DNA of 64,000 nt from a virus, in the IMG/VR virus record IMGVR_UViG_3300010399_000032. One strand, written 5' to 3'. The notes under the pieces were generated by a model. It saw only the letters and a program-made list of their open reading frames with translations, made no database searches and had not been told where the DNA came from. The number at the start of each line of letters is the position of its first letter. The first letter of the stretch is position 1. Shown piece after piece: positions 1 through 64,000 of this stretch. A program made the position numbers and the translations under genes.

Positions 1-423
1 GGGCAGTTTAGCGATATGGTGCTTTTGGACCGAGAATCCTGCTCCGGCACCACATAGAAGTATATAAAAAACTTCCCCAAAGAAAGCCGGTCTATCGGCA
101 TAAGAGGAGGTACAATTGTAAAGTTTCATATGGTGTTTAAGAAGTTGGTGACCACCAAATTGTAGGGCTCTCTGGGCCCCTAGGACCAATTTATTATCAT
201 AGGCCTGTTCGGCTTCATCAATAAGTTTTTCCAATTCTGGAGATAGTTTATCCTTGTAATATCCTCGGTGCATATCCATAACGCGCCCAACGGCTTCTTC
301 CCATGTCTCATATCGACCTAAGGTTTCATCAAATCGTGAATATCCTTCATAGAACTTGGTATCGGATAGAAATTGCTTGGTGTCACGATATTCATTACTT
401 CCTGTATAGTCTTCTAAAAACAT
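1..423 (-). CDS. nrdJ: Ribonucleotide reductase, class II (B12-dependent), N-terminal part; runs off the window edge
   Basis: Manual translation from ATG at 423: MFLEDYTG...YSRFDETLGRYETWEEAVGRVM...RALQFGG...LYNCTS...LLCGAGAGFSVQ, typical RTPR/NrdJ motifs. Confidence 0.8.
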   Translation of the reverse strand, partial: MFLEDYTGSNEYRDTKQFLSDTKFYEGYSRFDETLGRYETWEEAVGRVMDMHRGYYKDKLSPELEKLIDEAEQAYDNKLVLGAQRALQFGGHQLLKHHMKLYNCTSSYADRPAFFGEVFYILLCGAGAGFSVQKHHIAKLP

Positions 424-428
424 GGGAT

Positions 429-1094
429 TTAATCCTCTTTCTTTTCATCTAATTCTTCTAAAAATTTAAATTCGGACATCAATTCTTTTTTACAAGCTTT
501 GGCTATTTCTTGATGTTCTTGTTGGGTGCCATTTTTTTCGCGAAGCTCTATATAATGGATCCATGACCGGAGTGTACCATTCATCATCAATCTAGAATTG
601 GTCATTCCTTCAGGTAACACCGACCTGGCAACTTCCTTAGCAACTCCTCGTTGAATTGCCCAATTATATGCTTGATCCGATAAATTGTAAACTTGTGTTT
701 GAAATTCCGACCAATCTTGTTGCAATTTAGCATCATCGGTATGGATGGAATTCTGCCTATTCTTTTCATCCTGGAGTCTGGCTTCCCGGATGGTATATCC
801 TAGAGTAGAAGGATCAGCATATCTCTGACTAAATTCCTGAAAACTGAATGACCGATGCCTGAGTATTTGTCGGGCAATGTCGCGAGTGGTGTTGATTTCC
901 ATAACCACATTAACCATTTCAAAAGGTGAAAAATGCTTATGGTTGATCAGGTATTTTAGTAGTTTTGGTGCTGTTTTAAAATTTAGTGCATTGGCGGGAT
1001 TAGAAACCCTGGCACAATAGGAAATAAGTTCCTCCGCAGTAATAAATTCAAAATATTCTTTAGGTTTGGTCACTCCAATAATCTGTACATGCAT
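429..1094 (-). CDS. thyX: FAD-dependent thymidylate synthase
   Basis: RHRSFSFQEFSQRY ThyX signature; HFSPFE; EVARSVLP. Confidence 0.97.
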   Translation of the reverse strand: MHVQIIGVTKPKEYFEFITAEELISYCARVSNPANALNFKTAPKLLKYLINHKHFSPFEMVNVVMEINTTRDIARQILRHRSFSFQEFSQRYADPSTLGYTIREARLQDEKNRQNSIHTDDAKLQQDWSEFQTQVYNLSDQAYNWAIQRGVAKEVARSVLPEGMTNSRLMMNGTLRSWIHYIELREKNGTQQEHQEIAKACKKELMSEFKFLEELDEKKED

Positions 1095-1288
1095 TAATCA
1101 TCTCCAAAATTATAATCTGCAAAGGGGTCTTCGGGGGTAGGTTGTTTGTTAGTCCGGCCCTTAGGTGCGGCTGGATTATTCACGATTTGCCATAATAGGC
1201 TATTTTTATCTGATTCCTTGAGGTCTTCAATTTGACCCAATTTCGATGGAACCTCAGGTTCAATTTCTTCATCTAAACTTTTCGCCAT
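1094..1288 (-). CDS. Hypothetical protein
   Basis: Short ORF abutting primase and thyX. Confidence 0.5.
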   Translation of the reverse strand: MAKSLDEEIEPEVPSKLGQIEDLKESDKNSLLWQIVNNPAAPKGRTNKQPTPEDPFADYNFGDD

Positions 1289-2271
1289 ACATTTAACTCC
1301 AAGGTTGCTCGTAGACCATCAAAGGTCCTAGTTTTAATAATTTCTTCGGGGGCTAATCCCCCAATCACCATATCATTTATATCTTTCTGTTCGATGTTAT
1401 TCGGCCAGATAACAATAGGTTGACCCATAGAAATCGTTCTTTCCATCGACCGGATGACATTGATGTTATGGGGTTCATTATCATATATAAAAAGGAATTT
1501 ACATTCGGAACCAACCATAGGAATAACCGAATAAAGTGCTGAATCCATTGAAGCGACACAATTATGGAGGAACATACTGTCAAATGGTCCTTCAACCACT
1601 CGAATAAGTTCCTTTCGGTTAATACGATTGAGCCCGAATATTTTCCTATTCGACTCTTTTAGCTTAACGGATATATAGCGAACCTCGGCTTTACCAATTG
1701 CACGCCCCTGAAACCCTAATAGTTTTTTATTCTCATCCCACCAAGGAATAACGATTCTTTTTTCAGATGGTGCCAGGGCATTGAATTTCTCAGGAACTAT
1801 TTCCTTAATAAAATCTTTAAAATCAATGGCATAATAAAGGTCTTCAAATTCGGTCTTGTCGATCTTTCTCTGTAAAAGAAATTGTTTTGCTATATGTTTC
1901 TGGGGAAGTGAGGCAATAGTTGGCAGATGAATGCTCGCAGCAAACCGCTCCTCTAACTGAGGAGTAGTCATCAGGTCTTCATACTGCGGGGTGCTAGGTT
2001 TGATGAAGTCACCCAACATATATTCATCGAATAATGGTGGATCGACTGCTTTGAGGAAATTTTGGAGGGATAGTGATCGGTTACAATTATGACACGTAAA
2101 GAATAGCCCGTCTTTACGCCGGTAAATATACCCACGGGCTTTCAGTTTGTCCTTTTTGGAATCCCCACAAAGAGGGCAGCGGAAATTCCACAAGTATTCC
2201 GATTTTTGTTTGAATAATGGTAACCGGGGTGACAACCGATTTACAAATGCTTTATCAAGATATAATGCCAT
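1273..2271 (-). CDS. DNA primase (T4 gp61-like)
   Basis: CPLCGDS...CHNC zinc finger, FQGRA, TOPRIM VVEGPFDS, YDNEP, KDINDM. Confidence 0.95.
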   Translation of the reverse strand: MALYLDKAFVNRLSPRLPLFKQKSEYLWNFRCPLCGDSKKDKLKARGYIYRRKDGLFFTCHNCNRSLSLQNFLKAVDPPLFDEYMLGDFIKPSTPQYEDLMTTPQLEERFAASIHLPTIASLPQKHIAKQFLLQRKIDKTEFEDLYYAIDFKDFIKEIVPEKFNALAPSEKRIVIPWWDENKKLLGFQGRAIGKAEVRYISVKLKESNRKIFGLNRINRKELIRVVEGPFDSMFLHNCVASMDSALYSVIPMVGSECKFLFIYDNEPHNINVIRSMERTISMGQPIVIWPNNIEQKDINDMVIGGLAPEEIIKTRTFDGLRATLELNVWRKV

Positions 2272-2295
2272 AAGATCGAGGATATTACACTATAT

Positions 2296-2820
2296 TTACT
2301 TGCTTGTCAATGCCGGTTTGGTTCCTGTTGGATAAATGTTAAAGATATTTGAATCGACGGAAAAATACTTGTCTGGAAGACCTTCTCGGTGAATAGTCCA
2401 AGTGGTCTCCAGGAAATGTTGCCCGGTTGTAACATTTGGATTATGAGAACAATCAGAATTCATATACCAATCCAAAGTATCCAAGGTATCATTATTAACA
2501 ATAACTGGTGTGTTAGGATCATAATGAAAACCTCGACCCTCTCCATAACACTCTGATATACCCGTCTTAACATCCATAAGTTTAACGGTAAAATCACCCA
2601 CAAATTCCTGGTTGATTGTTCTATCATATTGTACTTGTGGATTATCTCCTAGATTATAATCAGGTACAACCACATGCGCGTTAAAAACATTGGATACCGG
2701 TGTCCATAGATATATCTGTGAACGTGCATCCAAGAAAATTGCATAACCTAAAAATGCCAATACTAATCCAAAAGTGATATAGCTTAACTTTTTTAACATT
2801 AGCTTTTGACCCCTAGCCAT
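2296..2820 (-). CDS. Membrane-anchored periplasmic protein in lysis cassette (likely start 2799)
   Basis: N-terminal TM helix, two Cys, adjacent to holins. Confidence 0.55.
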   Translation of the reverse strand: MARGQKLMLKKLSYITFGLVLAFLGYAIFLDARSQIYLWTPVSNVFNAHVVVPDYNLGDNPQVQYDRTINQEFVGDFTVKLMDVKTGISECYGEGRGFHYDPNTPVIVNNDTLDTLDWYMNSDCSHNPNVTTGQHFLETTWTIHREGLPDKYFSVDSNIFNIYPTGTKPALTSK

Positions 2821-3047
2821 AGTTCCAGCAAATGCTTTAATTGGTCCCCGAATGTGATCAGGGCTACTATTCCACTTGCTGCAACGAATAGGACACTACG
2901 TATGTATTTTCCTACCCAATTTAGGCTTTTTTGTTTTGTGATGATATCTCGTAAAATTTCGTAGTCCGCCTTGGATAAGGTGACATTGATAATTTCATCA
3001 TCTAATTGCTGCTTAGTTTTACGAGGAAAGTCCTTATATTCGACCAT
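2799..3047 (-). CDS. Small membrane protein (holin/antiholin-like)
   Basis: Single C-terminal TM segment; lysis context. Confidence 0.5.
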   Translation of the reverse strand: MVEYKDFPRKTKQQLDDEIINVTLSKADYEILRDIITKQKSLNWVGKYIRSVLFVAASGIVALITFGDQLKHLLELWLGVKS

Positions 3048-3542
3048 TTATTTGCTCTTGATGGGGGTTGGTGTTTGAGTTATTTGATACTTTTCAAACA
3101 TCCTAGAACCAAACCAAAAGGCAATAATAGTCGAGAATAATGACATGGTTTCAGGATCCCATATTGAAATTAACATAGCCGGCACGGACGACCCTGAAGC
3201 CAACATGGTAAATGCAGCGGCAGTCTTTACGGCAATGAAAAGAAAGAAAAATGCATATGTGATAATAGGTCGAACAGAAGCCCTAAGTGCGTTAATGAAT
3301 ATGCCCCCGTCCAAAGAACTATCATAAGAGTAAAGAGAATTTCTCTCAACTGCCAATGCTTTGACCTGTTCCACTTGTAAATCTGCATTAGCGCTTGCGA
3401 CAGCGGCGTCTTGTTGTAGCTTGGTAAGCTGTAGCTCATACTGTATCTCCTGTTTTCTATCGAAAATCTTCACAATTGAAGGTAAAAGGCTTCCTAGAAT
3501 ACCTAGGAAAGGTGACAAGGCACCGAGTAATATTGCTAACAT
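3048..3542 (-). CDS. Holin, GTA 3-TM family-like
   Basis: LRASVRPIITY...IIAFWFGSR motifs and hydrophobic helices. Confidence 0.75.
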   Translation of the reverse strand: MLAILLGALSPFLGILGSLLPSIVKIFDRKQEIQYELQLTKLQQDAAVASANADLQVEQVKALAVERNSLYSYDSSLDGGIFINALRASVRPIITYAFFFLFIAVKTAAAFTMLASGSSVPAMLISIWDPETMSLFSTIIAFWFGSRMFEKYQITQTPTPIKSK

Positions 3543-4336
3543 TAAGTATTCTCCTTCGATTCTCTAAGTGCCGCGGCTTTCATTTTCTTTAATGGATGAT
3601 ATGAGGCAACCAACTTTGTGTTTCTCTGATCCTCAAATTCTTTACCGGCTCGGATTTTAGCATTCATATATTTTATAAACCTTTGAACGAAAGTCGATTC
3701 AAGACCAGAATATGGATCACCATGTTTGGCTATATAATGTTTCCCGGCATCATCTTCATGTTTTCTTTGTTCATTCCAATCGGAATGGGTTTCATCCGGA
3801 TTGCGTGCATCCATAGGAACAGGTTTTCCATTAAGCCAACCATGGATAGACACCGTTTTTTTATTAGCTAATCGGTTCCAAACTTTTTGACCACCGATAG
3901 TATGGGATGATCCAACTAAAGCTTTAACATGGTTTTTAAGTAGATGGTGGTAAAAATCTTGGGCTTTTACGGGGCTTTGACCGGAACTGGCTAATGTATC
4001 TACCTGCAATACCTTATTATTATCCTTATGCCCCTTAACATGTATATGGATTATATTGGTTTTAGGATCATGTAAATAATAGTGATGAGAATCTGGTGCA
4101 TATACACCATATCTATTTGGTTTACCTTTCAGAACAGAATGATAAACATCTAATCCTTTTAAGGTACTAATTTTTCTGGTGGTCGGATCATGATAATCAT
4201 ATGAATTACGATCCTGATATTCTTGGGCCGATACATCCGGATGTTTTCTCATGCCGGCATCCAAACCAAGTTTATCCTCTTTCCCAATTTGATTCAATAA
4301 ATCTGCTTCGGTCAAAAATTCCTCGAAGGAAAGCAT
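3542..4336 (-). CDS. Putative internal head protein
   Basis: N-terminus MLSFEEFLTE/A resembles the T4 capsid-targeting sequence MKTYQEFIAE. Confidence 0.55.
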   Translation of the reverse strand: MLSFEEFLTEADLLNQIGKEDKLGLDAGMRKHPDVSAQEYQDRNSYDYHDPTTRKISTLKGLDVYHSVLKGKPNRYGVYAPDSHHYYLHDPKTNIIHIHVKGHKDNNKVLQVDTLASSGQSPVKAQDFYHHLLKNHVKALVGSSHTIGGQKVWNRLANKKTVSIHGWLNGKPVPMDARNPDETHSDWNEQRKHEDDAGKHYIAKHGDPYSGLESTFVQRFIKYMNAKIRAGKEFEDQRNTKLVASYHPLKKMKAAALRESKENT

Positions 4337-4339
4337 TTA

Positions 4340-4645
4340 TTACCCCTGTGATGGAGGATCAGATTGTGGTTGATCCTGGTCCATTTTTTTAAGTTTTTCT
4401 TGACCTCTCGTCCATGCTGTCACACCTGTAACTGATCCCATTGTAATATGGAAGAACCCACCTTCTTTAAGTGTCAATGGTTCCCATGGCACATAATTTC
4501 CTTTAGATATTACATAATAAACACCAGTTAGAAGTGGTGCAATGATGAAATCAAAGGCGCAAATACAAAGGTAAACCCAGGCAAATGCAGGTCTCCAATA
4601 ATACTGTAGCCAGGTTTCATCATTCTTATTACGTGATAATTTCAT
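4340..4645 (-). CDS. Holin, GTA 3-TM family-like
   Basis: WRPAFAWVY...FDFIIAP...FHITMG...AWTRGQEK; directly downstream of the endolysin. Confidence 0.75.
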   Translation of the reverse strand: MKLSRNKNDETWLQYYWRPAFAWVYLCICAFDFIIAPLLTGVYYVISKGNYVPWEPLTLKEGGFFHITMGSVTGVTAWTRGQEKLKKMDQDQPQSDPPSQG

Positions 4646-5433
4646 GACGTAAGTTTATCTAATGTTGGAGTATCAATCACACCATTTACGGTGAGGTGAT
4701 TGACTGTCTGGAAGGCTTCAACGGCAGATTTTGTCTTTGGCCCGAAATTTCCATCGGTAACTAAATTACTGTTTGTTTTATTATTTAGACGGGCCTGTAT
4801 CTGTCGGACATACTCGGAAATATTCCCCTCAGATGCATAGATAATTTCTTGTGCTGTACCTTGAGGTGGTGTGGTGATTACCGGTGTATTCCATTGGACA
4901 GGATCATTAGGAACAAATCTTTTGGCCTTATTGGTATAATTAATACGATCTACCAAACCATTGGTACCACCATTAATTCTACGGGTAATGGTATTCACAT
5001 CATCATGATCGGCAAATACGGAGAGACCTTTGGTATTCCAATATTCAAGTGCAGTAAGGACAGAAATCTTAGGATCAGCCGCTAGGGTTGGATTGTTTTC
5101 TAGGTCAACACCTAATTTAGCTCCCATTTGTCGATAATTTGCTCGACCAGTTAGTTGGAAAATACCACGACCTTTATATCGCCTTCCATCACCTGGTTGA
5201 GTGTTTCCTAGATCGGCTCTACCTTCATAAGATGCACCTGAGGCATATTCTTCCAATGTTTTAAATCCGTCGGTTTCCTCCGCGGCCTGCCCAAGGAAAT
5301 GTGATACCCTGAGGTGGTTATTAACCTGGTATTTTACCAAATTTGGATCGAGATATATACTCAAATCTGTAATGATTAAGGAATTAGCCTGTGGGGCAAT
5401 ACCATGTAATATGTCTGTTGTTATAATAGTCAT
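4642..5433 (-). CDS. Endolysin, GH19 chitinase-like with C-terminal peptidoglycan-binding domain
   Basis: HFLGQAAEET, YKGRGIFQLTGRANY, ITRRINGG; C-terminal DGNFGPKT...FQ...GVID. Confidence 0.93.
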   Translation of the reverse strand: MTIITTDILHGIAPQANSLIITDLSIYLDPNLVKYQVNNHLRVSHFLGQAAEETDGFKTLEEYASGASYEGRADLGNTQPGDGRRYKGRGIFQLTGRANYRQMGAKLGVDLENNPTLAADPKISVLTALEYWNTKGLSVFADHDDVNTITRRINGGTNGLVDRINYTNKAKRFVPNDPVQWNTPVITTPPQGTAQEIIYASEGNISEYVRQIQARLNNKTNSNLVTDGNFGPKTKSAVEAFQTVNHLTVNGVIDTPTLDKLTS

Positions 5434-6437
5434 TCTTTATCTCCTTCACTCTCTCCTACTAATTCCGGTAGTTTCCTGCGGAAAATGAGAGGTTTTTTAT
5501 ATACTGGTGGATTTCCATCAATGGCTCCGGCAATATGACCGGAACCTACATTATTTGTCGGCGCAACGGCCCCTGGGACCCCATCTTCCTTCAGAGTAGG
5601 TGGATGAGTCAATTCCGTTGAATTTGGCTTTTTTGGTCGAAGGGCCCAATGTGAACCTTTACGGGTAAAAGTTAACTGATCTTTCATCAAGTCAGAAAGA
5701 TTGGTTGTAATATGCGGGTGTCTTGGTTCCCATGCTTTAATAGGAATATCTGATGCAAAGGTCTTGGTGTGATGTTCACTTGGAGGAGTTTTCTTGGTAC
5801 CACGATCAAACCCGCTTGATGATCCTTGAATAATAGGATCTGTTATAACAGGTGTTGCGTCTCGCCCATGACCTCTTTGCATGACATTTCCACCATGCAA
5901 ATCGAAACGAGTATTTGGATGCGCTTCGGCAATTTCCGAAAGAGCTTTATGGAAATCAGGAAAATGCTTCTTTATTTGATCACCGGCAAATGTGTGGTGT
6001 AATGTATGCAATACATCGGACCCCGTCTTCCGCCTTTGCTTGAATTCAACATCGTGTAATGGATGTGAATCATGAAGAGGTTCCAATCTTTCCATCCTTA
6101 CCACACCAATTCCGGTACCTTTTACTTTACCAATGGCATGAATTTTAGGATAGGTTGGATTTTCTGCTCCCTTGGCTTTGGCCAATTGAGCAAACGAATG
6201 ATATGCAGGATCTTTATAAACCTTATAGACCTGGTCCTTTTGTGGATGATGGATAGCAGACCCCATAACACCGGAACCTAAAACATGAAGGTGATATCCG
6301 CGCTTTTCAGCCTCGGTATCCAATTCAAATCTGGAATCCGCACCACCATAGCGGTGCCCCTCACGCCCAAGGGAAGCCTTGAGGGCATGGATCATAGGAT
6401 GGTTTTGTGATGAATAGATTTCATTAAGTGTTTTCAT
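5430..6437 (-). CDS. Protein kinase-like (T7 gp0.7-like), paralog 3, with C-terminal extension
   Basis: LGSGVMG Gly loop, VYK, MERL, DLHGGNVM catalytic loop, PVITDP. Confidence 0.8.
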   Translation of the reverse strand: MKTLNEIYSSQNHPMIHALKASLGREGHRYGGADSRFELDTEAEKRGYHLHVLGSGVMGSAIHHPQKDQVYKVYKDPAYHSFAQLAKAKGAENPTYPKIHAIGKVKGTGIGVVRMERLEPLHDSHPLHDVEFKQRRKTGSDVLHTLHHTFAGDQIKKHFPDFHKALSEIAEAHPNTRFDLHGGNVMQRGHGRDATPVITDPIIQGSSSGFDRGTKKTPPSEHHTKTFASDIPIKAWEPRHPHITTNLSDLMKDQLTFTRKGSHWALRPKKPNSTELTHPPTLKEDGVPGAVAPTNNVGSGHIAGAIDGNPPVYKKPLIFRRKLPELVGESEGDKE

Positions 6438-7060
6438 GATGCCAATGGATCCGTTATAACTGGAGTTCCATGCCCGCCATGAGTTCCATCAGGCCTGACC
6501 ATAAAATTGCCCTTATGTAAATCGGCCCAACCTTTTGGAAATTTGTGAGCAATATCCGAAAGAGTTCGGTGGAAATTTGGATATGCTTCTTTTAGAGCCT
6601 TTCCGTGTGAGGTATTGTTCAATTCATGTTCTAGTTGTTTACCGTTTGATGCATTAAATTGTGGTGTATGCATTCCCCATTTACCTAAATCAAAGAGATA
6701 TTTATGGATTGGATGGTTTTCTTCTAGAGGCTTCAATCTTTCCATTTTTACCGCTTTGATCTGAGTGCCTTTGATTTTACCGGCCGCATGGATTACTGGA
6801 AGATTAGGATTACCTTTATTTTTCTGTACATGTTTAACAAATCCATGGTACGCTCTATCCTTATAAAGTTTATATACATGATCTTTGTGAGCTATTACTG
6901 CACCAAACACACCGCTTCCAAGAACATGGTCACTAGCATCTTTATCATATAGATGATTAACTATTTCATCACCAGGATCGCGGAATGAATGAATCCTCTT
7001 AGGGAAACTACTAATGACCGGATGAGTACCCTGGCTATAAATTTCTTTGAGGTGTTTCAT
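6434..7060 (-). CDS. Protein kinase-like (T7 gp0.7-like), paralog 2
   Basis: LGSGVFG, VYK, DLHKGNFM, PVITDP. Confidence 0.8.
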   Translation of the reverse strand: MKHLKEIYSQGTHPVISSFPKRIHSFRDPGDEIVNHLYDKDASDHVLGSGVFGAVIAHKDHVYKLYKDRAYHGFVKHVQKNKGNPNLPVIHAAGKIKGTQIKAVKMERLKPLEENHPIHKYLFDLGKWGMHTPQFNASNGKQLEHELNNTSHGKALKEAYPNFHRTLSDIAHKFPKGWADLHKGNFMVRPDGTHGGHGTPVITDPLAS

Positions 7061-7719
7061 CGATTTAATATTCCTACGCTCGGATCCGTTATAACTGGAG
7101 TTCCATGCCCACCATTGCTACCATCCCTTCTGACCATAAAATTGCCATCATGTAGGTCCATCTGATGATCGGATAGATGCCTAGCCATATTTGACATAGA
7201 TTCATGTAAAGATGGAAACTGACTCCTCAATCTCTGCCCGTGTTCCGTTTCATGTAGGTCTCTATAAACATCTGAACCTTTGCCGTGAAATTTAGGAATT
7301 CCATAACTCGTTCTTCCATAATCACTTCCATAATCAAATAATAGGTGTGTCGCAGGATGACTATGATGTAATTCGTGAAGATGTTCCATTTTTACCGCAT
7401 GGAAAACGGTACCTTTAACCTTACCCATGGCATGAATTTTGGGAACGTGTGGATCATCTTGGTGTTGTTTCGCATAGTGAGCATATGCGTGATATCCACC
7501 ATTATCATTTGATTCATGATATATTTTAAAAACATGATTCTTATGACTAAATGCGGCTCCTCCAATACCGGCACCTAGAACATTTAATGCACCGGCTTGA
7601 TTTAACCGATTGGCAATATTATGCCCATGTAACCTAGGTCTTTCCGGATCAATAGGTTCAGCAAATGGTTTGATACCAGGATGTGTACCTGCACTGTATA
7701 TTTCCTTGAGGTGTTTCAT
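7057..7719 (-). CDS. Protein kinase-like (T7 gp0.7-like), paralog 1
   Basis: LGAGIGG, VFK, DLHDGNFM, PVITDP. Confidence 0.8.
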   Translation of the reverse strand: MKHLKEIYSAGTHPGIKPFAEPIDPERPRLHGHNIANRLNQAGALNVLGAGIGGAAFSHKNHVFKIYHESNDNGGYHAYAHYAKQHQDDPHVPKIHAMGKVKGTVFHAVKMEHLHELHHSHPATHLLFDYGSDYGRTSYGIPKFHGKGSDVYRDLHETEHGQRLRSQFPSLHESMSNMARHLSDHQMDLHDGNFMVRRDGSNGGHGTPVITDPSVGILNR

Positions 7720-8105
7720 TACACATCCCTTAATTTTTTACCTACTATTAGATCGACTGTAATATCAGCCGAAAAAATGTCGCGCCCTTTAATCCCTCGC
7801 ACGACCTGAGGCATATATCCCAAAAAAAGGAGAAACGTCTTTAGTATTGGATAGTCTGTTTCATGCAACTTATAAAAAAGCAGCCGGACAGATTGTTCCA
7901 CACCAAAGACGTTTCCCAGTATCACCAAGTGGTTGAGTATCAGGCGTTCTTTTAATTCATTATTAATCTGATACTTTTTGATCAACCTCTTGATATATTT
8001 GATTCGTTTAAGGTCTTCCTCAAACTCAGAGAGAATACAATTTGGCTTATCATATGCTTTCATTGCAGTTAGGAGGAAAGTTTCCTCATTCAAATCAAGT
8101 AACAT
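7719..8105 (-). CDS. Conserved T4-like phage protein of unknown function
   Basis: EFEEDLKRIKYIKRL...LKERLILNH motif, recognised from T4-like myoviruses. Confidence 0.7.
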   Translation of the reverse strand: MLLDLNEETFLLTAMKAYDKPNCILSEFEEDLKRIKYIKRLIKKYQINNELKERLILNHLVILGNVFGVEQSVRLLFYKLHETDYPILKTFLLFLGYMPQVVRGIKGRDIFSADITVDLIVGKKLRDV

Positions 8106-8107
8106 TG

Positions 8108-9385
8108 TTATTTCTGATTGTCTTCTTTCGGCTTACCCTTAAATGGATCCAATGGATTACCAGTTTTGGCCTGGCGTTCTACGGCACGGGTATATCGGGC
8201 ATTCTTGACCTTATTCATAATTGAGGTTCGGGATGGTTTACGGGCTTCTTCGAGAGGGTTTTTAAGGTCTATTCCCTCTTTCTTAGCAGATTTTTCTCGA
8301 TAAGTTAGATATTTGTCGCCTTTTCGAGTTTCACCCTTAGCATATGCATCGGCGGCTTTACTATGAGCCACATCGCGTCGGTTTTGAAAAATAGATACCT
8401 TATTAGGATCCTTTGAACGTCGGATAGCACCTTTCACGTATTCCTTAATACCTTCACTTAATGGCCTACCTGAAGCCATTTCATTTTCACGGTCTTTCTC
8501 GGCCGGATCATCCTTGCCATCACCTACACGATCCATTTTTGTTGGAGGTGTAACTGACTTGAAAGGTGAGGTTTTATTCATAATATAGCGAGCAACTGAA
8601 ACGGGTAAACCATGGTTGAGGAGATTGTTCTCCCGGTCAGTTTCATCATCCTCTTTGATCATTTCCTTTTTCTTCAATGGTTTGGTTCCCATCTTGAGTG
8701 CATCAGCCGCACAGAGTTCGGTGTTTTCGCGGACCAATTCTTTCATGACTTCTTTAGCACGCCTCACCGGATCTGTTCCATATTTTTTAGCCGCGGCCGC
8801 TTCGCCGTGAAGTTTAATATGTGCAATGATACCTTTAAACTTATCATGATAAGCTTTTGTATCATTTTTATGCATATTATCTAATGCGTCTTCATAGTCA
8901 GCACGGCCATATGATTCTGATAGATCGGTTTGATACCTTTGATCATCCTTATCAGACTGTGAGTTGAATACCAAATCTGGTTCTTCATCCTCATCATCCG
9001 GTTCAAATAGATCATCATCCATTAAATCCTCAAGTTCTGAGGTAGTTACGATTGATGCAAAAACCCGGTATAGACCATCCTGACCTTGAGCATATTCGAA
9101 ATAGACGAAAAGCCCAGAATCTGGTGTTTCCACCTTCTGGGCCTCCGTATCTATGCCTGCTTGCTCACCGAATTGCTTTACTTCAAAAACAAATCTTCCG
9201 GCTGGATCACCCATAAATTTTACATTAGGAATGTTGATATGAACATATCCTAAGGCTTTCCTCACCCTCTCCAATCCATTATATGGAGTAGCAAAGACCG
9301 CAGAGGTTACATTATTTAATTCGGCATTGACCGCAGCCTGCGTACCAATGTCCTGAATATCATAGGTTGAGAGTGAATTGGCCAT
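8108..9385 (-). CDS. Putative virion/head-associated protein
   Basis: Acidic linker; multiple L/I-x-E prohead-protease-like sites (LSE, IKE, LEE). Confidence 0.55.
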   Translation of the reverse strand: MANSLSTYDIQDIGTQAAVNAELNNVTSAVFATPYNGLERVRKALGYVHINIPNVKFMGDPAGRFVFEVKQFGEQAGIDTEAQKVETPDSGLFVYFEYAQGQDGLYRVFASIVTTSELEDLMDDDLFEPDDEDEEPDLVFNSQSDKDDQRYQTDLSESYGRADYEDALDNMHKNDTKAYHDKFKGIIAHIKLHGEAAAAKKYGTDPVRRAKEVMKELVRENTELCAADALKMGTKPLKKKEMIKEDDETDRENNLLNHGLPVSVARYIMNKTSPFKSVTPPTKMDRVGDGKDDPAEKDRENEMASGRPLSEGIKEYVKGAIRRSKDPNKVSIFQNRRDVAHSKAADAYAKGETRKGDKYLTYREKSAKKEGIDLKNPLEEARKPSRTSIMNKVKNARYTRAVERQAKTGNPLDPFKGKPKEDNQK

Positions 9386-9388
9386 TTA

Positions 9389-9979
9389 TTATGTTCCTGG
9401 GAAGAATGCGTTATCTCGTGAATCGTCACCAACAATGGTACCCGTAGCTACCAAAGTCTCATATGTGCGGCGACCTGCTCGACCACCTAAAGTTACCGTA
9501 AAGGTAGCGGGGGTGATATTTGAACCATTAGCCGTAACCGTTGGTGGGAATGCAAAGCCATCACCACCAGAAACAATAGTTGCTGATGTAATTACATTTA
9601 GTTGGGCATTGGCATTTGATGATACGGTAAATGAAATGTTAGCATTTGCACCACCTGAACCACTTGGGTTAGCACTGTTTGCAGTAATAATCATAAATCC
9701 ATTAGCATTGTAACCTGCTCCTGGATTTGAAATTGTAATGGATACGATAGGTCCGGTACCAATCTTCTGGCTAACCCAACCCGCATGTGCTGGAATATCC
9801 GGTCCATGTGAACTGGTATTTCCCTGTTCGGTAGCCGAAACACCATAGACGTTACCGTAATATTTTGCAGTATTGGCTTTGGCGCCGGTTCCAGCGCTGG
9901 TTGTGCTTGAGTTTGAAGTATTGGCGAAGGCGGGCTTGGCGTTTCCTGATGGATTGTCGTTATTTCCCCATAGCGTCAT
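9389..9979 (-). CDS. Virion structural protein
   Basis: MTLWG...HAGWV...GRAGR..YETLVA pattern of T4-like structural proteins; TAAATA late-promoter core upstream. Confidence 0.65.
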   Translation of the reverse strand: MTLWGNNDNPSGNAKPAFANTSNSSTTSAGTGAKANTAKYYGNVYGVSATEQGNTSSHGPDIPAHAGWVSQKIGTGPIVSITISNPGAGYNANGFMIITANSANPSGSGGANANISFTVSSNANAQLNVITSATIVSGGDGFAFPPTVTANGSNITPATFTVTLGGRAGRRTYETLVATGTIVGDDSRDNAFFPGT

Positions 9980-10010
9980 ATTTAAGCTCCTGTTTTTCCT
10001 TATTTAGTTG

Positions 10011-10511
10011 TTAATTCCAAGATTGAATCTCTGGTTTGAGATTGGGGCCCTGGATTCGCCGCTTGACAGATTCGTGATTAGATTTCTTTTTTGGGACAAT
10101 TTTTCGTTCCGGTTCTTTCTTTTCTACTGCGGCATCCTCGGCTTCCTCAGCCTTATCAATTTCTTCGGAAACGAGGGGTTTATTCTTAATATACTTTTCG
10201 TAAATCTTATATGCTTGACTTTTCTTTTCGGTAATCTGACTCATCGTGCCTGTCCTATTAACTGGTTTAGAATTAAGATCACCAATCTTTTCTCGGTTCA
10301 ACCATGCATCCGGTTCTGTGCCGGCAGGATTATTGGTAAGTTGCAAATCCTGCTCACCAGGTGGTTGGAATCTCTGGGATGAGTACCCCAAAGGATAATT
10401 TGTGGGTTGTAATTGGGTTTGGGCCCCAGGAGTAATTTCAGGATTGAGGTCCTGATTGGTAACCTGTTGTTCCTTTAGCCTATACTTTTGCACTTGGTAC
10501 GATTTCCGCAA
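10011..10511 (-). CDS. Hypothetical protein (possibly a frameshift continuation of the upstream ORF)
   Basis: TTG start overlapping the upstream ORF; LKE/VSE sites. Confidence 0.5.
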   Translation of the reverse strand: MRKSYQVQKYRLKEQQVTNQDLNPEITPGAQTQLQPTNYPLGYSSQRFQPPGEQDLQLTNNPAGTEPDAWLNREKIGDLNSKPVNRTGTMSQITEKKSQAYKIYEKYIKNKPLVSEEIDKAEEAEDAAVEKKEPERKIVPKKKSNHESVKRRIQGPNLKPEIQSWN

Positions 10512-12003
10512 TTACAGAAGTCATGGTGCGATATTTTGGCTTAGCCTTTGGTTTGGTTTCTTCAACTGCTTCCTTAAGTGCCTGCTTGACAAAATCTTGT
10601 GATAATGGTGGTTGTGTTGAATTTGACACTTCCTTATTCACATCAAATGGAACAGTTGAAGGTGAGGAATTTTGAGGAGAAAATGAACCACCAGCTTTTT
10701 CAAAATCAGTTGAAATGTCCTTAGTTGGTGCTGGTTGCGGTGCCGTCAAAGTTGTTGACTGAGTAAGACCGGCATCTGCTCTAGCGGCTCCAGCGGCCTG
10801 TAATTGACCTACGTTTGGAGTTTCCTTTTCAGGAGTTTCACGAGATGCTGTCATTGCGGCAGTTGGAGTTGCTGGAGTTGGAGCGGCTTTACCTAAATTG
10901 GATTTCCATTGATTATCCGTTTCACCCTTCATCCTGGTATTATATGATTTACCATGGTATGTAAAGGTTGTTTCACCGGATTTGCGGGCTAGATCAAAGG
11001 CATTATTAAATCCCTCATCCAAAGCCTGTTCACCAAGGTTTTTCTTGATTTCTTCCATCACCTGATTATAGGTTGGTGGAGTCTTCGATTCATCTATACG
11101 CTTTGGTGATTTTTTCTTTGAATCGGTATATTTCTTTACAGCTTCCTTGGCCCAATCACCATCATCCTGGTCTTCCTTGACATGAGTTGGATATTTACCT
11201 GGATGCTTTGCGCGGAGTTTAGACAAAATAGCACCAGCTACGCGGGCACCAGCTTCCTTTGAACCATATTCCTTTTCTGCGGCTCCTTCAATTTTCTTGA
11301 AGTTTTTGCCTGGCTTTCCGATATCCTTACCTTCAGCCAACTCAGCATCCTTGAGGTCTTTCTGGATGCTGGCTTCTCGCTTTGAAATATCTGTAGCAGC
11401 ATCGTCATCATCCCGGGCAGAAAGATCATCCTTAACAAATGGAGCGTTCTGTGAAGACGCGGCAATTGCGGTATTACGTGGAGTTTGGTCTTCCTGATCT
11501 TCATAGACGGCTACGCTTGGAGAACCTTGAGAAGTACTGATAGATTGAGTACCTTCCTTCAACCATTGACGGTTTCTATGATGTTCTGATCGAAGATTGG
11601 CCACAAAAGAAGCATGATGTGACTTTAACATATCTTCCATTGCTTTACGGTTATCGGCCGCCCATGACATACCGGTTGGACCGTGTTCACCATGCCATTC
11701 GGCACCTTCTTTCCACACATGCCCATAAACATTACCCTTTTCATCCTTTAGTTCTTTATTGATGGGGACCGAAGTCCTGCTCTCCAATAGAGATTTAATC
11801 TTACTAATGTCCTGGAGACCTTCGGTAAGAGCCTGAGAAAGGAATTGATCGTATTCCGCCTGCTTCTCATTTGGAAGCTGACGGCGAGATTGGATACCAT
11901 AGGATTCGTTCACCATTGTTTCAATCTGGCGACGGGTACCATTCTCCTGCATAATTTTCTTGGCTGCGTCAGCCAGAGGATTTGCTTTTTTGAAGTCAAA
12001 CAT
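10480..12003 (-). CDS. Putative prohead core/internal polyprotein
   Basis: Low-complexity protein with many I/L-x-E sites; late-promoter-like TAAATA near 12033. Confidence 0.55.
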   Translation of the reverse strand: MFDFKKANPLADAAKKIMQENGTRRQIETMVNESYGIQSRRQLPNEKQAEYDQFLSQALTEGLQDISKIKSLLESRTSVPINKELKDEKGNVYGHVWKEGAEWHGEHGPTGMSWAADNRKAMEDMLKSHHASFVANLRSEHHRNRQWLKEGTQSISTSQGSPSVAVYEDQEDQTPRNTAIAASSQNAPFVKDDLSARDDDDAATDISKREASIQKDLKDAELAEGKDIGKPGKNFKKIEGAAEKEYGSKEAGARVAGAILSKLRAKHPGKYPTHVKEDQDDGDWAKEAVKKYTDSKKKSPKRIDESKTPPTYNQVMEEIKKNLGEQALDEGFNNAFDLARKSGETTFTYHGKSYNTRMKGETDNQWKSNLGKAAPTPATPTAAMTASRETPEKETPNVGQLQAAGAARADAGLTQSTTLTAPQPAPTKDISTDFEKAGGSFSPQNSSPSTVPFDVNKEVSNSTQPPLSQDFVKQALKEAVEETKPKAKPKYRTMTSVIAEIVPSAKV

Positions 12004-12045
12004 TGGTGTTATCCCTTTTAAACTGTTATTATTATTTATCATTTT

Positions 12046-14613
12046 TTAGTATTGCGCTAGGCGATGTGCTGTTTCCAGCAACTTCGTAACACCTTTATCA
12101 CCATATTTCTTAACGAAACGATTATATGTATCTTCTTTTAGAGCCCATTCACGAATGGACTTATTTTCTGGAAGCTTTGATTCATACATTTTTGACCAAT
12201 ATGGGAATCCGGAACCAACCAAGGCTGGTGCTTTACCCATATCAAATTCTGGTCCGATACCCACGGAAGCTGCGGCTTCCTTATCATCCGGATCATCAAC
12301 GCCTTCCAGTTTAATTCCCCATTTTCCTTGACCATTTTCCTCCGCAAAAGCCTTAAAAGCTTTGTCGATATTAATAGTTTTCTTATGGAGATGTGCTTGG
12401 ATGACCTTATTAAGTGGATTCCCACGGGCATCTTTCATGACTGTACCAACAGGAGGAGGACCATTGGTCTTTCCTTTAACTTGTTTTGGCACAACAATTT
12501 TTGGTTTAGCAATAGGAGTCTTCGGATTCTTATTGCGGGCATGTTCCATCTTTTCCAACCAGGCATCTGTCATTTCACCAACTTGTTTTGTTGAATGAAT
12601 CTTTCCACCATGATTAAATGAGAGTGAGCCGGATTCTCGGGCAGCCAATTGCGCCTCGGGGAATGATAGTTCGGCTTTAGGTTTTGTTTTGGTATTAGTA
12701 TTCTTATTATTCATTGTTTCTTCCTGAATCATATGTGGTTTCAATACCAGGCGACCATTCTGTGAAATGTGTGTTACTGTATTGATACCATTGATTGTTT
12801 TTCCGTAACGACCAAATCCATAATATGTCAAACCAAGAGCCCGGGCTTGCAACCTCTCGGACTCCGATGCTTTACCGATTGATCGATTGAGTTTTGGAGT
12901 TCTGTATTGTGTAATATGTTGGGTGGCCAATTGGGAATGAACATAATCATTAGCCCTAATTGTAGTAGGAGCCGAAACGAACGTTCGGATCTTCTTGAAA
13001 ACCTTAGAAAATTGATCTTTAATATGATCCTTTTGTTCCGGGGTAGCGGAATGCATATCAATATCATTATTGATAACAGTGAAATTATTTTCACCAAATA
13101 GACCCTGGAGTTCGGTCTTAGCCTTTTGAGCAGCTTCCCATTTACCTTTTCGTATATCCTCCGGTACGGTTCGGCCACCCTTATGACCTCGGTCAATATT
13201 TCTATTCTTGGATACCTCATTGGAAGTATCCACAAATACCATCATGGTTTGATAACCTAGATTTTCCAGTGTTTCCTTGACCTGCTTGATTTTTTGTGGA
13301 TCGTCCGCGGTACCATTGATAACTAAACCGTGACGATTCATTAAGGAAAGCCTTTGTTTTTCCTGAGAAATCATTTTGGCCCGACCACGGACCAAATTTC
13401 GAGCATGGAGTTCATTGGATGGCATTTTCATGTCCAATCCAGTACGTTTCATTAAATATTCAAAAGCAATATCTTGGTTGATTTCTTTTAATCCATGCCC
13501 ATCCAGGGCATTGTGCATGACATAATCTTTACCTGAACCAGGACCACCAGCCAAGAAAACGGCCTTGAAGATGCCGGCGTCATTGATACCTTCTGATAAA
13601 TTCTGTTCCGTGACATATTGAGCATCAAAAACTTGTGGATATTTCTTCCCATAATGACGCATGATCTTACCGGCCTCGGAATTGGCTTCATTTTCAATAT
13701 CCGAACCAGTTGCACCATTGGCTACAATATCATCTAATCGCCCATCTTCATTCTGTTTATGATGGACCAATTCATGCGCAACCGTCCTATAGATATCCAT
13801 TGGGTGCCTATTTTTAGTTACCACATGGATTGTGGCTTCGGATGGGCTATATCCACCAAAAGATGGTTGATCACCTTCATCATCCTTTTTAAGATGAATA
13901 AGAGGTTTTTTCTTAAGTTTAAGTTGATCATGGGCAAAATCGACAAAAGACGCCAGCATTGGCCCAAAACTTTTATGGGTCAATTCAGTCTTATCTACAA
14001 CATTAATGGCTGGTATTGGCTCAACCTTATCTTCTTTTAAATGTTTACATACATCCTTGAAGATTTCCTTTGAAACCTGGAGATTGTTGGTGGGGGTGTA
14101 ATGGGCGAATGACTTAAAATCTCCATTACGGGCAAAGTCTCGCATCTTAGTACCTGAAGCCCCTTCAGCACCTTCAGCATCAGGATCACGATCCCCCGCA
14201 GAAATTACGTGGAATTTATCCAAATCATAGTGTTTTTTTGGATCATACCCGGATTCCGTCTTCTTTTTGATATATTTACCAATCGACCGCTGCATTTCGG
14301 GTACACGGTCTTGCCCGACAACCATAGTTACATGTTTGTAACCTTCGTCGGCCAGTTTACGAACAACATGATGGGGGGAAATAGAATCATCGGAAATGAC
14401 ATTAGCCTCAGGAAATAGCTTCCTAAGGTGATGTATTTTTCGATCATAGGGGAGGGGATTTTTTGCAGAGTCATGGGAATGACTAGCATAGATTCTGGGT
14501 TCAGCCCCAGTTTCTTTAGCAACGGTCGTTACTTTATCGATTAATTTTTTGTGCCCAATCGTGGGAGATTGAAATCTTCCAAAAGTGAAGACGACGTGCT
14601 TATTTTGATCCAT
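12046..14613 (-). CDS. Multidomain protein: cytidylyltransferase-like NTase + HExxH zincin + P-loop kinase
   Basis: FGRFQSPTIGH; AHELVHH...ENEAN; FLAGGPGSGK; domains separated by LKE, LSE and IQE sites. Confidence 0.8.
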   Translation of the reverse strand: MDQNKHVVFTFGRFQSPTIGHKKLIDKVTTVAKETGAEPRIYASHSHDSAKNPLPYDRKIHHLRKLFPEANVISDDSISPHHVVRKLADEGYKHVTMVVGQDRVPEMQRSIGKYIKKKTESGYDPKKHYDLDKFHVISAGDRDPDAEGAEGASGTKMRDFARNGDFKSFAHYTPTNNLQVSKEIFKDVCKHLKEDKVEPIPAINVVDKTELTHKSFGPMLASFVDFAHDQLKLKKKPLIHLKKDDEGDQPSFGGYSPSEATIHVVTKNRHPMDIYRTVAHELVHHKQNEDGRLDDIVANGATGSDIENEANSEAGKIMRHYGKKYPQVFDAQYVTEQNLSEGINDAGIFKAVFLAGGPGSGKDYVMHNALDGHGLKEINQDIAFEYLMKRTGLDMKMPSNELHARNLVRGRAKMISQEKQRLSLMNRHGLVINGTADDPQKIKQVKETLENLGYQTMMVFVDTSNEVSKNRNIDRGHKGGRTVPEDIRKGKWEAAQKAKTELQGLFGENNFTVINNDIDMHSATPEQKDHIKDQFSKVFKKIRTFVSAPTTIRANDYVHSQLATQHITQYRTPKLNRSIGKASESERLQARALGLTYYGFGRYGKTINGINTVTHISQNGRLVLKPHMIQEETMNNKNTNTKTKPKAELSFPEAQLAARESGSLSFNHGGKIHSTKQVGEMTDAWLEKMEHARNKNPKTPIAKPKIVVPKQVKGKTNGPPPVGTVMKDARGNPLNKVIQAHLHKKTINIDKAFKAFAEENGQGKWGIKLEGVDDPDDKEAAASVGIGPEFDMGKAPALVGSGFPYWSKMYESKLPENKSIREWALKEDTYNRFVKKYGDKGVTKLLETAHRLAQY

Positions 14614-14641
14614 TCTTTCCCTCTACAGGAATTATCTGGAC

Positions 14642-15694
14642 CTATTTATACAAACGTGCTTCCTGAGCCTCAAGGAGGGTTTTTTTAAGGGTATTTCGCA
14701 TTTTGGTGCGTTGCTCGGAGTCTTTTAGGGACCTCTTTTGTACCTTTGGATATGAATTGGCGGCCGCCATAAGATCCAAAATGCCAGTATGAACACGAAC
14801 CACAGCTATTTTCTTCTCGGGGGTCGAATTCATATGCCCCAACCAGCGGTGATGCCCATCCAAAATATACCCTTCCCGTGATATGATAGATGGTTTCAGT
14901 TTAGGTTTGGTTCGGATAATTGACCGGATAATCTTATGACTGAATTCTTTCTGGGTCGCCTTTAATGTTTTAGGATCGACCATTTCATGGGAATATTTAA
15001 AACCGTTAGTGGAAAGATGCTTAAGGAAAGAATCGTGATCCGATCCGATCTGGGGCATCATATCTCGCGATATATTAAGAGTTTCATTTGGTATATGAAT
15101 CTTACCTTCGGAAAGAACCTTATAAGGATGGACCTGATCTTCTTTATCGATCCAAAAGCCCTCAAAGGTTATTCGATGATTCATAGGCCCAAGTTTGATC
15201 ATGGCATCCAAGTTCTCCTTGGAGTCATCCCAGATCACAATTCGATCATATTTACCAGTCGTGATATATTTTTTAAGGATTATACTCTTTGATTCAGAAG
15301 TTTTTAGGTGAGCACCTAAATTACCAGCTAATTCAACCTCAACTTTATCGATAGGAAAACCATGATCACGAAAGGTGGAAATAAATTCATGGTGATCATT
15401 AAAATTTGCCCGGGCAGTCAAAAGAATGGTGGTTGATGACTCATGCATATTATGCACAATATCTTTGGCTTGATTTAGAACATGAAGGATAGGAACCGCG
15501 GAAGATCGGAATTGCTTACCTGAACGGAATTCAGAAAAATCAAAACTCTCCCCATCCTCCAAACTGTAATTGTTGAAAGTATGAGGAGGCAATTTTTTGG
15601 AGTCACCATTCGTGTGATTAACAATCACACTAGCGGAGGTATGAAAGAGAGTATCATCAATATCAAAGACGTAAAGTGTTCTAGGGGTTATCAT
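14642..15694 (-). CDS. HAD-family phosphatase fused to a ParB/Srx-like domain
   Basis: FDIDDTL, LTAR, WDDS; C-terminal ILDGHHRW; LSE linker. Confidence 0.8.
   Translation of the reverse strand: MITPRTLYVFDIDDTLFHTSASVIVNHTNGDSKKLPPHTFNNYSLEDGESFDFSEFRSGKQFRSSAVPILHVLNQAKDIVHNMHESSTTILLTARANFNDHHEFISTFRDHGFPIDKVEVELAGNLGAHLKTSESKSIILKKYITTGKYDRIVIWDDSKENLDAMIKLGPMNHRITFEGFWIDKEDQVHPYKVLSEGKIHIPNETLNISRDMMPQIGSDHDSFLKHLSTNGFKYSHEMVDPKTLKATQKEFSHKIIRSIIRTKPKLKPSIISREGYILDGHHRWLGHMNSTPEKKIAVVRVHTGILDLMAAANSYPKVQKRSLKDSEQRTKMRNTLKKTLLEAQEARLYK
14643..14650 (-). promoter_or_regulatory. T4-type late promoter TATAAATA
   Basis: Exact consensus ~30 nt upstream of the 855-aa gene. Confidence 0.75.
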
Positions 15695-15878
15695 TAAATT
15701 TTGATATCAAATAGTGTTTGTAACCATGAAATATCAGAAAAAAGTAAAGCAAATGACCGAGCCGATAATCTGATCGAATGAAGGTAATAGGTGGTTGGGC
15801 TAGACGGATCATCCTGAGACCTACCGTATATTCCCATAGCTAACCAATTTGCTAAGATTTTATTTGAGTCATCTAACA

Positions 15879-17105
15879 TCATTTATCCCATTCCTTTGCG
15901 GCGGTAAAATTCGCGTGGCTGAATTCTAACTGATTAATTAGTTTGACGGCATTCCCTGTTACAGCATGAACCGCAACGAATCCTTCGGGATTTGTTACTC
16001 GGTATCCATCATCCGTTTTGAGGAAATGCCCAATATCTCTAATTTGTTGTAGTTTCTTGACAATCATATTTTTGGCCTTATCAAATAGGTTCTGAAGGTC
16101 AAACATATTTTTGAGATTGTTGATGTTTTTTTGGAAGAAGTTCATAATTATGTTTTTTTCCTTTTCACGTTTTAGTTTGGTATCTTCTTTTTTAGCTTCA
16201 ATAATAGCTTGATTGAGTTTATGATTGAGATTGATCAAAAAATCCCTGGCATGAGCAATGGTATCAGAAATCGCTGATCCTTCCCGGACCTTGGAATTAT
16301 TCCATGTCAAAATTTCTGTACTGTAAACAGAATTTCCAGCTACTTGATTCAAGAAACTGGGAGAAATTTCTTTCCATATACCCTTGGCCTTGTCGATCAA
16401 ATCATCAATATTCTTTCTCTCGGCATCAGTTAAAGTTGCGGCCCCGGATACATCAGTATAAGAAGCATCCCGAAACCAAACATCCTTAGTATGGTTCAGG
16501 GCCCCAATATCTACTCCGAATTTTGCTTTAGAATCTGCCAACGTAGCTCCATTATAAGATGTATGCCAGACGACCCCCATACGTGAGGTGGAAATTTGGT
16601 GCTCCAAGGTCGTCCCTTTAGGTACGGCATAGACAATTGTATTGGGTTGGAATGTAACGTAATCATTTCCATCAATCTTAGAGGTTTTAAGGTCATCATG
16701 AGTGAACATCATATCTCCCTGCAAGATACCTTTAATTCCTAATTCAGGAAGGTATTGCAGAGCTATTTTAAGTTTATTTGCCAAGCCAGGTGATCCTGGG
16801 TAATTCCTATCTATATCGGAAGGAGTATAGTTCAATTTTGCATTTTGTGCAAATATTCCTTTAGTTCCAACGAAAAACTTCTTGTTATCAGGGTTGATAC
16901 CTGCAAATATAGCAGGTGCTCCATCCCATTTTACTGTAACATCAATAGGGATTTTACTCGTTCCTACTGATAGCATATCAGTTAAAGATGTAAGGAATTC
17001 AATAGCTTCCTTCGTTCCTTCCATACCACCAAGGACGACCTTGTCCTGTAGATGTGTAAGGTGGAGATTTTTACCTTCGGCGGCTTCTAATAGAAAATGA
17101 TCCAT
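15879..17105 (-). CDS. Conserved T4-like protein with RNA-ligase-like nucleotidyltransferase motif (DUF6267-like)
   Basis: TVKWDGAP (KxDG), QGD, PEGFV; N-terminus MDHFLLE/A. Confidence 0.65.
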   Translation of the reverse strand: MDHFLLEAAEGKNLHLTHLQDKVVLGGMEGTKEAIEFLTSLTDMLSVGTSKIPIDVTVKWDGAPAIFAGINPDNKKFFVGTKGIFAQNAKLNYTPSDIDRNYPGSPGLANKLKIALQYLPELGIKGILQGDMMFTHDDLKTSKIDGNDYVTFQPNTIVYAVPKGTTLEHQISTSRMGVVWHTSYNGATLADSKAKFGVDIGALNHTKDVWFRDASYTDVSGAATLTDAERKNIDDLIDKAKGIWKEISPSFLNQVAGNSVYSTEILTWNNSKVREGSAISDTIAHARDFLINLNHKLNQAIIEAKKEDTKLKREKEKNIIMNFFQKNINNLKNMFDLQNLFDKAKNMIVKKLQQIRDIGHFLKTDDGYRVTNPEGFVAVHAVTGNAVKLINQLEFSHANFTAAKEWDK

Positions 17106-17106
17106 G

Positions 17107-18036
17107 TTATTCGATCCATTGTGTGACTGCACGCGAATCTCGGGGCTGGATAGCAAAACGGGCCCCCGCTACCCCAAACTGGGACCGGTCGCCCTTATAC
17201 ATACACATAAAGACTGGGGTATATCCACCAGACATTCTATCACCATTTTCATGTGAGTGATTAGCTTTAAATTCAAAGGAATTTCCGTATTTGGTTACCT
17301 TAACAGGTCCTTGGAGTACAACCGAGACATTATTCAATCCAAAGGGAGATGATTTGGAATAATCCACTCCATAAATTGCCATAGCTTGTAGATTGAATGA
17401 TGTAATTTCCTTTGCGACAGTGGTTGCCCTTGGGATTCCTTCCGGAAACATATCTTGCATCTGTTGGATAAAATCTTGAGATTCTGGATGGCTGGCAATC
17501 GCAGGATCAGTCATACCACCCCATTGTTGGAAATCTCGTGGGGTTGAACCTTCTTTATGTGATAACCAGATGATTTCATTACCATTTTTATCGAGGATGG
17601 AGAAATCTGATTTGGGAACACCAAAAGTTTTTATACAAGAAACGGCTTGATATTTAAAGTTTTTGACCTTAATGGGAATATAACCAAGCCCGGTCTTAGA
17701 TCGAATCTCATCAAATTGCTTATTGATTGAGTTTATCTCTCGGGTTTCAATGCCAACACCCGCACCTCCACCATCCGGTTTACCACCAAATTCAACAGTT
17801 TTCTTGAATGAAGATAGTTTATAGGTGCGGGTTTTAACTCGGGCATCAATAAATTCGAGTTTCTGATACTCCGAATTCTTTCTCCTCATCAGGACAACTA
17901 AATTTTCCTTTTCGATGAGTAGCTTAACCGATTGACCTGAATTAAGTTCGAATGGTTCACCTGCTTCATACTTTTCTATGAACTTATCAACTCGCCAGTC
18001 ATATTTTAATAATTCGGAAGGAGATAAGCTGGCCAT
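17107..18036 (-). CDS. Putative PD-(D/E)xK-fold nuclease-like protein
   Basis: PKSDF...LSHK...FQQWGG pattern. Confidence 0.45.
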   Translation of the reverse strand: MASLSPSELLKYDWRVDKFIEKYEAGEPFELNSGQSVKLLIEKENLVVLMRRKNSEYQKLEFIDARVKTRTYKLSSFKKTVEFGGKPDGGGAGVGIETREINSINKQFDEIRSKTGLGYIPIKVKNFKYQAVSCIKTFGVPKSDFSILDKNGNEIIWLSHKEGSTPRDFQQWGGMTDPAIASHPESQDFIQQMQDMFPEGIPRATTVAKEITSFNLQAMAIYGVDYSKSSPFGLNNVSVVLQGPVKVTKYGNSFEFKANHSHENGDRMSGGYTPVFMCMYKGDRSQFGVAGARFAIQPRDSRAVTQWIE

Positions 18037-18043
18037 GGTGATC

Positions 18044-18511
18044 CTATAGTTGTTGGGCGCAGGTTGTCAAGGCTCCCTTCATTCCGATGGTTGAACCAAT
18101 AGAATCGGTAAACATCTGACCTGCAAGATTTACAGTCATCTTCGTGTATTTAGATGTATCCAATGATGATGGAAAGCCTGTAATCTGGATGGTGTGAGGA
18201 TTCACCCTGGTATAATGCATTACCATGGTAGATGATTTATGACCATTTCCGGAAAGAGATAACGACAAAACACCAGAACTGGCTGGAATGACCACATTAG
18301 GAACATAGGCCAGGACCAATGGAGTTGGATTGAAAACGTTGAAACCTTTTTTCAACTCAATCTTGAGTACATTAGAATTCACCACTTTAGAGGCGATGCA
18401 GGCATCCGCTACTTGGGTAATATTCCAACCACTCACCGATTGTTGGAAAGATGCAAATGATGGTGTTGCGAGGAGAGGCAACATGAGGAGGGAAAGTAAT
18501 AGCTTTTTCAT
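18044..18511 (-). CDS. Secreted/periplasmic protein
   Basis: Classical signal peptide MKKLLLSLLMLPLLATPSFA. Confidence 0.6.
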   Translation of the reverse strand: MKKLLLSLLMLPLLATPSFASFQQSVSGWNITQVADACIASKVVNSNVLKIELKKGFNVFNPTPLVLAYVPNVVIPASSGVLSLSLSGNGHKSSTMVMHYTRVNPHTIQITGFPSSLDTSKYTKMTVNLAGQMFTDSIGSTIGMKGALTTCAQQL

Positions 18512-18530
18512 TATGGTTCCTTAAGACATG

Positions 18531-18559
18531 AAAACCCGGATCAATGGGTTGATCCGGGC
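18531..18559 (-). terminator. Rho-independent terminator
   Basis: CCCGGATCAA/TTGATCCGGG hairpin followed by a T-run on the minus strand. Confidence 0.65.
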
Positions 18560-18597
18560 TGGGGTGGTAGAAGGTCGACGCAAGACCATGTTAGTAT

Positions 18598-19149
18598 TTA
18601 GGTTAACGTCTTCATTACAGCATCAAACCATTCTTTGTAACCCTTTGCCTTATTGGCTTCTTCGACCACTTTTCCTTCATAATAGGTAACGTTCTTAATG
18701 ACACTCACATAGGTATCCTTATACCAATCTTCATAGGATCGCACATCGAATGTCTCAGAGTAATAATTGGTTGGTTTTGATATAAGGAGTTGATCAATCA
18801 TAAACTTTTTGAATTGTTCATGCTCCGGAGTAGGCGGGATCCAGGCCTGGGCCTGTTCTAGGACTCGATTGTAATTTTCCAAGGATACATTGTATCGATT
18901 AATGTAATCCTGGTTTTCTTTTTCTTGGTCTTCCTTATATGAATTATATTCCTTGAGGAGTTCATCGGGAGATTTGGCTAGAAATTCATCCCGCTCGTCC
19001 ATAGCTTCTTCCAAAGCTTTGGAGTAATAATCATTGGGTTTGGTGAAATCGACACCATCCCAACTTACAAAGGCTCGGGTGCAATCTTTGGCAAAATCTT
19101 CGAAGGATTGACCTTCTTCGATAACCTTATATGTGTATCCTGTAGGCAT
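18598..19149 (-). CDS. Conserved phage hypothetical protein
   Basis: MPTGYT...F..DCTRAF...W.PPTPEH..FKKFMIDQL. Confidence 0.65.
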   Translation of the reverse strand: MPTGYTYKVIEEGQSFEDFAKDCTRAFVSWDGVDFTKPNDYYSKALEEAMDERDEFLAKSPDELLKEYNSYKEDQEKENQDYINRYNVSLENYNRVLEQAQAWIPPTPEHEQFKKFMIDQLLISKPTNYYSETFDVRSYEDWYKDTYVSVIKNVTYYEGKVVEEANKAKGYKEWFDAVMKTLT

Positions 19150-19167
19150 TCACTTTCTCCATAATAA

Positions 19168-19260
19168 TGGCGGATGGTGAGGGATTCGAACCCCCGGAAG
19201 ATCGTTTAGACCTTCACTTATTTAGCAAATAAGCAGCATAAGCCTCTCGCTCAACCATCC
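19168..19260 (-). tRNA. tRNA-Ser(GCT)
   Basis: Cloverleaf with long variable arm, TTCGAAT, G73, CCA. Confidence 0.92.
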
Positions 19261-19532
19261 ACTAACTTTTGTGCTATTTCCGCCGCTTCCTCTAGGGTAT
19301 ATCTGGCGCGCCGGAAAAAATCATCATCCCGATAAGAGGGGATTGGTTCATATTCCCAATCCCTTTCCGTTGTATAAACGGATGAACCATTCGAAACTGC
19401 CCATCCTTTATTAGCTTCGGTTGCACGTTCTTTACCTAAACGCTTAACGACCCAGACATTATAGTGAGGATATTCTTTGGTTTCTCCAAACCAAAATCTG
19501 TCGGCCTTGGAGAGTAGCTCCTCATTTGTCAT
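19251..19532 (-). CDS. Hypothetical protein
   Basis: WEYEPIPSYRDDDF motif; ORF in operon. Confidence 0.6.
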   Translation of the reverse strand: MTNEELLSKADRFWFGETKEYPHYNVWVVKRLGKERATEANKGWAVSNGSSVYTTERDWEYEPIPSYRDDDFFRRARYTLEEAAEIAQKLVDG

Positions 19533-19648
19533 AATTTCTCACCTTAAAATTTTCGGATATATTGTGGCCACGGACCACCATAATCATACCCCCTAACATA
19601 TACCATCCAGGAGGTTCATTTTTAATCAATTGGCATACACGGATCCTA

Positions 19649-20149
19649 TTAAGCCGCTTTTTCAATCGGCCTATCGTGCATATAATCCTTGAGGCGGTCG
19701 GCACCGAATGATGCAGCCCATGCATTTGGTTTCACCATAGGCACCACATTACATGTACCACGGATATAACCAATAGCTTCCTGCACCACGCAAGATGAAC
19801 CAAACTTCTCATCTGGGTTAATATCAAGATGGATTTCTACCTCACGGTCCTCCAAAACATCGGAAAGCTGGAGGTACATACCAGAGGTACGGTAAACCTC
19901 ATTCATGAGGCGCATTGATGGTCGATCCTTGCGCTGGTCAAAATCGCGTTCCCGCTCAATCTGACCAAATACACGGCAACCATTATGCCCATTGATATGG
20001 ACAACCACCACAGTCATATAGTCGGCATACCATTCTCCATTGAACTTGAATCGTTCGGAGTCTGAACCGATATAGACTTTGGTTTCTGGTGACTGGTTAC
20101 GGATAAATTCCTTAACCGCCTGGATATCCATTGCTTTTCTCATAGTCAT
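19649..20149 (-). CDS. RNase H-like protein (DUF458/YkuK family)
   Basis: YIGSDS, RLMNEV, EIHLDIN, KPNAWAASFGAD. Confidence 0.8.
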   Translation of the reverse strand: MTMRKAMDIQAVKEFIRNQSPETKVYIGSDSERFKFNGEWYADYMTVVVVHINGHNGCRVFGQIERERDFDQRKDRPSMRLMNEVYRTSGMYLQLSDVLEDREVEIHLDINPDEKFGSSCVVQEAIGYIRGTCNVVPMVKPNAWAASFGADRLKDYMHDRPIEKAA

Positions 20150-20661
20150 TTTGTAAACTCGTCGGGTAAATGAATGTTTTTAATTGCAAGTGCATCCTTA
20201 AAGAAAGGTGCAATCTGGTGATATTTATAGCCGGCAAGACCACATCCTATTGGAGTTACAACGAAATTTAACTCGGGATGTTCCTTTGCAAACATTAGGA
20301 ATACATTAACATGTTTTTCGATTTCTGTCAATGGTAGGGTCTTGATATTTTCATCTTTTGTAGGAATAGCATAGGATGTGCCCTGGAGACCTTCACCCTG
20401 CCCATAGATTGCACCATGTTTCTCACGGGCATACTTTGCAGCACCAGCACCATGCCGACCCGCTAGATTTGATCCAAATACGAAAATGTTTTGGTCCATT
20501 ATCCTTTCCCATGTTTCTTCCTCCAATTCACCCCTGATCGAATCGATATTATTCATTATATCCAGGAATTGATCAAAGGACCGGAGCCCATCAATGAGTT
20601 CTAGTTTCTTATTCACATTATTTAAATCAGCACCGAGGCTTTTAGTGAAATTTGATATCAT
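20146..20661 (-). CDS. Macro-domain-like phage protein (A1S_2505 family)
   Basis: IFVFGSNLAGRHGAGAA...SYAIPT...VTPIGCGLAG. Confidence 0.75.
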   Translation of the reverse strand: MISNFTKSLGADLNNVNKKLELIDGLRSFDQFLDIMNNIDSIRGELEEETWERIMDQNIFVFGSNLAGRHGAGAAKYAREKHGAIYGQGEGLQGTSYAIPTKDENIKTLPLTEIEKHVNVFLMFAKEHPELNFVVTPIGCGLAGYKYHQIAPFFKDALAIKNIHLPDEFTK

Positions 20662-21258
20662 AAGGCAACAACATATCTTCCAATGGAATTACTACCTTTT
20701 CATAAAAATCATCACCGATGCTACCAACATAATAACGATCTTCAAGTAAAGCCTCATCTGATGGAGAAATATTCAACCAGAAATCATCTTTCTTTTTGGA
20801 TAATTCCTGGTAAAATCTTGAATTCAATTTGCGCATATTAGTCATTGAGTAAATTTCTATTGATGGAACCCAAGATTTCTTCTACATCTGTAACCTGTCT
20901 CTGAGACCAATATGCGTTCCTGGCTTCAAACATGATTTCTATCCCATATTTTCTTCTTATAACTGCCGAAACGATTTCTCGGTTAAGGTCTTTTATTCTT
21001 ATTGATGGTTTATAGACCATAATCTTACTCTCTCATCAAGACAGGTTGCAAGGTTTGGCGTAAGTTAATAATATTTTGTGATTTGTGAGACAAGGGCATG
21101 CCGGATAGGCGCCGCAACTATTGCTTCGGTCCGCGAAATTTCTGAGTAAAATTTTGGAAGTTGTTCAATTTTACTCAAATCTCCCCAGAATGAAACCTTA
21201 AAAGGCGATTTCAATTGGATATTCTTATAATTTAAATATCCACACAAATATATAGGTT

Positions 21259-22374
21259 TCACTTATCGATCCTCAGGATGATATTGTTGGCCGACAGGCG
21301 ACCCGTAAACTTGATATTCTGTGACTTGATATTATCAAAGACATGTCGGAGAGCAACCTTTCCACCATTGACCACTTCATTGGTAACGTCCTTGGCCTTA
21401 CGCCCTACGCGCTTAGATTCGCTAGTTTCTTCATCAAAGTTGATAATGGTCGATCCCTTGACGGTTAGCCCAGTCTCGCTGGCCGCAGCCAAATGGGTCA
21501 ATTTAGAATACCTGGTATCATAGATCCAGACACCCTGTTTCCCGATCATATCCTTGGGTTCAATTCCCTTCAAACCAAGATCGGGATATTCCATAGCAAT
21601 CTTGACCTTGGCAACCTGCTTCTCAGGCGGGATCACCTTTTTCTTGCGAGGCTTACGGGGCTTCTTAACCTTAATGACAACCTCCGGGGCTGCAAAGGGG
21701 TCCTTTCCGATAAGACTGTAGATATCCACGACCAAATTGGTCAAGTAAACCTTCATCTTACCTAATTGCTTTTCCGAAATATCATCATCCGGAGACCAGG
21801 TCATCAATTCATCCAGATCAGTCTTAAACCAGTCCCCAATCTTTTCGATTAGATATGCCGGTTGATCAGCAAGGAATTCCTTAACCTCAAACTTCCTGGA
21901 TAACGCTTCATAGGCCTCCTGGATCGTTTCCACGAGGGCCACGTTACGCTCATTAACTCTCGGTTCATCCTTATAGATGGTGACAGGGGCGTCTTTCTGT
22001 GAAGCCTGGAGGTGGTTAAGACCATCCTTAAGGGCTTGCTCGAAATTGACCATGGCATAGTCAGGAGGCGTTCCTCCAGTCAAAAGGATGCGGGCAATTC
22101 GACCCATTGAGGAAGGAAAATACTTGGTCCCATACTTTTTGACAAGAGCCGCTTCATCATCACGATTTTGTGATACCAGATATTGGGCGGCAAATTGAGT
22201 ACCGTCCTTATCATCGATATTATAGTTATACCAAGAGACAGCATCGGAGAACTCCTTATCTGTCATCTTACGGTCATAAATGGGTTCAGGTCCATAGAAC
22301 CCCAAGTTCATTGAGGTTAAGACCTTAATGCCGACCTTACCGGTCGACTTCTCTGCTGTTTTGGGCTTTCTCAT
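21259..22374 (-). CDS. Conserved T4-like hypothetical protein
   Basis: Long ORF; WYNY, basic KKPRKPRKKK linker, VKGSTI..FD. Confidence 0.65.
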   Translation of the reverse strand: MRKPKTAEKSTGKVGIKVLTSMNLGFYGPEPIYDRKMTDKEFSDAVSWYNYNIDDKDGTQFAAQYLVSQNRDDEAALVKKYGTKYFPSSMGRIARILLTGGTPPDYAMVNFEQALKDGLNHLQASQKDAPVTIYKDEPRVNERNVALVETIQEAYEALSRKFEVKEFLADQPAYLIEKIGDWFKTDLDELMTWSPDDDISEKQLGKMKVYLTNLVVDIYSLIGKDPFAAPEVVIKVKKPRKPRKKKVIPPEKQVAKVKIAMEYPDLGLKGIEPKDMIGKQGVWIYDTRYSKLTHLAAASETGLTVKGSTIINFDEETSESKRVGRKAKDVTNEVVNGGKVALRHVFDNIKSQNIKFTGRLSANNIILRIDK

Positions 22375-23180
22375 TCTTCTAAGGTAATCATCTTCCTAAG
22401 GAATTCAAGCCCTCCTGAGCAGATATTTTTTCCATGGCTAAATTTTTAGCCCTAAGTACAGGTTCAAATAAACGCCATCGATACATATGATATTTTACAG
22501 GAAGATTAGACCACAACTCCTCAAATTCTTTCTGGGGATAGTCAGTTCTAAATACATCTGAAAGATTTTTCATTATAGTTCCCACATAATATAGTATTGA
22601 GGGCTCCTTTAATTCTACTAATTGGTTGAATTTGATTTATCCGATATATTTTAAATTGATCAGATGTGGCGTTTATCCATGTAAAAGCAAGATATTTTAA
22701 CATCTTTTCAGTGAATAATGAAGATTCTGTATAAAAAACATTGCTTATTCGGTGTTTATGTTTGGTCATTATTCAAAAACCAAATTTTTCTTCGAAAATC
22801 ATCCTTCCGGCGATTATCTTCAATATATTCGCAACCCCAAATAAGCAATTGGTGTATATCTGGCCATAATATTTTTTCTCGGATATACTTTCTCATTGGA
22901 GCCAATTGACTATCATATTGCATCTTATGTTGATTGATAGTACTTATAATAAGAGTCCTATAAGCAATCGGTTTCATATGGAAGACCTCATAATATTTTC
23001 AGTAATAGTATCCCGGATATTTGCCGCTTCTTCCAATCGGTCTCTGACAGACCATTACCCTCGGTTTATAGTTCTATTATACAAATCACTTAATGTAACG
23101 CCAGGTGAATCAGAATTCACCTGGCTGAAAGTTAATGCTTTATTGAAATGATTTCTAAGATCAAGTTTAAACATGATAAA

Positions 23181-23257
23181 TGGTGATCCTGGCCGGACTC
23201 GAACCGACAACCCTTTCCTTAGGACGGAATAGCTCTTTCCAGTTGAGCTACAGGACC
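23181..23257 (-). tRNA. tRNA-Arg(CCT)
   Basis: Cloverleaf, loop GT-CCT-AA, CCA. Confidence 0.88.
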
Positions 23258-23497
23258 TTATTTGGAGTTTGACGTATTGGCAACCACCGGAGGAGTAACG
23301 GTAATGGTTGGTTTATTTCCAAACCATTCCCACCAAACCTTATCTACCACAAGACCTGCGGCAAAGATGAGTGCAACCCACCATAGGTTGATGATATATA
23401 AGAAAATGATAATGAGGGTGGTTAGCACCCAAACACCAGTCTTAATCTGGTCGTTTTGGGCATCAAACCACTTGTTAATGGTAACTAAAAAATTCAT
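23258..23497 (-). CDS. Small membrane protein
   Basis: Two hydrophobic helices. Confidence 0.55.
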   Translation of the reverse strand: MNFLVTINKWFDAQNDQIKTGVWVLTTLIIIFLYIINLWWVALIFAAGLVVDKVWWEWFGNKPTITVTPPVVANTSNSK

Positions 23498-23514
23498 GGG
23501 TGATCCTTTATGAT

Positions 23515-23589
23515 TGGTGCCGCCACTCGGAGTCGAACCGAGGTCGCTGGAGTACGAAACCAGGGCTCTCCCTGTTAAGCTATAGCGGC
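23515..23589 (-). tRNA. tRNA-Thr(CGT)
   Basis: Cloverleaf, GCCG acceptor, CCA. Confidence 0.88.
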
Positions 23590-23593
23590 GAAT

Positions 23594-23668
23594 TGGTGCC
23601 CCAGCGAGTAATCGAAACCCGTTCCCTGGACTACAAAACCAGACATCATCCTTAAATGTTTCTGGGGC
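23594..23668 (-). tRNA. tRNA-Thr(TGT), divergent D/T arms
   Basis: Acceptor GCCCCAG/CTGGGGC, loop TT-TGT-AG, CCA. Confidence 0.75.
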
Positions 23669-24173
23669 ATGGTTATCTATTTATCAACTCTATAAAAACA
23701 ATATCAATAGCATCACCAAAAATATCATGGTGAGTGAATGCACTAGATTATTTCCTTAAAACGAGCGAGGAGGGTATTGCGTATAATCAGAGTTTTGGTT
23801 GTTACCTCAATTTTCCGAGCATTTAGACGCTGGATTTCCTTTTCAGGCATCGTATAAGACCTAATAGAGTCACTAATTTGGGCCCAATTTTTATCAAGGA
23901 TAACAGAAATTCTCATGACTTGGCAACAAATATTTATGAGGTGGAAACACTTGACCGTATTAATAAATTTAAACCCAAACGGAATTTATTTTTTTCCTCG
24001 CACAATTTCAGCCACTTCCTCGGCCACTTTAAGCTTGATATCGGAAAACATCGTATTGACCAGGTCGGCGTCTCTCCGGATCATCTGGATGTACGTATCA
24101 ACTTTAAAATGAACCGCTGTTGAAATTGCAGATAGGTCAATTCCTAATTCACGTTCATTAATAAATCTTTGTC

Positions 24174-24695
24174 TCATGGAATTAGCTCCGAAATTTCCTT
24201 GGGAGTATAATCTTGAACCTCTACACAACAATTGATATGGAATGGGGTAGGAGAAGCCTTCTCATGGATATGCCCATGTAGATTATACTTCACCTTTGAG
24301 GTACCATTCTCAAATGCGGTAGGATCAATAGGTACATGCGTCAGAACGACACCTGGCAGTTCCGGTAAATCCGTGAACATCCTCCACATTCCAATTTTTT
24401 GGAAACGGGTGAGGAGTCTAGGATCCTTTCCATCATCATGGTTACCTAAGAGAAGCCTGAGGCGACCTTTTAGGCGAGGCAGAACCTTCCACCCATCCCC
24501 AAAATACACATCACCCAGATGATAGACAATATCACCATCATTAACTACTCGGTTCCAATTTTCGACCATTCTCTCGTTCATTTCTTCCACATCCTGGAAG
24601 TTACGAAAAATTGATCCATCCTTATCTCGGAAGGTCAGGATATTCTTATGCCCAAAATGGGTATCAGATACGATAAAAATGTTTCTCTTTGTCAC
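24174..24695 (-). CDS. Calcineurin-like metallophosphoesterase
   Basis: SDTHFGH, LGD, GNHD, HGHIH. Confidence 0.92.
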   Translation of the reverse strand: MTKRNIFIVSDTHFGHKNILTFRDKDGSIFRNFQDVEEMNERMVENWNRVVNDGDIVYHLGDVYFGDGWKVLPRLKGRLRLLLGNHDDGKDPRLLTRFQKIGMWRMFTDLPELPGVVLTHVPIDPTAFENGTSKVKYNLHGHIHEKASPTPFHINCCVEVQDYTPKEISELIP

Positions 24696-25043
24696 TTAAT
24701 AATCCTTTGGCGATCTTGGCAAGTATTGGTAGATGGTATTGGAGGGGAATTTTATCCCTTAGATCGGTATATATTTTTACCCAAACCAAATTATCATTTG
24801 CATAAAAAATATTTGTATGTTCCTTTTTACGGTGGAAAAAGAACAGTTTTTCCCGAACATCGTTAAGCATAAATATGACCTTGCTTTGAAAAGAGGTCTT
24901 CATGGATCTTATTATAAATTGGATCCAATATTTGGATCGGCAAAATTCCTAGAATGGATGCTTGAGGATGGGTGGTGAATTTGATGCGGCGCCGCGATCC
25001 TAATAGCGTATCATCAAAAGTATAATACCATGCAGAAAATTTA

Positions 25044-25505
25044 CTAAATTCCAAGTTCTTCAATTTTGGTCTCCGGATAATAGAGGTTATAAACCTTGAT
25101 ACCATAATTTTGGGCGATTCGAATTGCCTGCCCGGTACCACCTGATGGACCACCATCTTTAGTCCAACAAACAATAAACTTAACGGGGCTAACGAGATTT
25201 GGACCTAAGACTTGGAACCCATTACGAGCAATCAAGAGTTTACCGGCCGGTTTCAGTGCATTCCAATTAGGATGAAACTTCTTAGCCAAATCGATAGCTT
25301 CGTCCGTTACATCCTTGGGGCGCCAGATACGATTGCGACCATGGGAGCCAGCTTCAAAAGCCTGGTCCGCCCCTTGGGCACCACCTGAATAGAGTGTATA
25401 ATTGAGCAACCATAGTTGATGAGCAATTTGGCTCATTTTCTTACAAATGGATTCAGGAGTTTCCCGAGAACCAATACCTGCATAAATCAAGGAATTATCA
25501 TTCAT
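25044..25505 (-). CDS. SLOG/DprA-like Rossmann-fold protein
   Basis: YAGIGSRETP, SGGAQGAD, GGTGQAIRIA. Confidence 0.75.
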   Translation of the reverse strand: MNDNSLIYAGIGSRETPESICKKMSQIAHQLWLLNYTLYSGGAQGADQAFEAGSHGRNRIWRPKDVTDEAIDLAKKFHPNWNALKPAGKLLIARNGFQVLGPNLVSPVKFIVCWTKDGGPSGGTGQAIRIAQNYGIKVYNLYYPETKIEELGI

Positions 25506-26650
25506 CTGATTGTACCTTTATTGCGGTAGAAATTCTATTGGCAGAATCAAAGGCTCTCGATGGAATGCAATCTAGGAAATTTTTTTCCAATATATCAAGA
25601 TTTTTCGCTCGGATATAATTCCATGCCCGTGGGAACCAATACCCAAAACCTTTTTGAAACCCCATAACTTCAAATAACGATTTCTCGGGATAGTTGTTTC
25701 CTAACCTAGGCATTAAATTTAGCATCCTTCATCTTCATCATTGATATACTGTCGGCATTATTATAATCTGTAATATATTTTGCCACGATCCTATTAAAGA
25801 TCAAATGCATGATAGTTTCGGACCGCCAATATCTCCAAATTTCACCATCAATTTTGTCCGAAATTTGATTGGTCAATTTAATATTGTCCCAAAATTCCGG
25901 AGTGGTTAATGGAGATTGCCGACCCGGAAATCCGGATAATGTATAGAGAGTGATGGGTGTCATTATCATTTAATTCCGTGAATCAATTTTATTGCGGATG
26001 AATTCATTCACTATCCGTATTCGAATAAGTTCGGGAATTTCCCATAGGAAAACCCATACTGCTTCCACATTTCTATTATTACGTTGATATGACCAGTTGT
26101 TAGGCTTCGAAGCCGTAAACGAAAAATGGTTGCGATGGAGTTCGGGCATATGGTCAAATAATCTTACGGTTTTCATTTATGTTCTACGTATATTTTTGGC
26201 CAATATCTAAAAAGAGTTGCAGCGCAGGATATCTCGAATTACTAAAACCCATATGCGCCTTCTCCCAGATCATATGATCAAATTTCCAAAAGATGGAGCC
26301 TGGGCCCGAATCAACTCGATCATGTGGTAAATATGGATGGTACCCTGCTAGTGGTCCATGTTTACTTCTGCTATGTTCGTCTGAAAGTGCCGGAAACCCC
26401 AATTCATTGTAAAGGTTCATCAGATTTCAATCTCACCGATAACATAAGATTTCATTTTTAGGCTTTTTATATGGGTTTCCGCTTCATTCAATGTACCATA
26501 TACATCAACCATTCCCCACCAGGACCACAAAAGGAAATGTTTAAGCCGTTGTACTTCATATACCATCGTACCGTTTAACAGGACAGATGGTCGGGCCCAA
26601 ATTCTATATTTTGTCATGATTATTTCCTTAGCGTTAGTCCTAGGATATCA

Positions 26651-26685
26651 AAAAACCGGGAGAACACAAGCCCTCCCGGTTTCTT
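26651..26685 (-). terminator. Rho-independent terminator after the DUF2828 gene
   Basis: AAACCGGGAG/CTCCCGGTTT hairpin with flanking A/T runs. Confidence 0.65.
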
Positions 26686-26707
26686 TCTTAGGTTGCTGAC
26701 GCCTACC

Positions 26708-28117
26708 TTAGAAATCATATCTCGGATTCATGATCGTATTGAGCATAATTTTCTCAGGCGTAAAATCTTCAAAGTCTGCCTTGAGTACGGCCTTTACGAT
26801 ACTTGGAGAGAATCCTGAAACCAGAGCCGTTCCAGATTCATCAAACTTCACAGGAACGTTATCATAGGCATTGAGGTTCCAGAATACAACGCGGGGCATT
26901 GTATATCCAGCTTTCTCATATCTACGTGCAATCATTTCCAATGCGTTATCATCATGGGTTACATAGTTAAACTGCATATCGGAAAGGATTAACAGCATTC
27001 CTGGCATTTCTTCCTGAGGAACCTTACCATTAAGGGCGGTATCCAAAATCTTCCGCATTGCTGCATTGAGATTGGTTGACATTCCCCAGGTAGAATCATT
27101 CATTTGCTTAACCTTCTGGATGATATTTCCCTTGAGGTGGAGCAATTCAGGATCAGACGAAAAAGTCAGGAAGGTATCCTTAAACTTTCCCTTGTTCTTA
27201 TCCGCAAGGTAGAGACCGAGGGAAATAGAAACGTCAAGGCAAGTCAACTGAGACTTTGACTCATGACCACCAGCAGAACAGGTCATTGACCCCGACACAT
27301 CCACGAGTGGTAGGATGTTTGCATCCCCAACATAGTTAGGAAGTGCATCCCACTGAGCCTGGATATGGTCCAACTCTGAGGTGTTATAACCGTTGTTAGA
27401 TGAACCAATTACACCCTTGAGTACATCATATGGATATACTGCACCAGCATTAACCTTAACGGTAGGATCACCCTTCTTAAGGGCTTCCACATACTCCGTA
27501 AACTTTGGAGTATGACGGTTAAATGCCTTTTTATAACGGGCAGAAGCCACAGATGGAACATGGCTGAAATTGATGTTATCCCAGTCACCTGAGCACATCT
27601 GGGTTTCAACTACCTTAGTCAACTCGACAAGGCGCTTACGGTAAAACTTTGGAGTCCAACCGAAATATTCACGAAGTTCACGAGCCACCTGGCCCTGGCG
27701 AGGCATCCACTTTGCGGCCAATCCATTACCATTTTCAAGGGCCTCCTTGATCAAGTCAAAGGCTGCATGTCGTGCTTCCTCATTCTGGATTTCCAAAAGG
27801 TCATCCCAACGACCAAGTTCCGGAACCTTTGGAATAATTCTAAAAAGTTCCTCAGTCGTCAACAGATTAAGAGTATTACGGAAAAGCTGGCGTTCGCCGG
27901 CACCTTCACGGGCATCACGAGCCCACAAAGCGGTGCGGATTGCATATTCAGGATTTGCCACATATGCTGCGGTAAAAGGACCAGTAATATCCTTACCACG
28001 CGAAGCACCGATCTTGAAAAAAAGATCAACATTGGCATTCGCCGTACCTTGACGAGCCTTCATCCCATTTAAGGTACGGGCTTCCTGGTTAATTACTGAA
28101 TTTGCAAAAGTGTTCAT
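26708..28117 (-). CDS. DUF2828 family Ro60/TROVE-like helical + vWA protein
   Basis: ARDAREGAGER, GRWDDLL, AAKWMPR, MIDAS DVSGSM, SDMQF, VFWNL, VSGFSP; GGAG RBS before ATG at 28117. Confidence 0.85.
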   Translation of the reverse strand: MNTFANSVINQEARTLNGMKARQGTANANVDLFFKIGASRGKDITGPFTAAYVANPEYAIRTALWARDAREGAGERQLFRNTLNLLTTEELFRIIPKVPELGRWDDLLEIQNEEARHAAFDLIKEALENGNGLAAKWMPRQGQVARELREYFGWTPKFYRKRLVELTKVVETQMCSGDWDNINFSHVPSVASARYKKAFNRHTPKFTEYVEALKKGDPTVKVNAGAVYPYDVLKGVIGSSNNGYNTSELDHIQAQWDALPNYVGDANILPLVDVSGSMTCSAGGHESKSQLTCLDVSISLGLYLADKNKGKFKDTFLTFSSDPELLHLKGNIIQKVKQMNDSTWGMSTNLNAAMRKILDTALNGKVPQEEMPGMLLILSDMQFNYVTHDDNALEMIARRYEKAGYTMPRVVFWNLNAYDNVPVKFDESGTALVSGFSPSIVKAVLKADFEDFTPEKIMLNTIMNPRYDF

Positions 28118-28133
28118 TTCATTCTCCATTTCA

Positions 28134-28191
28134 ACAGATTCATCTTGGTTGTATTCGCAGTACAATTTTTTGAGTTGCGGAACTGAATCTA
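28134..28191 (-). ncRNA. Y-RNA-like unit 1
   Basis: TAGATTCA-GTT-CCGCA...TGAATCTG closing helix. Confidence 0.65.
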
Positions 28192-28195
28192 AAAT

Positions 28196-28420
28196 TCAAT
28201 TGGTTGGCGGTTTAACCTCTCGCCAATGAGTAGCCCAAACCCTCACCGGAATTCGGCCGATAGTAAAAAATCTATTTTCGGAGCCCGAAAATAGGTTCCA
28301 ACGGGAACCTGTAACTATTTTCGGGCTCCATATAAATGTTCGGTCACTTGGATCGTAATTGCCCCATACTTCAATTATCTTATTGACAGGAGCGGAATCA
28401 ATAGATTTCCATTCATTCAT
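28196..28420 (-). CDS. Hypothetical protein (DUF551-like)
   Basis: WKSIDSAP...ATHWR. Confidence 0.6.
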   Translation of the reverse strand: MNEWKSIDSAPVNKIIEVWGNYDPSDRTFIWSPKIVTGSRWNLFSGSENRFFTIGRIPVRVWATHWREVKPPTN

Positions 28421-28486
28421 CAGGCTCAGCCTTACTTGACACGTATTTTGGAACGTATGTAATAATTTTTTGCGGAAGTGAACCTA
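28421..28486 (-). ncRNA. Y-RNA-like unit 2
   Basis: TAGGTTCA-CTT-CCGCA...TGAGCCTG. Confidence 0.65.
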
Positions 28487-28490
28487 AAAC

Positions 28491-28673
28491 TTATTTGATC
28501 CAACCTAGATCAATGAGCAAATTGACCACGGCCAATACAAAAACCACCCAGGCCAATACGACAATCAATGTTGGATGACTTCGCTTGACCCTAACATTAG
28601 GGTCAGAAATTGAGTCTTGGTAATCATCGATTGCTTTAGCGGCGGGAATGTTTCGATTGGTTTGCCAGATCAT
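28491..28673 (-). CDS. Small membrane protein
   Basis: C-terminal TM helix, GGAG RBS. Confidence 0.5.
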   Translation of the reverse strand: MIWQTNRNIPAAKAIDDYQDSISDPNVRVKRSHPTLIVVLAWVVFVLAVVNLLIDLGWIK

Positions 28674-28699
28674 TACTTATTCTCCATAATAAAATTCAC

Positions 28700-28786
28700 C
28701 AGACTGGTTGCCTACTTTTTTGGAGGGAAAATCGAAAACCCGTTGCTTATGATGCAAGTTTTTGCTTTATTGCTGTACCCAGTCTA
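28700..28786 (-). ncRNA. Y-RNA-like unit 3
   Basis: TAGACTGG-GTA-CAGCA...CCAGTCTG. Confidence 0.7.
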
Positions 28787-28793
28787 AAATTCA

Positions 28794-28910
28794 CAGGCTA
28801 AACATTGATATCGACGCTCTACCATTGAGCTATCCCCGCATGGTACGGGGAATGGGATTTGAACACCATAACCTTCGATTTGTCCATTACAATATGCTGT
28901 AGTTAGCCTA
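28794..28910 (-). ncRNA. Y-RNA-like unit 4, with permuted tRNA-like domain (YrlA-like)
   Basis: TAGGCTAA-CTA-CAGCA...T-arm (GTTCAAATCC), closed acceptor TCCCCGT-ACCAT-GCGGGGA, D-arm AGCTCAATGGTAGAGC...TTAGCCTG. Confidence 0.8.
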
Positions 28911-28917
28911 CAAACAA

Positions 28918-28970
28918 CAGGTTCGCCTTTGCTTCTGTTCAAGAGAATGTTTATTGCTGAACCGAACCTA
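28918..28970 (-). ncRNA. Y-RNA-like unit 5
   Basis: TAGGTTCG-GTT-CAGCA...CGAACCTG. Confidence 0.7.
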
Positions 28971-28984
28971 AAATTGAAATTCTA

Positions 28985-29137
28985 CAGGATGCTCGGGTTG
29001 TATTTGATATTTTCTGGCAGACCTGTTAACCCATCTGCCCTAGTATCTTTTTGGTTGATACACCATCTATCTTGGTGATAGCACCGTGCCTATCTCTAGG
29101 CTTCTCTGAAGATTAAATGTTTGCTGGAGTCATCCTA
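28985..29137 (-). ncRNA. Y-RNA-like unit 6 (long multi-hairpin insert)
   Basis: TAGGATGA-CTC-CAGCA...GCATCCTG. Confidence 0.65.
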
Positions 29138-29146
29138 AAACTAAAC

Positions 29147-29232
29147 TAGATGCATTGCTCACCACTGAGCGATTCTGGCGAAGCCGTCAGAATAGGAGTT
29201 GAACCTATCGATTTGTTTGCTGCACGCATCTA
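29147..29232 (-). ncRNA. Y-RNA-like unit 7, with permuted tRNA-like domain (YrlA-like)
   Basis: TAGATGC-GTG-CAGCA...ATAGG-TTCAACT-CCTAT T-arm, closed acceptor, D-arm GCTCAGTGGTGAGC...TGCATCTA. Confidence 0.78.
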
Positions 29233-29278
29233 AAAACTAACTTGGATATATTAACAGATAGGAAAGGAAAGGCAAGAA

Positions 29279-29678
29279 TTAATGGATGGAATTCCTAAGT
29301 TCTGCCTGGCGTGCTTCCGCTTCATCCTTTGATATAAAATAATCTTCGGTAGCCATTGCAACATCAAATCCATTATCAACCCAAAGTGAGAAACTATCAA
29401 GCATATCATTTGGGGCGAGTGGTGTAAGGAAGTATTCCTTCCATTCATCATCATTAAATTCAAAGTTAGGATCGATATCCCACATTGTGGTTTTGATATA
29501 ACTAACCTTAAGTGGGACAATATCATACTTGTTAACAATGCTACGATAAGGGATGACCTTTTTCCATTCCTCACCATCGATAATTCGAATTTCCGGCACG
29601 GTTTTATTGTACATACTAGACGTAACAACCCGCCAAAGAGTATCACCGGCCTTCACTTGATTAATTTTAAAGCTCATT
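29279..29678 (-). CDS. Hypothetical protein (start approximate, probably MSFKINQ)
   Basis: ORF in operon. Confidence 0.5.
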
Positions 29679-29863
29679 ATTTCGTCGCCTTCTAAACATT
29701 TCGGGTTGTAATTGAGTATAAAGGAGCCAATTCCGAGCCGGGAGTTGAATCCAAACATCGTTGAATTCGTCCACATGATTACCAAAATTATGTTTGGTAA
29801 ATATCTTTTCTCGTATGGGAATATATACCTGAGTTAGTACGGTTCTACTTACTCCACGCATGA

Positions 29864-30469
29864 TTATACTCGACCTTTATACCATCCATCCGGTATGGAG
29901 TCAAGCTTTTTAATTTTTCTATTGGTGGTACCATCTGTTATCCACATGGTACCGAATTGGGAATTTAAAAAACCATCTTGTTTGTTTTTCATACCATGAG
30001 AAATTTTTTGTTTGGATATTTCCGTATGTTTATGTTGCAACCAATATTTTTGACATTTTACATGTAAATCTTGTAAATGTTGTTTTCCTTGATCTGTAAA
30101 ATTATAAACATTGAATGAACTATTTTTACCTCCACCCAATTTTCCCCCTATTTTACCGGCCTTACTTCGGGATTCAAAGGTATGAATTTCGCGATTGAGA
30201 TATCCCCAGCCTCCTTTACCACCTTCACAAAGATTATAACTTTGTTCGGAAATTACTACCAGTTCCTTTTCCTTGGCATTCATTTCCGATTCATTATCGA
30301 AAACGTGTAGGATTTCCTTGGTGAAATTGGATCTACCATGCTTATCTATGGCCAATTTTATCAACTTACCCGATCCCATATAACCATCATTCAGGTCTTT
30401 GGTCTGGTGTTTACCGATATAGTACTTTCCGTTGAGGTTATTGGTTATTTTATAGATGGTATAGAACAT
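29864..30469 (-). mobile_element. GIY-YIG homing endonuclease (Seg-like), copy A
   Basis: IYKITN...YYIGKH, YMGSG, E..L...YNL; C-terminal WITDG...GWYKGR. Confidence 0.9.
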
Positions 30470-30473
30470 AAAG

Positions 30474-30527
30474 GAGGTCCAAGATTTCATAGGGCTTAAT
30501 ATGCCTATTTATATAATCTCGGACCTC
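30474..30527 (-). promoter_or_regulatory. Hairpin enclosing late promoter TATAAATA (30506-30513), upstream of the GIY-YIG gene
   Basis: 13-bp near-perfect inverted repeat with the promoter in the loop. Confidence 0.65.
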
Positions 30528-30531
30528 GATG

Positions 30532-30607
30532 TGATCCCGGAGGGACTCGAACCCCCATGCGTCCATTACTGTTTCAATACGTTCGAAGCGTAAGCAGATA
30601 CGGGACC
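30532..30607 (-). tRNA. Non-canonical tRNA-Arg(TCG) with relocated D-stem
   Basis: Acceptor GGTCCCG/CGGGATC, loop CT-TCG-AA, normal T-arm, no D hairpin. Confidence 0.7.
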
Positions 30608-30818
30608 AAATATGTGAATATTTAACCTAATATTTTCCCTAACATTAATCATAATACTATGCAATACAGGTGCGGATCCTAGGATCAATTGTTCACTAAA
30701 GCCCGGTGACACTCTGGAATCGAGTGAAATTAGTTTATTCCTTATTGCCCCATAGTTGAGGGCGCTGTAATAATGATAATCAATCATGAGAACTACTATA
30801 AAGGTTACCTAAGGAATG

Positions 30819-31112
30819 TCAATGGACAATTTCTAAGGTAACTGGGCATCTTCCTATGGTTTTGCAATTAATTGCAGAGGCCGCGGCTGGGGTCAGATCG
30901 ATATCGTGACCCGGAACAAATGGACCTCTATCATTGATTCGGACAATGACGCTTTTATTACCGTGTTTGACTTTAACGAGAGTACCAAAAGGAAAAGTTC
31001 TGTGTGCGGCTGTCATGCCATTGGGATTAAAATGTTCACCATTTGCGGTAATTTTGCCATAATTATACCAAGTCGCGATTGCTGCAAATGAGGGAAAACA
31101 CATAGCAAACAT
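30819..31112 (-). CDS. RlpA-like (DPBB) lytic transglycosylase
   Basis: TANGEHF...TAAHRT.PFGT...VRINDRGPF...IDL. Confidence 0.9.
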   Translation of the reverse strand: MFAMCFPSFAAIATWYNYGKITANGEHFNPNGMTAAHRTFPFGTLVKVKHGNKSVIVRINDRGPFVPGHDIDLTPAAASAINCKTIGRCPVTLEIVH

Positions 31113-31166
31113 AAAAATAATTGCTAGTAAAAGTTTTATTTGTTCGACTCCTAACTGTTAACAACG

Positions 31167-31673
31167 TTAACTATTTAGGAGAGAATAAACCTCACTTTCC
31201 CGAGCATGGGCTTCAACTTCCCATGGCCAACTAAAGTAATCGTCATTATTATCGGTATCAATGCGCTTTCCGAGCCAGGCCGAGGCATGACCGGAAGCAT
31301 AATCCTTTAACTCACCCTTGGCAAATTGCTTAACATGGATCATTTCATGGGCCAAGGTTAGAAGCATACGCTTCTTAGACTTATTCCATGTGACATTAAT
31401 TTGGAATTCTCTCGGGCGATGATTGGAGTCCAACCATGTCATGTCGCCATGGAAGTGCTTATCGTCCTGTACAAACTTGATGAAAAGGGTAATCTTGTTG
31501 GTCAGACGAGGACCAGCAAGATAATTGAGGTAGGTCTGGCAAGCTTCCTGGATTTGACGCTTGGTCAATCCGCGGTGCTTACCAGTAATGTGAACCTTTA
31601 ATTGGTTAATTTCTGCGGGTTGGTTCATCTGGTAAATGAAGCGCGACAGAATATCAAAGGTAGTTATTTGCAT
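31167..31673 (-). CDS. HExxH metallopeptidase-like protein
   Basis: TLAHEMIHVKQ...PWEVEA. Confidence 0.75.
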   Translation of the reverse strand: MQITTFDILSRFIYQMNQPAEINQLKVHITGKHRGLTKRQIQEACQTYLNYLAGPRLTNKITLFIKFVQDDKHFHGDMTWLDSNHRPREFQINVTWNKSKKRMLLTLAHEMIHVKQFAKGELKDYASGHASAWLGKRIDTDNNDDYFSWPWEVEAHARESEVYSLLNS

Positions 31674-31719
31674 ACCTCCAATATAAGCATCATTTCACAG
31701 ATTTCAAGGGCGGAGGCGT

Positions 31720-31750
31720 AAAAAAAGGTGTGACAATTAAGCCACACCTT
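31720..31750 (-). terminator. Rho-independent terminator
   Basis: AAGGTGTG/CACACCTT hairpin plus T-run on the minus strand. Confidence 0.6.
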
Positions 31751-31776
31751 CAATTCCTAGCGCTTTTCCTTTGTTA

Positions 31777-32295
31777 TTAGGCAGCAGGAGCGGCGGTTGG
31801 GTCAGTAGGTGCAGGAGCAGGTGCTGGATCTGGTGCAGGAGTTGCGGCTACGGCGGCAGTGGTGTTAGCTACAACGGTAGCAACATTAGCCTGGGTAGAA
31901 CCAACAGTAGCCTGGAGTTCTGCAACCACGTTAGCAATATCTTGTGTCGTGGCCACAATCAAGGCTGGGTCAATCTTTTCAGCGGTCAATGCAGCAAGTT
32001 GAGAAGTCAAGGTAGTAACCTGTCCTTCCAAGGTGTTTACATTGGCTTCAACTGAGGCAAGATTGCCTGCAACTTCACCGGCAACAGTTTGCAAAGATGC
32101 AACCTGTGCTGTAAGTGCGTCGAATTCTTGTGACATATCTTCCAATCTCTCTTTCTGGTAAATGAAATTTAGTTTCTGGCGGGTGAGTAAGGTTTCTAAA
32201 AGTTCGGCAAGTTCATCAAATGGATCACGTTCACGCCCCATATTACGAAACCAACTCTTTAATTTTAACATTGTATGATTTCCCTTGCTTTTCAT
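31777..32295 (-). CDS. Coiled-coil Ala/Thr-rich protein with Pro-Ala tail (late gene; start uncertain)
   Basis: Heptad pattern; TATAAATA at 32299-32306. Confidence 0.55.
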   Translation of the reverse strand: MKSKGNHTMLKLKSWFRNMGRERDPFDELAELLETLLTRQKLNFIYQKERLEDMSQEFDALTAQVASLQTVAGEVAGNLASVEANVNTLEGQVTTLTSQLAALTAEKIDPALIVATTQDIANVVAELQATVGSTQANVATVVANTTAAVAATPAPDPAPAPAPTDPTAAPAA

Positions 32296-32347
32296 ACCTA
32301 TTTATACTCACCCGCTTTTAAGGGAGTTGAATCTTGCGTGAATTTAA

Positions 32348-32764
32348 TCAAAACCCAACGCGGGCATTAAATCCTGGAGTATGAACCCCTGCATAAAATC
32401 CGGGTAAGAAGGTTGGTTGTTCATAAACATAATCATAACCCGGAGAAGCATTTAGCTGCCCTCGTATAACCAGGGTCTTACCATCTTTGGAAGCCGCGGA
32501 TAAATGATCATATACATTATTAAATTCGGAATTTGTCATTCCTACAGAAATTGCCATAGTATTTCGATTCGGATTATAACATCCTAGGATTTCATGACCA
32601 TTTCTATAGGGAATGGTGTTTAGATCGCATAATTTAGGTAATTGATCGGGTTGCCCTCTAACAATTTGGACGGCGGTATGAGATTCAATAAGAGGGGCTG
32701 CCATGGCAGGGACAGCGGAAAGTGAAAGAATCGTTGCAAGTGCAATAAGTGAATTTTTAATCAT
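32348..32764 (-). CDS. Secreted hypothetical protein
   Basis: Signal peptide ending in AMA. Confidence 0.55.
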   Translation of the reverse strand: MIKNSLIALATILSLSAVPAMAAPLIESHTAVQIVRGQPDQLPKLCDLNTIPYRNGHEILGCYNPNRNTMAISVGMTNSEFNNVYDHLSAASKDGKTLVIRGQLNASPGYDYVYEQPTFLPGFYAGVHTPGFNARVGF

Positions 32765-32786
32765 AGTACATTACCTTTCATATTAA

Positions 32787-32863
32787 TGGTACCTCTTGTT
32801 GGGCTCGAACCAACAATTCCTTCCTTATGAGGGAAGTGAGGAGACCTGCTCCTCCCAAGAGGC
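32787..32863 (-). tRNA. tRNA-Met/Ile2(CAT)
   Basis: Cloverleaf, loop CT-CAT-AA, 5-bp D-stem, CCA. Confidence 0.8.
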
Positions 32864-33392
32864 ACTTGATCCGGAGGTTTTGCCCACCTTATTAAGGTAA
32901 TGTAGATTAGTTTAATTGGTTGCATTAATTTTTCGATATAATGCATGTTGAATTCGTGAAATTTCTATTGCTACAGCGTTACCACTAAAACTATGTGCGA
33001 AAATAGAATATCCGCCGTCGAACAATGCACCGGCCACTATAGGTTTGATTTGTAAAAGTTTAAGGATACGACTAACGTTTTTCATTCAACAAAATTGAAT
33101 CTATAGCAACCAGGATATTCCAGGAAATCACATCAATTGTCCGGACATACTTGGTTTCAAATATGGTTGCAACCTTATCTGTACAAACATTCACCTGTTC
33201 ACCCGGTATCAATGCCCTTAGTTTGTGTGTAATTCTTGCCATAGATATTATGATACTCTCGCATTTCACGAATTAAAAGCAATACAATACCTTCAATTAT
33301 TGTACCGGAACCTCTCGGCCAGAGATTCTGAATCGGAAACAATTCAGAATTTTCATAATGAATAACAATCCTCATCAATTGCGAAGAAACGC

Positions 33393-34067
33393 CTACCAAA
33401 CCTTTTCCATGTGACCGTTCAGGAATTCTTTCACTCGACATGTTTTACCTGTTATATGATTAGTTACACGGTCATTTTGAAATTGGATGGTAATAATTTT
33501 GTCTCCCCGTTCACCTGAACCCAATTTGTCCTTTTTATCTTTTGCACGTATTTCAGAAACATTTCTTTCCTCCTGGCGTGCGATTCTGGCCGCCAGCGCA
33601 ATTCGTGCATCACGTTCATTATTGGCCCGGCTACGAGATTGACGCGATTCTGACATTCCTGTGACTGGATCTGTAACCCGGACAGAATTCTGGGATTTAT
33701 TCCTATGTTGCCCACCTGCTCCGGTACCGGAGAAGAAAACACATTCAAAGCGAGAGGATATGTTTTCAATTGGGAGAAAGGATGGACTCGCTTCATTTAA
33801 ACATGCAACCGTTACGGTGGAGGTATGGACCCGACCTTTGCGCTCAGTTGGTGGCACTCGCTGAATTCGGATACCACCATTTTGGTTATCAAGGAGCGAT
33901 AAATCTTTTCCATCAAAAGATAATATTACACCTCTCCCCGCAGGGAGTCAAGTGATTTCCCAACCCTGGAGAAAAGCCAATTTCTCATAGGCTTTTGCTA
34001 GGTCAGTTACGAATAATTCCGAATCTTTACCACCTTCAGCCGGCAGGATGTGTACTGTACGTTTCAT
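33393..34067 (-). CDS. RF1-like peptide chain release factor lacking domain 1, with in-frame TGA at codon 40
   Basis: ILPAEGG...(TGA at 33948-33950)...GGIRIQRVPPTERKGRVHTS, GAGGQHRNK. Confidence 0.85.
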
Positions 34068-34603
34068 ATATCACCTATTCTAAATGTAAGTTGATCCCGA
34101 ATATCTCCAATTAGCAAACGTTGCCTTACCATATAAGCGCTTTGACCTGGTGGTTTCTCCGACCCATTATAATAACTTCCAAAAAATATGTTCCGTAGGG
34201 AATCAACATCCTTAGCCGGTTTTGTTATTTTGGTTCTAACGCTTGTCGGTTTGTGCATCTGCTTTTATTTTAATGGCCCATTGTACCAAACCTGTATCAT
34301 ATTTCATGTTAATTAAACTGGCAAGGGTATAATAGATCATATATTGTTTGGCATCTACTATAGTTTTAGTTCGCTTAAGACCATTTGTTATTTCAAAATG
34401 AACAGATTGCATAATTCTATAGCCCTTGTCTGGGGTTATCAGGTTCCAAACTGCGGGAGGGCTCTCCGAATGCTTGACTACGGGCATCGGCCTTATAGAA
34501 GCGTGATTCCGATGCTTCTACCCACCGTGGCCAAATCTTTAGCGAGGCGGCCCACCTCGGATAACTTATATCCATAATGTTAGTAACCTCGCTTTATAAA
34601 AGA

Positions 34604-34697
34604 TGGTGCGCCGACCTGGGCTCGAACCAGGGATGCTCTCCAATCGGGAGACTATGCCGATTATAAGTCGGGTGTTTTACCACTAAACTATCAGCGC
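34604..34697 (-). tRNA. tRNA-Ile(TAT) with long variable arm
   Basis: Loop CT-TAT-AA, 24-nt variable hairpin, A73, CCA. Confidence 0.82.
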
Positions 34698-34698
34698 G

Positions 34699-34789
34699 TA
34701 ACGGGTATGGGATTCGAACCCATGACCTTCTTTCTCAGAAGGGTACCGGCTTATGAGACCGGTGAGGTAGACCACTCCTCAAACCCGCA
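34699..34789 (-). tRNA. Initiator-like tRNA-Met(CAT) with long variable arm
   Basis: 1:72 mismatch, loop CT-CAT-AA, 22-nt variable hairpin; CCA not encoded. Confidence 0.75.
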
Positions 34790-34816
34790 ACTATGACTGG
34801 ATTTCTCCAGAATTTA

Positions 34817-34892
34817 TGGTGCGCGAGGTGGGGGTTGAACCCACGCTACTTAGTTCCTAAGACTAATGACTCTACCATTGGTCTACTCGCGC
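34817..34892 (-). tRNA. tRNA-Leu(TAG), short variable loop
   Basis: Cloverleaf, CCA. Confidence 0.88.
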
Positions 34893-34896
34893 AAAC

Positions 34897-34971
34897 TGGT
34901 ACCTCTCAGGGGGATCGAACCCACTATGCACGGTTCCACAGACCGCGGTTCTACCATTGAACTAGAGAGGC
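34897..34971 (-). tRNA. tRNA-His(GTG), alphaproteobacterial type
   Basis: A73, no encoded G-1. Confidence 0.88.
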
Positions 34972-35147
34972 ATCTTTAATGTATCGTTTATGGATTTTAG
35001 TTCGAAGTGAACTTTTAAGGGCCATATCCAATTGACCTATGTCTATGTTCCAGGCCTCATAATCCCATTCGAGTTGATTTTCTACTTTATCAAGAAATCT
35101 ATTATAATAGAATCCCTTGGGATATAAAACTCTTGATACTTGTTTCA

Positions 35148-35222
35148 TGGTGCCGTATATCGGAATCGAACCGATGACCTATTCCTTACCAAGAAATTAC
35201 ACTGCCACTGTGTTAATACGGC
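35148..35222 (-). tRNA. tRNA-Thr(GGT)
   Basis: Cloverleaf, CCA. Confidence 0.88.
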
Positions 35223-35223
35223 A

Positions 35224-35532
35224 TTATCTCTTTGTGAATGTAAAGGTTGGCTCATAACTTTCATTATATGCCGGTTTATCATAAACCACTTTCCATCCGG
35301 CTGCCCGATACATGGGTTCAATATTTAGCCAACCTTTGTCGAAAACTTCATCCCTGGTCTTACCAGTAGCAGCCATCAAAGCTGCGATGGCGTCACATTG
35401 GTCAATTGTAGTGCTGCCATTGGAAAAATTCAATGCAATCAATTTATTCCAAGCCGCAATAACCTCGGGTGGTAATATTACACCCAGATAAGAACCGACT
35501 TCATCGGGGCTAATAGGCTTCACATTATCCAT
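35224..35532 (-). CDS. Conserved phage hypothetical protein
   Basis: WLNIEPMYRAAGWKVVYDKPAYNE motif. Confidence 0.65.
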   Translation of the reverse strand: MDNVKPISPDEVGSYLGVILPPEVIAAWNKLIALNFSNGSTTIDQCDAIAALMAATGKTRDEVFDKGWLNIEPMYRAAGWKVVYDKPAYNESYEPTFTFTKR

Positions 35533-35548
35533 AATTATGTCCTAAAAT

Positions 35549-35625
35549 TGGTGAACCCCGTGAGGTTCGAACTCACGTTGACACGGATTAAGAGTCCGTC
35601 GCTAAACCAACTCAGCTAGGGGTCC
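35549..35625 (-). tRNA. tRNA-Lys(CTT)
   Basis: Cloverleaf, CCA. Confidence 0.92.
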
Positions 35626-35629
35626 ATAT

Positions 35630-35707
35630 TGGCGCCGCAGACCGGGCTCAAACCGGCATTACACTGATTGAAAGTCAGTTTTCCTAGTTCAATTAGAAGA
35701 CTGCGGC
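35630..35707 (-). tRNA. tRNA-Glu(TTC)
   Basis: Cloverleaf, G73, CCA. Confidence 0.85.
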
Positions 35708-35990
35708 ATTAAACGTAACAAAACTCGAAACATAGTGTGGAACCAAAACCAGTCGGGACCAATTTTTTTCCTAATCCTTTGATGGTGACCGGTTTCTTAT
35801 TTCCATTTAATTGGATGTTTTGGCCGACCATAGACAAATATTCCGAATATTTCCTTTTTAAATCGAATGTCATCGGATCGAATCCGCCTAACCCAACATA
35901 AAAAGCTTTTTTCACTCTTTTTCCATTAAACTCTTGGTTACTTGAGTTACCAAGATAATCGGCGTTAATATTCCTCATGACAAATTTTCC

Positions 35991-36247
35991 TTACTGTGAC
36001 GAGACTTGAACTCATATCTCCGGCTTCCAATTGCAAATGCTATTGCCGGCGTTTTACCTCAAAATATCCTCACTCATATTCCCATTCTAATGCATATAAC
36101 TTACTTTGGCAACCGAACCTGTCTAGCCCTTCCCTAGCTCACGGTTTTTATAGCTTTTGCAATTGTTATTCGATTGTGGTTTCTTCTATAGCAGTTAGAA
36201 TTTTCCGATAAGGTCTTGAATATTTCACATATTAGACTACACAGTAA
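35991..36247 (-). ncRNA. Expanded tRNA-like RNA with a large D-loop insertion
   Basis: TTACTGTG/CACAGTAA acceptor, TAGTCT...GGTAAAAC, CCGGC/GCCGG stem, T-arm TTCAAGT. Confidence 0.55.
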
Positions 36248-36249
36248 CT

Positions 36250-36325
36250 TGGATCCTCAAGGAGGCTTCGAACCTCCAACCTTCTCCTTCAGAGGGAGTT
36301 GCTCCGCCAGTTAAGCTATTGAGGA
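36250..36325 (-). tRNA. tRNA-Gln(CTG)
   Basis: Cloverleaf, U1-A72, CCA. Confidence 0.85.
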
Positions 36326-36332
36326 ATATTAA

Positions 36333-36414
36333 TGGTGATCTGGGCCGGACTCGAACCGACATACTCCACTTACGGTGTTAACGACGGCTTCGTAGACCGT
36401 GCCGATACCAGACC
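36333..36414 (-). tRNA. Non-canonical tRNA-Arg(ACG) with relocated D-stem
   Basis: Acceptor, ACGGT-CTACGAA-GCCGT, T-arm, ACCA; no D hairpin. Confidence 0.75.
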
Positions 36415-36675
36415 GAATTTTCACCCATGGAACCTGCCGGTTCCTCGAAACTCATTGTAATCCCAGCTATTGTGGTGCACCACTCAGGGATGACCGCTCT
36501 TTCTACAATTTTGTTTTTTGGGTCTGGGGTAACCCTTTCCCCTTCCGGGGGAAAATGAATAGGAGCACCAGTCACACATACCGAGTCATTGTTCTGGTGA
36601 ATAAAATCCAAGCGCTCGGTGAAGCTCTTAAAGGATTTCAGGCGAATATGTTACCATACCGTCAAACTCCTAACT

Positions 36676-36749
36676 TGGTGCCCCTAGAGGAAATCGAATC
36701 CTCTTTAGCCGGTTGAGAACCGGAGTTCCTACCAATAGAAGATAGGGGC
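36676..36749 (-). tRNA. tRNA-Glu(CTC)
   Basis: Cloverleaf, CCA. Confidence 0.87.
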
Positions 36750-36753
36750 AATC

Positions 36754-37095
36754 TTAGACGATTTTTACTTTAAACCCAAGCTTCTGAGAAATTTCATCCA
36801 CAGTAAGTTCAATGGCCTTGGCTTTACGAAATCGGCGGATATCAAAAGGAATATCATCAGATGATACCTTCCCAATTCTCACACCCTCAAGTCTCAAACC
36901 AACATAAAAACCGATGATTGGATCCTTATCTGGCCTTGGGCGAATTACAATCTCTCGAACCTTATAATGTTTGTTTGGCTTTAACTCCATACTAGAGATA
37001 GGTAGTAACTCGGATGGTTGCGTCTCAGCCAACTGGACAAAATTTCCAGGAAGCATCCAATCCTGAATGTTATAGTCACTCATAATAAACCTCAC
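36754..37095 (-). CDS. Hypothetical protein
   Basis: C-terminal ELTVDEI..KLGFKVKIV phage motif. Confidence 0.55.
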   Translation of the reverse strand: MRFIMSDYNIQDWMLPGNFVQLAETQPSELLPISSMELKPNKHYKVREIVIRPRPDKDPIIGFYVGLRLEGVRIGKVSSDDIPFDIRRFRKAKAIELTVDEISQKLGFKVKIV

Positions 37096-37478
37096 TTAAC
37101 TGAAATGTTCGGAATGACCGTCTCGGGGCGCCATACAACCGAATAGTGATATGGATCGGCCTGATCAGGTGCAATCTGTTCAATCATATATGTAACATTA
37201 TCGGATAAACCAAGGAAATCCTTGACATAGGTATTATCACCAGTTTTACAAGTAATTGTAACCTCTTTATCCTTATCGTTATTTCCTCGCGAACACAATC
37301 CAGTAATAACGAGCATGTCCTGCCCGGTGATGCCATTATAGAAAGTAATCTTGCGTTCAACCTTGAAATAATCCGCATCCGTAGAAATATTGGCCGATGC
37401 AACATCGGCTGACGAACTACAAGCGGCCAAACTTACAACCAAACCTAAGGCACCCAATGCCACTGTCAACTTATTCAT
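37092..37478 (-). CDS. Conserved phage lipoprotein
   Basis: Lipobox LAAC; ERKITFYNGIT...FLGLSDNVTY. Confidence 0.75.
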   Translation of the reverse strand: MNKLTVALGALGLVVSLAACSSSADVASANISTDADYFKVERKITFYNGITGQDMLVITGLCSRGNNDKDKEVTITCKTGDNTYVKDFLGLSDNVTYMIEQIAPDQADPYHYSVVWRPETVIPNISVK

Positions 37479-37494
37479 TATCTATCCTTGTTAA

Positions 37495-37572
37495 TGGTGA
37501 CCCATGGGGGATTCGAACCCCCGCACGACGGTTTTAGAGACCGCTGGTATAACCAACACTACCAGATGGGTC
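37495..37572 (-). tRNA. Amber-suppressor tRNA (anticodon CTA)
   Basis: Complete cloverleaf GACCCAT/ATGGGTC, GCGGT-CTCTAAA-ACCGT, A73, CCA. Confidence 0.88.
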
Positions 37573-38013
37573 TCCGTTTTCACGTATAGAGGAGGTTCCA
37601 GTGCATAGGCACCGAGGTGTCCTTCTCAAAAAGCTGCTCAAAATCCAAAGCGGTCTTGGGCACCTTCTTTTTCTTAATACCCTTGGACCATGTTGCCTTC
37701 ACTATCGTCCAACCCTGACGGTTGGCATATTGCTGGGCTTCCAGGAGGTTCATTCCCTCGGGGCACTTATAGACTTGCATTTTCATCCTTCATTTCATCG
37801 ATACAAGCTTCTACCATGGTTACATAATCGAATCGTTGATTTGGTAACCTATCAACCATTTCCAAAATCCAGACATTAGCTGGTGAAAATGGTCCGGGAA
37901 TTTCTGAATTAAGCACAGAAATTCCCTTAATTATTGCGCGATAATCTCCCGGTGTATTCGGACCTAATCGCCGAACAGTTACAGGTTGATCTTTCACAAA
38001 TCGCATATCGTCC

Positions 38014-38673
38014 TCAATGGGTTAATAATTCGTAATGAAGGAACTCATCACGTTTATTCCATAGTATAGGATGAAATGCGAGCCCTGTCAACCTATTTTC
38101 CAGATCGGATTCCCTAAAGGTAACAAAGGGTTGCCCTGGATGGTTCTGAGAGACCTCGATTAATTCCTTTTCATCCTTGACACCGATCCATTGGAAATAG
38201 GTATGGTGCGGATCAACTCTCATATCTTTCAGGTAATGACCGAGAACAAATGCAACATGTGCGCCTTGCACTCCTTGCTGTTCCGTGGTCAAACCTTCTT
38301 GAGTCGTGAAATAATACACATACTTGCGCCCTAACTTATCCACCCTCAGATGGCGAGCATAGGACATAAATTCTTGCTGTTCTTTCTCATCTAAAATGGT
38401 CTCCACGGGGAGATTCAGAATGTGAGTCAGCTTAAACCATTTCGAATTGGCTCGCTTCACAAATTGTTCTATGGAGGGATATTTAGAACCACCGCGTAGG
38501 TTGGGTGTGAAATTTTTCTGGAGAATGGAGGCGACTATATCCTCACCTGGCACATTCCTCAGATTTTTGGCACTCATTGCGATCAGAATTGCGCGCTCAA
38601 TAAAGTGCCAAGCCGTAAGTTGTTTATTGTTTGCCAGTAACTTCCACTGGGTCTTGAATAGGTCTTTGTTCAT
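38014..38673 (-). CDS. Protein with C-terminal peptidyl-tRNA hydrolase PTH2-like domain
   Basis: QQGVQGAHVA...V.DE.EL...FRESDLENRLTGLAF. Confidence 0.6.
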   Translation of the reverse strand: MNKDLFKTQWKLLANNKQLTAWHFIERAILIAMSAKNLRNVPGEDIVASILQKNFTPNLRGGSKYPSIEQFVKRANSKWFKLTHILNLPVETILDEKEQQEFMSYARHLRVDKLGRKYVYYFTTQEGLTTEQQGVQGAHVAFVLGHYLKDMRVDPHHTYFQWIGVKDEKELIEVSQNHPGQPFVTFRESDLENRLTGLAFHPILWNKRDEFLHYELLTH

Positions 38674-38930
38674 TTTTAAGTCCTTAATGTTTCATAGTTT
38701 GTTGTTAGTTCTCATAATATAGACTAACATTAAGGTGGTTTAAAAATTCTCTAACGTGGATCGACCATATTGTCCTCTTTGATGATATCTTTCTTTTTCA
38801 AACCGGCTCCCCAACCAACTCGCATGGCTTTTTGGAAACCAATCTTAAATGGTTCCCAGGTTGAATTGAGGGACCGGCGAATACGCCGGCGAGTATAGTC
38901 CGAATAATCTTTCTTACTCATTTAAAATCC

Positions 38931-39006
38931 TGGAGGTCTAGCCCAGAATTGAACTGGGTTATACGGGTTTGCAATCCGCTACGTAAATCCGTTCCGCCAC
39001 TAGACC
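38931..39006 (-). tRNA. tRNA-Cys(GCA)
   Basis: Cloverleaf, U73, CCA. Confidence 0.9.
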
Positions 39007-39011
39007 AATTT

Positions 39012-39085
39012 TGGTAGCCAGCGAGGGAGTCAAACCCACGTAACTAGTGTGTAAAACTAGCGTTCTTTCGTTGAACTAGCCGGCC
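39012..39085 (-). tRNA. tRNA-Val(TAC)
   Basis: Loop TT-TAC-AC, CCA; divergent D/T loops. Confidence 0.78.
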
Positions 39086-39555
39086 ATAATGGCTTTATAA
39101 TGTTTATGCACAATGGTATCAGATACACCTAATGCCCTGGCCATCGCACGATAAGTTCCATATATTTGTTTTAATTCAAGTAAATCTATTGATGACCAAT
39201 CTAATTTTGTAGCCGAAGGTAATTCATATTCGTGTAAATATTGATCGGCAATCGATTGATCAAAACTGGATGTATATATAACATTAAATATATGTGCTTC
39301 TCTATGACAATTTGCACATAATAGAGTACATTTTTTTAGTTCTTCAATTTGCCTAGGTAATGAAGCGTTTTTGAATTCTAATTCCTTAGTATTCATATCC
39401 AAATGATGAAATTCGAGCGCTGCGTTACATTTGTTATAACCACAATTTTGACATTTATTTCCCATAATATGGAGTAATCTAAGTTTAACCTTCCTTCTCC
39501 ATTCAGTCATCTTTTTTGATCTTGGTTTAACTTGTGACATATGTCTATACCTCAA
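39076..39555 (-). mobile_element. HNH homing endonuclease with C-terminal HTH
   Basis: CQNCGY...LEFHH...LLCANCHREAH. Confidence 0.85.
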
Positions 39556-39897
39556 ACATTATATCACTATTTAGTTAACTTTGATCACCTGGCTCAGGGG
39601 GCAAACTTTAATCCTGTTGCTCTAACTTTTCCTTGACTTTCTTGGATATCTTAGCAAGTTTTTGTGGGTTAGTCAACTTCTTATCTTTTAAAACATTATC
39701 AATTTCATGAAAAGATCCACGGTACCAATAAAGCCCTGATTCCATTGCATTTGCATGGATCTGAATCCGTTCAATAACCGCAGCAAGCCCAGAATAATCG
39801 CGGGTTTCATGCATTTTCCTGAGTGTTTCCAACTCAGTACAGATATAATCATCAGTCAAAATACGATATTGTTTGGACATTACGATAACCTTAAATT

Positions 39898-39972
39898 TGG
39901 TAGGGCCCGGCAGACTCGAACTGCCGTATTGCGGATAACGTTATCTTCCGCCTAAGCTTCCTTGCTTGCCCC
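39898..39972 (-). ncRNA. Degenerate tRNA-like element
   Basis: T-arm and ACCA intact; 11-nt anticodon loop; weak acceptor and D arms. Confidence 0.4.
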
Positions 39973-39976
39973 ATAA

Positions 39977-40059
39977 TGGAGGACACGGTGGGACTCGAAC
40001 CCACGGTGTTGTATAGCGGATTAAAAGTCCGCGCCGTTCGCCACTACGGTAACGTGTCC
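39977..40059 (-). tRNA. tRNA-Lys(TTT), 11-nt variable region
   Basis: Cloverleaf, CCA. Confidence 0.85.
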
Positions 40060-40108
40060 ATTCTGCATGGCTGGCTACCTCTATGAACTATAAGCTATAC
40101 AACATCAA

Positions 40109-40738
40109 TTAGACTCGACCTTTATACCATCCATCCGGTATGGAGTCAAGCTTTTTAATTTTTCTATTGGTGATACCATCCGTTATCCACATGGTACCAA
40201 ATTGGGAATTTTTTGTTCCAGTTTGGTGAATTGAATTTGCTTCACCAATTTTTCGTTTGGTTTCTAATGAATGGTTTCGGCCAACCCAATGGTGTATATA
40301 ACCAGCTTGATGTGTTTTAATTAATAAAGAATTTGAAATATTTGCAGACCATTCCTGTTTCCAATTAGAATTCTGCATTAATAATTGTAAATTTTTTGTT
40401 CCAATTTTCCTGTTTTCTTTTGCTATTTCAGCATGTTTAGGATAATTCCATAATTCATTTTGGTTAATATATCCAAACCCACCTTTACCACCTTCACAAA
40501 GATTATAACTCTGCTCGGAAATTACTACCAACTCCTTTTCCTTGGCATTCATTTCTTCCTCAGTCTGGAATACATGGAGGATTTCCTTGGTAAAATTGGA
40601 TTTACCGTATTTTTGAATGGCTCTCCTGATTAATCTACCGGAGCCCATATAACCATCGTTGAGGTCTTTGGTTTGATGCTTCCCGATATAGAATTTACCG
40701 TTGAGGTTATTAGTTATTTTATAGATGGTATAAAACAA
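40109..40738 (-). mobile_element. GIY-YIG homing endonuclease (Seg-like), copy B
   Basis: Same motifs as copy A, plus a NUMOD3-like HSLETKRKIGEA. Confidence 0.9.
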
Positions 40739-40742
40739 TTAG

Positions 40743-40793
40743 GAAATCTCCGGAAGAAAGGTTTTATACCTTATTTCTACTTCCGGAGATTTC
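40743..40793 (-). promoter_or_regulatory. 14-bp perfect hairpin upstream of GIY-YIG copy B
   Basis: GAAATCTCCGGAAG/CTTCCGGAGATTTC; the loop contains TAGAAATA, a late-promoter variant. Confidence 0.55.
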
Positions 40794-40797
40794 AATG

Positions 40798-40868
40798 TTG
40801 GGGAAACTGGATTCGAACCAATATAGGCGATTCCAAAGACCGCCGTCCTGCCGTTAGACGATTCCCCA
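40798..40868 (-). tRNA. tRNA-Gln(TTG)
   Basis: Cloverleaf, U1-A72; CCA not encoded. Confidence 0.87.
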
Positions 40869-41028
40869 TAAAAAATCTGTGGTAGCCCATTGGTTATCAA
40901 GAAACGACCAGGCATATGACCTCCTGGCTACCACCACAATTTGCAAGGCTGGTGTGCATTTACCGCAGCAATCCTCACACCATTTAACAATCAAGTTTTA
41001 TCGCCAGAGGCTTCTTGATTGCACCTAT

Positions 41029-41102
41029 TGGAGCGAGCGGAGGGAATCGAACCCTCGTCTAAACGTTGGCAACGTCTGGCTCTACCATTGAGCTACGCCA
41101 GC
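41029..41102 (-). tRNA. tRNA-Gly(GCC)
   Basis: Cloverleaf, U73, CCA. Confidence 0.88.
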
Positions 41103-41109
41103 ATTAATT

Positions 41110-41183
41110 TGGCACGTCAACTCAGAGTCAAACTGAGGCCCTCGGGTTTGGAGGCCGATGTGCTATCGTAACACTTTTGACGT
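41110..41183 (-). tRNA. tRNA-Trp(CCA)
   Basis: Loop CT-CCA-AA, G73, CCA. Confidence 0.8.
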
Positions 41184-41191
41184 GTATAAAC

Positions 41192-41267
41192 TGGTGCCTA
41201 AGGAGGAAATCGAATCCCCGACGCGTGGATCTTCAATCCACCGCTCTACCGACTGAGCTACATAGGC
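41192..41267 (-). tRNA. tRNA-Phe(GAA)
   Basis: Cloverleaf, CCA. Confidence 0.9.
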
Positions 41268-41275
41268 ATAAAATT

Positions 41276-41350
41276 TGGTAGTCCTACACGGCTTCGAACC
41301 GCAGATACACCCCTATCAAGGGCGCGTTTTTCCAACTAAACTATAGGACC
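41276..41350 (-). tRNA. tRNA-Ile(GAT)
   Basis: Cloverleaf, CCA. Confidence 0.87.
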
Positions 41351-41351
41351 A

Positions 41352-41428
41352 TGGCTCCGGTCGCTGGTTTCGAACCAGCCGTACATTGATTAACAGTCAA
41401 TTGCCTCCACCAAGTTGGCTTGACCGGA
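41352..41428 (-). tRNA. tRNA-Asn(GTT)
   Basis: Cloverleaf, G73, CCA. Confidence 0.9.
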
Positions 41429-41488
41429 ATAATTCTTAATTTATATCATAATATGGAAAGAATGGCAATAGAGTACCTATTATTTATT

Positions 41489-42100
41489 TCAAGTAAGCAC
41501 CAATGAACCATTATTGCCGGGATTGCCGTTTAGACCGCCGTTCTCGCCGGTGCCACCGGCGCCGCCGGAACCGACTGATACGGTTATCGCCACACCAGCC
41601 GAAAAGAGTGAGGCCGTCTTTATAGCCCGACCACCTGTGCCTCCTGCTCCACCTGAGCCGGCGCCAATACCTGCTCCACCTGAGCCGCCGGTACTGCCGC
41701 CGGCCGTGGTGTTAATATCGCCACCCGAGGCCGTGCCGGAAGCGCCGGCCGATCCGTTTGCGGTAGGGTTGCGCTGGCCGCCTTGGCCGCCACCGCCACC
41801 GTTGCCGGTCACGCCGTTTAGACTAGTCTGTCCCCCGGTGCCGCCGGTGCCGGCTATCTGTTGTGTCGAACCACCACTTTCGGAGCCTCCACCACCACCA
41901 CCTCCCGCGGCAATCGCGTCAACTTTGGCGCTAAATGTAAATAGCGGGGTAAGAGTCCATGAGCCGGGCCCGAAGGTGACGGCGCCATTAGCATCAAGGT
42001 CCCATAAGGTTCGCCCTGAAACCGCAGGAGAAATATTAAACTGTCTCGGAGCATATCCGAAACCACCTATAGCAGCGCCAAGCCCTGGTACAATAGTCAT
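41489..42100 (-). CDS. Glycine-rich protein (tail-fibre/polyglycine-like domain)
   Basis: GGxGG repeats, locally GC-rich, TAAATA upstream at ~42131. Confidence 0.6.
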   Translation of the reverse strand: MTIVPGLGAAIGGFGYAPRQFNISPAVSGRTLWDLDANGAVTFGPGSWTLTPLFTFSAKVDAIAAGGGGGGGSESGGSTQQIAGTGGTGGQTSLNGVTGNGGGGGQGGQRNPTANGSAGASGTASGGDINTTAGGSTGGSGGAGIGAGSGGAGGTGGRAIKTASLFSAGVAITVSVGSGGAGGTGENGGLNGNPGNNGSLVLT

Positions 42101-42145
42101 AGAATCTTCCTAAATCGATGAATGATCACCTATTTAGGAAGAATT

Positions 42146-42346
42146 TTAAATGTTTACCCCTGAAAGTGACAGTGGATGAACTAGCAACACAATACCTGCA
42201 ATTGCCCATATCAACCATCCTAGGATGGCTTTAAGCCCACCATCCATGAACGGTGCTGTAGAAATCAACCAATTCAATCCAACTGCAACTGCAATAACGA
42301 CAATAGCAAAAATTGCAAATGTTAATAGTGCTGTGGCTGTAATCAT
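42146..42346 (-). CDS. Small two-TM membrane protein
   Basis: Starts MITATALL after a GAGG RBS. Confidence 0.55.
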   Translation of the reverse strand: MITATALLTFAIFAIVVIAVAVGLNWLISTAPFMDGGLKAILGWLIWAIAGIVLLVHPLSLSGVNI

Positions 42347-42363
42347 TGATTGCTTCCTCTTAT

Positions 42364-42438
42364 TGGAGCGGCCAGGGAGATTCGAACTCCCGACGTATTG
42401 CTTGGAAGGCAATCATTCTACCCCTGAATTATAGCCGC
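42364..42438 (-). tRNA. tRNA-Gly(TCC)
   Basis: Cloverleaf, U73, CCA. Confidence 0.9.
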
Positions 42439-42440
42439 AT

Positions 42441-43133
42441 TTATTTCTTCAAAAGTTTATCAATAGAATCTAATGTGGCAAACCAGGAAATGTTGTTATT
42501 ATCACTCTGGACGAACGATGCTAACCCCACCAAATAGTATTGCCCATTTATATTTGCATATAATCCACCACCTGAATTACCTACATCAAGTGGTACGGAC
42601 GTTCGATAAAATAATCCAGAAATATCTGGAACAGGAGACTTGGTTACTGACCCGAATTCTCCATTAGTCTTTAAAATACCTTCCGCTCTAGGAAAACCTA
42701 CGGTGAATAAAGCATCACCAAATTGTGGGATATATCCTTTTGGGGCCAGTTGAACATATGGTTCTTTAATACTGGTATCTTGTAATTTCAAAATAGCTAT
42801 ATCATTGGATATATCTAATGAAACCAATGATAATTTATAATGAGTTTCAGTTACAACGTTAAGATTGGTATCTACCGAAACGTCATGCAAACTAAATGAG
42901 GTTCCCACCTTTCCATTATCCGCAACACAGTGACCGGCTGTTAAATATTCTGTGGGGCTAATAAATTCACCCGAACAGGTAGCGGATTCTGCATTACCCG
43001 ATGCATCAGCCATACCAGAAGTGTAAAGTTCCTTGGTTGCTGATTGAATGGTGGCTAAACTACTCGCAAAAACAGGGCTCGATAATCCAAGGATTAATCC
43101 AACCCCTATGATAACTGATTTGAAAATATTCAT
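42441..43133 (-). CDS. Secreted trypsin-like serine protease
   Basis: Signal peptide; LTAGHC, DIAIL, GNSGGGL catalytic triad. Confidence 0.9.
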   Translation of the reverse strand: MNIFKSVIIGVGLILGLSSPVFASSLATIQSATKELYTSGMADASGNAESATCSGEFISPTEYLTAGHCVADNGKVGTSFSLHDVSVDTNLNVVTETHYKLSLVSLDISNDIAILKLQDTSIKEPYVQLAPKGYIPQFGDALFTVGFPRAEGILKTNGEFGSVTKSPVPDISGLFYRTSVPLDVGNSGGGLYANINGQYYLVGLASFVQSDNNNISWFATLDSIDKLLKK

Positions 43134-43178
43134 AATGTCTCCTTTCATGGAAACCCTATTTATGAATATTTTCGAAAA

Positions 43179-43268
43179 TGGTGGGTCCCCGAGGACTCGA
43201 ACCTCTCGTCCACCCCCTACCGGTTTCATAGACAGCGGTTTTACAGACCGCAGGCAGGAAAGGGACCC
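43179..43268 (-). tRNA. Non-canonical tRNA-Tyr(GTA) with relocated D-stem
   Basis: GGGTCCC/GGGACCC-ACCA, GCGGT-CTGTAAA-ACCGC, no D hairpin. Confidence 0.75.
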
Positions 43269-43272
43269 GAAA

Positions 43273-43366
43273 TGGCGGATAGTGTAGGATTTGAACCCAC
43301 GGAACGGGATGATTACCGTTCAACAGTTTTCAGGACTGCCGGCATAAGCCACTCGCCCAACTATCC
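43273..43366 (-). tRNA. tRNA-Ser(TGA)
   Basis: Long variable arm, G73, C33. Confidence 0.88.
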
Positions 43367-43375
43367 ATTAAATTT

Positions 43376-43454
43376 TGGTGGACTCGGTCGGAATCGAACC
43401 GACCTCAGCCTCCTTGCAAGGGAGGCTCGCCTAACCCTTGGTACATTCGAGCCC
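43376..43454 (-). tRNA. tRNA-Ala(TGC)
   Basis: G3:U70, loop CT-TGC-AA, CCA. Confidence 0.85.
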
Positions 43455-43531
43455 ATTGAATTTTGGATGACCTCAGGCTTTCCAGTCATCCCGATTGAGA
43501 TTTTACCACCAATGGTACTCAATCATATTTA

Positions 43532-43608
43532 TGGCGTCGGGCGTGGTTCTAACCCACATTCGAGTTTCCGGTTGTTCCTACCGGGCTCAGCATCATGCTA
43601 TACCCAAC
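43532..43608 (-). ncRNA. Degenerate tRNA-like element ending in GCCA
   Basis: Acceptor-like GTTGGGT/GCCCGAC, CCGGT/ACCGG stem, aberrant T loop. Confidence 0.35.
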
Positions 43609-43613
43609 AAAAA

Positions 43614-43687
43614 TGGCGGTTCCAAGGGGAATCGAACCCCTGTGACTTGATAGACGGTCAAGCATTCTACCATTGAACTATGGAACC
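43614..43687 (-). tRNA. tRNA-Asp(GTC)
   Basis: Cloverleaf, G73; unusual loop CC-GTC-TA. Confidence 0.85.
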
Positions 43688-43692
43688 AAAAA

Positions 43693-43864
43693 TGGCACAT
43701 TCCGCGGGATTCGAACCAGTCCACCGTCACAGTGGCTTTTTACGCATCTCCAGGCCCGAAACCAAACAAGCTTTTGACTGACTAGGTCTAATCACTGGGT
43801 ATATTTGGCTGGTTTCCTTACGGCCCAACCGACCTGGTGTTTTACCATTTACTACTAGGAATGT
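43693..43864 (-). ncRNA. Expanded tRNA-like RNA with insertions in the anticodon loop and T-stem
   Basis: ACATTCC/GGAATGT-GCCA, D-arm ...TGGTAAAAC, CCAGG/CCTGG enclosing ~75 nt, GGTTCGAATCC. Confidence 0.6.
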
Positions 43865-43867
43865 AAC

Positions 43868-44002
43868 TCGATTACGTCTAAGGTTAATCTTGTGCTGGTC
43901 GGTGTTGAACCGGCATCGAGGCGCTTTCGACACCCCATTTTTCCTTAAACTACATCCAATTTGAGGCCTCGCGATGGCCATGTTAACCTTAGACGTAATC
44001 GA
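43868..44002. repeat. 20-bp perfect inverted repeat enclosing a tRNA-like core
   Basis: TCGATTACGTCTAAGGTTAA (43868-43887) / TTAACCTTAGACGTAATCGA (43983-44002). Confidence 0.8.
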
Positions 44003-44321
44003 ATAGAAATTTTCCAGTACCGAAGTCACGCCAACGATTTTGTGACTTTCACCCTTCTCGGGCACATTACCAGGCTCATCCCCATCGCGGTGCCTGTTTC
44101 AAACATACTGGCAGGTAGGGCAATTTTCGACTATCACCACAACCTCAAGCTTACCAGGATTGTTCTAGAATTTGCCTGGTATAGCCTTTGAACTAAATTG
44201 GTGCGGCACTCTCTGCGGGCTTTTACCACACTTATCGCATGTCTGGCCGTTGTGTCGCGGAAAACCAGAAGTGCTTTCTGTGACAGAGGAAGCCAATTGG
44301 TCTTATTTTCCTCTGTCAAAT

Positions 44322-44398
44322 TGGTCTGGCTAGAAAGATTCAAACTTTCGACCCCCTGGTCCCAAGCCAGGTGCTCTATCAAGCTGAGCTATAGCCAG
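44322..44398 (-). tRNA. tRNA-Pro(TGG)
   Basis: C1-G72, A73, CCA. Confidence 0.85.
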
Positions 44399-44480
44399 TC
44401 AAGAATTTAATGGGCCAATGTTTTGATAACCGAGAATTGGTCCTTTACACCTTTCGGCGCACCTCTATACTCGGTAGAAA

Positions 44481-44559
44481 TGGTCGGCCCTGTGGGATTC
44501 GAACTCACGATCCCCTGCTCCCAAAGCAGGTGCTTTAAACCACACTAAGCTAAAAGCCG
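44481..44559 (-). tRNA. tRNA-Pro(TGG), second copy
   Basis: CGG acceptor, CCA. Confidence 0.88.
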
Positions 44560-44796
44560 TTTTAAGAATAAGAAATCTGGGTCTGCCCCAACGCCTGAGG
44601 CGCTATCCTCAAGTTCAATTACCATGGCAGATAGGTTGGATTCGTCCTGTGGTCCGCAGACACACCTTCATCCTCGGGCTTTCGTTCCCAGAAACTAAGC
44701 CGGTGCAGTTTATTTAGCCCGCCGGAAGGCTCTACTCTTATATCCTTCTCCTCACCCCTTGGGTACCTGGGTTCGATACGTCCTGATATAAGAAAC

Positions 44797-45156
44797 TTAA
44801 TACTTCTCCCACCGGTCCTTCATCTTTTCGATGTTTTCCTGAGGAACACCATGGAGATTAACATAGGAACCTTCCATAGTCAAGACCGTTTTGGGGTTGG
44901 GTAAATTCAGATACTTCTGGAATTCCCAAATTCGTGAAAAGGTGTTAGCTACTGCAACATCCGTATTCCTTAACCACCAAAGTACCTCATTATAGCACCA
45001 TTCGTGGGCCTGTGGCAACTTCGATGGATTGAACTGATATTCGCCAGCATTCTCAAAAAACTGGTCGGACTCAACTACCTTGACTCCGAGTTTGTGGGCA
45101 AAAGTACTCTTACCAGAGCCAGGAAGCCCACGAATGATATAAAGATGGTTCATCAT
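44797..45156 (-). CDS. P-loop polynucleotide kinase-like protein (AAA_33)
   Basis: RGLPGSGKST, AHEWC, NTF, HGVP. Confidence 0.82.
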   Translation of the reverse strand: MMNHLYIIRGLPGSGKSTFAHKLGVKVVESDQFFENAGEYQFNPSKLPQAHEWCYNEVLWWLRNTDVAVANTFSRIWEFQKYLNLPNPKTVLTMEGSYVNLHGVPQENIEKMKDRWEKY

Positions 45157-46155
45157 TTATCCATATAAGTGTCAACCCAAAGGGACCAGACACCCCGCGC
45201 TTCCTTCTCGGTCAACCCGTAGGTATCAGCCAGAATAGGAGCAGCACCAAACATATTCACCAGACCCGACTCGCGGAGAGCATCGAGGAAGCCATAGAAC
45301 TTCTTAAGCTCATCCTGGGTAAAAACACGGGTACTATTCGAGGTATTCTTGGTCATCACGACCTCGTTCTCTAAACTCATAATGGAGATATAATGCTTAT
45401 CCTCAGATTTTCAATGGTCAGAATTTGAAATATTTTTGCGTTGTTTTTGCTTTTCAGAGAATTCTTTTGTATGTTTCATCGCCTGATCAATGGCTTTTTG
45501 CAAGTTAACGATTTTAAGGTATAACATCAAACCATCTTGCCAACCATCTTCCTTACATCCGGCTAATGCATAAGTCACTAATTCTGTTTGCATTTCGCTT
45601 GCAGTTTTAGCGATATAACTCAAATCAGACTTATAAAACTTAGTCATATCACCGATTCATCTTTTAATATACATCAAACCCAATTCACTTACAGGTTTAT
45701 AACCGTTAGATAATAATTCCTCTTTGGTCTTGGAATTCTCATATAATAGTTTTACCGCGTTATTACTAATTGGTTGAACGCCAATTAATTCCTGCGCAAT
45801 TTTATTTGGGCCGTTTTCCCGTATTTTTCGTAATTCATCCGGATTTAGCATTAAACACCATCACCCAGGTGCAAATCATGTATCATCTTGGCTGCCATAA
45901 TAATCCCAAATAGGATTAAACCAATGACAAAAACTAACTCGGTGTAAAAGATGATCTGGCTCATTTAATATTTAGAATACGAATAAATCATAACAAAAAT
46001 CAATGTAAGTACAGCCGAGAATATTGCTGTAATGAAAAATCTATTTTGAATGTCTGGATATGGAAGCCAAATGGCCAATAACCCGGTAACAATCACTATA
46101 ATTCCCGTGACCCAAAACATCCAAGCTTTAATCATCATATTCTCATTATTTAATG

Positions 46156-46231
46156 TGGTGCGCAAGGTGGGGGTTGAACCCACGCTACCAGCGTTTTGAG
46201 GGCTGCGACTCTACCTTTGGTCTACTTGCGC
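46156..46231 (-). tRNA. tRNA-Leu(CAA), short variable loop
   Basis: Cloverleaf; paralog of Leu(TAG). Confidence 0.85.
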
Positions 46232-46473
46232 TTAAAATCCGTGAGTATCATATGGTTCGCGAACCCTGGTATCACCCAAAAATGAACTATACATACCAGA
46301 CGCGAGAGAAATTATAACCAACACAATGGCGGTTGCTATCATACTTGATTGAGTGTCACCCGATTCCCAACAAGCAATAAGGGCACCTAACCCAGCCGAA
46401 ATTGCTGCAAATAAAGAAACAATACCCCAGAATAATCGATAACCTTCACTCTTATGCATTTTATATCCTATTA

Positions 46474-46551
46474 TGGTGCTCCCACTGGGATTCGAACCCA
46501 GACTGGGCGGGATTTAAATCCGCTGCCTCCTACCGGTTGGGCTATGAGAGC
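46474..46551 (-). tRNA. tRNA-Leu(TAA), short variable loop
   Basis: Cloverleaf, CCA. Confidence 0.85.
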
Positions 46552-46563
46552 AATTTCTAAAAC

Positions 46564-46640
46564 TGGTGCTCCTGGAGGAACTCGAATCCTCACTTGACAC
46601 CTCCTCAAGGTGGTTCCTCTACCTATTGGGATACAGGAGC
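46564..46640 (-). tRNA. tRNA-Leu(GAG), short variable loop
   Basis: Cloverleaf, CCA. Confidence 0.83.
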
Positions 46641-47359
46641 TAATTTATTCATGTATTCTATACCAGAATTGGTGATCTTGGCAAGAGTAACTTTTTTACG
46701 AACACCATCACCAATTCGGCACAATGTCATATATTTATGACTCAAAAGGAATTTCATTGCTGGTTCTTGCACCAGGGCGAAGCACCATTTGATATTCACA
46801 GAAACTCCATCAAGTGCATGGGCCCTATGAAGGATTTCCAGTTTTCTCTTTGCAGAATTGGAAATCCTATTACTCATGTCGTATACCTAAACACAAAATC
46901 CTTCTTAGGACCACGTTTTGTACTAGCATATGGATAAAACTTACCCTTGATCCTCTTCCTTATAGTCACCACAAAAGCCCTCATGGAACCAATATGCCAA
47001 TGATCAACACCAGGTTGCTTTACATTGTAGAGACGCCAAGGTACCTTCACCTCACCGGCTGAATTTGCATCGCGCCAGGCATTCCGACGTTCGGCGCGAT
47101 ATGTACTCGAATCTCTAATCATTCCACTTTCTCCAATTCAGGTCCTTTTAGGAAGGTATTGAAATCGAAATCCTTACCTTTTTGGACAATCCTAGCTCGG
47201 GTAAATCCCTCATAGAAATTTGGAGAGATTTCCTTGGCCTGTGGTAGAGTTGAAATGAAAACTCGACCGGCGATCTGATTTTCTACGGGTTCCTCGAAAC
47301 GGGCTCGACCATAGAAATATTCAACAAAAAATTCAGGGGTTTCCATGACAATTCCAAAA

Positions 47360-47441
47360 TGGTGATCCTGGCCGGGCTCGAACCGACATACTCCACTTAC
47401 GCTATTAACGACCGCTTAGAAGGCGGTGGCGATACAGGACC
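47360..47441 (-). tRNA. Non-canonical tRNA-Arg(TCT) with relocated D-stem
   Basis: ACCGC-CTTCTAA-GCGGT, T-arm, ACCA; paralog of 36333-36414. Confidence 0.75.
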
Positions 47442-48044
47442 ATGAGTTATTATTTATACGATATACACTGTCTTTTTATCATCCACAGGGTTTTCTCGTG
47501 GAATATAGACGTGATCAACTGGGTCATAAATGACCTCGACACCATCGATGGTCAACTTTCCGGTATACTTATCACGAGTTGCTACAGTAGTTTCTGGCCA
47601 AATGAACCGACCAATGCCAGCACCGGCCATCACAAGATCAATTGGTCCTTTACGCAATCCAAGTTTCCGAGCCATTTTTTTCTCCAGATAAGTTACCGTC
47701 GGGAAGGTCATGATAGGATTTCTAGTCTAGCTTAAGAACTAGCCCTCTGGTTCCCCGTTTCCTTCCCGACGGCATTCGCCTTTTCATATGCACCATCCAA
47801 TATAAGCTTTTCCCTTAGGAATTCAAGAGCATTTTTAAACTTTCTGCATCAGGGGCGAAAGTTTCCTGCCCCTCGCGAATAGCCAAGAAACCATGAACCA
47901 TTGCATGAGAGAAATCTACCTCGCGACTCTCATATATCACATCCCAACCACCATCAAAATGGAAAACTGGCTTAAAACTACCATCCGGGTGTGTCTTAAA
48001 TGTCACACTCCGAAAACCAGTCAGATTGCGAATATTAAACGTGT

Positions 48045-48617
48045 TCATGGAGTTTTCCCTTCCCACTCCATATGGTGATTGACGTAAATATCTTCAACCC
48101 TTTTCCAGACATACCAGGCATGATCTTCTGTACCGGTAGTAGGACCTGAGAACCATTTGATACGATCTAGCAGCGCTATCTTTCCCCAGAACCGTCGATT
48201 ATCTCGAAATAGGTGGGTCCTGGATTTACCAAAATCAAACTTAGCAGTCAGGAGTAAGGCAACCGTTCCTGGGCACCTGGAGAGCGCCAATTCAGCAAAC
48301 TTAACCGCATCCCGGTTACCTTTACCGTAGGGCGGATTGGTTATGATCATATCGAATTTTTGTTCGATGGTCGAATTATTAGCATTCAAAAAATTATAGG
48401 TGAAATTATGCTCTCGATTATAGGTCTTGATATCGGATGATATAACCGTGGCCCCATTATCTCGCAATACATCCGCCAATAAATGATTCCCGGCAGCCGG
48501 TTCCCATACTGTTCGGCCTTGAATTTCAATATGACGGAGCAAAGCTTCGGTTGCCCAAGGCTCTGTTTGATAGAGGTCATTTTCTTTTCGGGCATAATTC
48601 GACGCCACTACGGTCAA
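48045..48617 (-). CDS. DNA amino-methyltransferase (N6-adenine type)
   Basis: DLYQTE.W, WEPAAG motif I, TNPPY motif IV. Confidence 0.85.
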   Translation of the reverse strand: MTVVASNYARKENDLYQTEPWATEALLRHIEIQGRTVWEPAAGNHLLADVLRDNGATVISSDIKTYNREHNFTYNFLNANNSTIEQKFDMIITNPPYGKGNRDAVKFAELALSRCPGTVALLLTAKFDFGKSRTHLFRDNRRFWGKIALLDRIKWFSGPTTGTEDHAWYVWKRVEDIYVNHHMEWEGKTP

Positions 48618-48725
48618 GAGGGCACCTTATGAAGTGGAGGTCCTCCACATTTCTCAATAAATGCAATTATCATTACAGCACCACAAATGACTAAGTTACA
48701 TAACATGAATAGATCAGTCAAAGAA

Positions 48726-49058
48726 TTAAGCACCATTTGCAATAATCCTATGAACTCCAGATTTCGAAACTCCCATTTGACGTGCGATTTCGGCCCCATT
48801 TAAAGTCTTAGCAAGCTTTAGAACCTCGGCATGATTAATAGGGCGCCGAATTCTTTTTGTGACGATTTCATTATGTTTTAGATGTGATTTAATATTCACA
48901 TCCTCCAACTGTTGGATGTAATTCATCAACGGTTGAATCGTACCAAACGCCAAATATCGGTCCGTCATAAAACTTGCATCTGAAACCAATGCTATTGGTT
49001 TGACAAGGCGTTCCTGAACCGCGGTAACCGACTTCATAAATTGCTTATTCATTTTCAC
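48726..49058 (-). CDS. HTH DNA-binding protein
   Basis: C-terminal GAEIARQMGVSKSGVHRII. Confidence 0.65.
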   Translation of the reverse strand: MKMNKQFMKSVTAVQERLVKPIALVSDASFMTDRYLAFGTIQPLMNYIQQLEDVNIKSHLKHNEIVTKRIRRPINHAEVLKLAKTLNGAEIARQMGVSKSGVHRIIANGA

Positions 49059-49090
49059 TTCACCTTTTCATTCTCTAGATAGAATAGAAA

Positions 49091-49372
49091 TTATAGCCGT
49101 TCCGAATAAACGTGGAAAACCAAACCGTCCGTCTGAATGGTACCAAGGAAATCACCTGATCCCTGAGGATCCATCGGATGACCGGTACCATAGATATGGA
49201 TAGCATACTTAAATGGATCGGTATCAGGTAGTACCTCTGCCCACAGACAGAGGGTTTCATTCCCAGCAAAATCCTTCTGAATAGCTACAGAGATAGGATG
49301 CCCAGATGGAATCTCAAGCTCCTGGTACTCAATTGGCTTGAGCGGGTACTTCCAAATCGTGCGAGTATGCAT
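49091..49372 (-). CDS. Conserved phage hypothetical protein
   Basis: IWKYPL...LWAEV...GTGH...GT.Q..GLVFHVY. Confidence 0.65.
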   Translation of the reverse strand: MHTRTIWKYPLKPIEYQELEIPSGHPISVAIQKDFAGNETLCLWAEVLPDTDPFKYAIHIYGTGHPMDPQGSGDFLGTIQTDGLVFHVYSERL

Positions 49373-51153
49373 AATAACTCCTTAGAACCAACCCAGCACA
49401 GCGCCGAGCGGAAAGAAGAAAATACCAATACCACGCAATACTTCAATTGCGGTAATGGCAGTTGAATCCTGGACTTCACCCACCAACTTGATGATATTAT
49501 CGACCCAGCCGATGCCACCAATGAACAGGAAGCTTACCCAGCTAAGGATCATGAATAGACCCGCACCAGCACCAAGAGTGGTATTACCACCCACATTAGA
49601 CTTAGACATATTTTAATTCCCTATTTCAGTTGTTTTTCGGTGGAGAAAGTTAACCATTTCAACCACTACTGGAGTACCACCACCGTTTCGGTACTTCGCC
49701 AGGTAGCTTGCCAAATCGCTATTTCCCACAATAAGGGCCTGATCGGGTTCACTAACCCAATCGGCATTAGGTCCCAAGAAATAGAGATTATTCTCAGTCT
49801 TATATCCGGCGGCATACCGGAATTGCCCATAATTATGTAGGCGAGTTTCTGTCTTTGTGTCAGTCATTCATTTTATCCCGCAAAGGCATAGTAAATTCAA
49901 CATAGGTTTTTCCAGGAGTTGGATCTGGACCATTATCGGTAAACCATAAAACGGCTTTACCGGCTTCGGTGATCTTTTTATCTTCGGTCACCAAGCCTTG
50001 GAGGACCAGATCCCATCCACAATTAGGATAGACGAATTTACCATCCCATTCACCAGTTTCCGTAAACTTTGCGCAAGTTTTGAGCAAAGCCAACTGGTCC
50101 GACTGTTTAAGTTTATCATCATTATTGTTAATTTTTGAACTCCTGATCTTCAAGATCCGTTGTGATAACCGTTTGTTTGTTGTAAAAATAAACCCGGATA
50201 CTTTCCGGCTTTAAATCCCAGGACGGCCCATAAGGGGTTAAACGGCCGGCAGCCTGTAACGCTTCATCCGGTGTTTCATACAAAATTCTGTAATTGCCAT
50301 CATAGGTCGTCCATGCCGGATATCGATTATTATCCGTCATACCACCATCAATTGTGCCAGCGTAAAGCGTTAAACCGGTCTTGGTTTTGGCCCGGCAATA
50401 ATAACCAGTCACACAAGAAGTCTGCACATCCTTAGTCATGTCACACCAGATATTGGATCGGAGCCTTGAGAAGGAAACAAGTTCCTTCCAAGTCCATTGT
50501 CTCAAGATAATCGAAGTTTGCCTTCGGGAACTTCTCGGGGTTGGTCAGGATATTTCGAGCACAGAGGACATTATTCCTCAGGATACCCCAATTAACATCC
50601 TCTAAGGTATCCCATCCAAATTCGCGACCAATCCAGGTCTGAGTAATACGCTCAGTCATTCTTAGTCTCCTTTGCCGGAACCAAGTTAATGGTGACAGGA
50701 ATCAACTTACATCCATAAGAAGTCCAACGATCTTGAGACTTCTTAGTCCATCCAATAACCTCAGCCTCTTGGATATTATCTGTTTGACTTCCACCAAGCT
50801 TGGCATAGGTTCCATCACGGAATTGGACAATGTACCTTTGATTATTGGCCATTCCAACCTCACTGATTACACATAGGATATAGTGATTATTGGCCCTCCG
50901 GCAAGAAAGAAAATGTAGAAAATCCTACTCTATTTCAAAGGAAACGCGAAAATCATCATCAAGATTGAGCGGTTTGTAGTTTTTCCTTGTCATAAAGGAA
51001 GGGGTCCACCCATTAAAAGCACCACCGTTGCTCGCAAACTTCTTAAATTTAAGGGCATCCTCCTCAAAAACAAAGGTTTCGACTATCTGTTCCGATGCAT
51101 TTTCATAGACAGACCAGAGGAAATCACCTTCGGCAGACTGCCCGACAATAACA

Positions 51154-51597
51154 TCATACATTTTCATAGTTTATCGCTCCATAATCTTGAGTATAATTAT
51201 AAGTATAGTTATGTTTTGGATAAGGAACTACAACTTCAACGGTTGCATGTAAGCGTTTAGGAGTATGATATAATGTTTCATCACCAATAACAACTAAACC
51301 TTTTTCATGTAATTCGAAAGCAAGTTCTTTAATGAGTAAATCTATATATGATTTTTTGATTTCAGTTTGATCGGTTACATTCATGGCATCATATGCATAA
51401 TCTAATTGAACATGATTGGTTAGTGTTTTGGTGTCACGGTAAAAAGGTTTTGGTTGATAAATTACTTGATTTTGTGCAGTTTTCTCACCATGGTCCTTGA
51501 GATAGTTCTTGCAAAATTCTATTCTATCACTGGAACTATTACATTTTCCAGCCTTATATTCGAATTTAGTCTGTTCTATTAAATCATCTTCAAACAT
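51154..51597 (-). CDS. Hypothetical protein
   Basis: ORF coupled to the helicase gene. Confidence 0.55.
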   Translation of the reverse strand: MFEDDLIEQTKFEYKAGKCNSSSDRIEFCKNYLKDHGEKTAQNQVIYQPKPFYRDTKTLTNHVQLDYAYDAMNVTDQTEIKKSYIDLLIKELAFELHEKGLVVIGDETLYHTPKRLHATVEVVVPYPKHNYTYNYTQDYGAINYENV

Positions 51598-52961
51598 TAT
51601 ACTTTCAAACCAGAGAATTTGTTCCTATGCTCGGGCTCCTCCTGACCGGAATCTGAAATGTTTTCCTGTGCCGACTGATCTACATCATACAACCTCATCT
51701 TAGCCCTGTCAATCCCAATGACAAACTTACGATCTAAGGAAACATCACGATATCGATTCTTAAGTTGTTTTATTTGAATTTGATTTAGGTCCTGGAGTTC
51801 GGGGGAATTGATGATGGCAACCATGAAATCTGCCGTGGCAGGAAGACCAAAGGATTCTGAGACATCCTCCATACCAACATCGGAATTAATTGAGCCGGAC
51901 CTAGTTGTCTGTGTTGCCGTAATGATTGGTACGGCAAATTCAACGGCCAAACCGCGAAGTTCTTCGGCAATAGCCTTAATATATGAATAGGAGTTAACAT
52001 TGGCACCTTGCTTTAATCGAGCCGATGCGCAGATATTGAGATAGTCAATAATGATAACATCGGGAGTGAAATTCTTCTTAAGTAGTAGTTCATTCAATAA
52101 TGCTTTGAAATGAATAGATGAAGCTGTTGCTGTTGGATATTCCTTAACAACTAATTTACCTTGGGCCTTGGTCTTAACCATCTGAGCCCGTTTCATGTAC
52201 ATATCCATGGATAGAGCCATCAGGTCATCCATGGTTAAATTCATCAGATTGGCATCAATACGGCGGGCAACTTCTTCTTCGGCCAATTCAAGGGTAATAT
52301 ATAAAACATTTTTACCTTGCACGAGAAAGGACGCAGCCATATGACACATGGTCAATGACTTACCTACACCCACACCAGCCATAATGACATTAAGTGTTTT
52401 CTTTGGTAACCCGCCCTTGGTGATACGATTGAAGTATTCTATATCGAAAGGAATACGATCTTCAACCTTATGGTAATATTCATATCTCTCTTGGAATAAT
52501 TCCATATAGTCATGGCCAACATTCGGATCAAAGGTCATGCCTACGGCTTTGGCCATTAGGTCAGGAATTGCACTTTTGGATAAAGAATGATGAGTGCCTT
52601 TGGTAATTTCAATAGACTTCATCAAGGCAAGATAGATGGCCTTATCCTGACAAAAGGTCTCGGTTGAATCTATCAACCAACCTTGATTTTCCTTTTCTTC
52701 TGAATCCCTAAATGATTGGAGCGTAGTAAGCGCGGTTTTTACCTGATCATCAGATAGATCAGGGGTATTTTTGATTTCAACTTCCAATGCTTCCACATTT
52801 GGGAGAGCATTATATTTGATCGTAAAATTCTTTATTTGTTGGAAAAGACTCCGTTCCTCAGGAACGGTGAAGTATTCATCTAGAAGAAATGGCAGGACCT
52901 TCTTGGAATAATCCTCATTTGTTATCAGGTTCCTCAGAATAATGGTCTCTATCGTTTTCAT
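51597..52961 (-). CDS. Replicative DNA helicase (T4 gp41-like)
   Basis: AGVGVGKS Walker A, ITLE, IIDYL, AIAEELRGLA, ESFGLPATAD. Confidence 0.97.
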   Translation of the reverse strand: MKTIETIILRNLITNEDYSKKVLPFLLDEYFTVPEERSLFQQIKNFTIKYNALPNVEALEVEIKNTPDLSDDQVKTALTTLQSFRDSEEKENQGWLIDSTETFCQDKAIYLALMKSIEITKGTHHSLSKSAIPDLMAKAVGMTFDPNVGHDYMELFQERYEYYHKVEDRIPFDIEYFNRITKGGLPKKTLNVIMAGVGVGKSLTMCHMAASFLVQGKNVLYITLELAEEEVARRIDANLMNLTMDDLMALSMDMYMKRAQMVKTKAQGKLVVKEYPTATASSIHFKALLNELLLKKNFTPDVIIIDYLNICASARLKQGANVNSYSYIKAIAEELRGLAVEFAVPIITATQTTRSGSINSDVGMEDVSESFGLPATADFMVAIINSPELQDLNQIQIKQLKNRYRDVSLDRKFVIGIDRAKMRLYDVDQSAQENISDSGQEEPEHRNKFSGLKV

Positions 52962-53268
52962 CGTCTTCCTTTATTCCTACACTGTCTAGAATTAATTGAT
53001 TCAAGATCACCCCGGCAACCTTATTAAATAAATGATCACTCTTTAGATCATCCGAATCAGGAGTGTGGTCACCATCATATGGTATATGCAAAATATGATA
53101 ACCAAATTTAAGTTTGGCTGTACCATCCTTTTCTTCCGAAATCTTAACCTCGGTATATCGGTAAATAATCCCTCGATATTTACCCAGGAGTAATTCAACC
53201 GGAACAGTTTCCGGAGAATTCGCATCAGCCAAATCGTCCCGAAATCTATAATCAACACCAAAGATCAT
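52915..53268 (-). CDS. Head vertex assembly chaperone (T4 gp40-like)
   Basis: Position between uvsX and gp41; Y.GIIY.Y...LKFGY. Confidence 0.6.
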   Translation of the reverse strand: MIFGVDYRFRDDLADANSPETVPVELLLGKYRGIIYRYTEVKISEEKDGTAKLKFGYHILHIPYDGDHTPDSDDLKSDHLFNKVAGVILNQLILDSVGIKEDDENDRDHYSEEPDNK

Positions 53269-54356
53269 TCATCAACCTCCTCTATTTCAGCCATCTCCTT
53301 TTCCTTAGCCAGGAGGTCTCCAGTGCCAAGGGCATAGGTAGACTTGAGATAATCCTTAAATTCTTGTTTAGAAAGAACGGTTTCCCAAATCTCATCCGAA
53401 TGAGAGATTTCATCTTCGGAATATTCTTCTCCAAAGAATTCACCATTTTCATCAATCTGTTGGAAGACACCTTTCTTAACCTTGGCAATCAATCCAAAAT
53501 CTATTGCATTACTTAGAAGACCCGACCAACGATTAATACCACCATCAAAAGTCACATTAATAGGAATCTTGGATTTCTCTTTAACATACCGAGATTTTTC
53601 GATAGTTATATTGAAATTATAACCGGTGACCTGAGTACCTTCCTTTTCCTGTTCACGCCCAATAAACCAAATGGTTGAAGATGAATAAACCGCACCTAAA
53701 CCACCTGACATAACCTGTTTAGGAAATAAACCCATTTCTTTATAGGTATGATTGATAGCAACAAGAGGAATATCCTTAATGGTTAGGATCGGAGTTACCA
53801 TTCGGAATAATGATTTAAGAGCCCTAGCCCTGGTCATATCAGCTACATGCTTATCCGATAATGCATCTTCAATTTCCTTGATCGATGGTACATTACCAAT
53901 CGAATCAATAATGATGAATACCTTATCACCTCGATCTAATCCTTCTAATTGAACCATCATATCCGTCTTAAGTTTTTCGATATTCTCAATAGGGGTATGG
54001 AGAATTCTCTTAGGATCGATATCAAGGCTTTCAAAATATTTCTTGGGTGTACCAAACTCATTATCATAAAATAGTAAGATACCTTCAGGATACTGGTCTA
54101 AAAATGCCTTGGCCATAACCAAGGCAAACAGAGATTTGAAATGCTTAGGAGGGCCAGCAATTGTAGTAAGACCGGGAATAACACCACCATCTGGATCAGC
54201 CGACAAAGCAACATTCATCATAGGAATTGTTGTTGGGATCATTTCAGCTTTATCATATATCTTTGATTGGTCAAGGACTGCGGCATCTTTGATTGTACTC
54301 CGAGCGAGCAATTTCTCCATCAAGGGAGACTTTTTTGATTTATCAGATTTCGACAT
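53265..54356 (-). CDS. uvsX: RecA-like recombinase
   Basis: GPPKHFKS, YDNEFG, DSIGN, DMTRA, NHTY. Confidence 0.96.
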   Translation of the reverse strand: MSKSDKSKKSPLMEKLLARSTIKDAAVLDQSKIYDKAEMIPTTIPMMNVALSADPDGGVIPGLTTIAGPPKHFKSLFALVMAKAFLDQYPEGILLFYDNEFGTPKKYFESLDIDPKRILHTPIENIEKLKTDMMVQLEGLDRGDKVFIIIDSIGNVPSIKEIEDALSDKHVADMTRARALKSLFRMVTPILTIKDIPLVAINHTYKEMGLFPKQVMSGGLGAVYSSSTIWFIGREQEKEGTQVTGYNFNITIEKSRYVKEKSKIPINVTFDGGINRWSGLLSNAIDFGLIAKVKKGVFQQIDENGEFFGEEYSEDEISHSDEIWETVLSKQEFKDYLKSTYALGTGDLLAKEKEMAEIEEVDE

Positions 54357-56911
54357 TAGATTTCTTTCTTTTTCATAAAACGCGACAAGGAACTAACTTT
54401 TTCTGTCTTCCATCCAATCGAATCCAAAATAATCTTAAGTGGTTCAACGAAAGACTTTTCATATTGAATATTATAATCTATATATCGATCCATGTCAAGT
54501 TCCTTTGGCAGGTTATTATGACAGGCAATAATATTACTCTTGGCTAGATTAGGTTCCTTAAGATAAATGAACTTAATCTTTTCACCTTCCTTAATCATAG
54601 GATATTTCTTTGTGAGACCGTATTCGGATAGGAGGCGATTATAAACAATCGATCCTCGGACATGGATGGGAGTATGGAGAGGTTCTGCCATATATTTCTT
54701 GATACCATTCACCCCACGTGGGAATGCAATATCGGAAACTGGCAAGGTTTTGAATTCTTCTCGGAAATCTTTGATGAATCCAATAATATCGGCCTCGGTA
54801 CCAGACAGGATAAGCTTAATTGCTTCATTAAGTTTGGTTCGGCAGGCCTTAGGAGTACTAGATTTCTTCACCTCTAGACCCATAACCTTGATTTCGGGTT
54901 CGGCATATTCTACGCCTTCATTATCCCACACATTCAGGATATAACGTTTCTTAGCTGTCCAAATTGCTCGGTCAGCCAAGGCTTCACGTTTCATTATCAT
55001 TTTTTGGGAATAAGCGTTTACATACGCAGCAAGGTCTTGATAAGATTTATCAATATAAGGTTGAATTTTATCCTTACAAATACGATCCATGAATCGGATA
55101 CGATCCCGAGTACTCTTAGCCGAGTACGTTTCGCCAAGAGATTCTTTAACCAATCGATCAAGAGAGAGGTAAATTGAGTCCGTATCCGAAGCAATAACAT
55201 AATCCACATCCGTGGTTTTGAGTATCCTATTCATATATAGGTTTACTTTATTTTGTATCCACTGGATTGAGAATTGACCACCTGTCGTAACTCCGATCGC
55301 AATACGTAGATCGAAGAATCTGAAATAAGGGGTTCCCATTGCTCCATAGAGGGAGTTGAGACATACTTTCTTTGAAAGTTGGAGATTTTTAAAACGGGAG
55401 ATTCTTTTTTTGATATCAAATTTTTTAGTTGGATCGGTCTCATGTTGAAGTTCCTCCTGAGCCTTAAGCATTAGTTTCTTATATCTCTGTCGGTCATCAA
55501 ACATCTTTTCCGTCATTTCAGGCATAAACCCTTTCTTGATGGTGGAAAAGAATTGACCATTAGGGGTAATTGTAACGTGGTCGGTCGCCAATCCAGATAA
55601 ATCACAACCCTGCGCCAAGAATTTCTCAACAGAAACACCTTGCGCAATAATTCGACGCATATTAGGGGTATAATTCGAAGGATCCACTAAGGTTTCAGGG
55701 CTTAGATTATACATCATGATCAGGCTAGGATACAGTGATGTTAAGTCAAATCCAGCAACATTTTCATGCTGCCCGATCAGAGGATCTTTAACATATGCAC
55801 CTTCATATCTCTCCGACTTAGAATGATCCTCGGCCATAGGCATGACTTTATTTTGCTTTTTGAGGTGATTATAGCAAAGTGTATGCCACATTCTCACCTG
55901 AGAGAAAGCATCCTCAAAATTACTCTTAGAGTCATATGCCAAAGTCAAGGCAAGTTCAATTAACCTGAGTTTATCCTCAAGTTTCTCAACTAGTTCCACG
56001 TCTTGGATATTATATTCAATAAACTTTTGGTAATTGGTTTTATAGAGGAGATAAAGTGTGCCTTCATCCTCATACGATAGCTTACCGATGTTTAATTCAA
56101 AATTACCAATAGCATCAAGTTTATATGACTCTTGAGATTTTCCTTCAGGAGCATATCTTTGGTAAAGATCGATATAATCTAGAGCAGAAATACCCAGAAG
56201 GGTATAGGTCTTGAATTCTCGCCCAGGCCCAAAATCAATCTGTTTATCATTGATCACGCCCCAAGGGGAAAGTTTTTTTGACCATTCATCACCAAACAAG
56301 TTATTAATACGATTAACAAGATAAGGAATATCAAAGAAACGTATATTCCAGCCGGTCACCACATCAGGATAATCAGACATCCACCAAGAAATAAAGCCCT
56401 TAAGCATAGCCAATTCATCAAGGAATTTATGATACATTACATCGGGTCGGGTTGTGGTGAAATCACCATACCCAAATACATGTATTTTACCTCGCGATTT
56501 TGTGGTGATTGCGGTTACAGGCCAGGTGGCGATAGAGGCCTCGGGAAATCCATCATCGGACCCCACCTCAATATCGATATCGGCAATATTCAGGTGAGAA
56601 ATATCCCACTGAATATCTTCCTCAGGGTGCTCATCAGCAATGAAGTTGTACTCATAAGAGGTATACCCAAATATACGAAAATTGGCCGTATCCTTATACT
56701 TCTCAATAAATTCACGACAATCCTTGATGCTGCCTGGCTTGATTGGAGCCACATGTTCACCAAAGATTGTCGTGATACCCGTCGCGGAAGGAGACGGTAA
56801 GTAAAGGGTTGGTTGGTAATCTATCTTATATCGTACTGGATGACCGTTTTCAATGCCTCTATAGAGAACCTTACCGCCCCAATTGGTAACGTTCGTATAA
56901 TATTTGACCAT
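54356..56911 (-). CDS. Family B DNA polymerase (T4 gp43-like)
   Basis: Exonuclease DIEV, GWN..FD; polymerase DLTSLYPS, K..LNSLYG, SDTDS, KKRY. Confidence 0.98.
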   Translation of the reverse strand: MVKYYTNVTNWGGKVLYRGIENGHPVRYKIDYQPTLYLPSPSATGITTIFGEHVAPIKPGSIKDCREFIEKYKDTANFRIFGYTSYEYNFIADEHPEEDIQWDISHLNIADIDIEVGSDDGFPEASIATWPVTAITTKSRGKIHVFGYGDFTTTRPDVMYHKFLDELAMLKGFISWWMSDYPDVVTGWNIRFFDIPYLVNRINNLFGDEWSKKLSPWGVINDKQIDFGPGREFKTYTLLGISALDYIDLYQRYAPEGKSQESYKLDAIGNFELNIGKLSYEDEGTLYLLYKTNYQKFIEYNIQDVELVEKLEDKLRLIELALTLAYDSKSNFEDAFSQVRMWHTLCYNHLKKQNKVMPMAEDHSKSERYEGAYVKDPLIGQHENVAGFDLTSLYPSLIMMYNLSPETLVDPSNYTPNMRRIIAQGVSVEKFLAQGCDLSGLATDHVTITPNGQFFSTIKKGFMPEMTEKMFDDRQRYKKLMLKAQEELQHETDPTKKFDIKKRISRFKNLQLSKKVCLNSLYGAMGTPYFRFFDLRIAIGVTTGGQFSIQWIQNKVNLYMNRILKTTDVDYVIASDTDSIYLSLDRLVKESLGETYSAKSTRDRIRFMDRICKDKIQPYIDKSYQDLAAYVNAYSQKMIMKREALADRAIWTAKKRYILNVWDNEGVEYAEPEIKVMGLEVKKSSTPKACRTKLNEAIKLILSGTEADIIGFIKDFREEFKTLPVSDIAFPRGVNGIKKYMAEPLHTPIHVRGSIVYNRLLSEYGLTKKYPMIKEGEKIKFIYLKEPNLAKSNIIACHNNLPKELDMDRYIDYNIQYEKSFVEPLKIILDSIGWKTEKVSSLSRFMKKKEI

Positions 56912-56918
56912 TTAAACC

Positions 56919-57302
56919 TTAGTTATTGTTAGAACCTCGTGGCAAAACAATAGGTGGAGAAGAAGATTGGATAATCGTAGAAAAAATCGATTTATACTGA
57001 TCCACAAATTGTTTTGTAGGGTTCATTATAGCAATAACCGAGGTTTTGTCAATGTTAATTTGTGTATCATCAGTGAATTGGGCCCAAGGAAGTAAACCAA
57101 CTTGTGGGCTCTTAGGATTAGTTGGATTAGGAAACATTACAATCCTGACAGGATTGAATAAGTTAATTACCATTGAAACGGTATTGGTATTTGTTTCGGC
57201 AATAATTTCATCACCATTCACCAACTTAAGGTATTTGATCGGTTTAACTTGTTTTGCTGGTTCTGGTTGACGCTCACGGTCTCTATTTGATACTAAATCC
57301 AT
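56919..57302 (-). CDS. Sm-like fold conserved T4-like protein
   Basis: KLVNGDEIIA...NP...PW. Confidence 0.6.
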   Translation of the reverse strand: MDLVSNRDRERQPEPAKQVKPIKYLKLVNGDEIIAETNTNTVSMVINLFNPVRIVMFPNPTNPKSPQVGLLPWAQFTDDTQINIDKTSVIAIMNPTKQFVDQYKSIFSTIIQSSSPPIVLPRGSNNN

Positions 57303-58197
57303 GGATTTGGTCCTATCTGTACTTTCTTAAGTTTTCCACATTTATCACAAACCTGGGCATATAATTTTCCCGATGGAATTTCCTTGCCGGGGGCCCATAT
57401 TTCAATTTCTTCCTTGATAGACCATTTATGTATATGCCCAAGGAATAACCATTGCAAAAGCCTAATCATTATACATCCAAATCAAAAAGGTAATCATAAA
57501 CTCCGAGAATTATCCACTTGAATGGAATAACCGAAACAGGATTACCGCTTTCGGATTTATAGACATAGGCATTCGCCTCGTCCCTGATCTTTCCCAATCT
57601 CTCCCATTTGCCATCGAAGGCGCGTTGCTTAAAGGCGGTTTCTAAAATTTGCATTTCTTTTTTCCTTTTCTTTCAGTGCAAAATTACGAATAAAAGGTGG
57701 TAATGGAACTTTGAAATAATCAAGCCAGTTCAACATTAACTGGAGTGGCCAGAAAATGACTATACTTAAATAATGGAAGGTGTTGTATTGATGATAGATA
57801 AATCGGTTCGATTCTGCAACCACCACCCCCAATGCTATCCAGAGGAAAATCCAATCAAACATGTATAAAATTTCCAACTACAATATTAACATTGGATATG
57901 GCTGCACTAGCGCGGTTCAATGGTTCCCTCGCTGATATTTGGGCCCACTGAGCCTTTCGAAGCCCCAATGTGATTTTAGTATCAACCTTATATGATACAC
58001 CCAATCTAACTTGTTTACTGAGAGGAATAATTGTGTCAAACATTTAATATTATGGCCAGATTCACGTCCAAAACCTCGCGAGGTTTTGCGTCCATTGCAA
58101 TATATTTCGACCATACTTTATGGGTATTTCCTACCACCTTTACTTTAATAGGTCGGTGATCAAACGTAATTTGTTTTGCTGTATTCATGATTTTAAT

Positions 58198-58273
58198 TGG
58201 AGCGGGAGAGGCTAGTTCGAATAACCATCTTCCCAGGGGGTACCTGGGCGCTCTACCTTTAAGCTATCCCCGC
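58198..58273 (-). tRNA. Atypical Gly-body tRNA, anticodon ACC (possible pseudogene)
   Basis: GCGGG acceptor, U73-CCA, loop GT-ACC-CC, one bulge in the acceptor. Confidence 0.6.
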
Positions 58274-58705
58274 AATGTAATTCATTACTTTTAGTATAAG
58301 AATTGGGCCAATCGAGTCTTGATTTAATCCTACTGTTATTCTGAATGGATCTAATATTCTACCGTAAGCATATCCTGTTAATATACATTTTGACCATATA
58401 TCAGAATCTAGCCGGGTGATTATATGTTTGACAGATTTCATAGCGTAGTAAGTTTTTTCTGAAATTGACTTTCATATTTAGCTAATTCAGGATGCAACTT
58501 TACTAATTCATGAAAGGCTGAATCTAGTTTACCCATTCGCATATATGTTTCAAACCAGGAAAAATTCGAGACAAAATCAGTCTCACCTCGGGCCAACAAT
58601 TCTTCCTTCAATTCCTTGGTAGAAAAATCGGTGATATCCTTATCATCATATTCATCATTATAATATGTAGCACCCATGACCTATTCCTTTAATTATTATA
58701 TTATA

Positions 58706-59731
58706 TCAGATATTTTTAGTGTTTACAATCATTCCTTCTGTATTTTCCGTAGTAATAGTTTGCAAATAATCAAGACATTCAAAAATGCTATGCTTAAGGG
58801 GGGTTGAAGCCACCCAATTCAACTTATTCTTTGCCTTATCCACATTAGGAATTCTCACCTGTACATCATTAGGAAATCTTCGAATTGTCGTAAATTCAAG
58901 TTCATGACCACCTTCCAGCATTCCCATATCCGTAGCAGTCTCATATATGAGGTTAGCCAATTGTTTCATGGTAACCTGCTCAGTATTTCCTAAATTGAAT
59001 GTTTCATTCAGAGTTGCATCCGTAAATGAATGATCAGCAATTGCAGTAGCCACATCATTAATCCAGGTAAAACACCTAATCTGTGAACCATCACCAATAA
59101 TAGGCAAAGGATTCAACTTGTTAATGGCTATATTTTGAATGAAATCAGCAAAAACGTGGGAAGTACCTTGTTCTCTTTCACGAGGCTCATAAGGAGTAAT
59201 AATATTGAATGGGCGCCAGATGGTATAATTAACACCATATTGATCTAGGAAGGCTTGAGATAATCTTTCACCCACAAGCTTAGATAGGCCATAATCTGTT
59301 TTAGGAATGGCAATGTTTACCGTATCCAATTCCTTTACCCCGGGAACTTGTAATGTTTCATACACCATAGAGGATGAAACATACACTACTCGGTCGACCG
59401 TATAATCGGAAGAAGCTTTTAATATATTATTATGGAGAGTTACATCTTCACCTAAAATATCGGCCTTATACTTATTAAATCCACCTATACCATATATGCG
59501 AGCCGCGGCATTAATCACGGCGTCTGGGCGGGCCTGATCAAATACATCATCCACAACCAAAGGATCAGCTAAATCTCCACGTAGGAATTTATAATTCCAA
59601 GGAATCAAATGCCGTCTTTGCCCATATCTTTGAAGATTATCAACTCCAAAAATTTCATGCCCATTGGCAATAAGTTTAGGAATAACGGCCTGCATAAGGC
59701 TACCTTCTGATCCGGCTACCAAAATTCTCAT
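58706..59731 (-). CDS. NAD-dependent NDP-sugar epimerase/dehydratase (UDP-GlcA decarboxylase-like)
   Basis: Rossmann GSEGSL, SSSMVY, YGLSK, RPFN, GDGSQIRCFT. Confidence 0.9.
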   Translation of the reverse strand: MRILVAGSEGSLMQAVIPKLIANGHEIFGVDNLQRYGQRRHLIPWNYKFLRGDLADPLVVDDVFDQARPDAVINAAARIYGIGGFNKYKADILGEDVTLHNNILKASSDYTVDRVVYVSSSMVYETLQVPGVKELDTVNIAIPKTDYGLSKLVGERLSQAFLDQYGVNYTIWRPFNIITPYEPREREQGTSHVFADFIQNIAINKLNPLPIIGDGSQIRCFTWINDVATAIADHSFTDATLNETFNLGNTEQVTMKQLANLIYETATDMGMLEGGHELEFTTIRRFPNDVQVRIPNVDKAKNKLNWVASTPLKHSIFECLDYLQTITTENTEGMIVNTKNI

Positions 59732-59732
59732 A

Positions 59733-61037
59733 TTATTCTCCTTGCATTGCCAATCTTACATTATTTGAAAATTTTATATCTTCAAATATCCAATCATTAA
59801 CTCGATAGATGCCATTGATCTTGTTTTTGCTAATATTCATTTTCTTCCAAACATCCACAATGATCGTATCACCCATTACCGAATTGGCATTATTTTCCAA
59901 CCAATCTTCGAAAATATCATGTGGTGTCATGACAACTACCGCATCAAATTTTCCTTGAGGCATCACATTATGTACATATTTATGGTTCACCAATGGATCA
60001 TAGAGTTGTACATTCACACCATGCTTAATACAAACCTTACGGAATTTAAAAGCCAGGCTATTCCGCGTATCATCATTATTAGCCTTGAAGGCCGCTCCTA
60101 GTACTAGGATATTATTAACTGATTTATCCTGAGTTTTGATGAGATTGTAAATGTAATCCGGCATACCTTCATTGATTTCAAAGGAAGCCCTGATCATGTC
60201 CACATATGGAACATCATCTAAAAGAAACTTTCCATCCTTGTATAAGCAAGGACCACCCACATTAGCACCAGGAAGAGGTAAAGCCATGCGAGAATAATGG
60301 TTATTTGACGCTTTGATAACCTTTTCAACATCTATACCTTTCTTTTGGCCAATCATATAGAATTCATTGGCCAAGGCAAATGTTACATAACGATACATAT
60401 TTGTAATCAATTTACCAAATTCGGCTTCCTCAGGAGTCAATTTAATGCATGAGGTAATACCTCTGAAAAATTCTACAGCCTTATCAAAACTCACATCACC
60501 AAATACACCCACCAATTGTGGATGCTCCATGGCTTCATTAATACTTCTTCCTTGTACTACACGTTCCGGAGCAAAGACCAGATAGTAATCTTTTCCTTCA
60601 ACCAATCGAGTAGCCTTTTCAATTCGATCCTTTAACAATTTGGTTGTACCAGGTGAAACGGTCGATCTAAGGAGAACAAGGGTACCTAGATGTGTTTCCA
60701 GATAAGATGTAAGTTGATCAATGACCTTAATGATACCTGTAAGATTAGGATTTCCTTCCTCATCTACAGGAGTTCCAATCATTATTGCAATTGCATTTGG
60801 GCTAAAAGCCCTAACATCTTCAAAATTTGAGGTGAATTGGAGAGTATGTAGGTTAAAGCATTCTTTAAGATATATTTCACCATTTTCTTCAATAAAGGGG
60901 ATCTTTCCTTCCTTTATTGAATTGATCGCGGGTTCATTGATATCATATCCAATAACCTGGTGTGCTCGGCTTAAGCTGCATACAATAGCAAACGGTAATC
61001 CAACATGCCCGGCTGCACCAATAACTGCTACCTTCAT
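59733..61037 (-). CDS. UDP-glucose/GDP-mannose dehydrogenase family
   Basis: GAAGHVGLP, RSTVSPGTT, PER, AEFGKL..N, GGPCL.KD, FKANNDDTRNS. Confidence 0.93.
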   Translation of the reverse strand: MKVAVIGAAGHVGLPFAIVCSLSRAHQVIGYDINEPAINSIKEGKIPFIEENGEIYLKECFNLHTLQFTSNFEDVRAFSPNAIAIMIGTPVDEEGNPNLTGIIKVIDQLTSYLETHLGTLVLLRSTVSPGTTKLLKDRIEKATRLVEGKDYYLVFAPERVVQGRSINEAMEHPQLVGVFGDVSFDKAVEFFRGITSCIKLTPEEAEFGKLITNMYRYVTFALANEFYMIGQKKGIDVEKVIKASNNHYSRMALPLPGANVGGPCLYKDGKFLLDDVPYVDMIRASFEINEGMPDYIYNLIKTQDKSVNNILVLGAAFKANNDDTRNSLAFKFRKVCIKHGVNVQLYDPLVNHKYVHNVMPQGKFDAVVVMTPHDIFEDWLENNANSVMGDTIIVDVWKKMNISKNKINGIYRVNDWIFEDIKFSNNVRLAMQGE

Positions 61038-61537
61038 ATAGTTGTTCCCATTCCCCTGTTATGAAACTCTCGTATAAGCGCTACATTGTCCGAACACACA
61101 CCATTAAAATTATTCCAACAAAAATTCCAAGCTTCGGAGCTAGGAACATCGAGAGGAAAAGCCTTTTCAGGCATAACCGCAATAGCATCATATCGATTTT
61201 TGATTTCTAAGATATTATTTGGATGTACCCATATCTCACCAGAATTAGCTACAATAGCCATAGGATCCGCATCATGAATAAAAGTCTTATACCCATTATC
61301 TCGCAACTTGAAATAGGTTTCAAGTGATTTGGCGTGCCAATATATGTTTGGTTCCAGCAATAACTCAGCCGGTACAAGAGTTTCACAGTAATCATGCCCC
61401 AACCAAAGCTGGCCATTTTTAATTCGGACATCCGTTTCAATGGCATAATTCTTAAGAGCCAGTTTTAGATAATCTGGAGTGTTTTCATTTTTAAAATCTC
61501 GGCCATTGGTATTACCACGATGTGCGATAAATTTCAT
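61034..61537 (-). CDS. GDPD/PLC-like phosphodiesterase
   Basis: IAHRGN, ETDV, LGHD, HAK, GVCSD. Confidence 0.75.
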   Translation of the reverse strand: MKFIAHRGNTNGRDFKNENTPDYLKLALKNYAIETDVRIKNGQLWLGHDYCETLVPAELLLEPNIYWHAKSLETYFKLRDNGYKTFIHDADPMAIVANSGEIWVHPNNILEIKNRYDAIAVMPEKAFPLDVPSSEAWNFCWNNFNGVCSDNVALIREFHNRGMGTTI

Positions 61538-61539
61538 TA

Positions 61540-62322
61540 TTAATTCCTGTTAAAATCGTGTTTTTGACTGAACCAAGGATACCAATCAATATCCGGGAAT
61601 TGTCGAGCTACCGAATTGACAACTGGATGACCGTTATCCAATTCAACTCCCCATTTAGCTCGGAAGTGATCTTGACTATGTTTGAGTGTTGGATTATCTT
61701 TGCAACGCCTTTCAAATTCCCAATGTTGGTTGTCATAATTTGGATCTATGGTTTTGGATTGATAGGTTGTGATAATGTGTTTCGAAATTCCCGATTCATT
61801 CCATCTAAAACCCCAATTGTGACTGTCCTCCACAGAGATTCGACTTCTATCCCACGCAATCCAGACCCTCTTAAGAAAGTCCGCGTCAGCACAGTAGCAC
61901 CCAATATAGCGCTCATCCCACCAACCGACGTGCTGTAAGACACTTTTCCTAAGGAAAAACCACTGGTCTCCGGCGGGGCCCCACATAAAATCAAATTTTG
62001 GCTTTGTGGTCTCAAACCAGTCATAGAAATCCTCCGATATATCAGTATCATCTTGGATACAAATAAGTTCGTTTATTCCTTCGGTATCGAAGGCTTTCAT
62101 CATGATAGTATTCCATGACCTGGCGCACCATGAATTACTTTCTTCTGAATTTAGAGTATTGATCACCACCTGGTTGACAAACCCCTTATTGAGAGGAGCA
62201 ATTTGAACCTTAGGATGATTTGATAGAATGTTGACCATATATCCGTTAACGCCAAAATTATGAATAAGGCGGTTAAGGGCATCTGGTCGGTTAAACGTTA
62301 GTATCCAAATTTGGAGTGACAT
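61540..62322 (-). CDS. Glycosyltransferase (GT-A/GT2-like)
   Basis: LTFNRP, ARSWN, QDD, VGWWDERY, DADF. Confidence 0.8.
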   Translation of the reverse strand: MSLQIWILTFNRPDALNRLIHNFGVNGYMVNILSNHPKVQIAPLNKGFVNQVVINTLNSEESNSWCARSWNTIMMKAFDTEGINELICIQDDTDISEDFYDWFETTKPKFDFMWGPAGDQWFFLRKSVLQHVGWWDERYIGCYCADADFLKRVWIAWDRSRISVEDSHNWGFRWNESGISKHIITTYQSKTIDPNYDNQHWEFERRCKDNPTLKHSQDHFRAKWGVELDNGHPVVNSVARQFPDIDWYPWFSQKHDFNRN

Positions 62323-62346
62323 GTAATTGGTTTCCTATAAATGTTT

Positions 62347-62952
62347 TCATCGATAAAATCTCAAATCAATTTCGGAAAAGTTTTCGTGAGTATAAACCAC
62401 ATCAACATGGAAACCATTATTTGCCAAGAAATATCGGGCTTCCATATGATTATTTTGAGCACCTTCATATAATGGAATGTCCAAAGTACATTCAAGTTGC
62501 CCAGCTTTAACTCTTTCTATCGCCGAATGTAATGATTTTAGCACATTCAAATCCGATCCTTGAGCATCAATATGCAAATAATCTATATCTCCAACAGGAT
62601 AGTACAAATTCAAGAAACTGTCAAGTCTAATACACGGAACCGTTTCAACCCATGCAGGAGGAGTAGTGAATTCCTTGGCTTTTCCGATAACCGAGTTCTG
62701 TAAATCATGATGGAAATCATAAAGACTTCCAACACCTAGATCACCTACACTCGAAACATTGAAACTCTTAAATCCATTCTCAATATCCACAGCGAATGTG
62801 AAAATATGAATGTTCTTATTTCCTCGGAATTTTTCCTTAAGTAAGGGATAAAGCAGGGGGGATGGTTCAAAGGCAAAAATCTCCGAACCATCCTCGGCCA
62901 ATTTTATTGTCGTTGATCCTGTGTTTGCACCAACATCAAATTTAACAGTCAT
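62347..62952 (-). CDS. FkbM-family methyltransferase
   Basis: FDVGANTG, AFEP, RLD, HIDAQGSD..VLKS. Confidence 0.88.
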   Translation of the reverse strand: MTVKFDVGANTGSTTIKLAEDGSEIFAFEPSPLLYPLLKEKFRGNKNIHIFTFAVDIENGFKSFNVSSVGDLGVGSLYDFHHDLQNSVIGKAKEFTTPPAWVETVPCIRLDSFLNLYYPVGDIDYLHIDAQGSDLNVLKSLHSAIERVKAGQLECTLDIPLYEGAQNNHMEARYFLANNGFHVDVVYTHENFSEIDLRFYR

Positions 62953-63339
62953 ATGTAGTATCAGCAATAGCAACTTCTAAATGGCGTCTAATATCTACCA
63001 TCTGATCGCCCAAAATATGAAACGCTTGAACTTGAGACAAACCTAACACACTTATATCAACATGTCGCATCATTACTTCATTAAAATCGAACATATCAGG
63101 CTCAGTCTCAGGATCACTTAAAATCCAAGCCAAAAATATCTGGGAAGATTTGGAAAGTTTAGATTTTACTTGACTGACCAATTTTTTCTCCTATTCCTCG
63201 TTTTATATCATCAAATCGCCCATTAGCATTTATAGCTGTAATAAATAGCGATATTTTCACATTTTCGGCTTGTATGTTAGTTTCAAATGGTTTCGAGACG
63301 TTGATATCTAAATTTTTAATCAATTCATATAATGGTAAC

Positions 63340-64000
63340 TTATGCATCATGTTTCTTTGCTTGAATGAATAACCAATCACTTGCCCAATAAGGAGCATGG
63401 TATTGCCCATTGAGATTGGCATAGAGTTTATTTACATTGACCAATCTAAGGTCAACCTTATCAAAAATCTTCTCAAGGTCCTTCTTGACATTAGGTAAAT
63501 CATTCTGATTGATCACCATATCAGCATGACCATTGGTCGCCTTGGCATTCCAGAAATCGGAATCATAATTTGCGTGTTCGGTATCATTTGACCAGACGCC
63601 CGCCTGATAAGTTGCATTATAAGCCACTTGAATGGACATATACCCACCTGGCTTAAGAGTATTATAAAGACCCTTGAAAATATTCTCGCGGATGGTCTTG
63701 CAAGGAATATGCTGGATTGCAATGGTAGAAAATGCAATATCATAGGTATCTACCGGTGCAGAACCAACATCAATTCCAGATGACACAAAGAAATCTGACC
63801 CCTTTAAGTGTTCCCGAGCGAAATCAATAGCATATTCGGAAATATCTATACCATCAACCTTAGGAAATAATTTTAGGGCCCTGTTCACCATCCTCCCAGG
63901 TCCACACCCAAAATCGATCACCTTCGATGATGAAAAATCGACTAAAGGGTTGCCCTGCTCATCATAAAAGAGGTATTGTTCATAAGGAAAGGCTTCGTGC
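63340..64000 (-). CDS. Class I SAM-dependent methyltransferase (5' end outside the window)
   Basis: IDFGCGPGR, GIDIS, FSTIAIQH, LKPGG; frame stays open to the window edge. Confidence 0.85.
   Translation of the reverse strand, partial: HEAFPYEQYLFYDEQGNPLVDFSSSKVIDFGCGPGRMVNRALKLFPKVDGIDISEYAIDFAREHLKGSDFFVSSGIDVGSAPVDTYDIAFSTIAIQHIPCKTIRENIFKGLYNTLKPGGYMSIQVAYNATYQAGVWSNDTEHANYDSDFWNAKATNGHADMVINQNDLPNVKKDLEKIFDKVDLRLVNVNKLYANLNGQYHAPYWASDWLFIQAKKHDA

What the first reader, a model, noticed from the sequence alone, without database searches (positions are those of the whole stretch)
5430..7719. Tandem triplet of T7 gp0.7-like protein kinases with capsid-targeting-like N-termini
Seen: three coupled paralogs with Gly loop, VxK, DLHxGN and PVITDP motifs. 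Two share a 29-nt identical block (near 6447-6475 and 7082-7110). All begin MKxLxE-IYS, are His-rich and lie among late head-associated genes. Established: T7 gp0.7 kinase has LGxG...DMHSGNIM...PYITDP; T4 internal proteins carry an N-terminal targeting peptide cleaved after L/I-x-E by the gp21 protease. Inference: these are virion-packaged kinases injected with the DNA to phosphorylate host defence or transcription proteins before phage gene expression, diversified by duplication.
Basis: partly seen in the sequence, partly recalled or inferred. Interest (0 to 1): 0.75.

Follow-up and report, generated by a model that had tools for sequence, protein, structure and literature searches.

The report
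Head-tagged T7-type kinase trio
An uncultured T4-like phage carries three neighbouring copies of the stripped-down protein kinase that phage T7 uses to disarm bacterial defences, and each copy starts with a short tag like the one T4 uses to load proteins into its head, so they are probably injected ready-made with the DNA, though no experiment shows this.

Summary
Three translationally coupled minus-strand genes (7057-7719, 6434-7060, 5430-6437) are paralogs at 39-46% identity. All keep the Gly loop, VxK lysine, DLHxGN and VITDP motifs, the MKxLxEIYS start, 8-12% His and the 29-nt identical block.

They belong to the T7 gp0.7 (T7K) kinase family. Support comes from PHROG 15752 (E 1e-10 to 1e-13), hhalign to T7 gp0.7 (97.8%), and a confident fold matching Hanks kinases and T7-like phage kinases.

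The claim "among late head-associated genes" is not supported. The neighbours are an endolysin, DUF7207, tRNAs and replication genes. That layout does mirror T4's ipII/ipIII-e-tRNA-ipI region.

The capsid-tag reading is plausible but unproven:
- The leader resembles T4 Alt (MELITE|L).
- About 85% of the 150 best family representatives start M-x-[LIVM]-x-E.
- Multi-kinase polyproteins carry [LI]-x-E at every domain junction.
- Every leader-bearing contig complete enough to judge has a gp21-type protease.
- A cultured Rhizobium phage puts one T4-like leader on a kinase and at least five unrelated ORFs.

A near-identical metagenome contig holds a fourth paralog, so copy number varies. This scan has noted tagged T7-type kinases before in at least eight other genomes. 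I found no publication describing them.

The parts
7057..7719 (-). K3, 220-aa minimal T7K-family kinase (leader MKHLKE|IYS; ends 7 residues after VITDP)
   Evidence: ORF. PHROG 15752 E 9e-13. Catalytic residues aligned.
6434..7060 (-). K2, 208-aa minimal T7K-family kinase. G-loop 6902-6919, Lys64 6869-6871, DLHKGN 6506-6523, Asp204-Pro205 6446-6451.
   Evidence: PHROG 15752 E 7e-13. hhalign to T7 gp0.7 97.8%. AF2 pLDDT 90.5. Foldseek PDB and BFVD hits.
5823..6437 (-). K1 kinase domain (residues 1-205; leader MKTLNE|IYS)
   Evidence: PHROG 15752 E 6.5e-10 over residues 7-202. Alignments A1 and A3.
5430..5822 (-). K1 C-terminal tail (130 aa, basic, pI 9.4). It carries the motif LKE|D...APTNNVGSGHIAG...FRRK, shared with the closest relatives. 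Function unknown.
   Evidence: No homologue of the tail as a whole. No Pfam or PHROG match.
7702..7719 (-). K3 leader codons MKHLKE (candidate capsid-targeting / gp21-type L-x-E site)
   Evidence: Compared with T4 Alt MELITE|L and IPI MKTFKEF.
7043..7060 (-). K2 leader codons MKHLKE
6420..6437 (-). K1 leader codons MKTLNE
6447..6475 (.). 29-nt block identical to 7082-7110 (encodes GHGTPVITDP of K2)
7082..7110 (.). 29-nt block identical to 6447-6475 (same peptide in K3)
3542..4336 (-). 264-aa basic (pI 9.2), His-rich (7.2%) protein of unknown fold. It starts MLSFEEFLTE|A, a T4 IP-type leader. Candidate further packaged protein of the same cassette.
   Evidence: T4 IPII/IPIII start MKTYQEFIAE|A. 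No family match. The Atlas shows only viral hypothetical clusters.
4642..5433 (-). GH19-type endolysin with PG_binding_1, coupled to K1 by an ATGA overlap (context)
7719..8105 (-). DUF7207 / phrog_407 gene directly upstream, stop overlapping the K3 start (context)
14643..14650 (-). The only intergenic T4-type late-promoter match (TATAAATA) upstream of the kinases. It lies 30 nt before the 855-aa gene and heads a gap-free leftward gene string that reaches the kinases 7 kb downstream.
   Evidence: The count is not enriched over shuffles, so this is weak evidence.

Best explanation
The three genes encode catalytically intact, minimal Ser/Thr/Tyr-type protein kinases of the phage T7 gp0.7 (T7K) family. 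Each has an N-lobe, a catalytic loop and a DP (DFG-like) motif, and the chain ends right after that motif.

The proposed mechanism has five steps, all inferred:
1. The genes are made late, as part of a long, tightly coupled leftward gene string that also holds the endolysin.
2. The six-residue leader MK(T/H)L(N/K)E, with hydrophobic residues at positions 4 and 7 as in the T4 capsid-targeting sequence, takes them into the scaffolding core of the prohead.
3. The phage's gp21-type protease cuts after L-x-E6, leaving basic, His-rich mature kinases that start with IYS.
4. They leave the head with the DNA.
5. With host ATP they phosphorylate host proteins broadly, including nucleic-acid-binding defence proteins, before any phage gene is expressed, as T7K does after its early synthesis.

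The array is evolving by duplication, loss and local gene conversion. There are two sister pairs (K2/K3, and K1 with the extra paralog of contig L039), and copy number differs between near-identical phages.

Shown here: family membership, intact catalytic motifs, the fold, the leader and its family-wide distribution, and copy-number variation.
Inferred: timing, packaging, cleavage, injection and substrates.
For: Kinase identity:
- PHROG 15752 at E 6.5e-10 to 6.7e-13 for all three.
- hhalign of the 103-sequence family alignment against T7 gp0.7 gives 97.8% probability, E 1.3e-12. It aligns the G-loop, VIKV, DMHSGNIM and ITDP motifs.
- The AF2 model has pLDDT 90.5 and pTM 0.87.
- Foldseek PDB hits are Hanks-type kinases such as ASK1, S6K1, CK1 and PknB, at probability 1.0.
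- BFVD top hits are T7-like phage protein kinases at E 3e-10 to 1e-7, TM up to 0.64.
- G48, G50, K64, E107, D180, N185, D204 and P205 are invariant or nearly so across the family and present in K1-K3.
- T7K is an experimentally shown hyperpromiscuous kinase that disarms Retron-Eco9 and DarTG1 (PMC13645617).

Leader and packaging:
- T4 IPII/IPIII start MKTYQEFIAE|A, IPI starts MKTFKEF..., and Alt starts MELITE|L.
- gp21 cuts after L/I-x-E. Targeting depends on CTS residues 4 and 7. Propeptides can be as short as about 7 residues (PMC9026906).
- About 85% of the 150 best family representatives begin M-x-[LIVM]-x-E, and E6 is at least 90% conserved.
- Leaders vary (MKINE, MLSFKQFIAE-G, MRIHELLTETTVDE), but 35 of 36 conserved LxGYKxxP blocks are directly preceded by [LIV]-x-E. 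This includes 17 internal junctions of proteins with 2-6 kinase domains.
- S77 (gp21-type) proteases are present in every leader-bearing record complete enough to judge (G004, G010, G011, Rhizobium phage). Leaderless homologues sit in two complete S77-negative records and in T7.
- Cultured Rhizobium phage RHph_I1_18 puts the same IP-type leader on a kinase and at least five unrelated ORFs, among them MAKTYKEFIAE|A.
- In this window, ORF 3542-4336 starts MLSFEEFLTE|A.
- The kinases are basic, pI 8.1-9.6, as T4 internal proteins are (PMC9026906).
- The gene order (tRNA array, kinases, endolysin, another leader-bearing ORF) mirrors T4's tRNA-e-ipIII-ipII and ipI.
- The phage is T4-like by its family-B polymerase (47% identity to cyanomyoviruses) and UvsX.

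Array dynamics.
Against: - No virion proteomics, transcript timing or activity data exist for this phage or any close relative.
- The gp21-type protease of this genome could not be checked. It is not in the window and the look-up tool for the 151.8-kb contig was closed.
- Conservation runs past the proposed cut site (E-IYSxxxHPxI here, E-LTGYKxxPxY elsewhere) and recurs at every repeat of the polyproteins. The [LI]-x-E could therefore be an integral part of the domain rather than a signal.
- The leader lacks the IPIII-type site at residues 8-10.
- The only late-promoter match lies 7 kb upstream, and TATAAATA is not enriched in the window.
- Pseudomonas phage Milchi has an S77 protease but leaderless kinases, so family members are not always tagged.
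- The sample for the protease correlation is small.
Confidence: 0.5

Rival explanations
1. They are ordinary, non-packaged intracellular kinases that act during infection like T7K. The conserved M-x-L-x-E start would be a structural or regulatory N-terminal element of the kinase domain, for example one that docks on the N-lobe, and not a targeting or cleavage signal.
For: - The conserved block extends beyond the E and is repeated at each domain start of multi-kinase proteins, as a fold element would be.
- The genes lie outside any head module.
- There is no nearby late promoter.
- T7K and the Milchi homologues work, or are annotated, without any leader.
Against: - Residues 1-28 are the least confident part of the model, pLDDT 65-70 against above 90 for the core.
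- Leaders of different length and sequence all end in [LIV]-x-E.
- The same leaders occur on unrelated proteins in a cultured carrier phage and on ORF 3542-4336 here.
- Leaderless homologues occur where no S77 protease exists.
- Coupling to the endolysin suggests late rather than early synthesis, which is odd for a take-over kinase.
Confidence: 0.33
2. They are kinases that act on the phage's own late processes, for example lysis timing or head assembly. Under this reading they are co-expressed with the endolysin and holin-like genes for that reason.
For: Direct ATGA coupling of K1 to the endolysin, and membrane-protein genes just downstream.
Against: - No precedent was found in the searched literature.
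- In relatives the kinases sit in other contexts.
- It does not explain the family-wide leader or the polyprotein junctions.
- T4's ip genes also flank the endolysin gene e without a lysis role.
Confidence: 0.07
3. They are small-molecule kinases of the APH or choline-kinase type, not protein kinases.
For: - APH(2'')-Ia appears among the Foldseek PDB hits at ranks 23 and 49.
- The C-lobe that binds protein substrates in Hanks kinases is missing.
Against: - The best sequence and structure matches are T7K-family phage protein kinases.
- T7K, which has the same truncated architecture, is a proven protein kinase (PMC13645617).
- The APH hits have rmsd about 15 A and 9-10% identity.
- Pfam gave no family at all for any of the three kinases, so no APH match.
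Confidence: 0.05

Closest known systems
Phage T7 gp0.7 protein kinase (T7K; PHROG 15752/2828; listed in the protein database as PF27024)
   Same: - Homologous kinase core with G-loop, VxK, D-x-H-x-G-N-x-M and ITDP motifs.
- The core ends at the DP (DFG-like) motif without a classical C-lobe.
- The family is found almost only in phages.
- A likely promiscuous host-directed kinase with an anti-defence role.
   Different: - No C-terminal shut-off / DNA-binding domain.
- DP is followed by L, S or I instead of V.
- Sits in a T4-like myovirus rather than a podovirus.
- Three (elsewhere four) tandem copies.
- Not in an early-gene position.
- Carries an L-x-E leader that T7K lacks.
- The 2026 survey found 222 homologues, none described as tagged or as coming from T4-like phages.
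T4 capsid-targeted internal proteins: Alt, IPI, IPII, IPIII (CTS removed by gp21)
   Same: - Short N-terminal leader with M-K at the start, hydrophobic residues at positions 4 and 7, and a Glu-terminated L/I-x-E site.
- The Alt propeptide MELITE|L has the same length and form.
- Basic proteins.
- Genes next to the endolysin and tRNA cluster.
- Polymorphic, duplicated loci.
- Alt is likewise a host-modifying enzyme.
   Different: - The cargo is a kinase, not an ADP-ribosyltransferase or a restriction inhibitor.
- There is no IPIII-type site at residues 8-10.
- Packaging and cleavage are not demonstrated.
- The protease gene of this genome has not been seen.
Kinase domains of phage 'polyvalent proteins' (Iyer et al. 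2017, PMC5512222)
   Same: - Truncated protein-kinase domains lacking the C-terminal subdomain.
- Predicted to be delivered with the virion to modify host proteins.
- Multi-domain forms exist.
   Different: - A different kinase clade, described with a His-to-Asp insert and a conserved Gln, mainly in Verrucomicrobia-Chlamydia and Bacteroidetes (pro)phages.
- There the kinase is fused to unrelated effector domains rather than tagged by a CTS. Here the forms are stand-alone genes or kinase-only repeats.

Membership tests
T7 gp0.7 (T7K) kinase family | [quoted passage not shown] | tested here: met
   PHROG 15752 at E 6.5e-10, 6.7e-13 and 9.2e-13. hhalign to T7 gp0.7 residues 56-217 gives 97.8% probability, E 1.3e-12.
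T7 gp0.7 (T7K) kinase family | Catalytic residues: Gly-rich loop, beta3 Lys, catalytic-loop Asp/Asn (D-x-H-x-x-N), Mg-binding Asp | tested here: met
   G48, G50, K64, D180, H182, N185 and D204 are present in all three paralogs.
T7 gp0.7 (T7K) kinase family | DPV motif in place of DFG (PMC13645617) | tested here: inconclusive
   D-P is kept, but V is replaced by L (K2), S (K3) or I (K1). The paper states that the Val is less conserved outside Autographiviridae.
T7 gp0.7 (T7K) kinase family | Protein-kinase-like fold truncated after the DFG-like motif | tested here: met
   AF2 pLDDT 90.5. Foldseek PDB Hanks kinases at probability 1.0. BFVD T7-like phage kinases at E down to 2.8e-10.
T7 gp0.7 (T7K) kinase family | C-terminal shut-off (SO) DNA-binding domain | tested here: not met
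   K2 and K3 end 3-7 residues after DP. The K1 tail has no PHROG or Pfam match and no homologue. The paper notes that jumbophage and prophage homologues also lack SO.
T7 gp0.7 (T7K) kinase family | Ser/Thr/Tyr protein-kinase activity | not testable with these tools
   Needs an enzyme assay or phosphoproteomics.
T4-type capsid-targeted (CTS) internal proteins | N-terminal leader resembling MKT(Y/F)xEF, with hydrophobic residues at positions 4 and 7 | tested here: met
   MKHLKEI and MKTLNEI compared with T4 IPI MKTFKEF and IPII/III MKTYQEF. The role of residues 4 and 7 comes from PMC9026906.
T4-type capsid-targeted (CTS) internal proteins | gp21-type L/I-x-E cleavage site closing the leader | tested here: met
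   L4-x-E6 is present in all three, as in T4 Alt MELITE|L. The rule comes from PMC9026906. Whether the site is used is unknown.
T4-type capsid-targeted (CTS) internal proteins | Same genome encodes a gp21/S77 prohead protease | not testable with these tools
The phage is T4-like by polymerase and UvsX. Leader-bearing relatives have S77.
T4-type capsid-targeted (CTS) internal proteins | Late expression | tested here: inconclusive
   A single TATAAATA lies 7 kb upstream, heading an uninterrupted gene string. The motif is not enriched.
T4-type capsid-targeted (CTS) internal proteins | Leader is portable: shared by unrelated proteins of the same phage | tested here: inconclusive
   In this window only ORF 3542-4336 has a related IP-type leader, and it is not the same one. 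The feature is clearly met in cultured Rhizobium phage RHph_I1_18.
T4-type capsid-targeted (CTS) internal proteins | Presence of the processed protein in virions and ejection into the host | not testable with these tools
   Needs virion proteomics.

The most novel reading that the evidence does not exclude
T4-like phages in general carry pre-loaded 'kinase cocktails'. A very large and so far undescribed branch of the T7K family (3,815 cluster representatives at E<=1e-3) would be routed into proheads by short Glu-terminated leaders. It is encoded either as tandem genes or as polyproteins of up to six kinases, which the prohead protease would cut at [LI]-x-E junctions. The kinases would be injected with the DNA to phosphorylate host defences before any transcription. 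Copy number and sequence would turn over rapidly in an arms race.
Probability: 0.45. Interest if true: 0.8.

Novelty: new variant of a known kind. Interest (0 to 1): 0.62.

Why it matters
T7K was recently shown to disarm several bacterial defence systems by mass phosphorylation, but it must first be transcribed and translated. A kinase delivered ready-made with the DNA would act at time zero. It would be the kinase counterpart of T4's packaged Alt and IPI.

The family found here is more than ten times larger than the published T7K survey, and it sits mostly in uncultured T4-like and jumbo phages.

It makes concrete, cheap predictions:
- neo-N-termini in virion proteomes;
- reporter loading by the leader;
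- phosphorylation in translation-blocked infections.

A cultured carrier (Rhizobium phage RHph_I1_18) is available in which to test them. It also suggests short natural tags for loading enzymes into T4-type capsids.

Tried and rejected
- Nucleotide (blastn) and tblastn searches of the trio and of K2 against 50,697 phage records found nothing.
- The local Pfam and NCBIfam copies gave no family for the kinases.
- A PDB sequence search gave only a chance hit.
The 151,780-bp contig could therefore not be read, and its gp21 and head genes could not be checked.
- The window's contig is not in IMG/VR. The best relatives there are 25-33% identical.
- The K1 tail searched alone found only itself.
- The C-terminal modules of relatives, and the leader-bearing neighbour of the Rhizobium phage kinase, have no Pfam or PHROG function. 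My guess that the latter is an ADP-ribosyltransferase was not supported.
- The Atlas search of ORF 3542-4336 gave only viral hypothetical clusters.
- Rejected: TAG recoding despite a CUA-anticodon tRNA. Reading TAG as sense does not merge genes more than other stops do.
- Rejected: sigma-70-like promoters or terminators bounding the trio. None exceeds the shuffled expectation.
- Literature searches for packaged or tagged phage kinases returned only T7K, polyvalent-protein and T4 head reviews.
Full report
**What is there**

On the minus strand, three ORFs of 220 aa (K3, 7057-7719), 208 aa (K2, 6434-7060) and 335 aa (K1, 5430-6437) follow one another. Their start and stop codons overlap (TAATG, ATGA, ATGA). 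K1 in turn overlaps the start of the next gene.
- They are paralogs. K2 vs K3 gives E 4e-41 at 43% identity, and alignment A1 shows 39-45% identity.
- All begin MK(H/T)L(K/N)EIYS.
- All carry VLGxGxxG, V(Y/F)K, DLHxGNxMxR and VITDP.
- The 29-nt identical block at 6447-6475 / 7082-7110 is confirmed, within 73 nt of 85% identity. It encodes GHGTPVITDP. K2 and K3 are identical at all third positions there, while K1 uses other synonymous codons. Local gene conversion, or recent common descent of that segment, is the simplest reading.
- K2 and K3 also share a 9-codon insertion that K1 lacks.
- His content is 8-12% against about 3% for the window. All three proteins are basic, pI 8.1-9.6.

**What they are**

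The local Pfam and NCBIfam copies are silent. Other evidence places all three in the T7 gp0.7 (T7K) family:
- PHROG 15752, the T7 gp0.7-type kinase family, matches all three at E 6.5e-10 to 6.7e-13.
- A profile of five sequences scored against 1.84 billion cluster representatives found 3,815 relatives at E<=1e-3 and 809 at E<=1e-10.
- A 103-sequence alignment (A2) has G48, G50, K64, E107, D180, N185, D204 and P205 invariant or nearly so.
- hhalign of A2 against T7 gp0.7 gives 97.8% probability, E 1.3e-12. It aligns MLGNGHFS, VIKV, DMHSGNIM and YITDP to the corresponding motifs.
- The AlphaFold model of K2 is confident (pLDDT 90.5, pTM 0.87). Only residues 1-28 are lower, at 65-70.
- Foldseek finds Hanks-type protein kinases in the PDB at probability 1.0. 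TM is only about 0.35-0.41, probably because the C-lobe is missing from the model.
- In BFVD the top named hits are the protein kinases of T7-like phages, with E down to 2.8e-10 and TM up to 0.64.
- The chain ends 3-7 residues after the DP motif in K2 and K3.

They are therefore minimal kinases like the T7K kinase domain, without T7K's shut-off/DNA-binding domain. T7K itself is an experimentally characterised, hyperpromiscuous dual-specificity kinase that weakens Retron-Eco9 and DarTG1. Its published homologue survey lists 222 proteins, mostly Autographiviridae plus a few from jumbophages and prophages, and does not mention packaging (PMC13645617).

**Context**

- Downstream lie a GH19 endolysin with a PG-binding domain, small membrane proteins and a 264-aa unknown ORF.
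- Upstream lie DUF7207, three unannotated proteins and a cytidylyltransferase/P-loop protein.
- Further on are 33 tRNA genes, primase, ThyX, DnaB, UvsX and a family-B polymerase.
- The polymerase is 47% identical to those of T4-like cyanomyoviruses, so the phage belongs to the T4 superfamily.
- No S77 protease lies in the window.

This layout does parallel T4. There, ipII and ipIII sit beside the endolysin gene e, followed by the tRNA cluster and ipI. The only intergenic TATAAATA upstream is at 14643-14650, heading a gap-free gene string that reaches the kinases. The motif is not enriched, so timing stays open.

**The leader**

Read from the T4 record, IPII and IPIII start MKTYQEFIAE|A, IPI starts MKTFKEFTS..., and Alt starts MELITE|LFD. 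The T4 head review states three things (PMC9026906):
- gp21 cuts after L/I-x-E.
- CTS residues 4 and 7 carry the targeting.
- Propeptides range from about 7 to 65 residues.

The kinases' MK(T/H)L(N/K)E|I has M-K at positions 1-2, Leu at 4, Glu at 6 and Ile at 7. That makes it an Alt-length leader with IPI-like spacing.

Across the family the pattern is striking:
- About 85% of the 150 best representatives start M-x-[LIVM]-x-E, and E6 is at least 90% conserved.
- Some relatives carry long T4-like leaders instead: MLSFKQFIAE-G, MKSYSQIIQE-L, MRSYQQYLEE-L.
- In 36 non-redundant occurrences of the conserved LxGYKxxP block that opens the domain in one large subgroup, the preceding three residues are [LIV]-x-E in 35. 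Nineteen of these are at protein N-termini behind leaders of different length. Seventeen are at internal junctions of proteins with two to six kinase domains.

This is what a protease-processed propeptide or polyprotein would look like. It is also compatible with the motif being part of the domain, and that is the main rival.

**Tests between the two readings**

(a) gp21-type proteases (PF03420) are present in every leader-bearing record complete enough to judge. These are G004, G010, G011 and the Rhizobium phage.
- G011's start, MRFFEF, has Phe rather than Leu/Ile at P3, so it fits less cleanly.
- G001 also has the protease, but the start of its kinase is unclear.
- Two complete records without the protease carry leaderless homologues, and T7 gp0.7 also lacks the leader.
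- Pseudomonas phage Milchi has the protease but leaderless kinases.

(b) In cultured Rhizobium phage RHph_I1_18, a T7K-type kinase starts (M)KSFSEHIAE|S. The same leader type heads at least five unrelated ORFs scattered over the genome, one of them MAKTYKEFIAE|A. Only about 11 of 1,035 ORFs fit either leader pattern.

(c) In this window, ORF 3542-4336 starts MLSFEEFLTE|A. It is basic and His-rich like the kinases and lies in the same gene string.

(d) The leader region is the least confidently modelled part of K2.

Together these favour a portable targeting/cleavage signal. The samples are small, and nothing shows packaging.

**Array dynamics**

A 1,443-bp JGI metagenome contig (L039) is 98-99% identical to the window over K2 and the start of K1. 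Between them it holds a fourth, intact 199-aa paralog that starts MKTLNEIYGS and ends VITDPFSD. K1 groups with this extra copy by its leader and its short loop, and K2 groups with K3. Tandem kinases also occur in IMG/VR relatives (two or three copies), in Milchi and in the Rhizobium phage.

**K1 tail**

Residues 206-335 are basic and low in complexity. They share with the closest relatives a motif [LMI]-x-E|[DE]...PTNNVGSGxIAG...RRKK. In some relatives this continues into a small KFAGxEVFEV domain that K1 lacks. No family or function could be assigned. The motif is again preceded by a gp21-type site, which recalls Alt's C-terminal processing. This is speculation.

**Verdict**

The kinase assignment is solid. 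The packaged-and-injected reading is the best-supported mechanism, at about 0.5, and is not demonstrated.

Earlier notes of this scan describe the same theme in at least eight other genomes. They also place T4-type tail/baseplate genes, and a leader-bearing ADP-ribosyltransferase next to the portal, in this same genome. I treated these as leads only. I found no publication describing CTS-tagged T7K homologues. The nearest precedents are T7K, T4 Alt and the IPs, and the predicted virion-delivered kinase domains of polyvalent proteins (PMC5512222).

Noticed in passing
window 19168-46640 and 58202-58274 (- strand): There are 33 tRNA genes, all on the coding strand and covering most amino acids. 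One at 37495-37572 has anticodon CUA (an amber suppressor, which ARAGORN labels 'Pyl'). Reading TAG as sense does not merge ORFs more than other stops do, so no general recoding is apparent in this window.
   Followed up: partly
window 3542-4336 (- strand): A 264-aa basic (pI 9.2), His-rich (7.2%) protein of unknown family starts MLSFEEFLTE|A, almost the T4 IPII/III capsid-targeting sequence. It sits between membrane-protein genes of the lysis region. It is a candidate further packaged protein.
   Followed up: partly
window 12046-17156 (- strand): Large multi-domain enzymes are preceded by TATAAATA at 14643. An 855-aa protein combines a cytidylyltransferase and a P-loop/PNK-like ATPase. A 350-aa protein is PNK-like. 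A phrog_455 protein has an ATG-start form beginning MDHFLLE|A. Together they look like an RNA/tRNA-repair-like module next to the tRNA array.
   Followed up: no
window 5430-5822 (K1 tail) and proteins P0005, P0006, P0007, P0009, P0017, P0020: A recurrent C-terminal motif [LMI]-x-E-[DE]...PTNNVGSGxIAG...RRKK(FAGxEVFEV) follows the kinase domain in the closest relatives. It has no family assignment and no known function.
   Followed up: partly
L003/L004 9164-12913 (IMG/VR contigs): A single 1,249-aa ORF consists of six consecutive T7K-type kinase domains. Each is introduced by [IL]-x-E-L-[IT]-G-Y-K. Other representatives have 2-5 domains in up to 1,343 aa.
   Followed up: partly
L039 173-772 (JGI contig Ga0134125_10441361): A contig otherwise 98-99% identical to the window has a fourth intact kinase paralog between K2 and K1. 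The array is therefore copy-number polymorphic.
   Followed up: yes
window 58706-61037 (- strand): Nucleotide-sugar epimerase and UDP-glucose dehydrogenase homologues lie near the polymerase, with a methyltransferase at 62347-62973. They may relate to DNA or surface-sugar modification.
   Followed up: no
window 5430-7719 and 3542-4336: His content is unusually high (7-12%) in all three kinases and in the leader-bearing ORF264, against 1-2% in neighbouring genes. There is no explanation for this.
   Followed up: no

What the first reader, a model, noticed from the sequence alone, without database searches (positions are those of the whole stretch)
30532..47441. Four tRNAs with a rewired fold: D-stem partner and GG motif moved 3' of the anticodon arm
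Seen: Arg(TCG) 30532-30607, Arg(ACG) 36333-36414, Arg(TCT) 47360-47441 and Tyr(GTA) 43179-43268 have normal acceptor, anticodon and T arms. Only 7-10 nt remain where the D hairpin should be, and the variable region is 20-28 nt and contains TGGA. The short 5' segment is complementary to the variable segment, with compensatory changes: TA(T)CTG/CAGTA, TA(T)CGG/CCGTA, TA(T)CGC/GCGTA, and TCCTGCC/GGTAGGG in Tyr. In each case TGGA follows, resembling D-loop G18-G19-A20 (A20 is the ArgRS identity element). The only Tyr-anticodon gene and 3 of 4 Arg genes in the window are of this type. Inference: an alternative topology that rebuilds the L-shape elbow, perhaps to evade host tRNA-targeting defences. 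The Tyr variable region can also form a local hairpin, so its pairing is less certain.
Basis: partly seen in the sequence, partly recalled or inferred. Interest (0 to 1): 0.86.

Follow-up and report, generated by a model that had tools for sequence, protein, structure and literature searches.

The report
Phage tRNAs with a permuted core
Four genes in this soil phage's tRNA cluster encode three arginine tRNAs and the only tyrosine tRNA, and none is a cloverleaf: one strand of the D stem and the D loop lie after the anticodon arm, a layout that selection maintains in several hundred viral sequences and that I could not find described in print.

Summary
On the minus strand, Arg(UCG) 30532-30607, Arg(ACG) 36333-36414, Arg(UCU) 47360-47441 and Tyr(GUA) 43179-43268 have normal acceptor, anticodon and T arms but no local D hairpin. 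ARAGORN misses all four. The Arg genes score 27.6-28.9 bits on Rfam tRNA (threshold 29); canonical neighbours score 45-66.

The long-range pairing is real. In 162 distinct Arg-type relatives from IMG/VR, collected without constraining the distal strand, two pairs are Watson-Crick in 162/162 and one uses all four pair types. The third pair holds in 118/162. The relocated loop keeps GGA, and its A15/U48-equivalent positions covary (A:U 157, G:C 4, A:C 1). In 23 Tyr-type sequences the 6-bp helix is 95% paired, with double-sided changes at four pairs. It crosses a 3-bp variable-arm stem, making a pseudoknot.

A canonical Arg(CCU) paralogue in the window shows that the core is circularly permuted, not lost. 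The family is essentially viral. This scan had met it before on other DNA (Felix O1-like and crAss-like phages).

Expression, charging and the proposed defence-evasion motive are untested.

Verdict: a real, conserved, apparently undescribed tRNA architecture.

The parts
30532..30607 (-). tRNA-Arg(UCG), rewired, short-linker subtype, 76 nt, no encoded CCA. Proximal strand CTG 30595-30597; anticodon 30584-30586; distal strand CAG 30569-30571; D-loop-like TAATGGACGCAT 30557-30568; T arm 30540-30556.
   Evidence: R1 model 65.4 bits; Rfam tRNA 28.2 bits against threshold 29. Streptomyces phage TunaTartare has the same linker and loop with a compensated helix, CCG/CGG.
36333..36414 (-). tRNA-Arg(ACG), rewired, 79 nt plus CCA. 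Proximal strand CGG 36402-36404; anticodon 36391-36393; distal strand CCG 36373-36375; D-loop-like TAAGTGGAGTAT 36361-36372; T arm 36344-36360.
   Evidence: R1 90.0 bits; Rfam tRNA 28.9 bits. Lies 7 nt upstream of tRNA-Gln(CUG).
47360..47441 (-). tRNA-Arg(UCU), rewired, 79 nt plus CCA. Proximal strand CGC 47429-47431; anticodon 47418-47420; distal strand GCG 47400-47402; D-loop-like TAAGTGGAGTAT 47388-47399; T arm 47371-47387.
   Evidence: R1 97.5 bits; Rfam tRNA 27.6 bits. About 120 GenBank phages have a homologue over most of its length.
43179..43268 (-). tRNA-Tyr(GUA), rewired and pseudoknotted, 87 nt plus CCA. Proximal strand CCTGCC 43253-43258; anticodon 43242-43244; variable-arm stem 5' GTC 43231-43233; distal strand GGTAGG 43216-43221; GG loop 43211-43215; variable-arm stem 3' GAC 43208-43210; T arm 43190-43206.
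   Evidence: Best Rfam match is tRNA-Sec at 24.1 bits, threshold 47. Starts 4 nt after the CCA of tRNA-Ser(UGA).
23181..23257 (-). Canonical tRNA-Arg(CCU). It serves as the internal reference for the permutation: it has the same acceptor stem and T stem as the rewired Arg(UCU).

Best explanation
These are working elongator tRNAs whose core is circularly permuted. In a cloverleaf the order is 8-9, D-stem 5' strand (10-13), D loop (14-21), D-stem 3' strand (22-25), 26, anticodon arm, variable region (44-48), T arm. Here the order is 8-9, a strand in the place of 22-25, 26, anticodon arm, a linker, a strand in the place of 10-13, a D-loop-like segment (T-A-R...GGA...A), one nucleotide in the place of 48, T arm. 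The two D-stem strands therefore pair around the anticodon arm and stack on it. The relocated loop can still give G18-G19 to the canonical T loop, A14 to U8 and R15 to Y48, and it presents A20 to ArgRS. In Tyr the distal strand and the GG sit inside the loop of a 3-bp class-II variable-arm stem, so the fold is a pseudoknot. Shown: the helices, their conservation, and the 15:48-type covariation. Inferred: the L shape, processing by RNase P, charging by host ArgRS and TyrRS, and use by EF-Tu and the ribosome. The selective reason is unknown. My guess is resistance to a nuclease, from the host or from the phage, that reads the cloverleaf core.
For: Arg helix, sample 1: in 36 sequences gathered with a pattern that left the helix free, it is 100% paired with only double-sided changes; register shifts fall to 36-48%. 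Arg helix, samples 2 and 3: in 162 distinct 5'-anchored sequences, pair 11-42 is C-G in 162/162 with the G unconstrained. Pair 12-41 is CG 63, UA 43, GC 38, AU 18. Pair 13-40 is Watson-Crick in 115 and GU in 3. The 15:48-equivalent positions read A:U 157, G:C 4, A:C 1, G:U 0, Fisher p = 1.8e-7. GGA is kept in 93/95 and 66/66 unconstrained loops. The canonical Arg(CCU) paralogue has an identical acceptor and T stem. Its GCTC+AACTGGAAA lines up with GCGT+AAGTGGAGTA, and its GAGC+T lines up with TCGC+C. Tyr: 22 of 50 pattern hits have a 7/7 acceptor stem and all 22 share the architecture. The helix is 94.9% paired, with double-sided changes at 4 of 6 pairs. The crossing stem is 89.9% paired with CG/GC/UA at its middle pair. 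RNAalifold finds the long helix unaided, and it is worth about 6.6 kcal/mol. Signs of tRNA function: canonical anticodon loops, G1-C72 and A73 in Tyr, encoded CCA in three of four, tandem spacing with ordinary tRNAs, and the gaps they fill in an otherwise complete set. Arg is 4.1% and Tyr 3.7% of the phage's codons. Paralogues ACG and UCU differ by compensated changes in the acceptor stem, the long-range helix and the anticodon stem, while the unpaired segments outside the anticodon loop are nearly identical. Edelmann et al. 2024 (PMC11551756) report that E. coli HisRS, EF-Tu and the ribosome accept a D-armless tRNA.
Against: There is no RNA evidence of any kind. No RNA run holds the stretch, and nothing shows processing, modification or charging. 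The Arg helix is only 2-3 bp and is energetically neutral by nearest-neighbour rules, within 0.3 kcal/mol. RNAalifold does not predict it. In the main ACG subgroup the third pair is usually N:A. The G15:C48 class has only four sequences, and two of them look related. Relatedness among sequences inflates all the counts. The assignment of canonical numbers to the relocated nucleotides is my inference from one paralogue comparison.
Confidence: 0.7

Rival explanations
1. They are tRNA mimics that are not used in translation. They could be decoys or sponges for host tRNA-targeting nucleases or for tRNA-binding enzymes, or processing signals in the tRNA transcript.
For: Standard tools reject them. 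The island holds other tRNA-like oddities. No charging evidence exists.
Against: A decoy need not keep A20, the anticodon, A73 with G1-C72, CCA and a Levitt-type pair all together. They fill exactly the specificities missing from an otherwise complete set: the only Tyr gene and three of four Arg genes. In REP9, the Felix O1-like record examined, the gene occupies a slot in an otherwise ordinary tRNA array.
Confidence: 0.15
2. They are D-armless tRNAs of the mitochondrial tRNA-Ser(GCU) kind. On this view the long-range helix merely lengthens the anticodon stem, the GG-bearing strand is a passive connector, and there is no tertiary core or rigid elbow.
For: The topology is formally an extended anticodon helix with an asymmetric internal loop. 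[quoted passage not shown]
Against: According to that paper, the mitochondrial tRNA has lost C56, the U54-A58 pair and the G19:C56 contact. The phage genes keep a canonical TTCGA T loop, GG, A20 and covarying 15:48-equivalent positions. U8-A9 and the T-A after the distal strand are invariant wherever they were left free.
Confidence: 0.1
3. They are decaying tRNA pseudogenes, and the complementarity is chance.
For: Sub-threshold Rfam scores. One copy lacks CCA.
Against: Several hundred related sequences come from contigs of 6 to over 500 kb and from phages of Escherichia, Salmonella, Listeria, Streptomyces and Pseudomonas. Their stems are intact and their changes are compensatory.
Confidence: 0.02
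4. They are ordinary cloverleaves read wrongly. The first hairpin would be an oversized D arm and the real anticodon would lie in the 'variable' region. This is how the 121Q record reads the homologous gene as tRNA-Leu(taa), and how relaxed ARAGORN reads Stop(tta) and Ile(tat).
For: Relaxed ARAGORN forces such folds on two of the four. The RefSeq record of phage 121Q annotates the homologue as tRNA-Leu(taa).
Against: Those folds need G33, stem mismatches and 2-3 bp D stems. They differ from paralogue to paralogue and are absent for two of the four.
Confidence: 0.02

Closest known systems
Canonical bacterial and phage tRNA-Arg, for example the Arg(CCU) at 23181-23257 of this window; Rfam RF00005
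   Same: Acceptor stem, anticodon arm, T arm, U8-A9, A14-R15, G18-G19-A20, Y48 and the discriminator. The acceptor and T stems are even identical to those of the rewired Arg(UCU).
   Different: The order of the core segments. Strand 10-13 and loop 14-21 lie after the anticodon arm. There is no local D hairpin, and an extra 3-11 nt linker follows the anticodon stem. Rfam scores fall to 27.6-28.9 bits, against 45-66 for the canonical tRNAs of the island.
Bacterial class-II tRNA-Tyr(GUA)
   Same: GUA anticodon loop CUGUAAA, G1-C72, A73, and a variable-arm stem just before the T arm.
   Different: The variable-arm 'loop' is about 20 nt and carries the D-stem partner and the GG motif, which makes a pseudoknot. 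The T stem is 4 bp plus a non-pair, and U8 could extend the acceptor stem to 8 bp.
D-armless mitochondrial tRNA-Ser(GCU/AGY) of animals (Kuhle et al. 2022, PMC9427863)
   Same: No local D hairpin. The 5' connector joins an extended anticodon helix.
   Different: By that paper's account, the mitochondrial tRNA has no tertiary core, a remodelled T loop and no G19:C56 pair. It needs an adapted synthetase. The phage tRNAs keep all the elbow and core nucleotides, and they occur with phages of many bacterial phyla whose hosts have ordinary synthetases.
Permuted tRNA genes of Cyanidioschyzon merolae (Soma et al. 2007; from my own knowledge, not checked here)
   Same: The gene order of tRNA segments is a circular permutation.
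   Different: There the whole gene is permuted, with the 3' half before the 5' half, and processing restores a normal cloverleaf. Here the acceptor ends are in normal order and only the internal core (10-47) is permuted, so the mature RNA itself must be non-cloverleaf.
allo-tRNAs with 8/4 or 9/3 acceptor/T branches (Mukai et al. 2017, PMC5389517)
   Same: Natural non-standard tRNAs found by mining metagenomes, some of them in phages. The Tyr family may have an 8/4 branch.
   Different: allo-tRNAs remain cloverleaves with a local D arm.
Engineered D-armless 'mini HisT' in E. coli (Edelmann et al. 2024, PMC11551756)
   Same: It shows that a bacterial synthetase, EF-Tu and the ribosome tolerate a tRNA without a D hairpin.
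   Different: It is artificial, with the D arm deleted rather than relocated. The same abstract states that all known bacterial tRNAs are cloverleaves.

Membership tests
tRNA (Rfam RF00005 / cloverleaf) | 7-bp acceptor stem with a discriminator and a 3' CCA, either encoded or able to be added | tested here: met
   7/7 pairs in all four; CCA encoded in three.
tRNA (Rfam RF00005 / cloverleaf) | 5-bp anticodon stem with a 7-nt loop, U33 and a purine at 37 | tested here: met
   CU-NNN-AA loops. Stems covary. Arg(UCG) has 4 bp plus U:U.
tRNA (Rfam RF00005 / cloverleaf) | T arm with a TPsiC-type loop | tested here: met
   TTCGAGT loop on a 4-5 bp stem.
tRNA (Rfam RF00005 / cloverleaf) | Local D hairpin between positions 9 and 26 | tested here: not met
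   Only 7 or 10 nt lie there, and the partner strand is 3' of the anticodon arm.
tRNA (Rfam RF00005 / cloverleaf) | Score at or above the Rfam gathering threshold of 29 bits | tested here: not met
   28.9, 28.2 and 27.6 bits for the Arg genes. No RF00005 match is listed for Tyr; its best match is tRNA-Sec at 24.1 bits against 47.
tRNA (functional definition) | Aminoacylated and used in decoding | not testable with these tools
   No RNA run holds the stretch.
tRNA-Arg identity (E. coli rules: A20, C35, U/G36; from established knowledge) | A20 in the D loop, and C35 | tested here: met
   GGA follows the distal strand in all three window genes, and in 93/95 and 66/66 unconstrained relatives. The anticodons are NCG or NCU. 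Calling this A 'A20' assumes my mapping.
Bacterial class-II tRNA-Tyr | GUA anticodon, A73, G1-C72, long variable arm | tested here: met
   G1-C72 in 23/23. A73 in the window gene. The variable-arm stem is 90% paired with covariation.
Bacterial class-II tRNA-Tyr | Canonical D arm | tested here: not met
   The D-stem partner lies inside the variable-arm loop.
D-armless mitochondrial tRNA-Ser(GCU) type | Loss of the G19:C56 elbow contact and of the tertiary core, with a remodelled T loop | tested here: not met
   Canonical T loop, GG and 15:48-type covariation are all kept. The family's features are as described in PMC9427863.
Permuted tRNA gene (C. merolae type) | 3' half encoded upstream of the 5' half, with the acceptor ends joined in the precursor | tested here: not met
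   The acceptor 5' and 3' strands are at the two ends of the gene, in normal order.
allo-tRNA (8/4, 9/3) | A 12-bp acceptor/T branch split 8/4 or 9/3 | tested here: inconclusive
   In Tyr, column 8 pairs with column 85 as U:G in 18 and U:A in 5, and the outer T-stem pair is broken in 19/23. There are no double-sided changes. The Arg genes are 7/5.

The most novel reading that the evidence does not exclude
A widespread, virus-specific class of translationally active tRNAs that are not cloverleaves. The core is circularly permuted, and pseudoknotted in Tyr, yet host ArgRS, TyrRS, EF-Tu and ribosomes across bacterial phyla accept it. On this reading, selection keeps it because the rewired core escapes a nuclease or other factor that recognises the cloverleaf D-arm region of host tRNA-Arg and tRNA-Tyr. 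That factor could be a host defence or the phage's own host-shutoff enzyme.
Probability: 0.25. Interest if true: 0.95.

Novelty: new variant of a known kind. Interest (0 to 1): 0.85.

Why it matters
The cloverleaf is treated as universal outside animal mitochondria. [quoted passage not shown] If these RNAs are charged and decoded, three things follow.

- The L-shaped core can be built from a different strand order, which would be a natural experiment in RNA topology.
- Standard finders and annotations systematically miss or mislabel Arg and Tyr tRNAs in phages. They are unannotated in most Felix O1-like records, and the homologue is called tRNA-Leu(taa) in 121Q. Codon-usage and 'missing tRNA' arguments about phages are therefore biased.
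- These tRNAs offer new scaffolds for orthogonal tRNA engineering, and a concrete handle on why phages carry their own tRNAs.

Cultured phage-host pairs exist, so every step can be tested at the bench.

Tried and rejected
- Megablast of 12 kb of the island against GenBank phages found no match.
- The exact 24-mer of the window's loop plus T arm is absent from IMG/VR.
- No whole genome is held for the window.
- Single-sequence MFE folding is uninformative; the z-scores are -0.5 to -3.2 and the folds differ.
- ARAGORN in relaxed and mitochondrial modes gave only inconsistent forced cloverleaves.
- The pattern for the Arg(UCG)-type loop found only one other contig, L179.
- I considered a 2-bp 'vestigial variable stem' in Arg (R33-U54, U34-A53). 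I dropped it because the short-linker subtypes (AGAA, TGAAA) lack it.
- My first impression that the family is almost only UCU came from the first search pattern. A 5'-anchored scan found ACG in 53 and UCG in 13.
- No RNA holder is listed among the public runs.
- Contigs of four soil-metagenome runs from four studies cover the island at roughly 99% identity. No listed difference falls inside the four genes. The list is truncated and the divergence is too low to test selection.
- Pfam and PHROGs on about 25 ORFs found no synthetase, CCA-adding enzyme or RNA ligase in the window.
- Five literature searches found no description of this topology. The library does not hold most subscription-journal papers.
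- No tool here gives RNA 3D models, so the L shape was not modelled.

Full report
**Context.** The window is part of a T4-like myovirus. It encodes a family-B DNA polymerase (54356-56911), a DnaB-like helicase and a UvsX-like recombinase. It uses the standard code. Its closest catalogued relative shares 58% DNA polymerase identity. Near-identical DNA occurs in soil metagenomes from several studies. All genes run on the minus strand. ARAGORN finds 33 tRNAs and Rfam 29, all on the minus strand, and neither calls the four candidates.

**Observation.** Each has a 7-bp acceptor stem and an anticodon arm with a C-U-NNN-A-A loop (UCG, ACG, UCU, GUA). Each has a T arm with a TTCGAGT loop and discriminator A, and three encode CCA. 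Only 7 nt (Arg) or 10 nt (Tyr) lie between the acceptor and anticodon stems, and 20-28 nt lie between the anticodon and T stems.

Against the Rfam tRNA model the Arg genes score 28.9, 28.2 and 27.6 bits (threshold 29). The best match for Tyr is tRNA-Sec at 24.1 bits (threshold 47). The canonical tRNAs of the island score 45-66.

Relaxed ARAGORN can only force two of the four into mutually inconsistent cloverleaves with G33 and stem mismatches. With the Rfam-only Trp(CCA) at 41113-41183, the window covers all 20 amino acids only if these genes are counted. Tyr has no other gene, and Arg has only a canonical CCU tRNA at 23181-23257.

**Arg: the long-range helix is real.** BLAST of Arg(UCU) finds about 120 GenBank phages with a homologue over most of its length. 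Most are Felix O1-like, and the gene is usually unannotated or overlapped by a protein annotation.

- *Sample 1.* A scan of IMG/VR used the loop plus T-arm motif, which leaves the helix free. It gave 33 distinct sequences. Together with the three window genes (alignment A3), columns 11-13 and 40-42 are paired in 36/36. Pair 12-41 is UA 23, GC 9, AU 4. Pair 13-40 is CG 27, GC 6, UA 3. No change is single-sided. Register shifts drop pairing to 36-48%.
- *Samples 2 and 3.* Sample 1 fixed the loop by construction, so I ran two scans anchored only on the 5' half: GTATC, then 8 nt, then the anticodon loop. That spacing is impossible in a cloverleaf. Pooling every sequence held that fits these 5'-anchored patterns gave 162 distinct sequences with at least 6/7 acceptor pairs. 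I defined the distal strand as the 3 nt before a T-A-R-N(0-2)-GG motif. In 143 of the 161 sequences parsed from these two scans (91/95 UCU, 52/66 ACG/UCG) only one such position exists. Pair 11-42 is C-G in 162/162. Pair 12-41 is CG 63, UA 43, GC 38, AU 18. Pair 13-40 is Watson-Crick in 115, GU in 3 and mismatched in 44.

The mismatches are mostly N:A in one ACG subgroup. The universal core is therefore only 2-3 bp. It is energetically neutral, and RNAalifold omits it. The case for the Arg helix rests on covariation.

**Arg: the relocated segment behaves like a D loop.** In the unconstrained samples the distal strand is always followed by T-A. Then comes A (157) or G (4), then 0-2 nt, then GGA (93/95 and 66/66). 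The segment nearly always ends in A-T just before the T stem.

The third nucleotide after the distal strand and the last nucleotide before the T stem covary: A:U 157, G:C 4, A:C 1, G:U 0 (Fisher p = 1.8e-7). This is the pattern of the Levitt pair R15:Y48. The G:C class is small; it comes from four loci, and two of them have similar loops.

The canonical Arg(CCU) in the same window has an acceptor stem and T stem identical to those of the rewired Arg(UCU). Its GCTC+AACTGGAAA (10-13 plus 14-21) lines up with GCGT+AAGTGGAGTA. Its GAGC+T (22-25 plus 26) lines up with TCGC+C.

I therefore read the core as a circular permutation of segment 10-47 into [22-47][10-21]. U8, A9, A14, R15, G18, G19, A20, A21 and Y48 are all retained. 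The numbering is inference. His T8-A contact joins the same two nucleotides as the universal U8:A14 tertiary pair. In two diverged members (L179, L002) the otherwise invariant T10 is G, opposite T. That fits a 13:22-type wobble slightly better than a bulge.

**Tyr: a pseudoknot.** One GenBank phage, Pseudomonas phage Rembedalsseter, has a full-length homologue in which three of the six helix pairs are compensated. A scan required TTTCC 8-13 nt before CTGTAAA, which a class-II cloverleaf cannot satisfy. It gave 50 hits. Of these, 22 have a 7/7 acceptor stem and all 22 share the architecture; the other 28 have 6 or fewer pairs and are chance matches.

On an unfitted MAFFT alignment (A4, 23 sequences) the 6-bp helix is 94.9% paired, with double-sided changes at four pairs. 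For example, pair 15-51 is AU 7, CG 7, UA 6, GC 1.

A 3-bp stem directly after the anticodon arm pairs with a strand just before the T arm. It is 89.9% paired, and its middle pair is CG 12, GC 6, UA 4. This stem crosses the long helix. Register shifts give 39-57%. Pairing each proximal strand with another sequence's variable region reaches the observed quality in only 18% of cases, against 96% for the true partners. RNAalifold recovers the long helix unaided. It also suggests that U8 pairs with the nucleotide after the T stem, an 8/4 branch, but that pair shows only one-sided changes.

Its loop carries the D-stem partner and the GG motif.

**Distribution.** Carrier contigs range from about 6 kb to over 500 kb. 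Cultured carriers that I verified with model R1 are listed below.

| Phage | Gene | Annotation in the record |
|---|---|---|
| Listeria phage LPML1 | rewired Arg(UCU) | none |
| E. coli jumbo phage 121Q | rewired Arg(UCU) | tRNA-Leu(taa) |
| Streptomyces phage TunaTartare | Arg(UCG), same linker and loop as the window's copy, helix CCG/CGG instead of CTG/CAG | none |

The closest polymerase relative of the window (L002) has a diverged rewired Arg(UCU) about 6 kb downstream of its polymerase gene, much as in the window. Contig L179 carries both rewired types, as the window does. In about 185,000 species genomes the main Arg motif occurs four times, always on MAG contigs of 6-41 kb. Two of these lie in tRNA clusters of 7-14 genes. 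IMG/VR has 51 matches. The family is essentially viral.

SegE-like GIY-YIG endonuclease genes lie in the island, one directly downstream of Arg(UCG). An HNH endonuclease gene lies directly upstream of the copy in Bas93, and HNH endonuclease annotations overlap the matches in several Felix O1-like records. This hints at cassette-like spread, but that is inference.

**Function.** Several things point to decoding tRNAs rather than relics or decoys.

- The anticodon loops and the identity features are conserved.
- Three of the four genes encode CCA.
- The genes sit in tandem with ordinary tRNAs. Tyr starts 4 nt after the CCA of Ser, and Arg(ACG) ends 7 nt before Gln.
- They fill the gaps in an otherwise complete set.
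- The phage's own genes use all six Arg codons (4.1% of codons) and Tyr (3.7%).

The window encodes no synthetase, so host enzymes would have to accept them. Edelmann et al. 2024 show that E. coli tolerates a D-armless tRNA.

Nothing here shows expression or charging. Why the rewiring is kept is unknown, and defence evasion remains a guess. The published precedent concerns anticodon-loop mutations, not the core (PMC10264068, seen), and the anticodon loops here are ordinary.

**Prior knowledge.** Five full-text searches, the 2020 review of non-canonical tRNAs (which mentions neither phages nor permutation) and the 2024 statement quoted above gave no prior description. Earlier agents of this scan reached similar readings on other DNA: Felix O1-like Arg genes and a crAss-like Tyr gene. 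I treated those notes as leads and re-derived the evidence here.

- the canonical paralogue that maps the permutation;
- the independently anchored samples;
- the 15:48-type covariation;
- the ACG and UCG subtypes and the weaker helix in one of them;
- both rewired families together in one T4-like genome.

Noticed in passing
window 41113-41183 (-): tRNA-Trp(CCA) that Rfam finds (45 bits) but ARAGORN misses. Its D loop has no GG, its T loop is TTTGACT (U in place of C56), and the innermost anticodon-stem position is C:C.
   Followed up: partly
window 34604-34697 and 34698-34789 (-): Two adjacent tRNAs with long class-II-like variable-arm hairpins and anticodons UAU (94 nt) and CAU (92 nt; 1:72 is U:U, no CCA). 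A long 'Ile(tat)' also occurs in L002, L179 and L118.
   Followed up: partly
window 39898-39972 (-): A tRNA-like element right after tRNA-Lys(UUU). It has a D arm with GG, a good T arm and an ACCA end. Its acceptor stem is only about 5 bp, and an 11-nt loop sits where the anticodon loop should be.
   Followed up: no
window 37495-37572 (-) and 33393-33857 (-): An intact amber-suppressor tRNA(CUA) in a genome that reads well in the standard code. Nearby is a 154-aa protein with an RF-1 (GGQ) domain, like ArfB or a peptidyl-tRNA hydrolase.
   Followed up: no
window 43376-43454 (-): tRNA-Ala(UGC) with G3:U70 but a 6-bp anticodon stem, a weak D stem and a 4-bp T stem. Rfam gives only 23 bits.
   Followed up: no
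window 29864-30490 (-) and 40109-40738 (-): Two SegE-like GIY-YIG homing-endonuclease genes inside the tRNA island. The first lies directly downstream of the rewired Arg(UCG).
   Followed up: no
window 42441-43229 (-): The mechanical 262-aa ORF starts at an ATG inside the variable region of the Tyr gene and overlaps that gene by 51 nt. The true start is probably further downstream. An automatic annotation would hide the tRNA.
   Followed up: no
L390:55-136 (Escherichia phage 121Q, NC_025447.1 73585-73666): This gene is annotated as tRNA-Leu(taa) but is a rewired Arg(UCU) (98.4 bits on model R1). The 'taa' comes from the conserved CGTTAA linker.
   Followed up: yes
L179 (IMGVR_UViG_3300014613_000100): A 25-kb viral contig with 22 tRNAs, a tmRNA gene, a rewired Tyr (9007-9092) and a rewired Arg(UCU) (7694-7779). 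The Arg gene carries the same loop variant as the window's Arg(UCG).
   Followed up: partly
L112:10200-10268, L237:3413-3478 and others: Some rewired Arg(ACG/UCG) genes carry an extra hairpin between the GGA and the terminal A-U. This amounts to a variable arm inserted into the relocated D loop.
   Followed up: no
window 35991-36066 and 43890-43959 (-): Weak Rfam tRNA matches of about 20 bits. The first lies within the 256-nt tRNA-framed RNA that another first-reader note proposes at 35991-36246; the second lies just beyond the 172-nt one it proposes at 43693-43864.
   Followed up: no
window 58202-58274 (-): A lone tRNA-Gly-like gene with anticodon ACC, a C:C in the acceptor stem and an atypical T arm, 11 kb from the island.
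   Followed up: no
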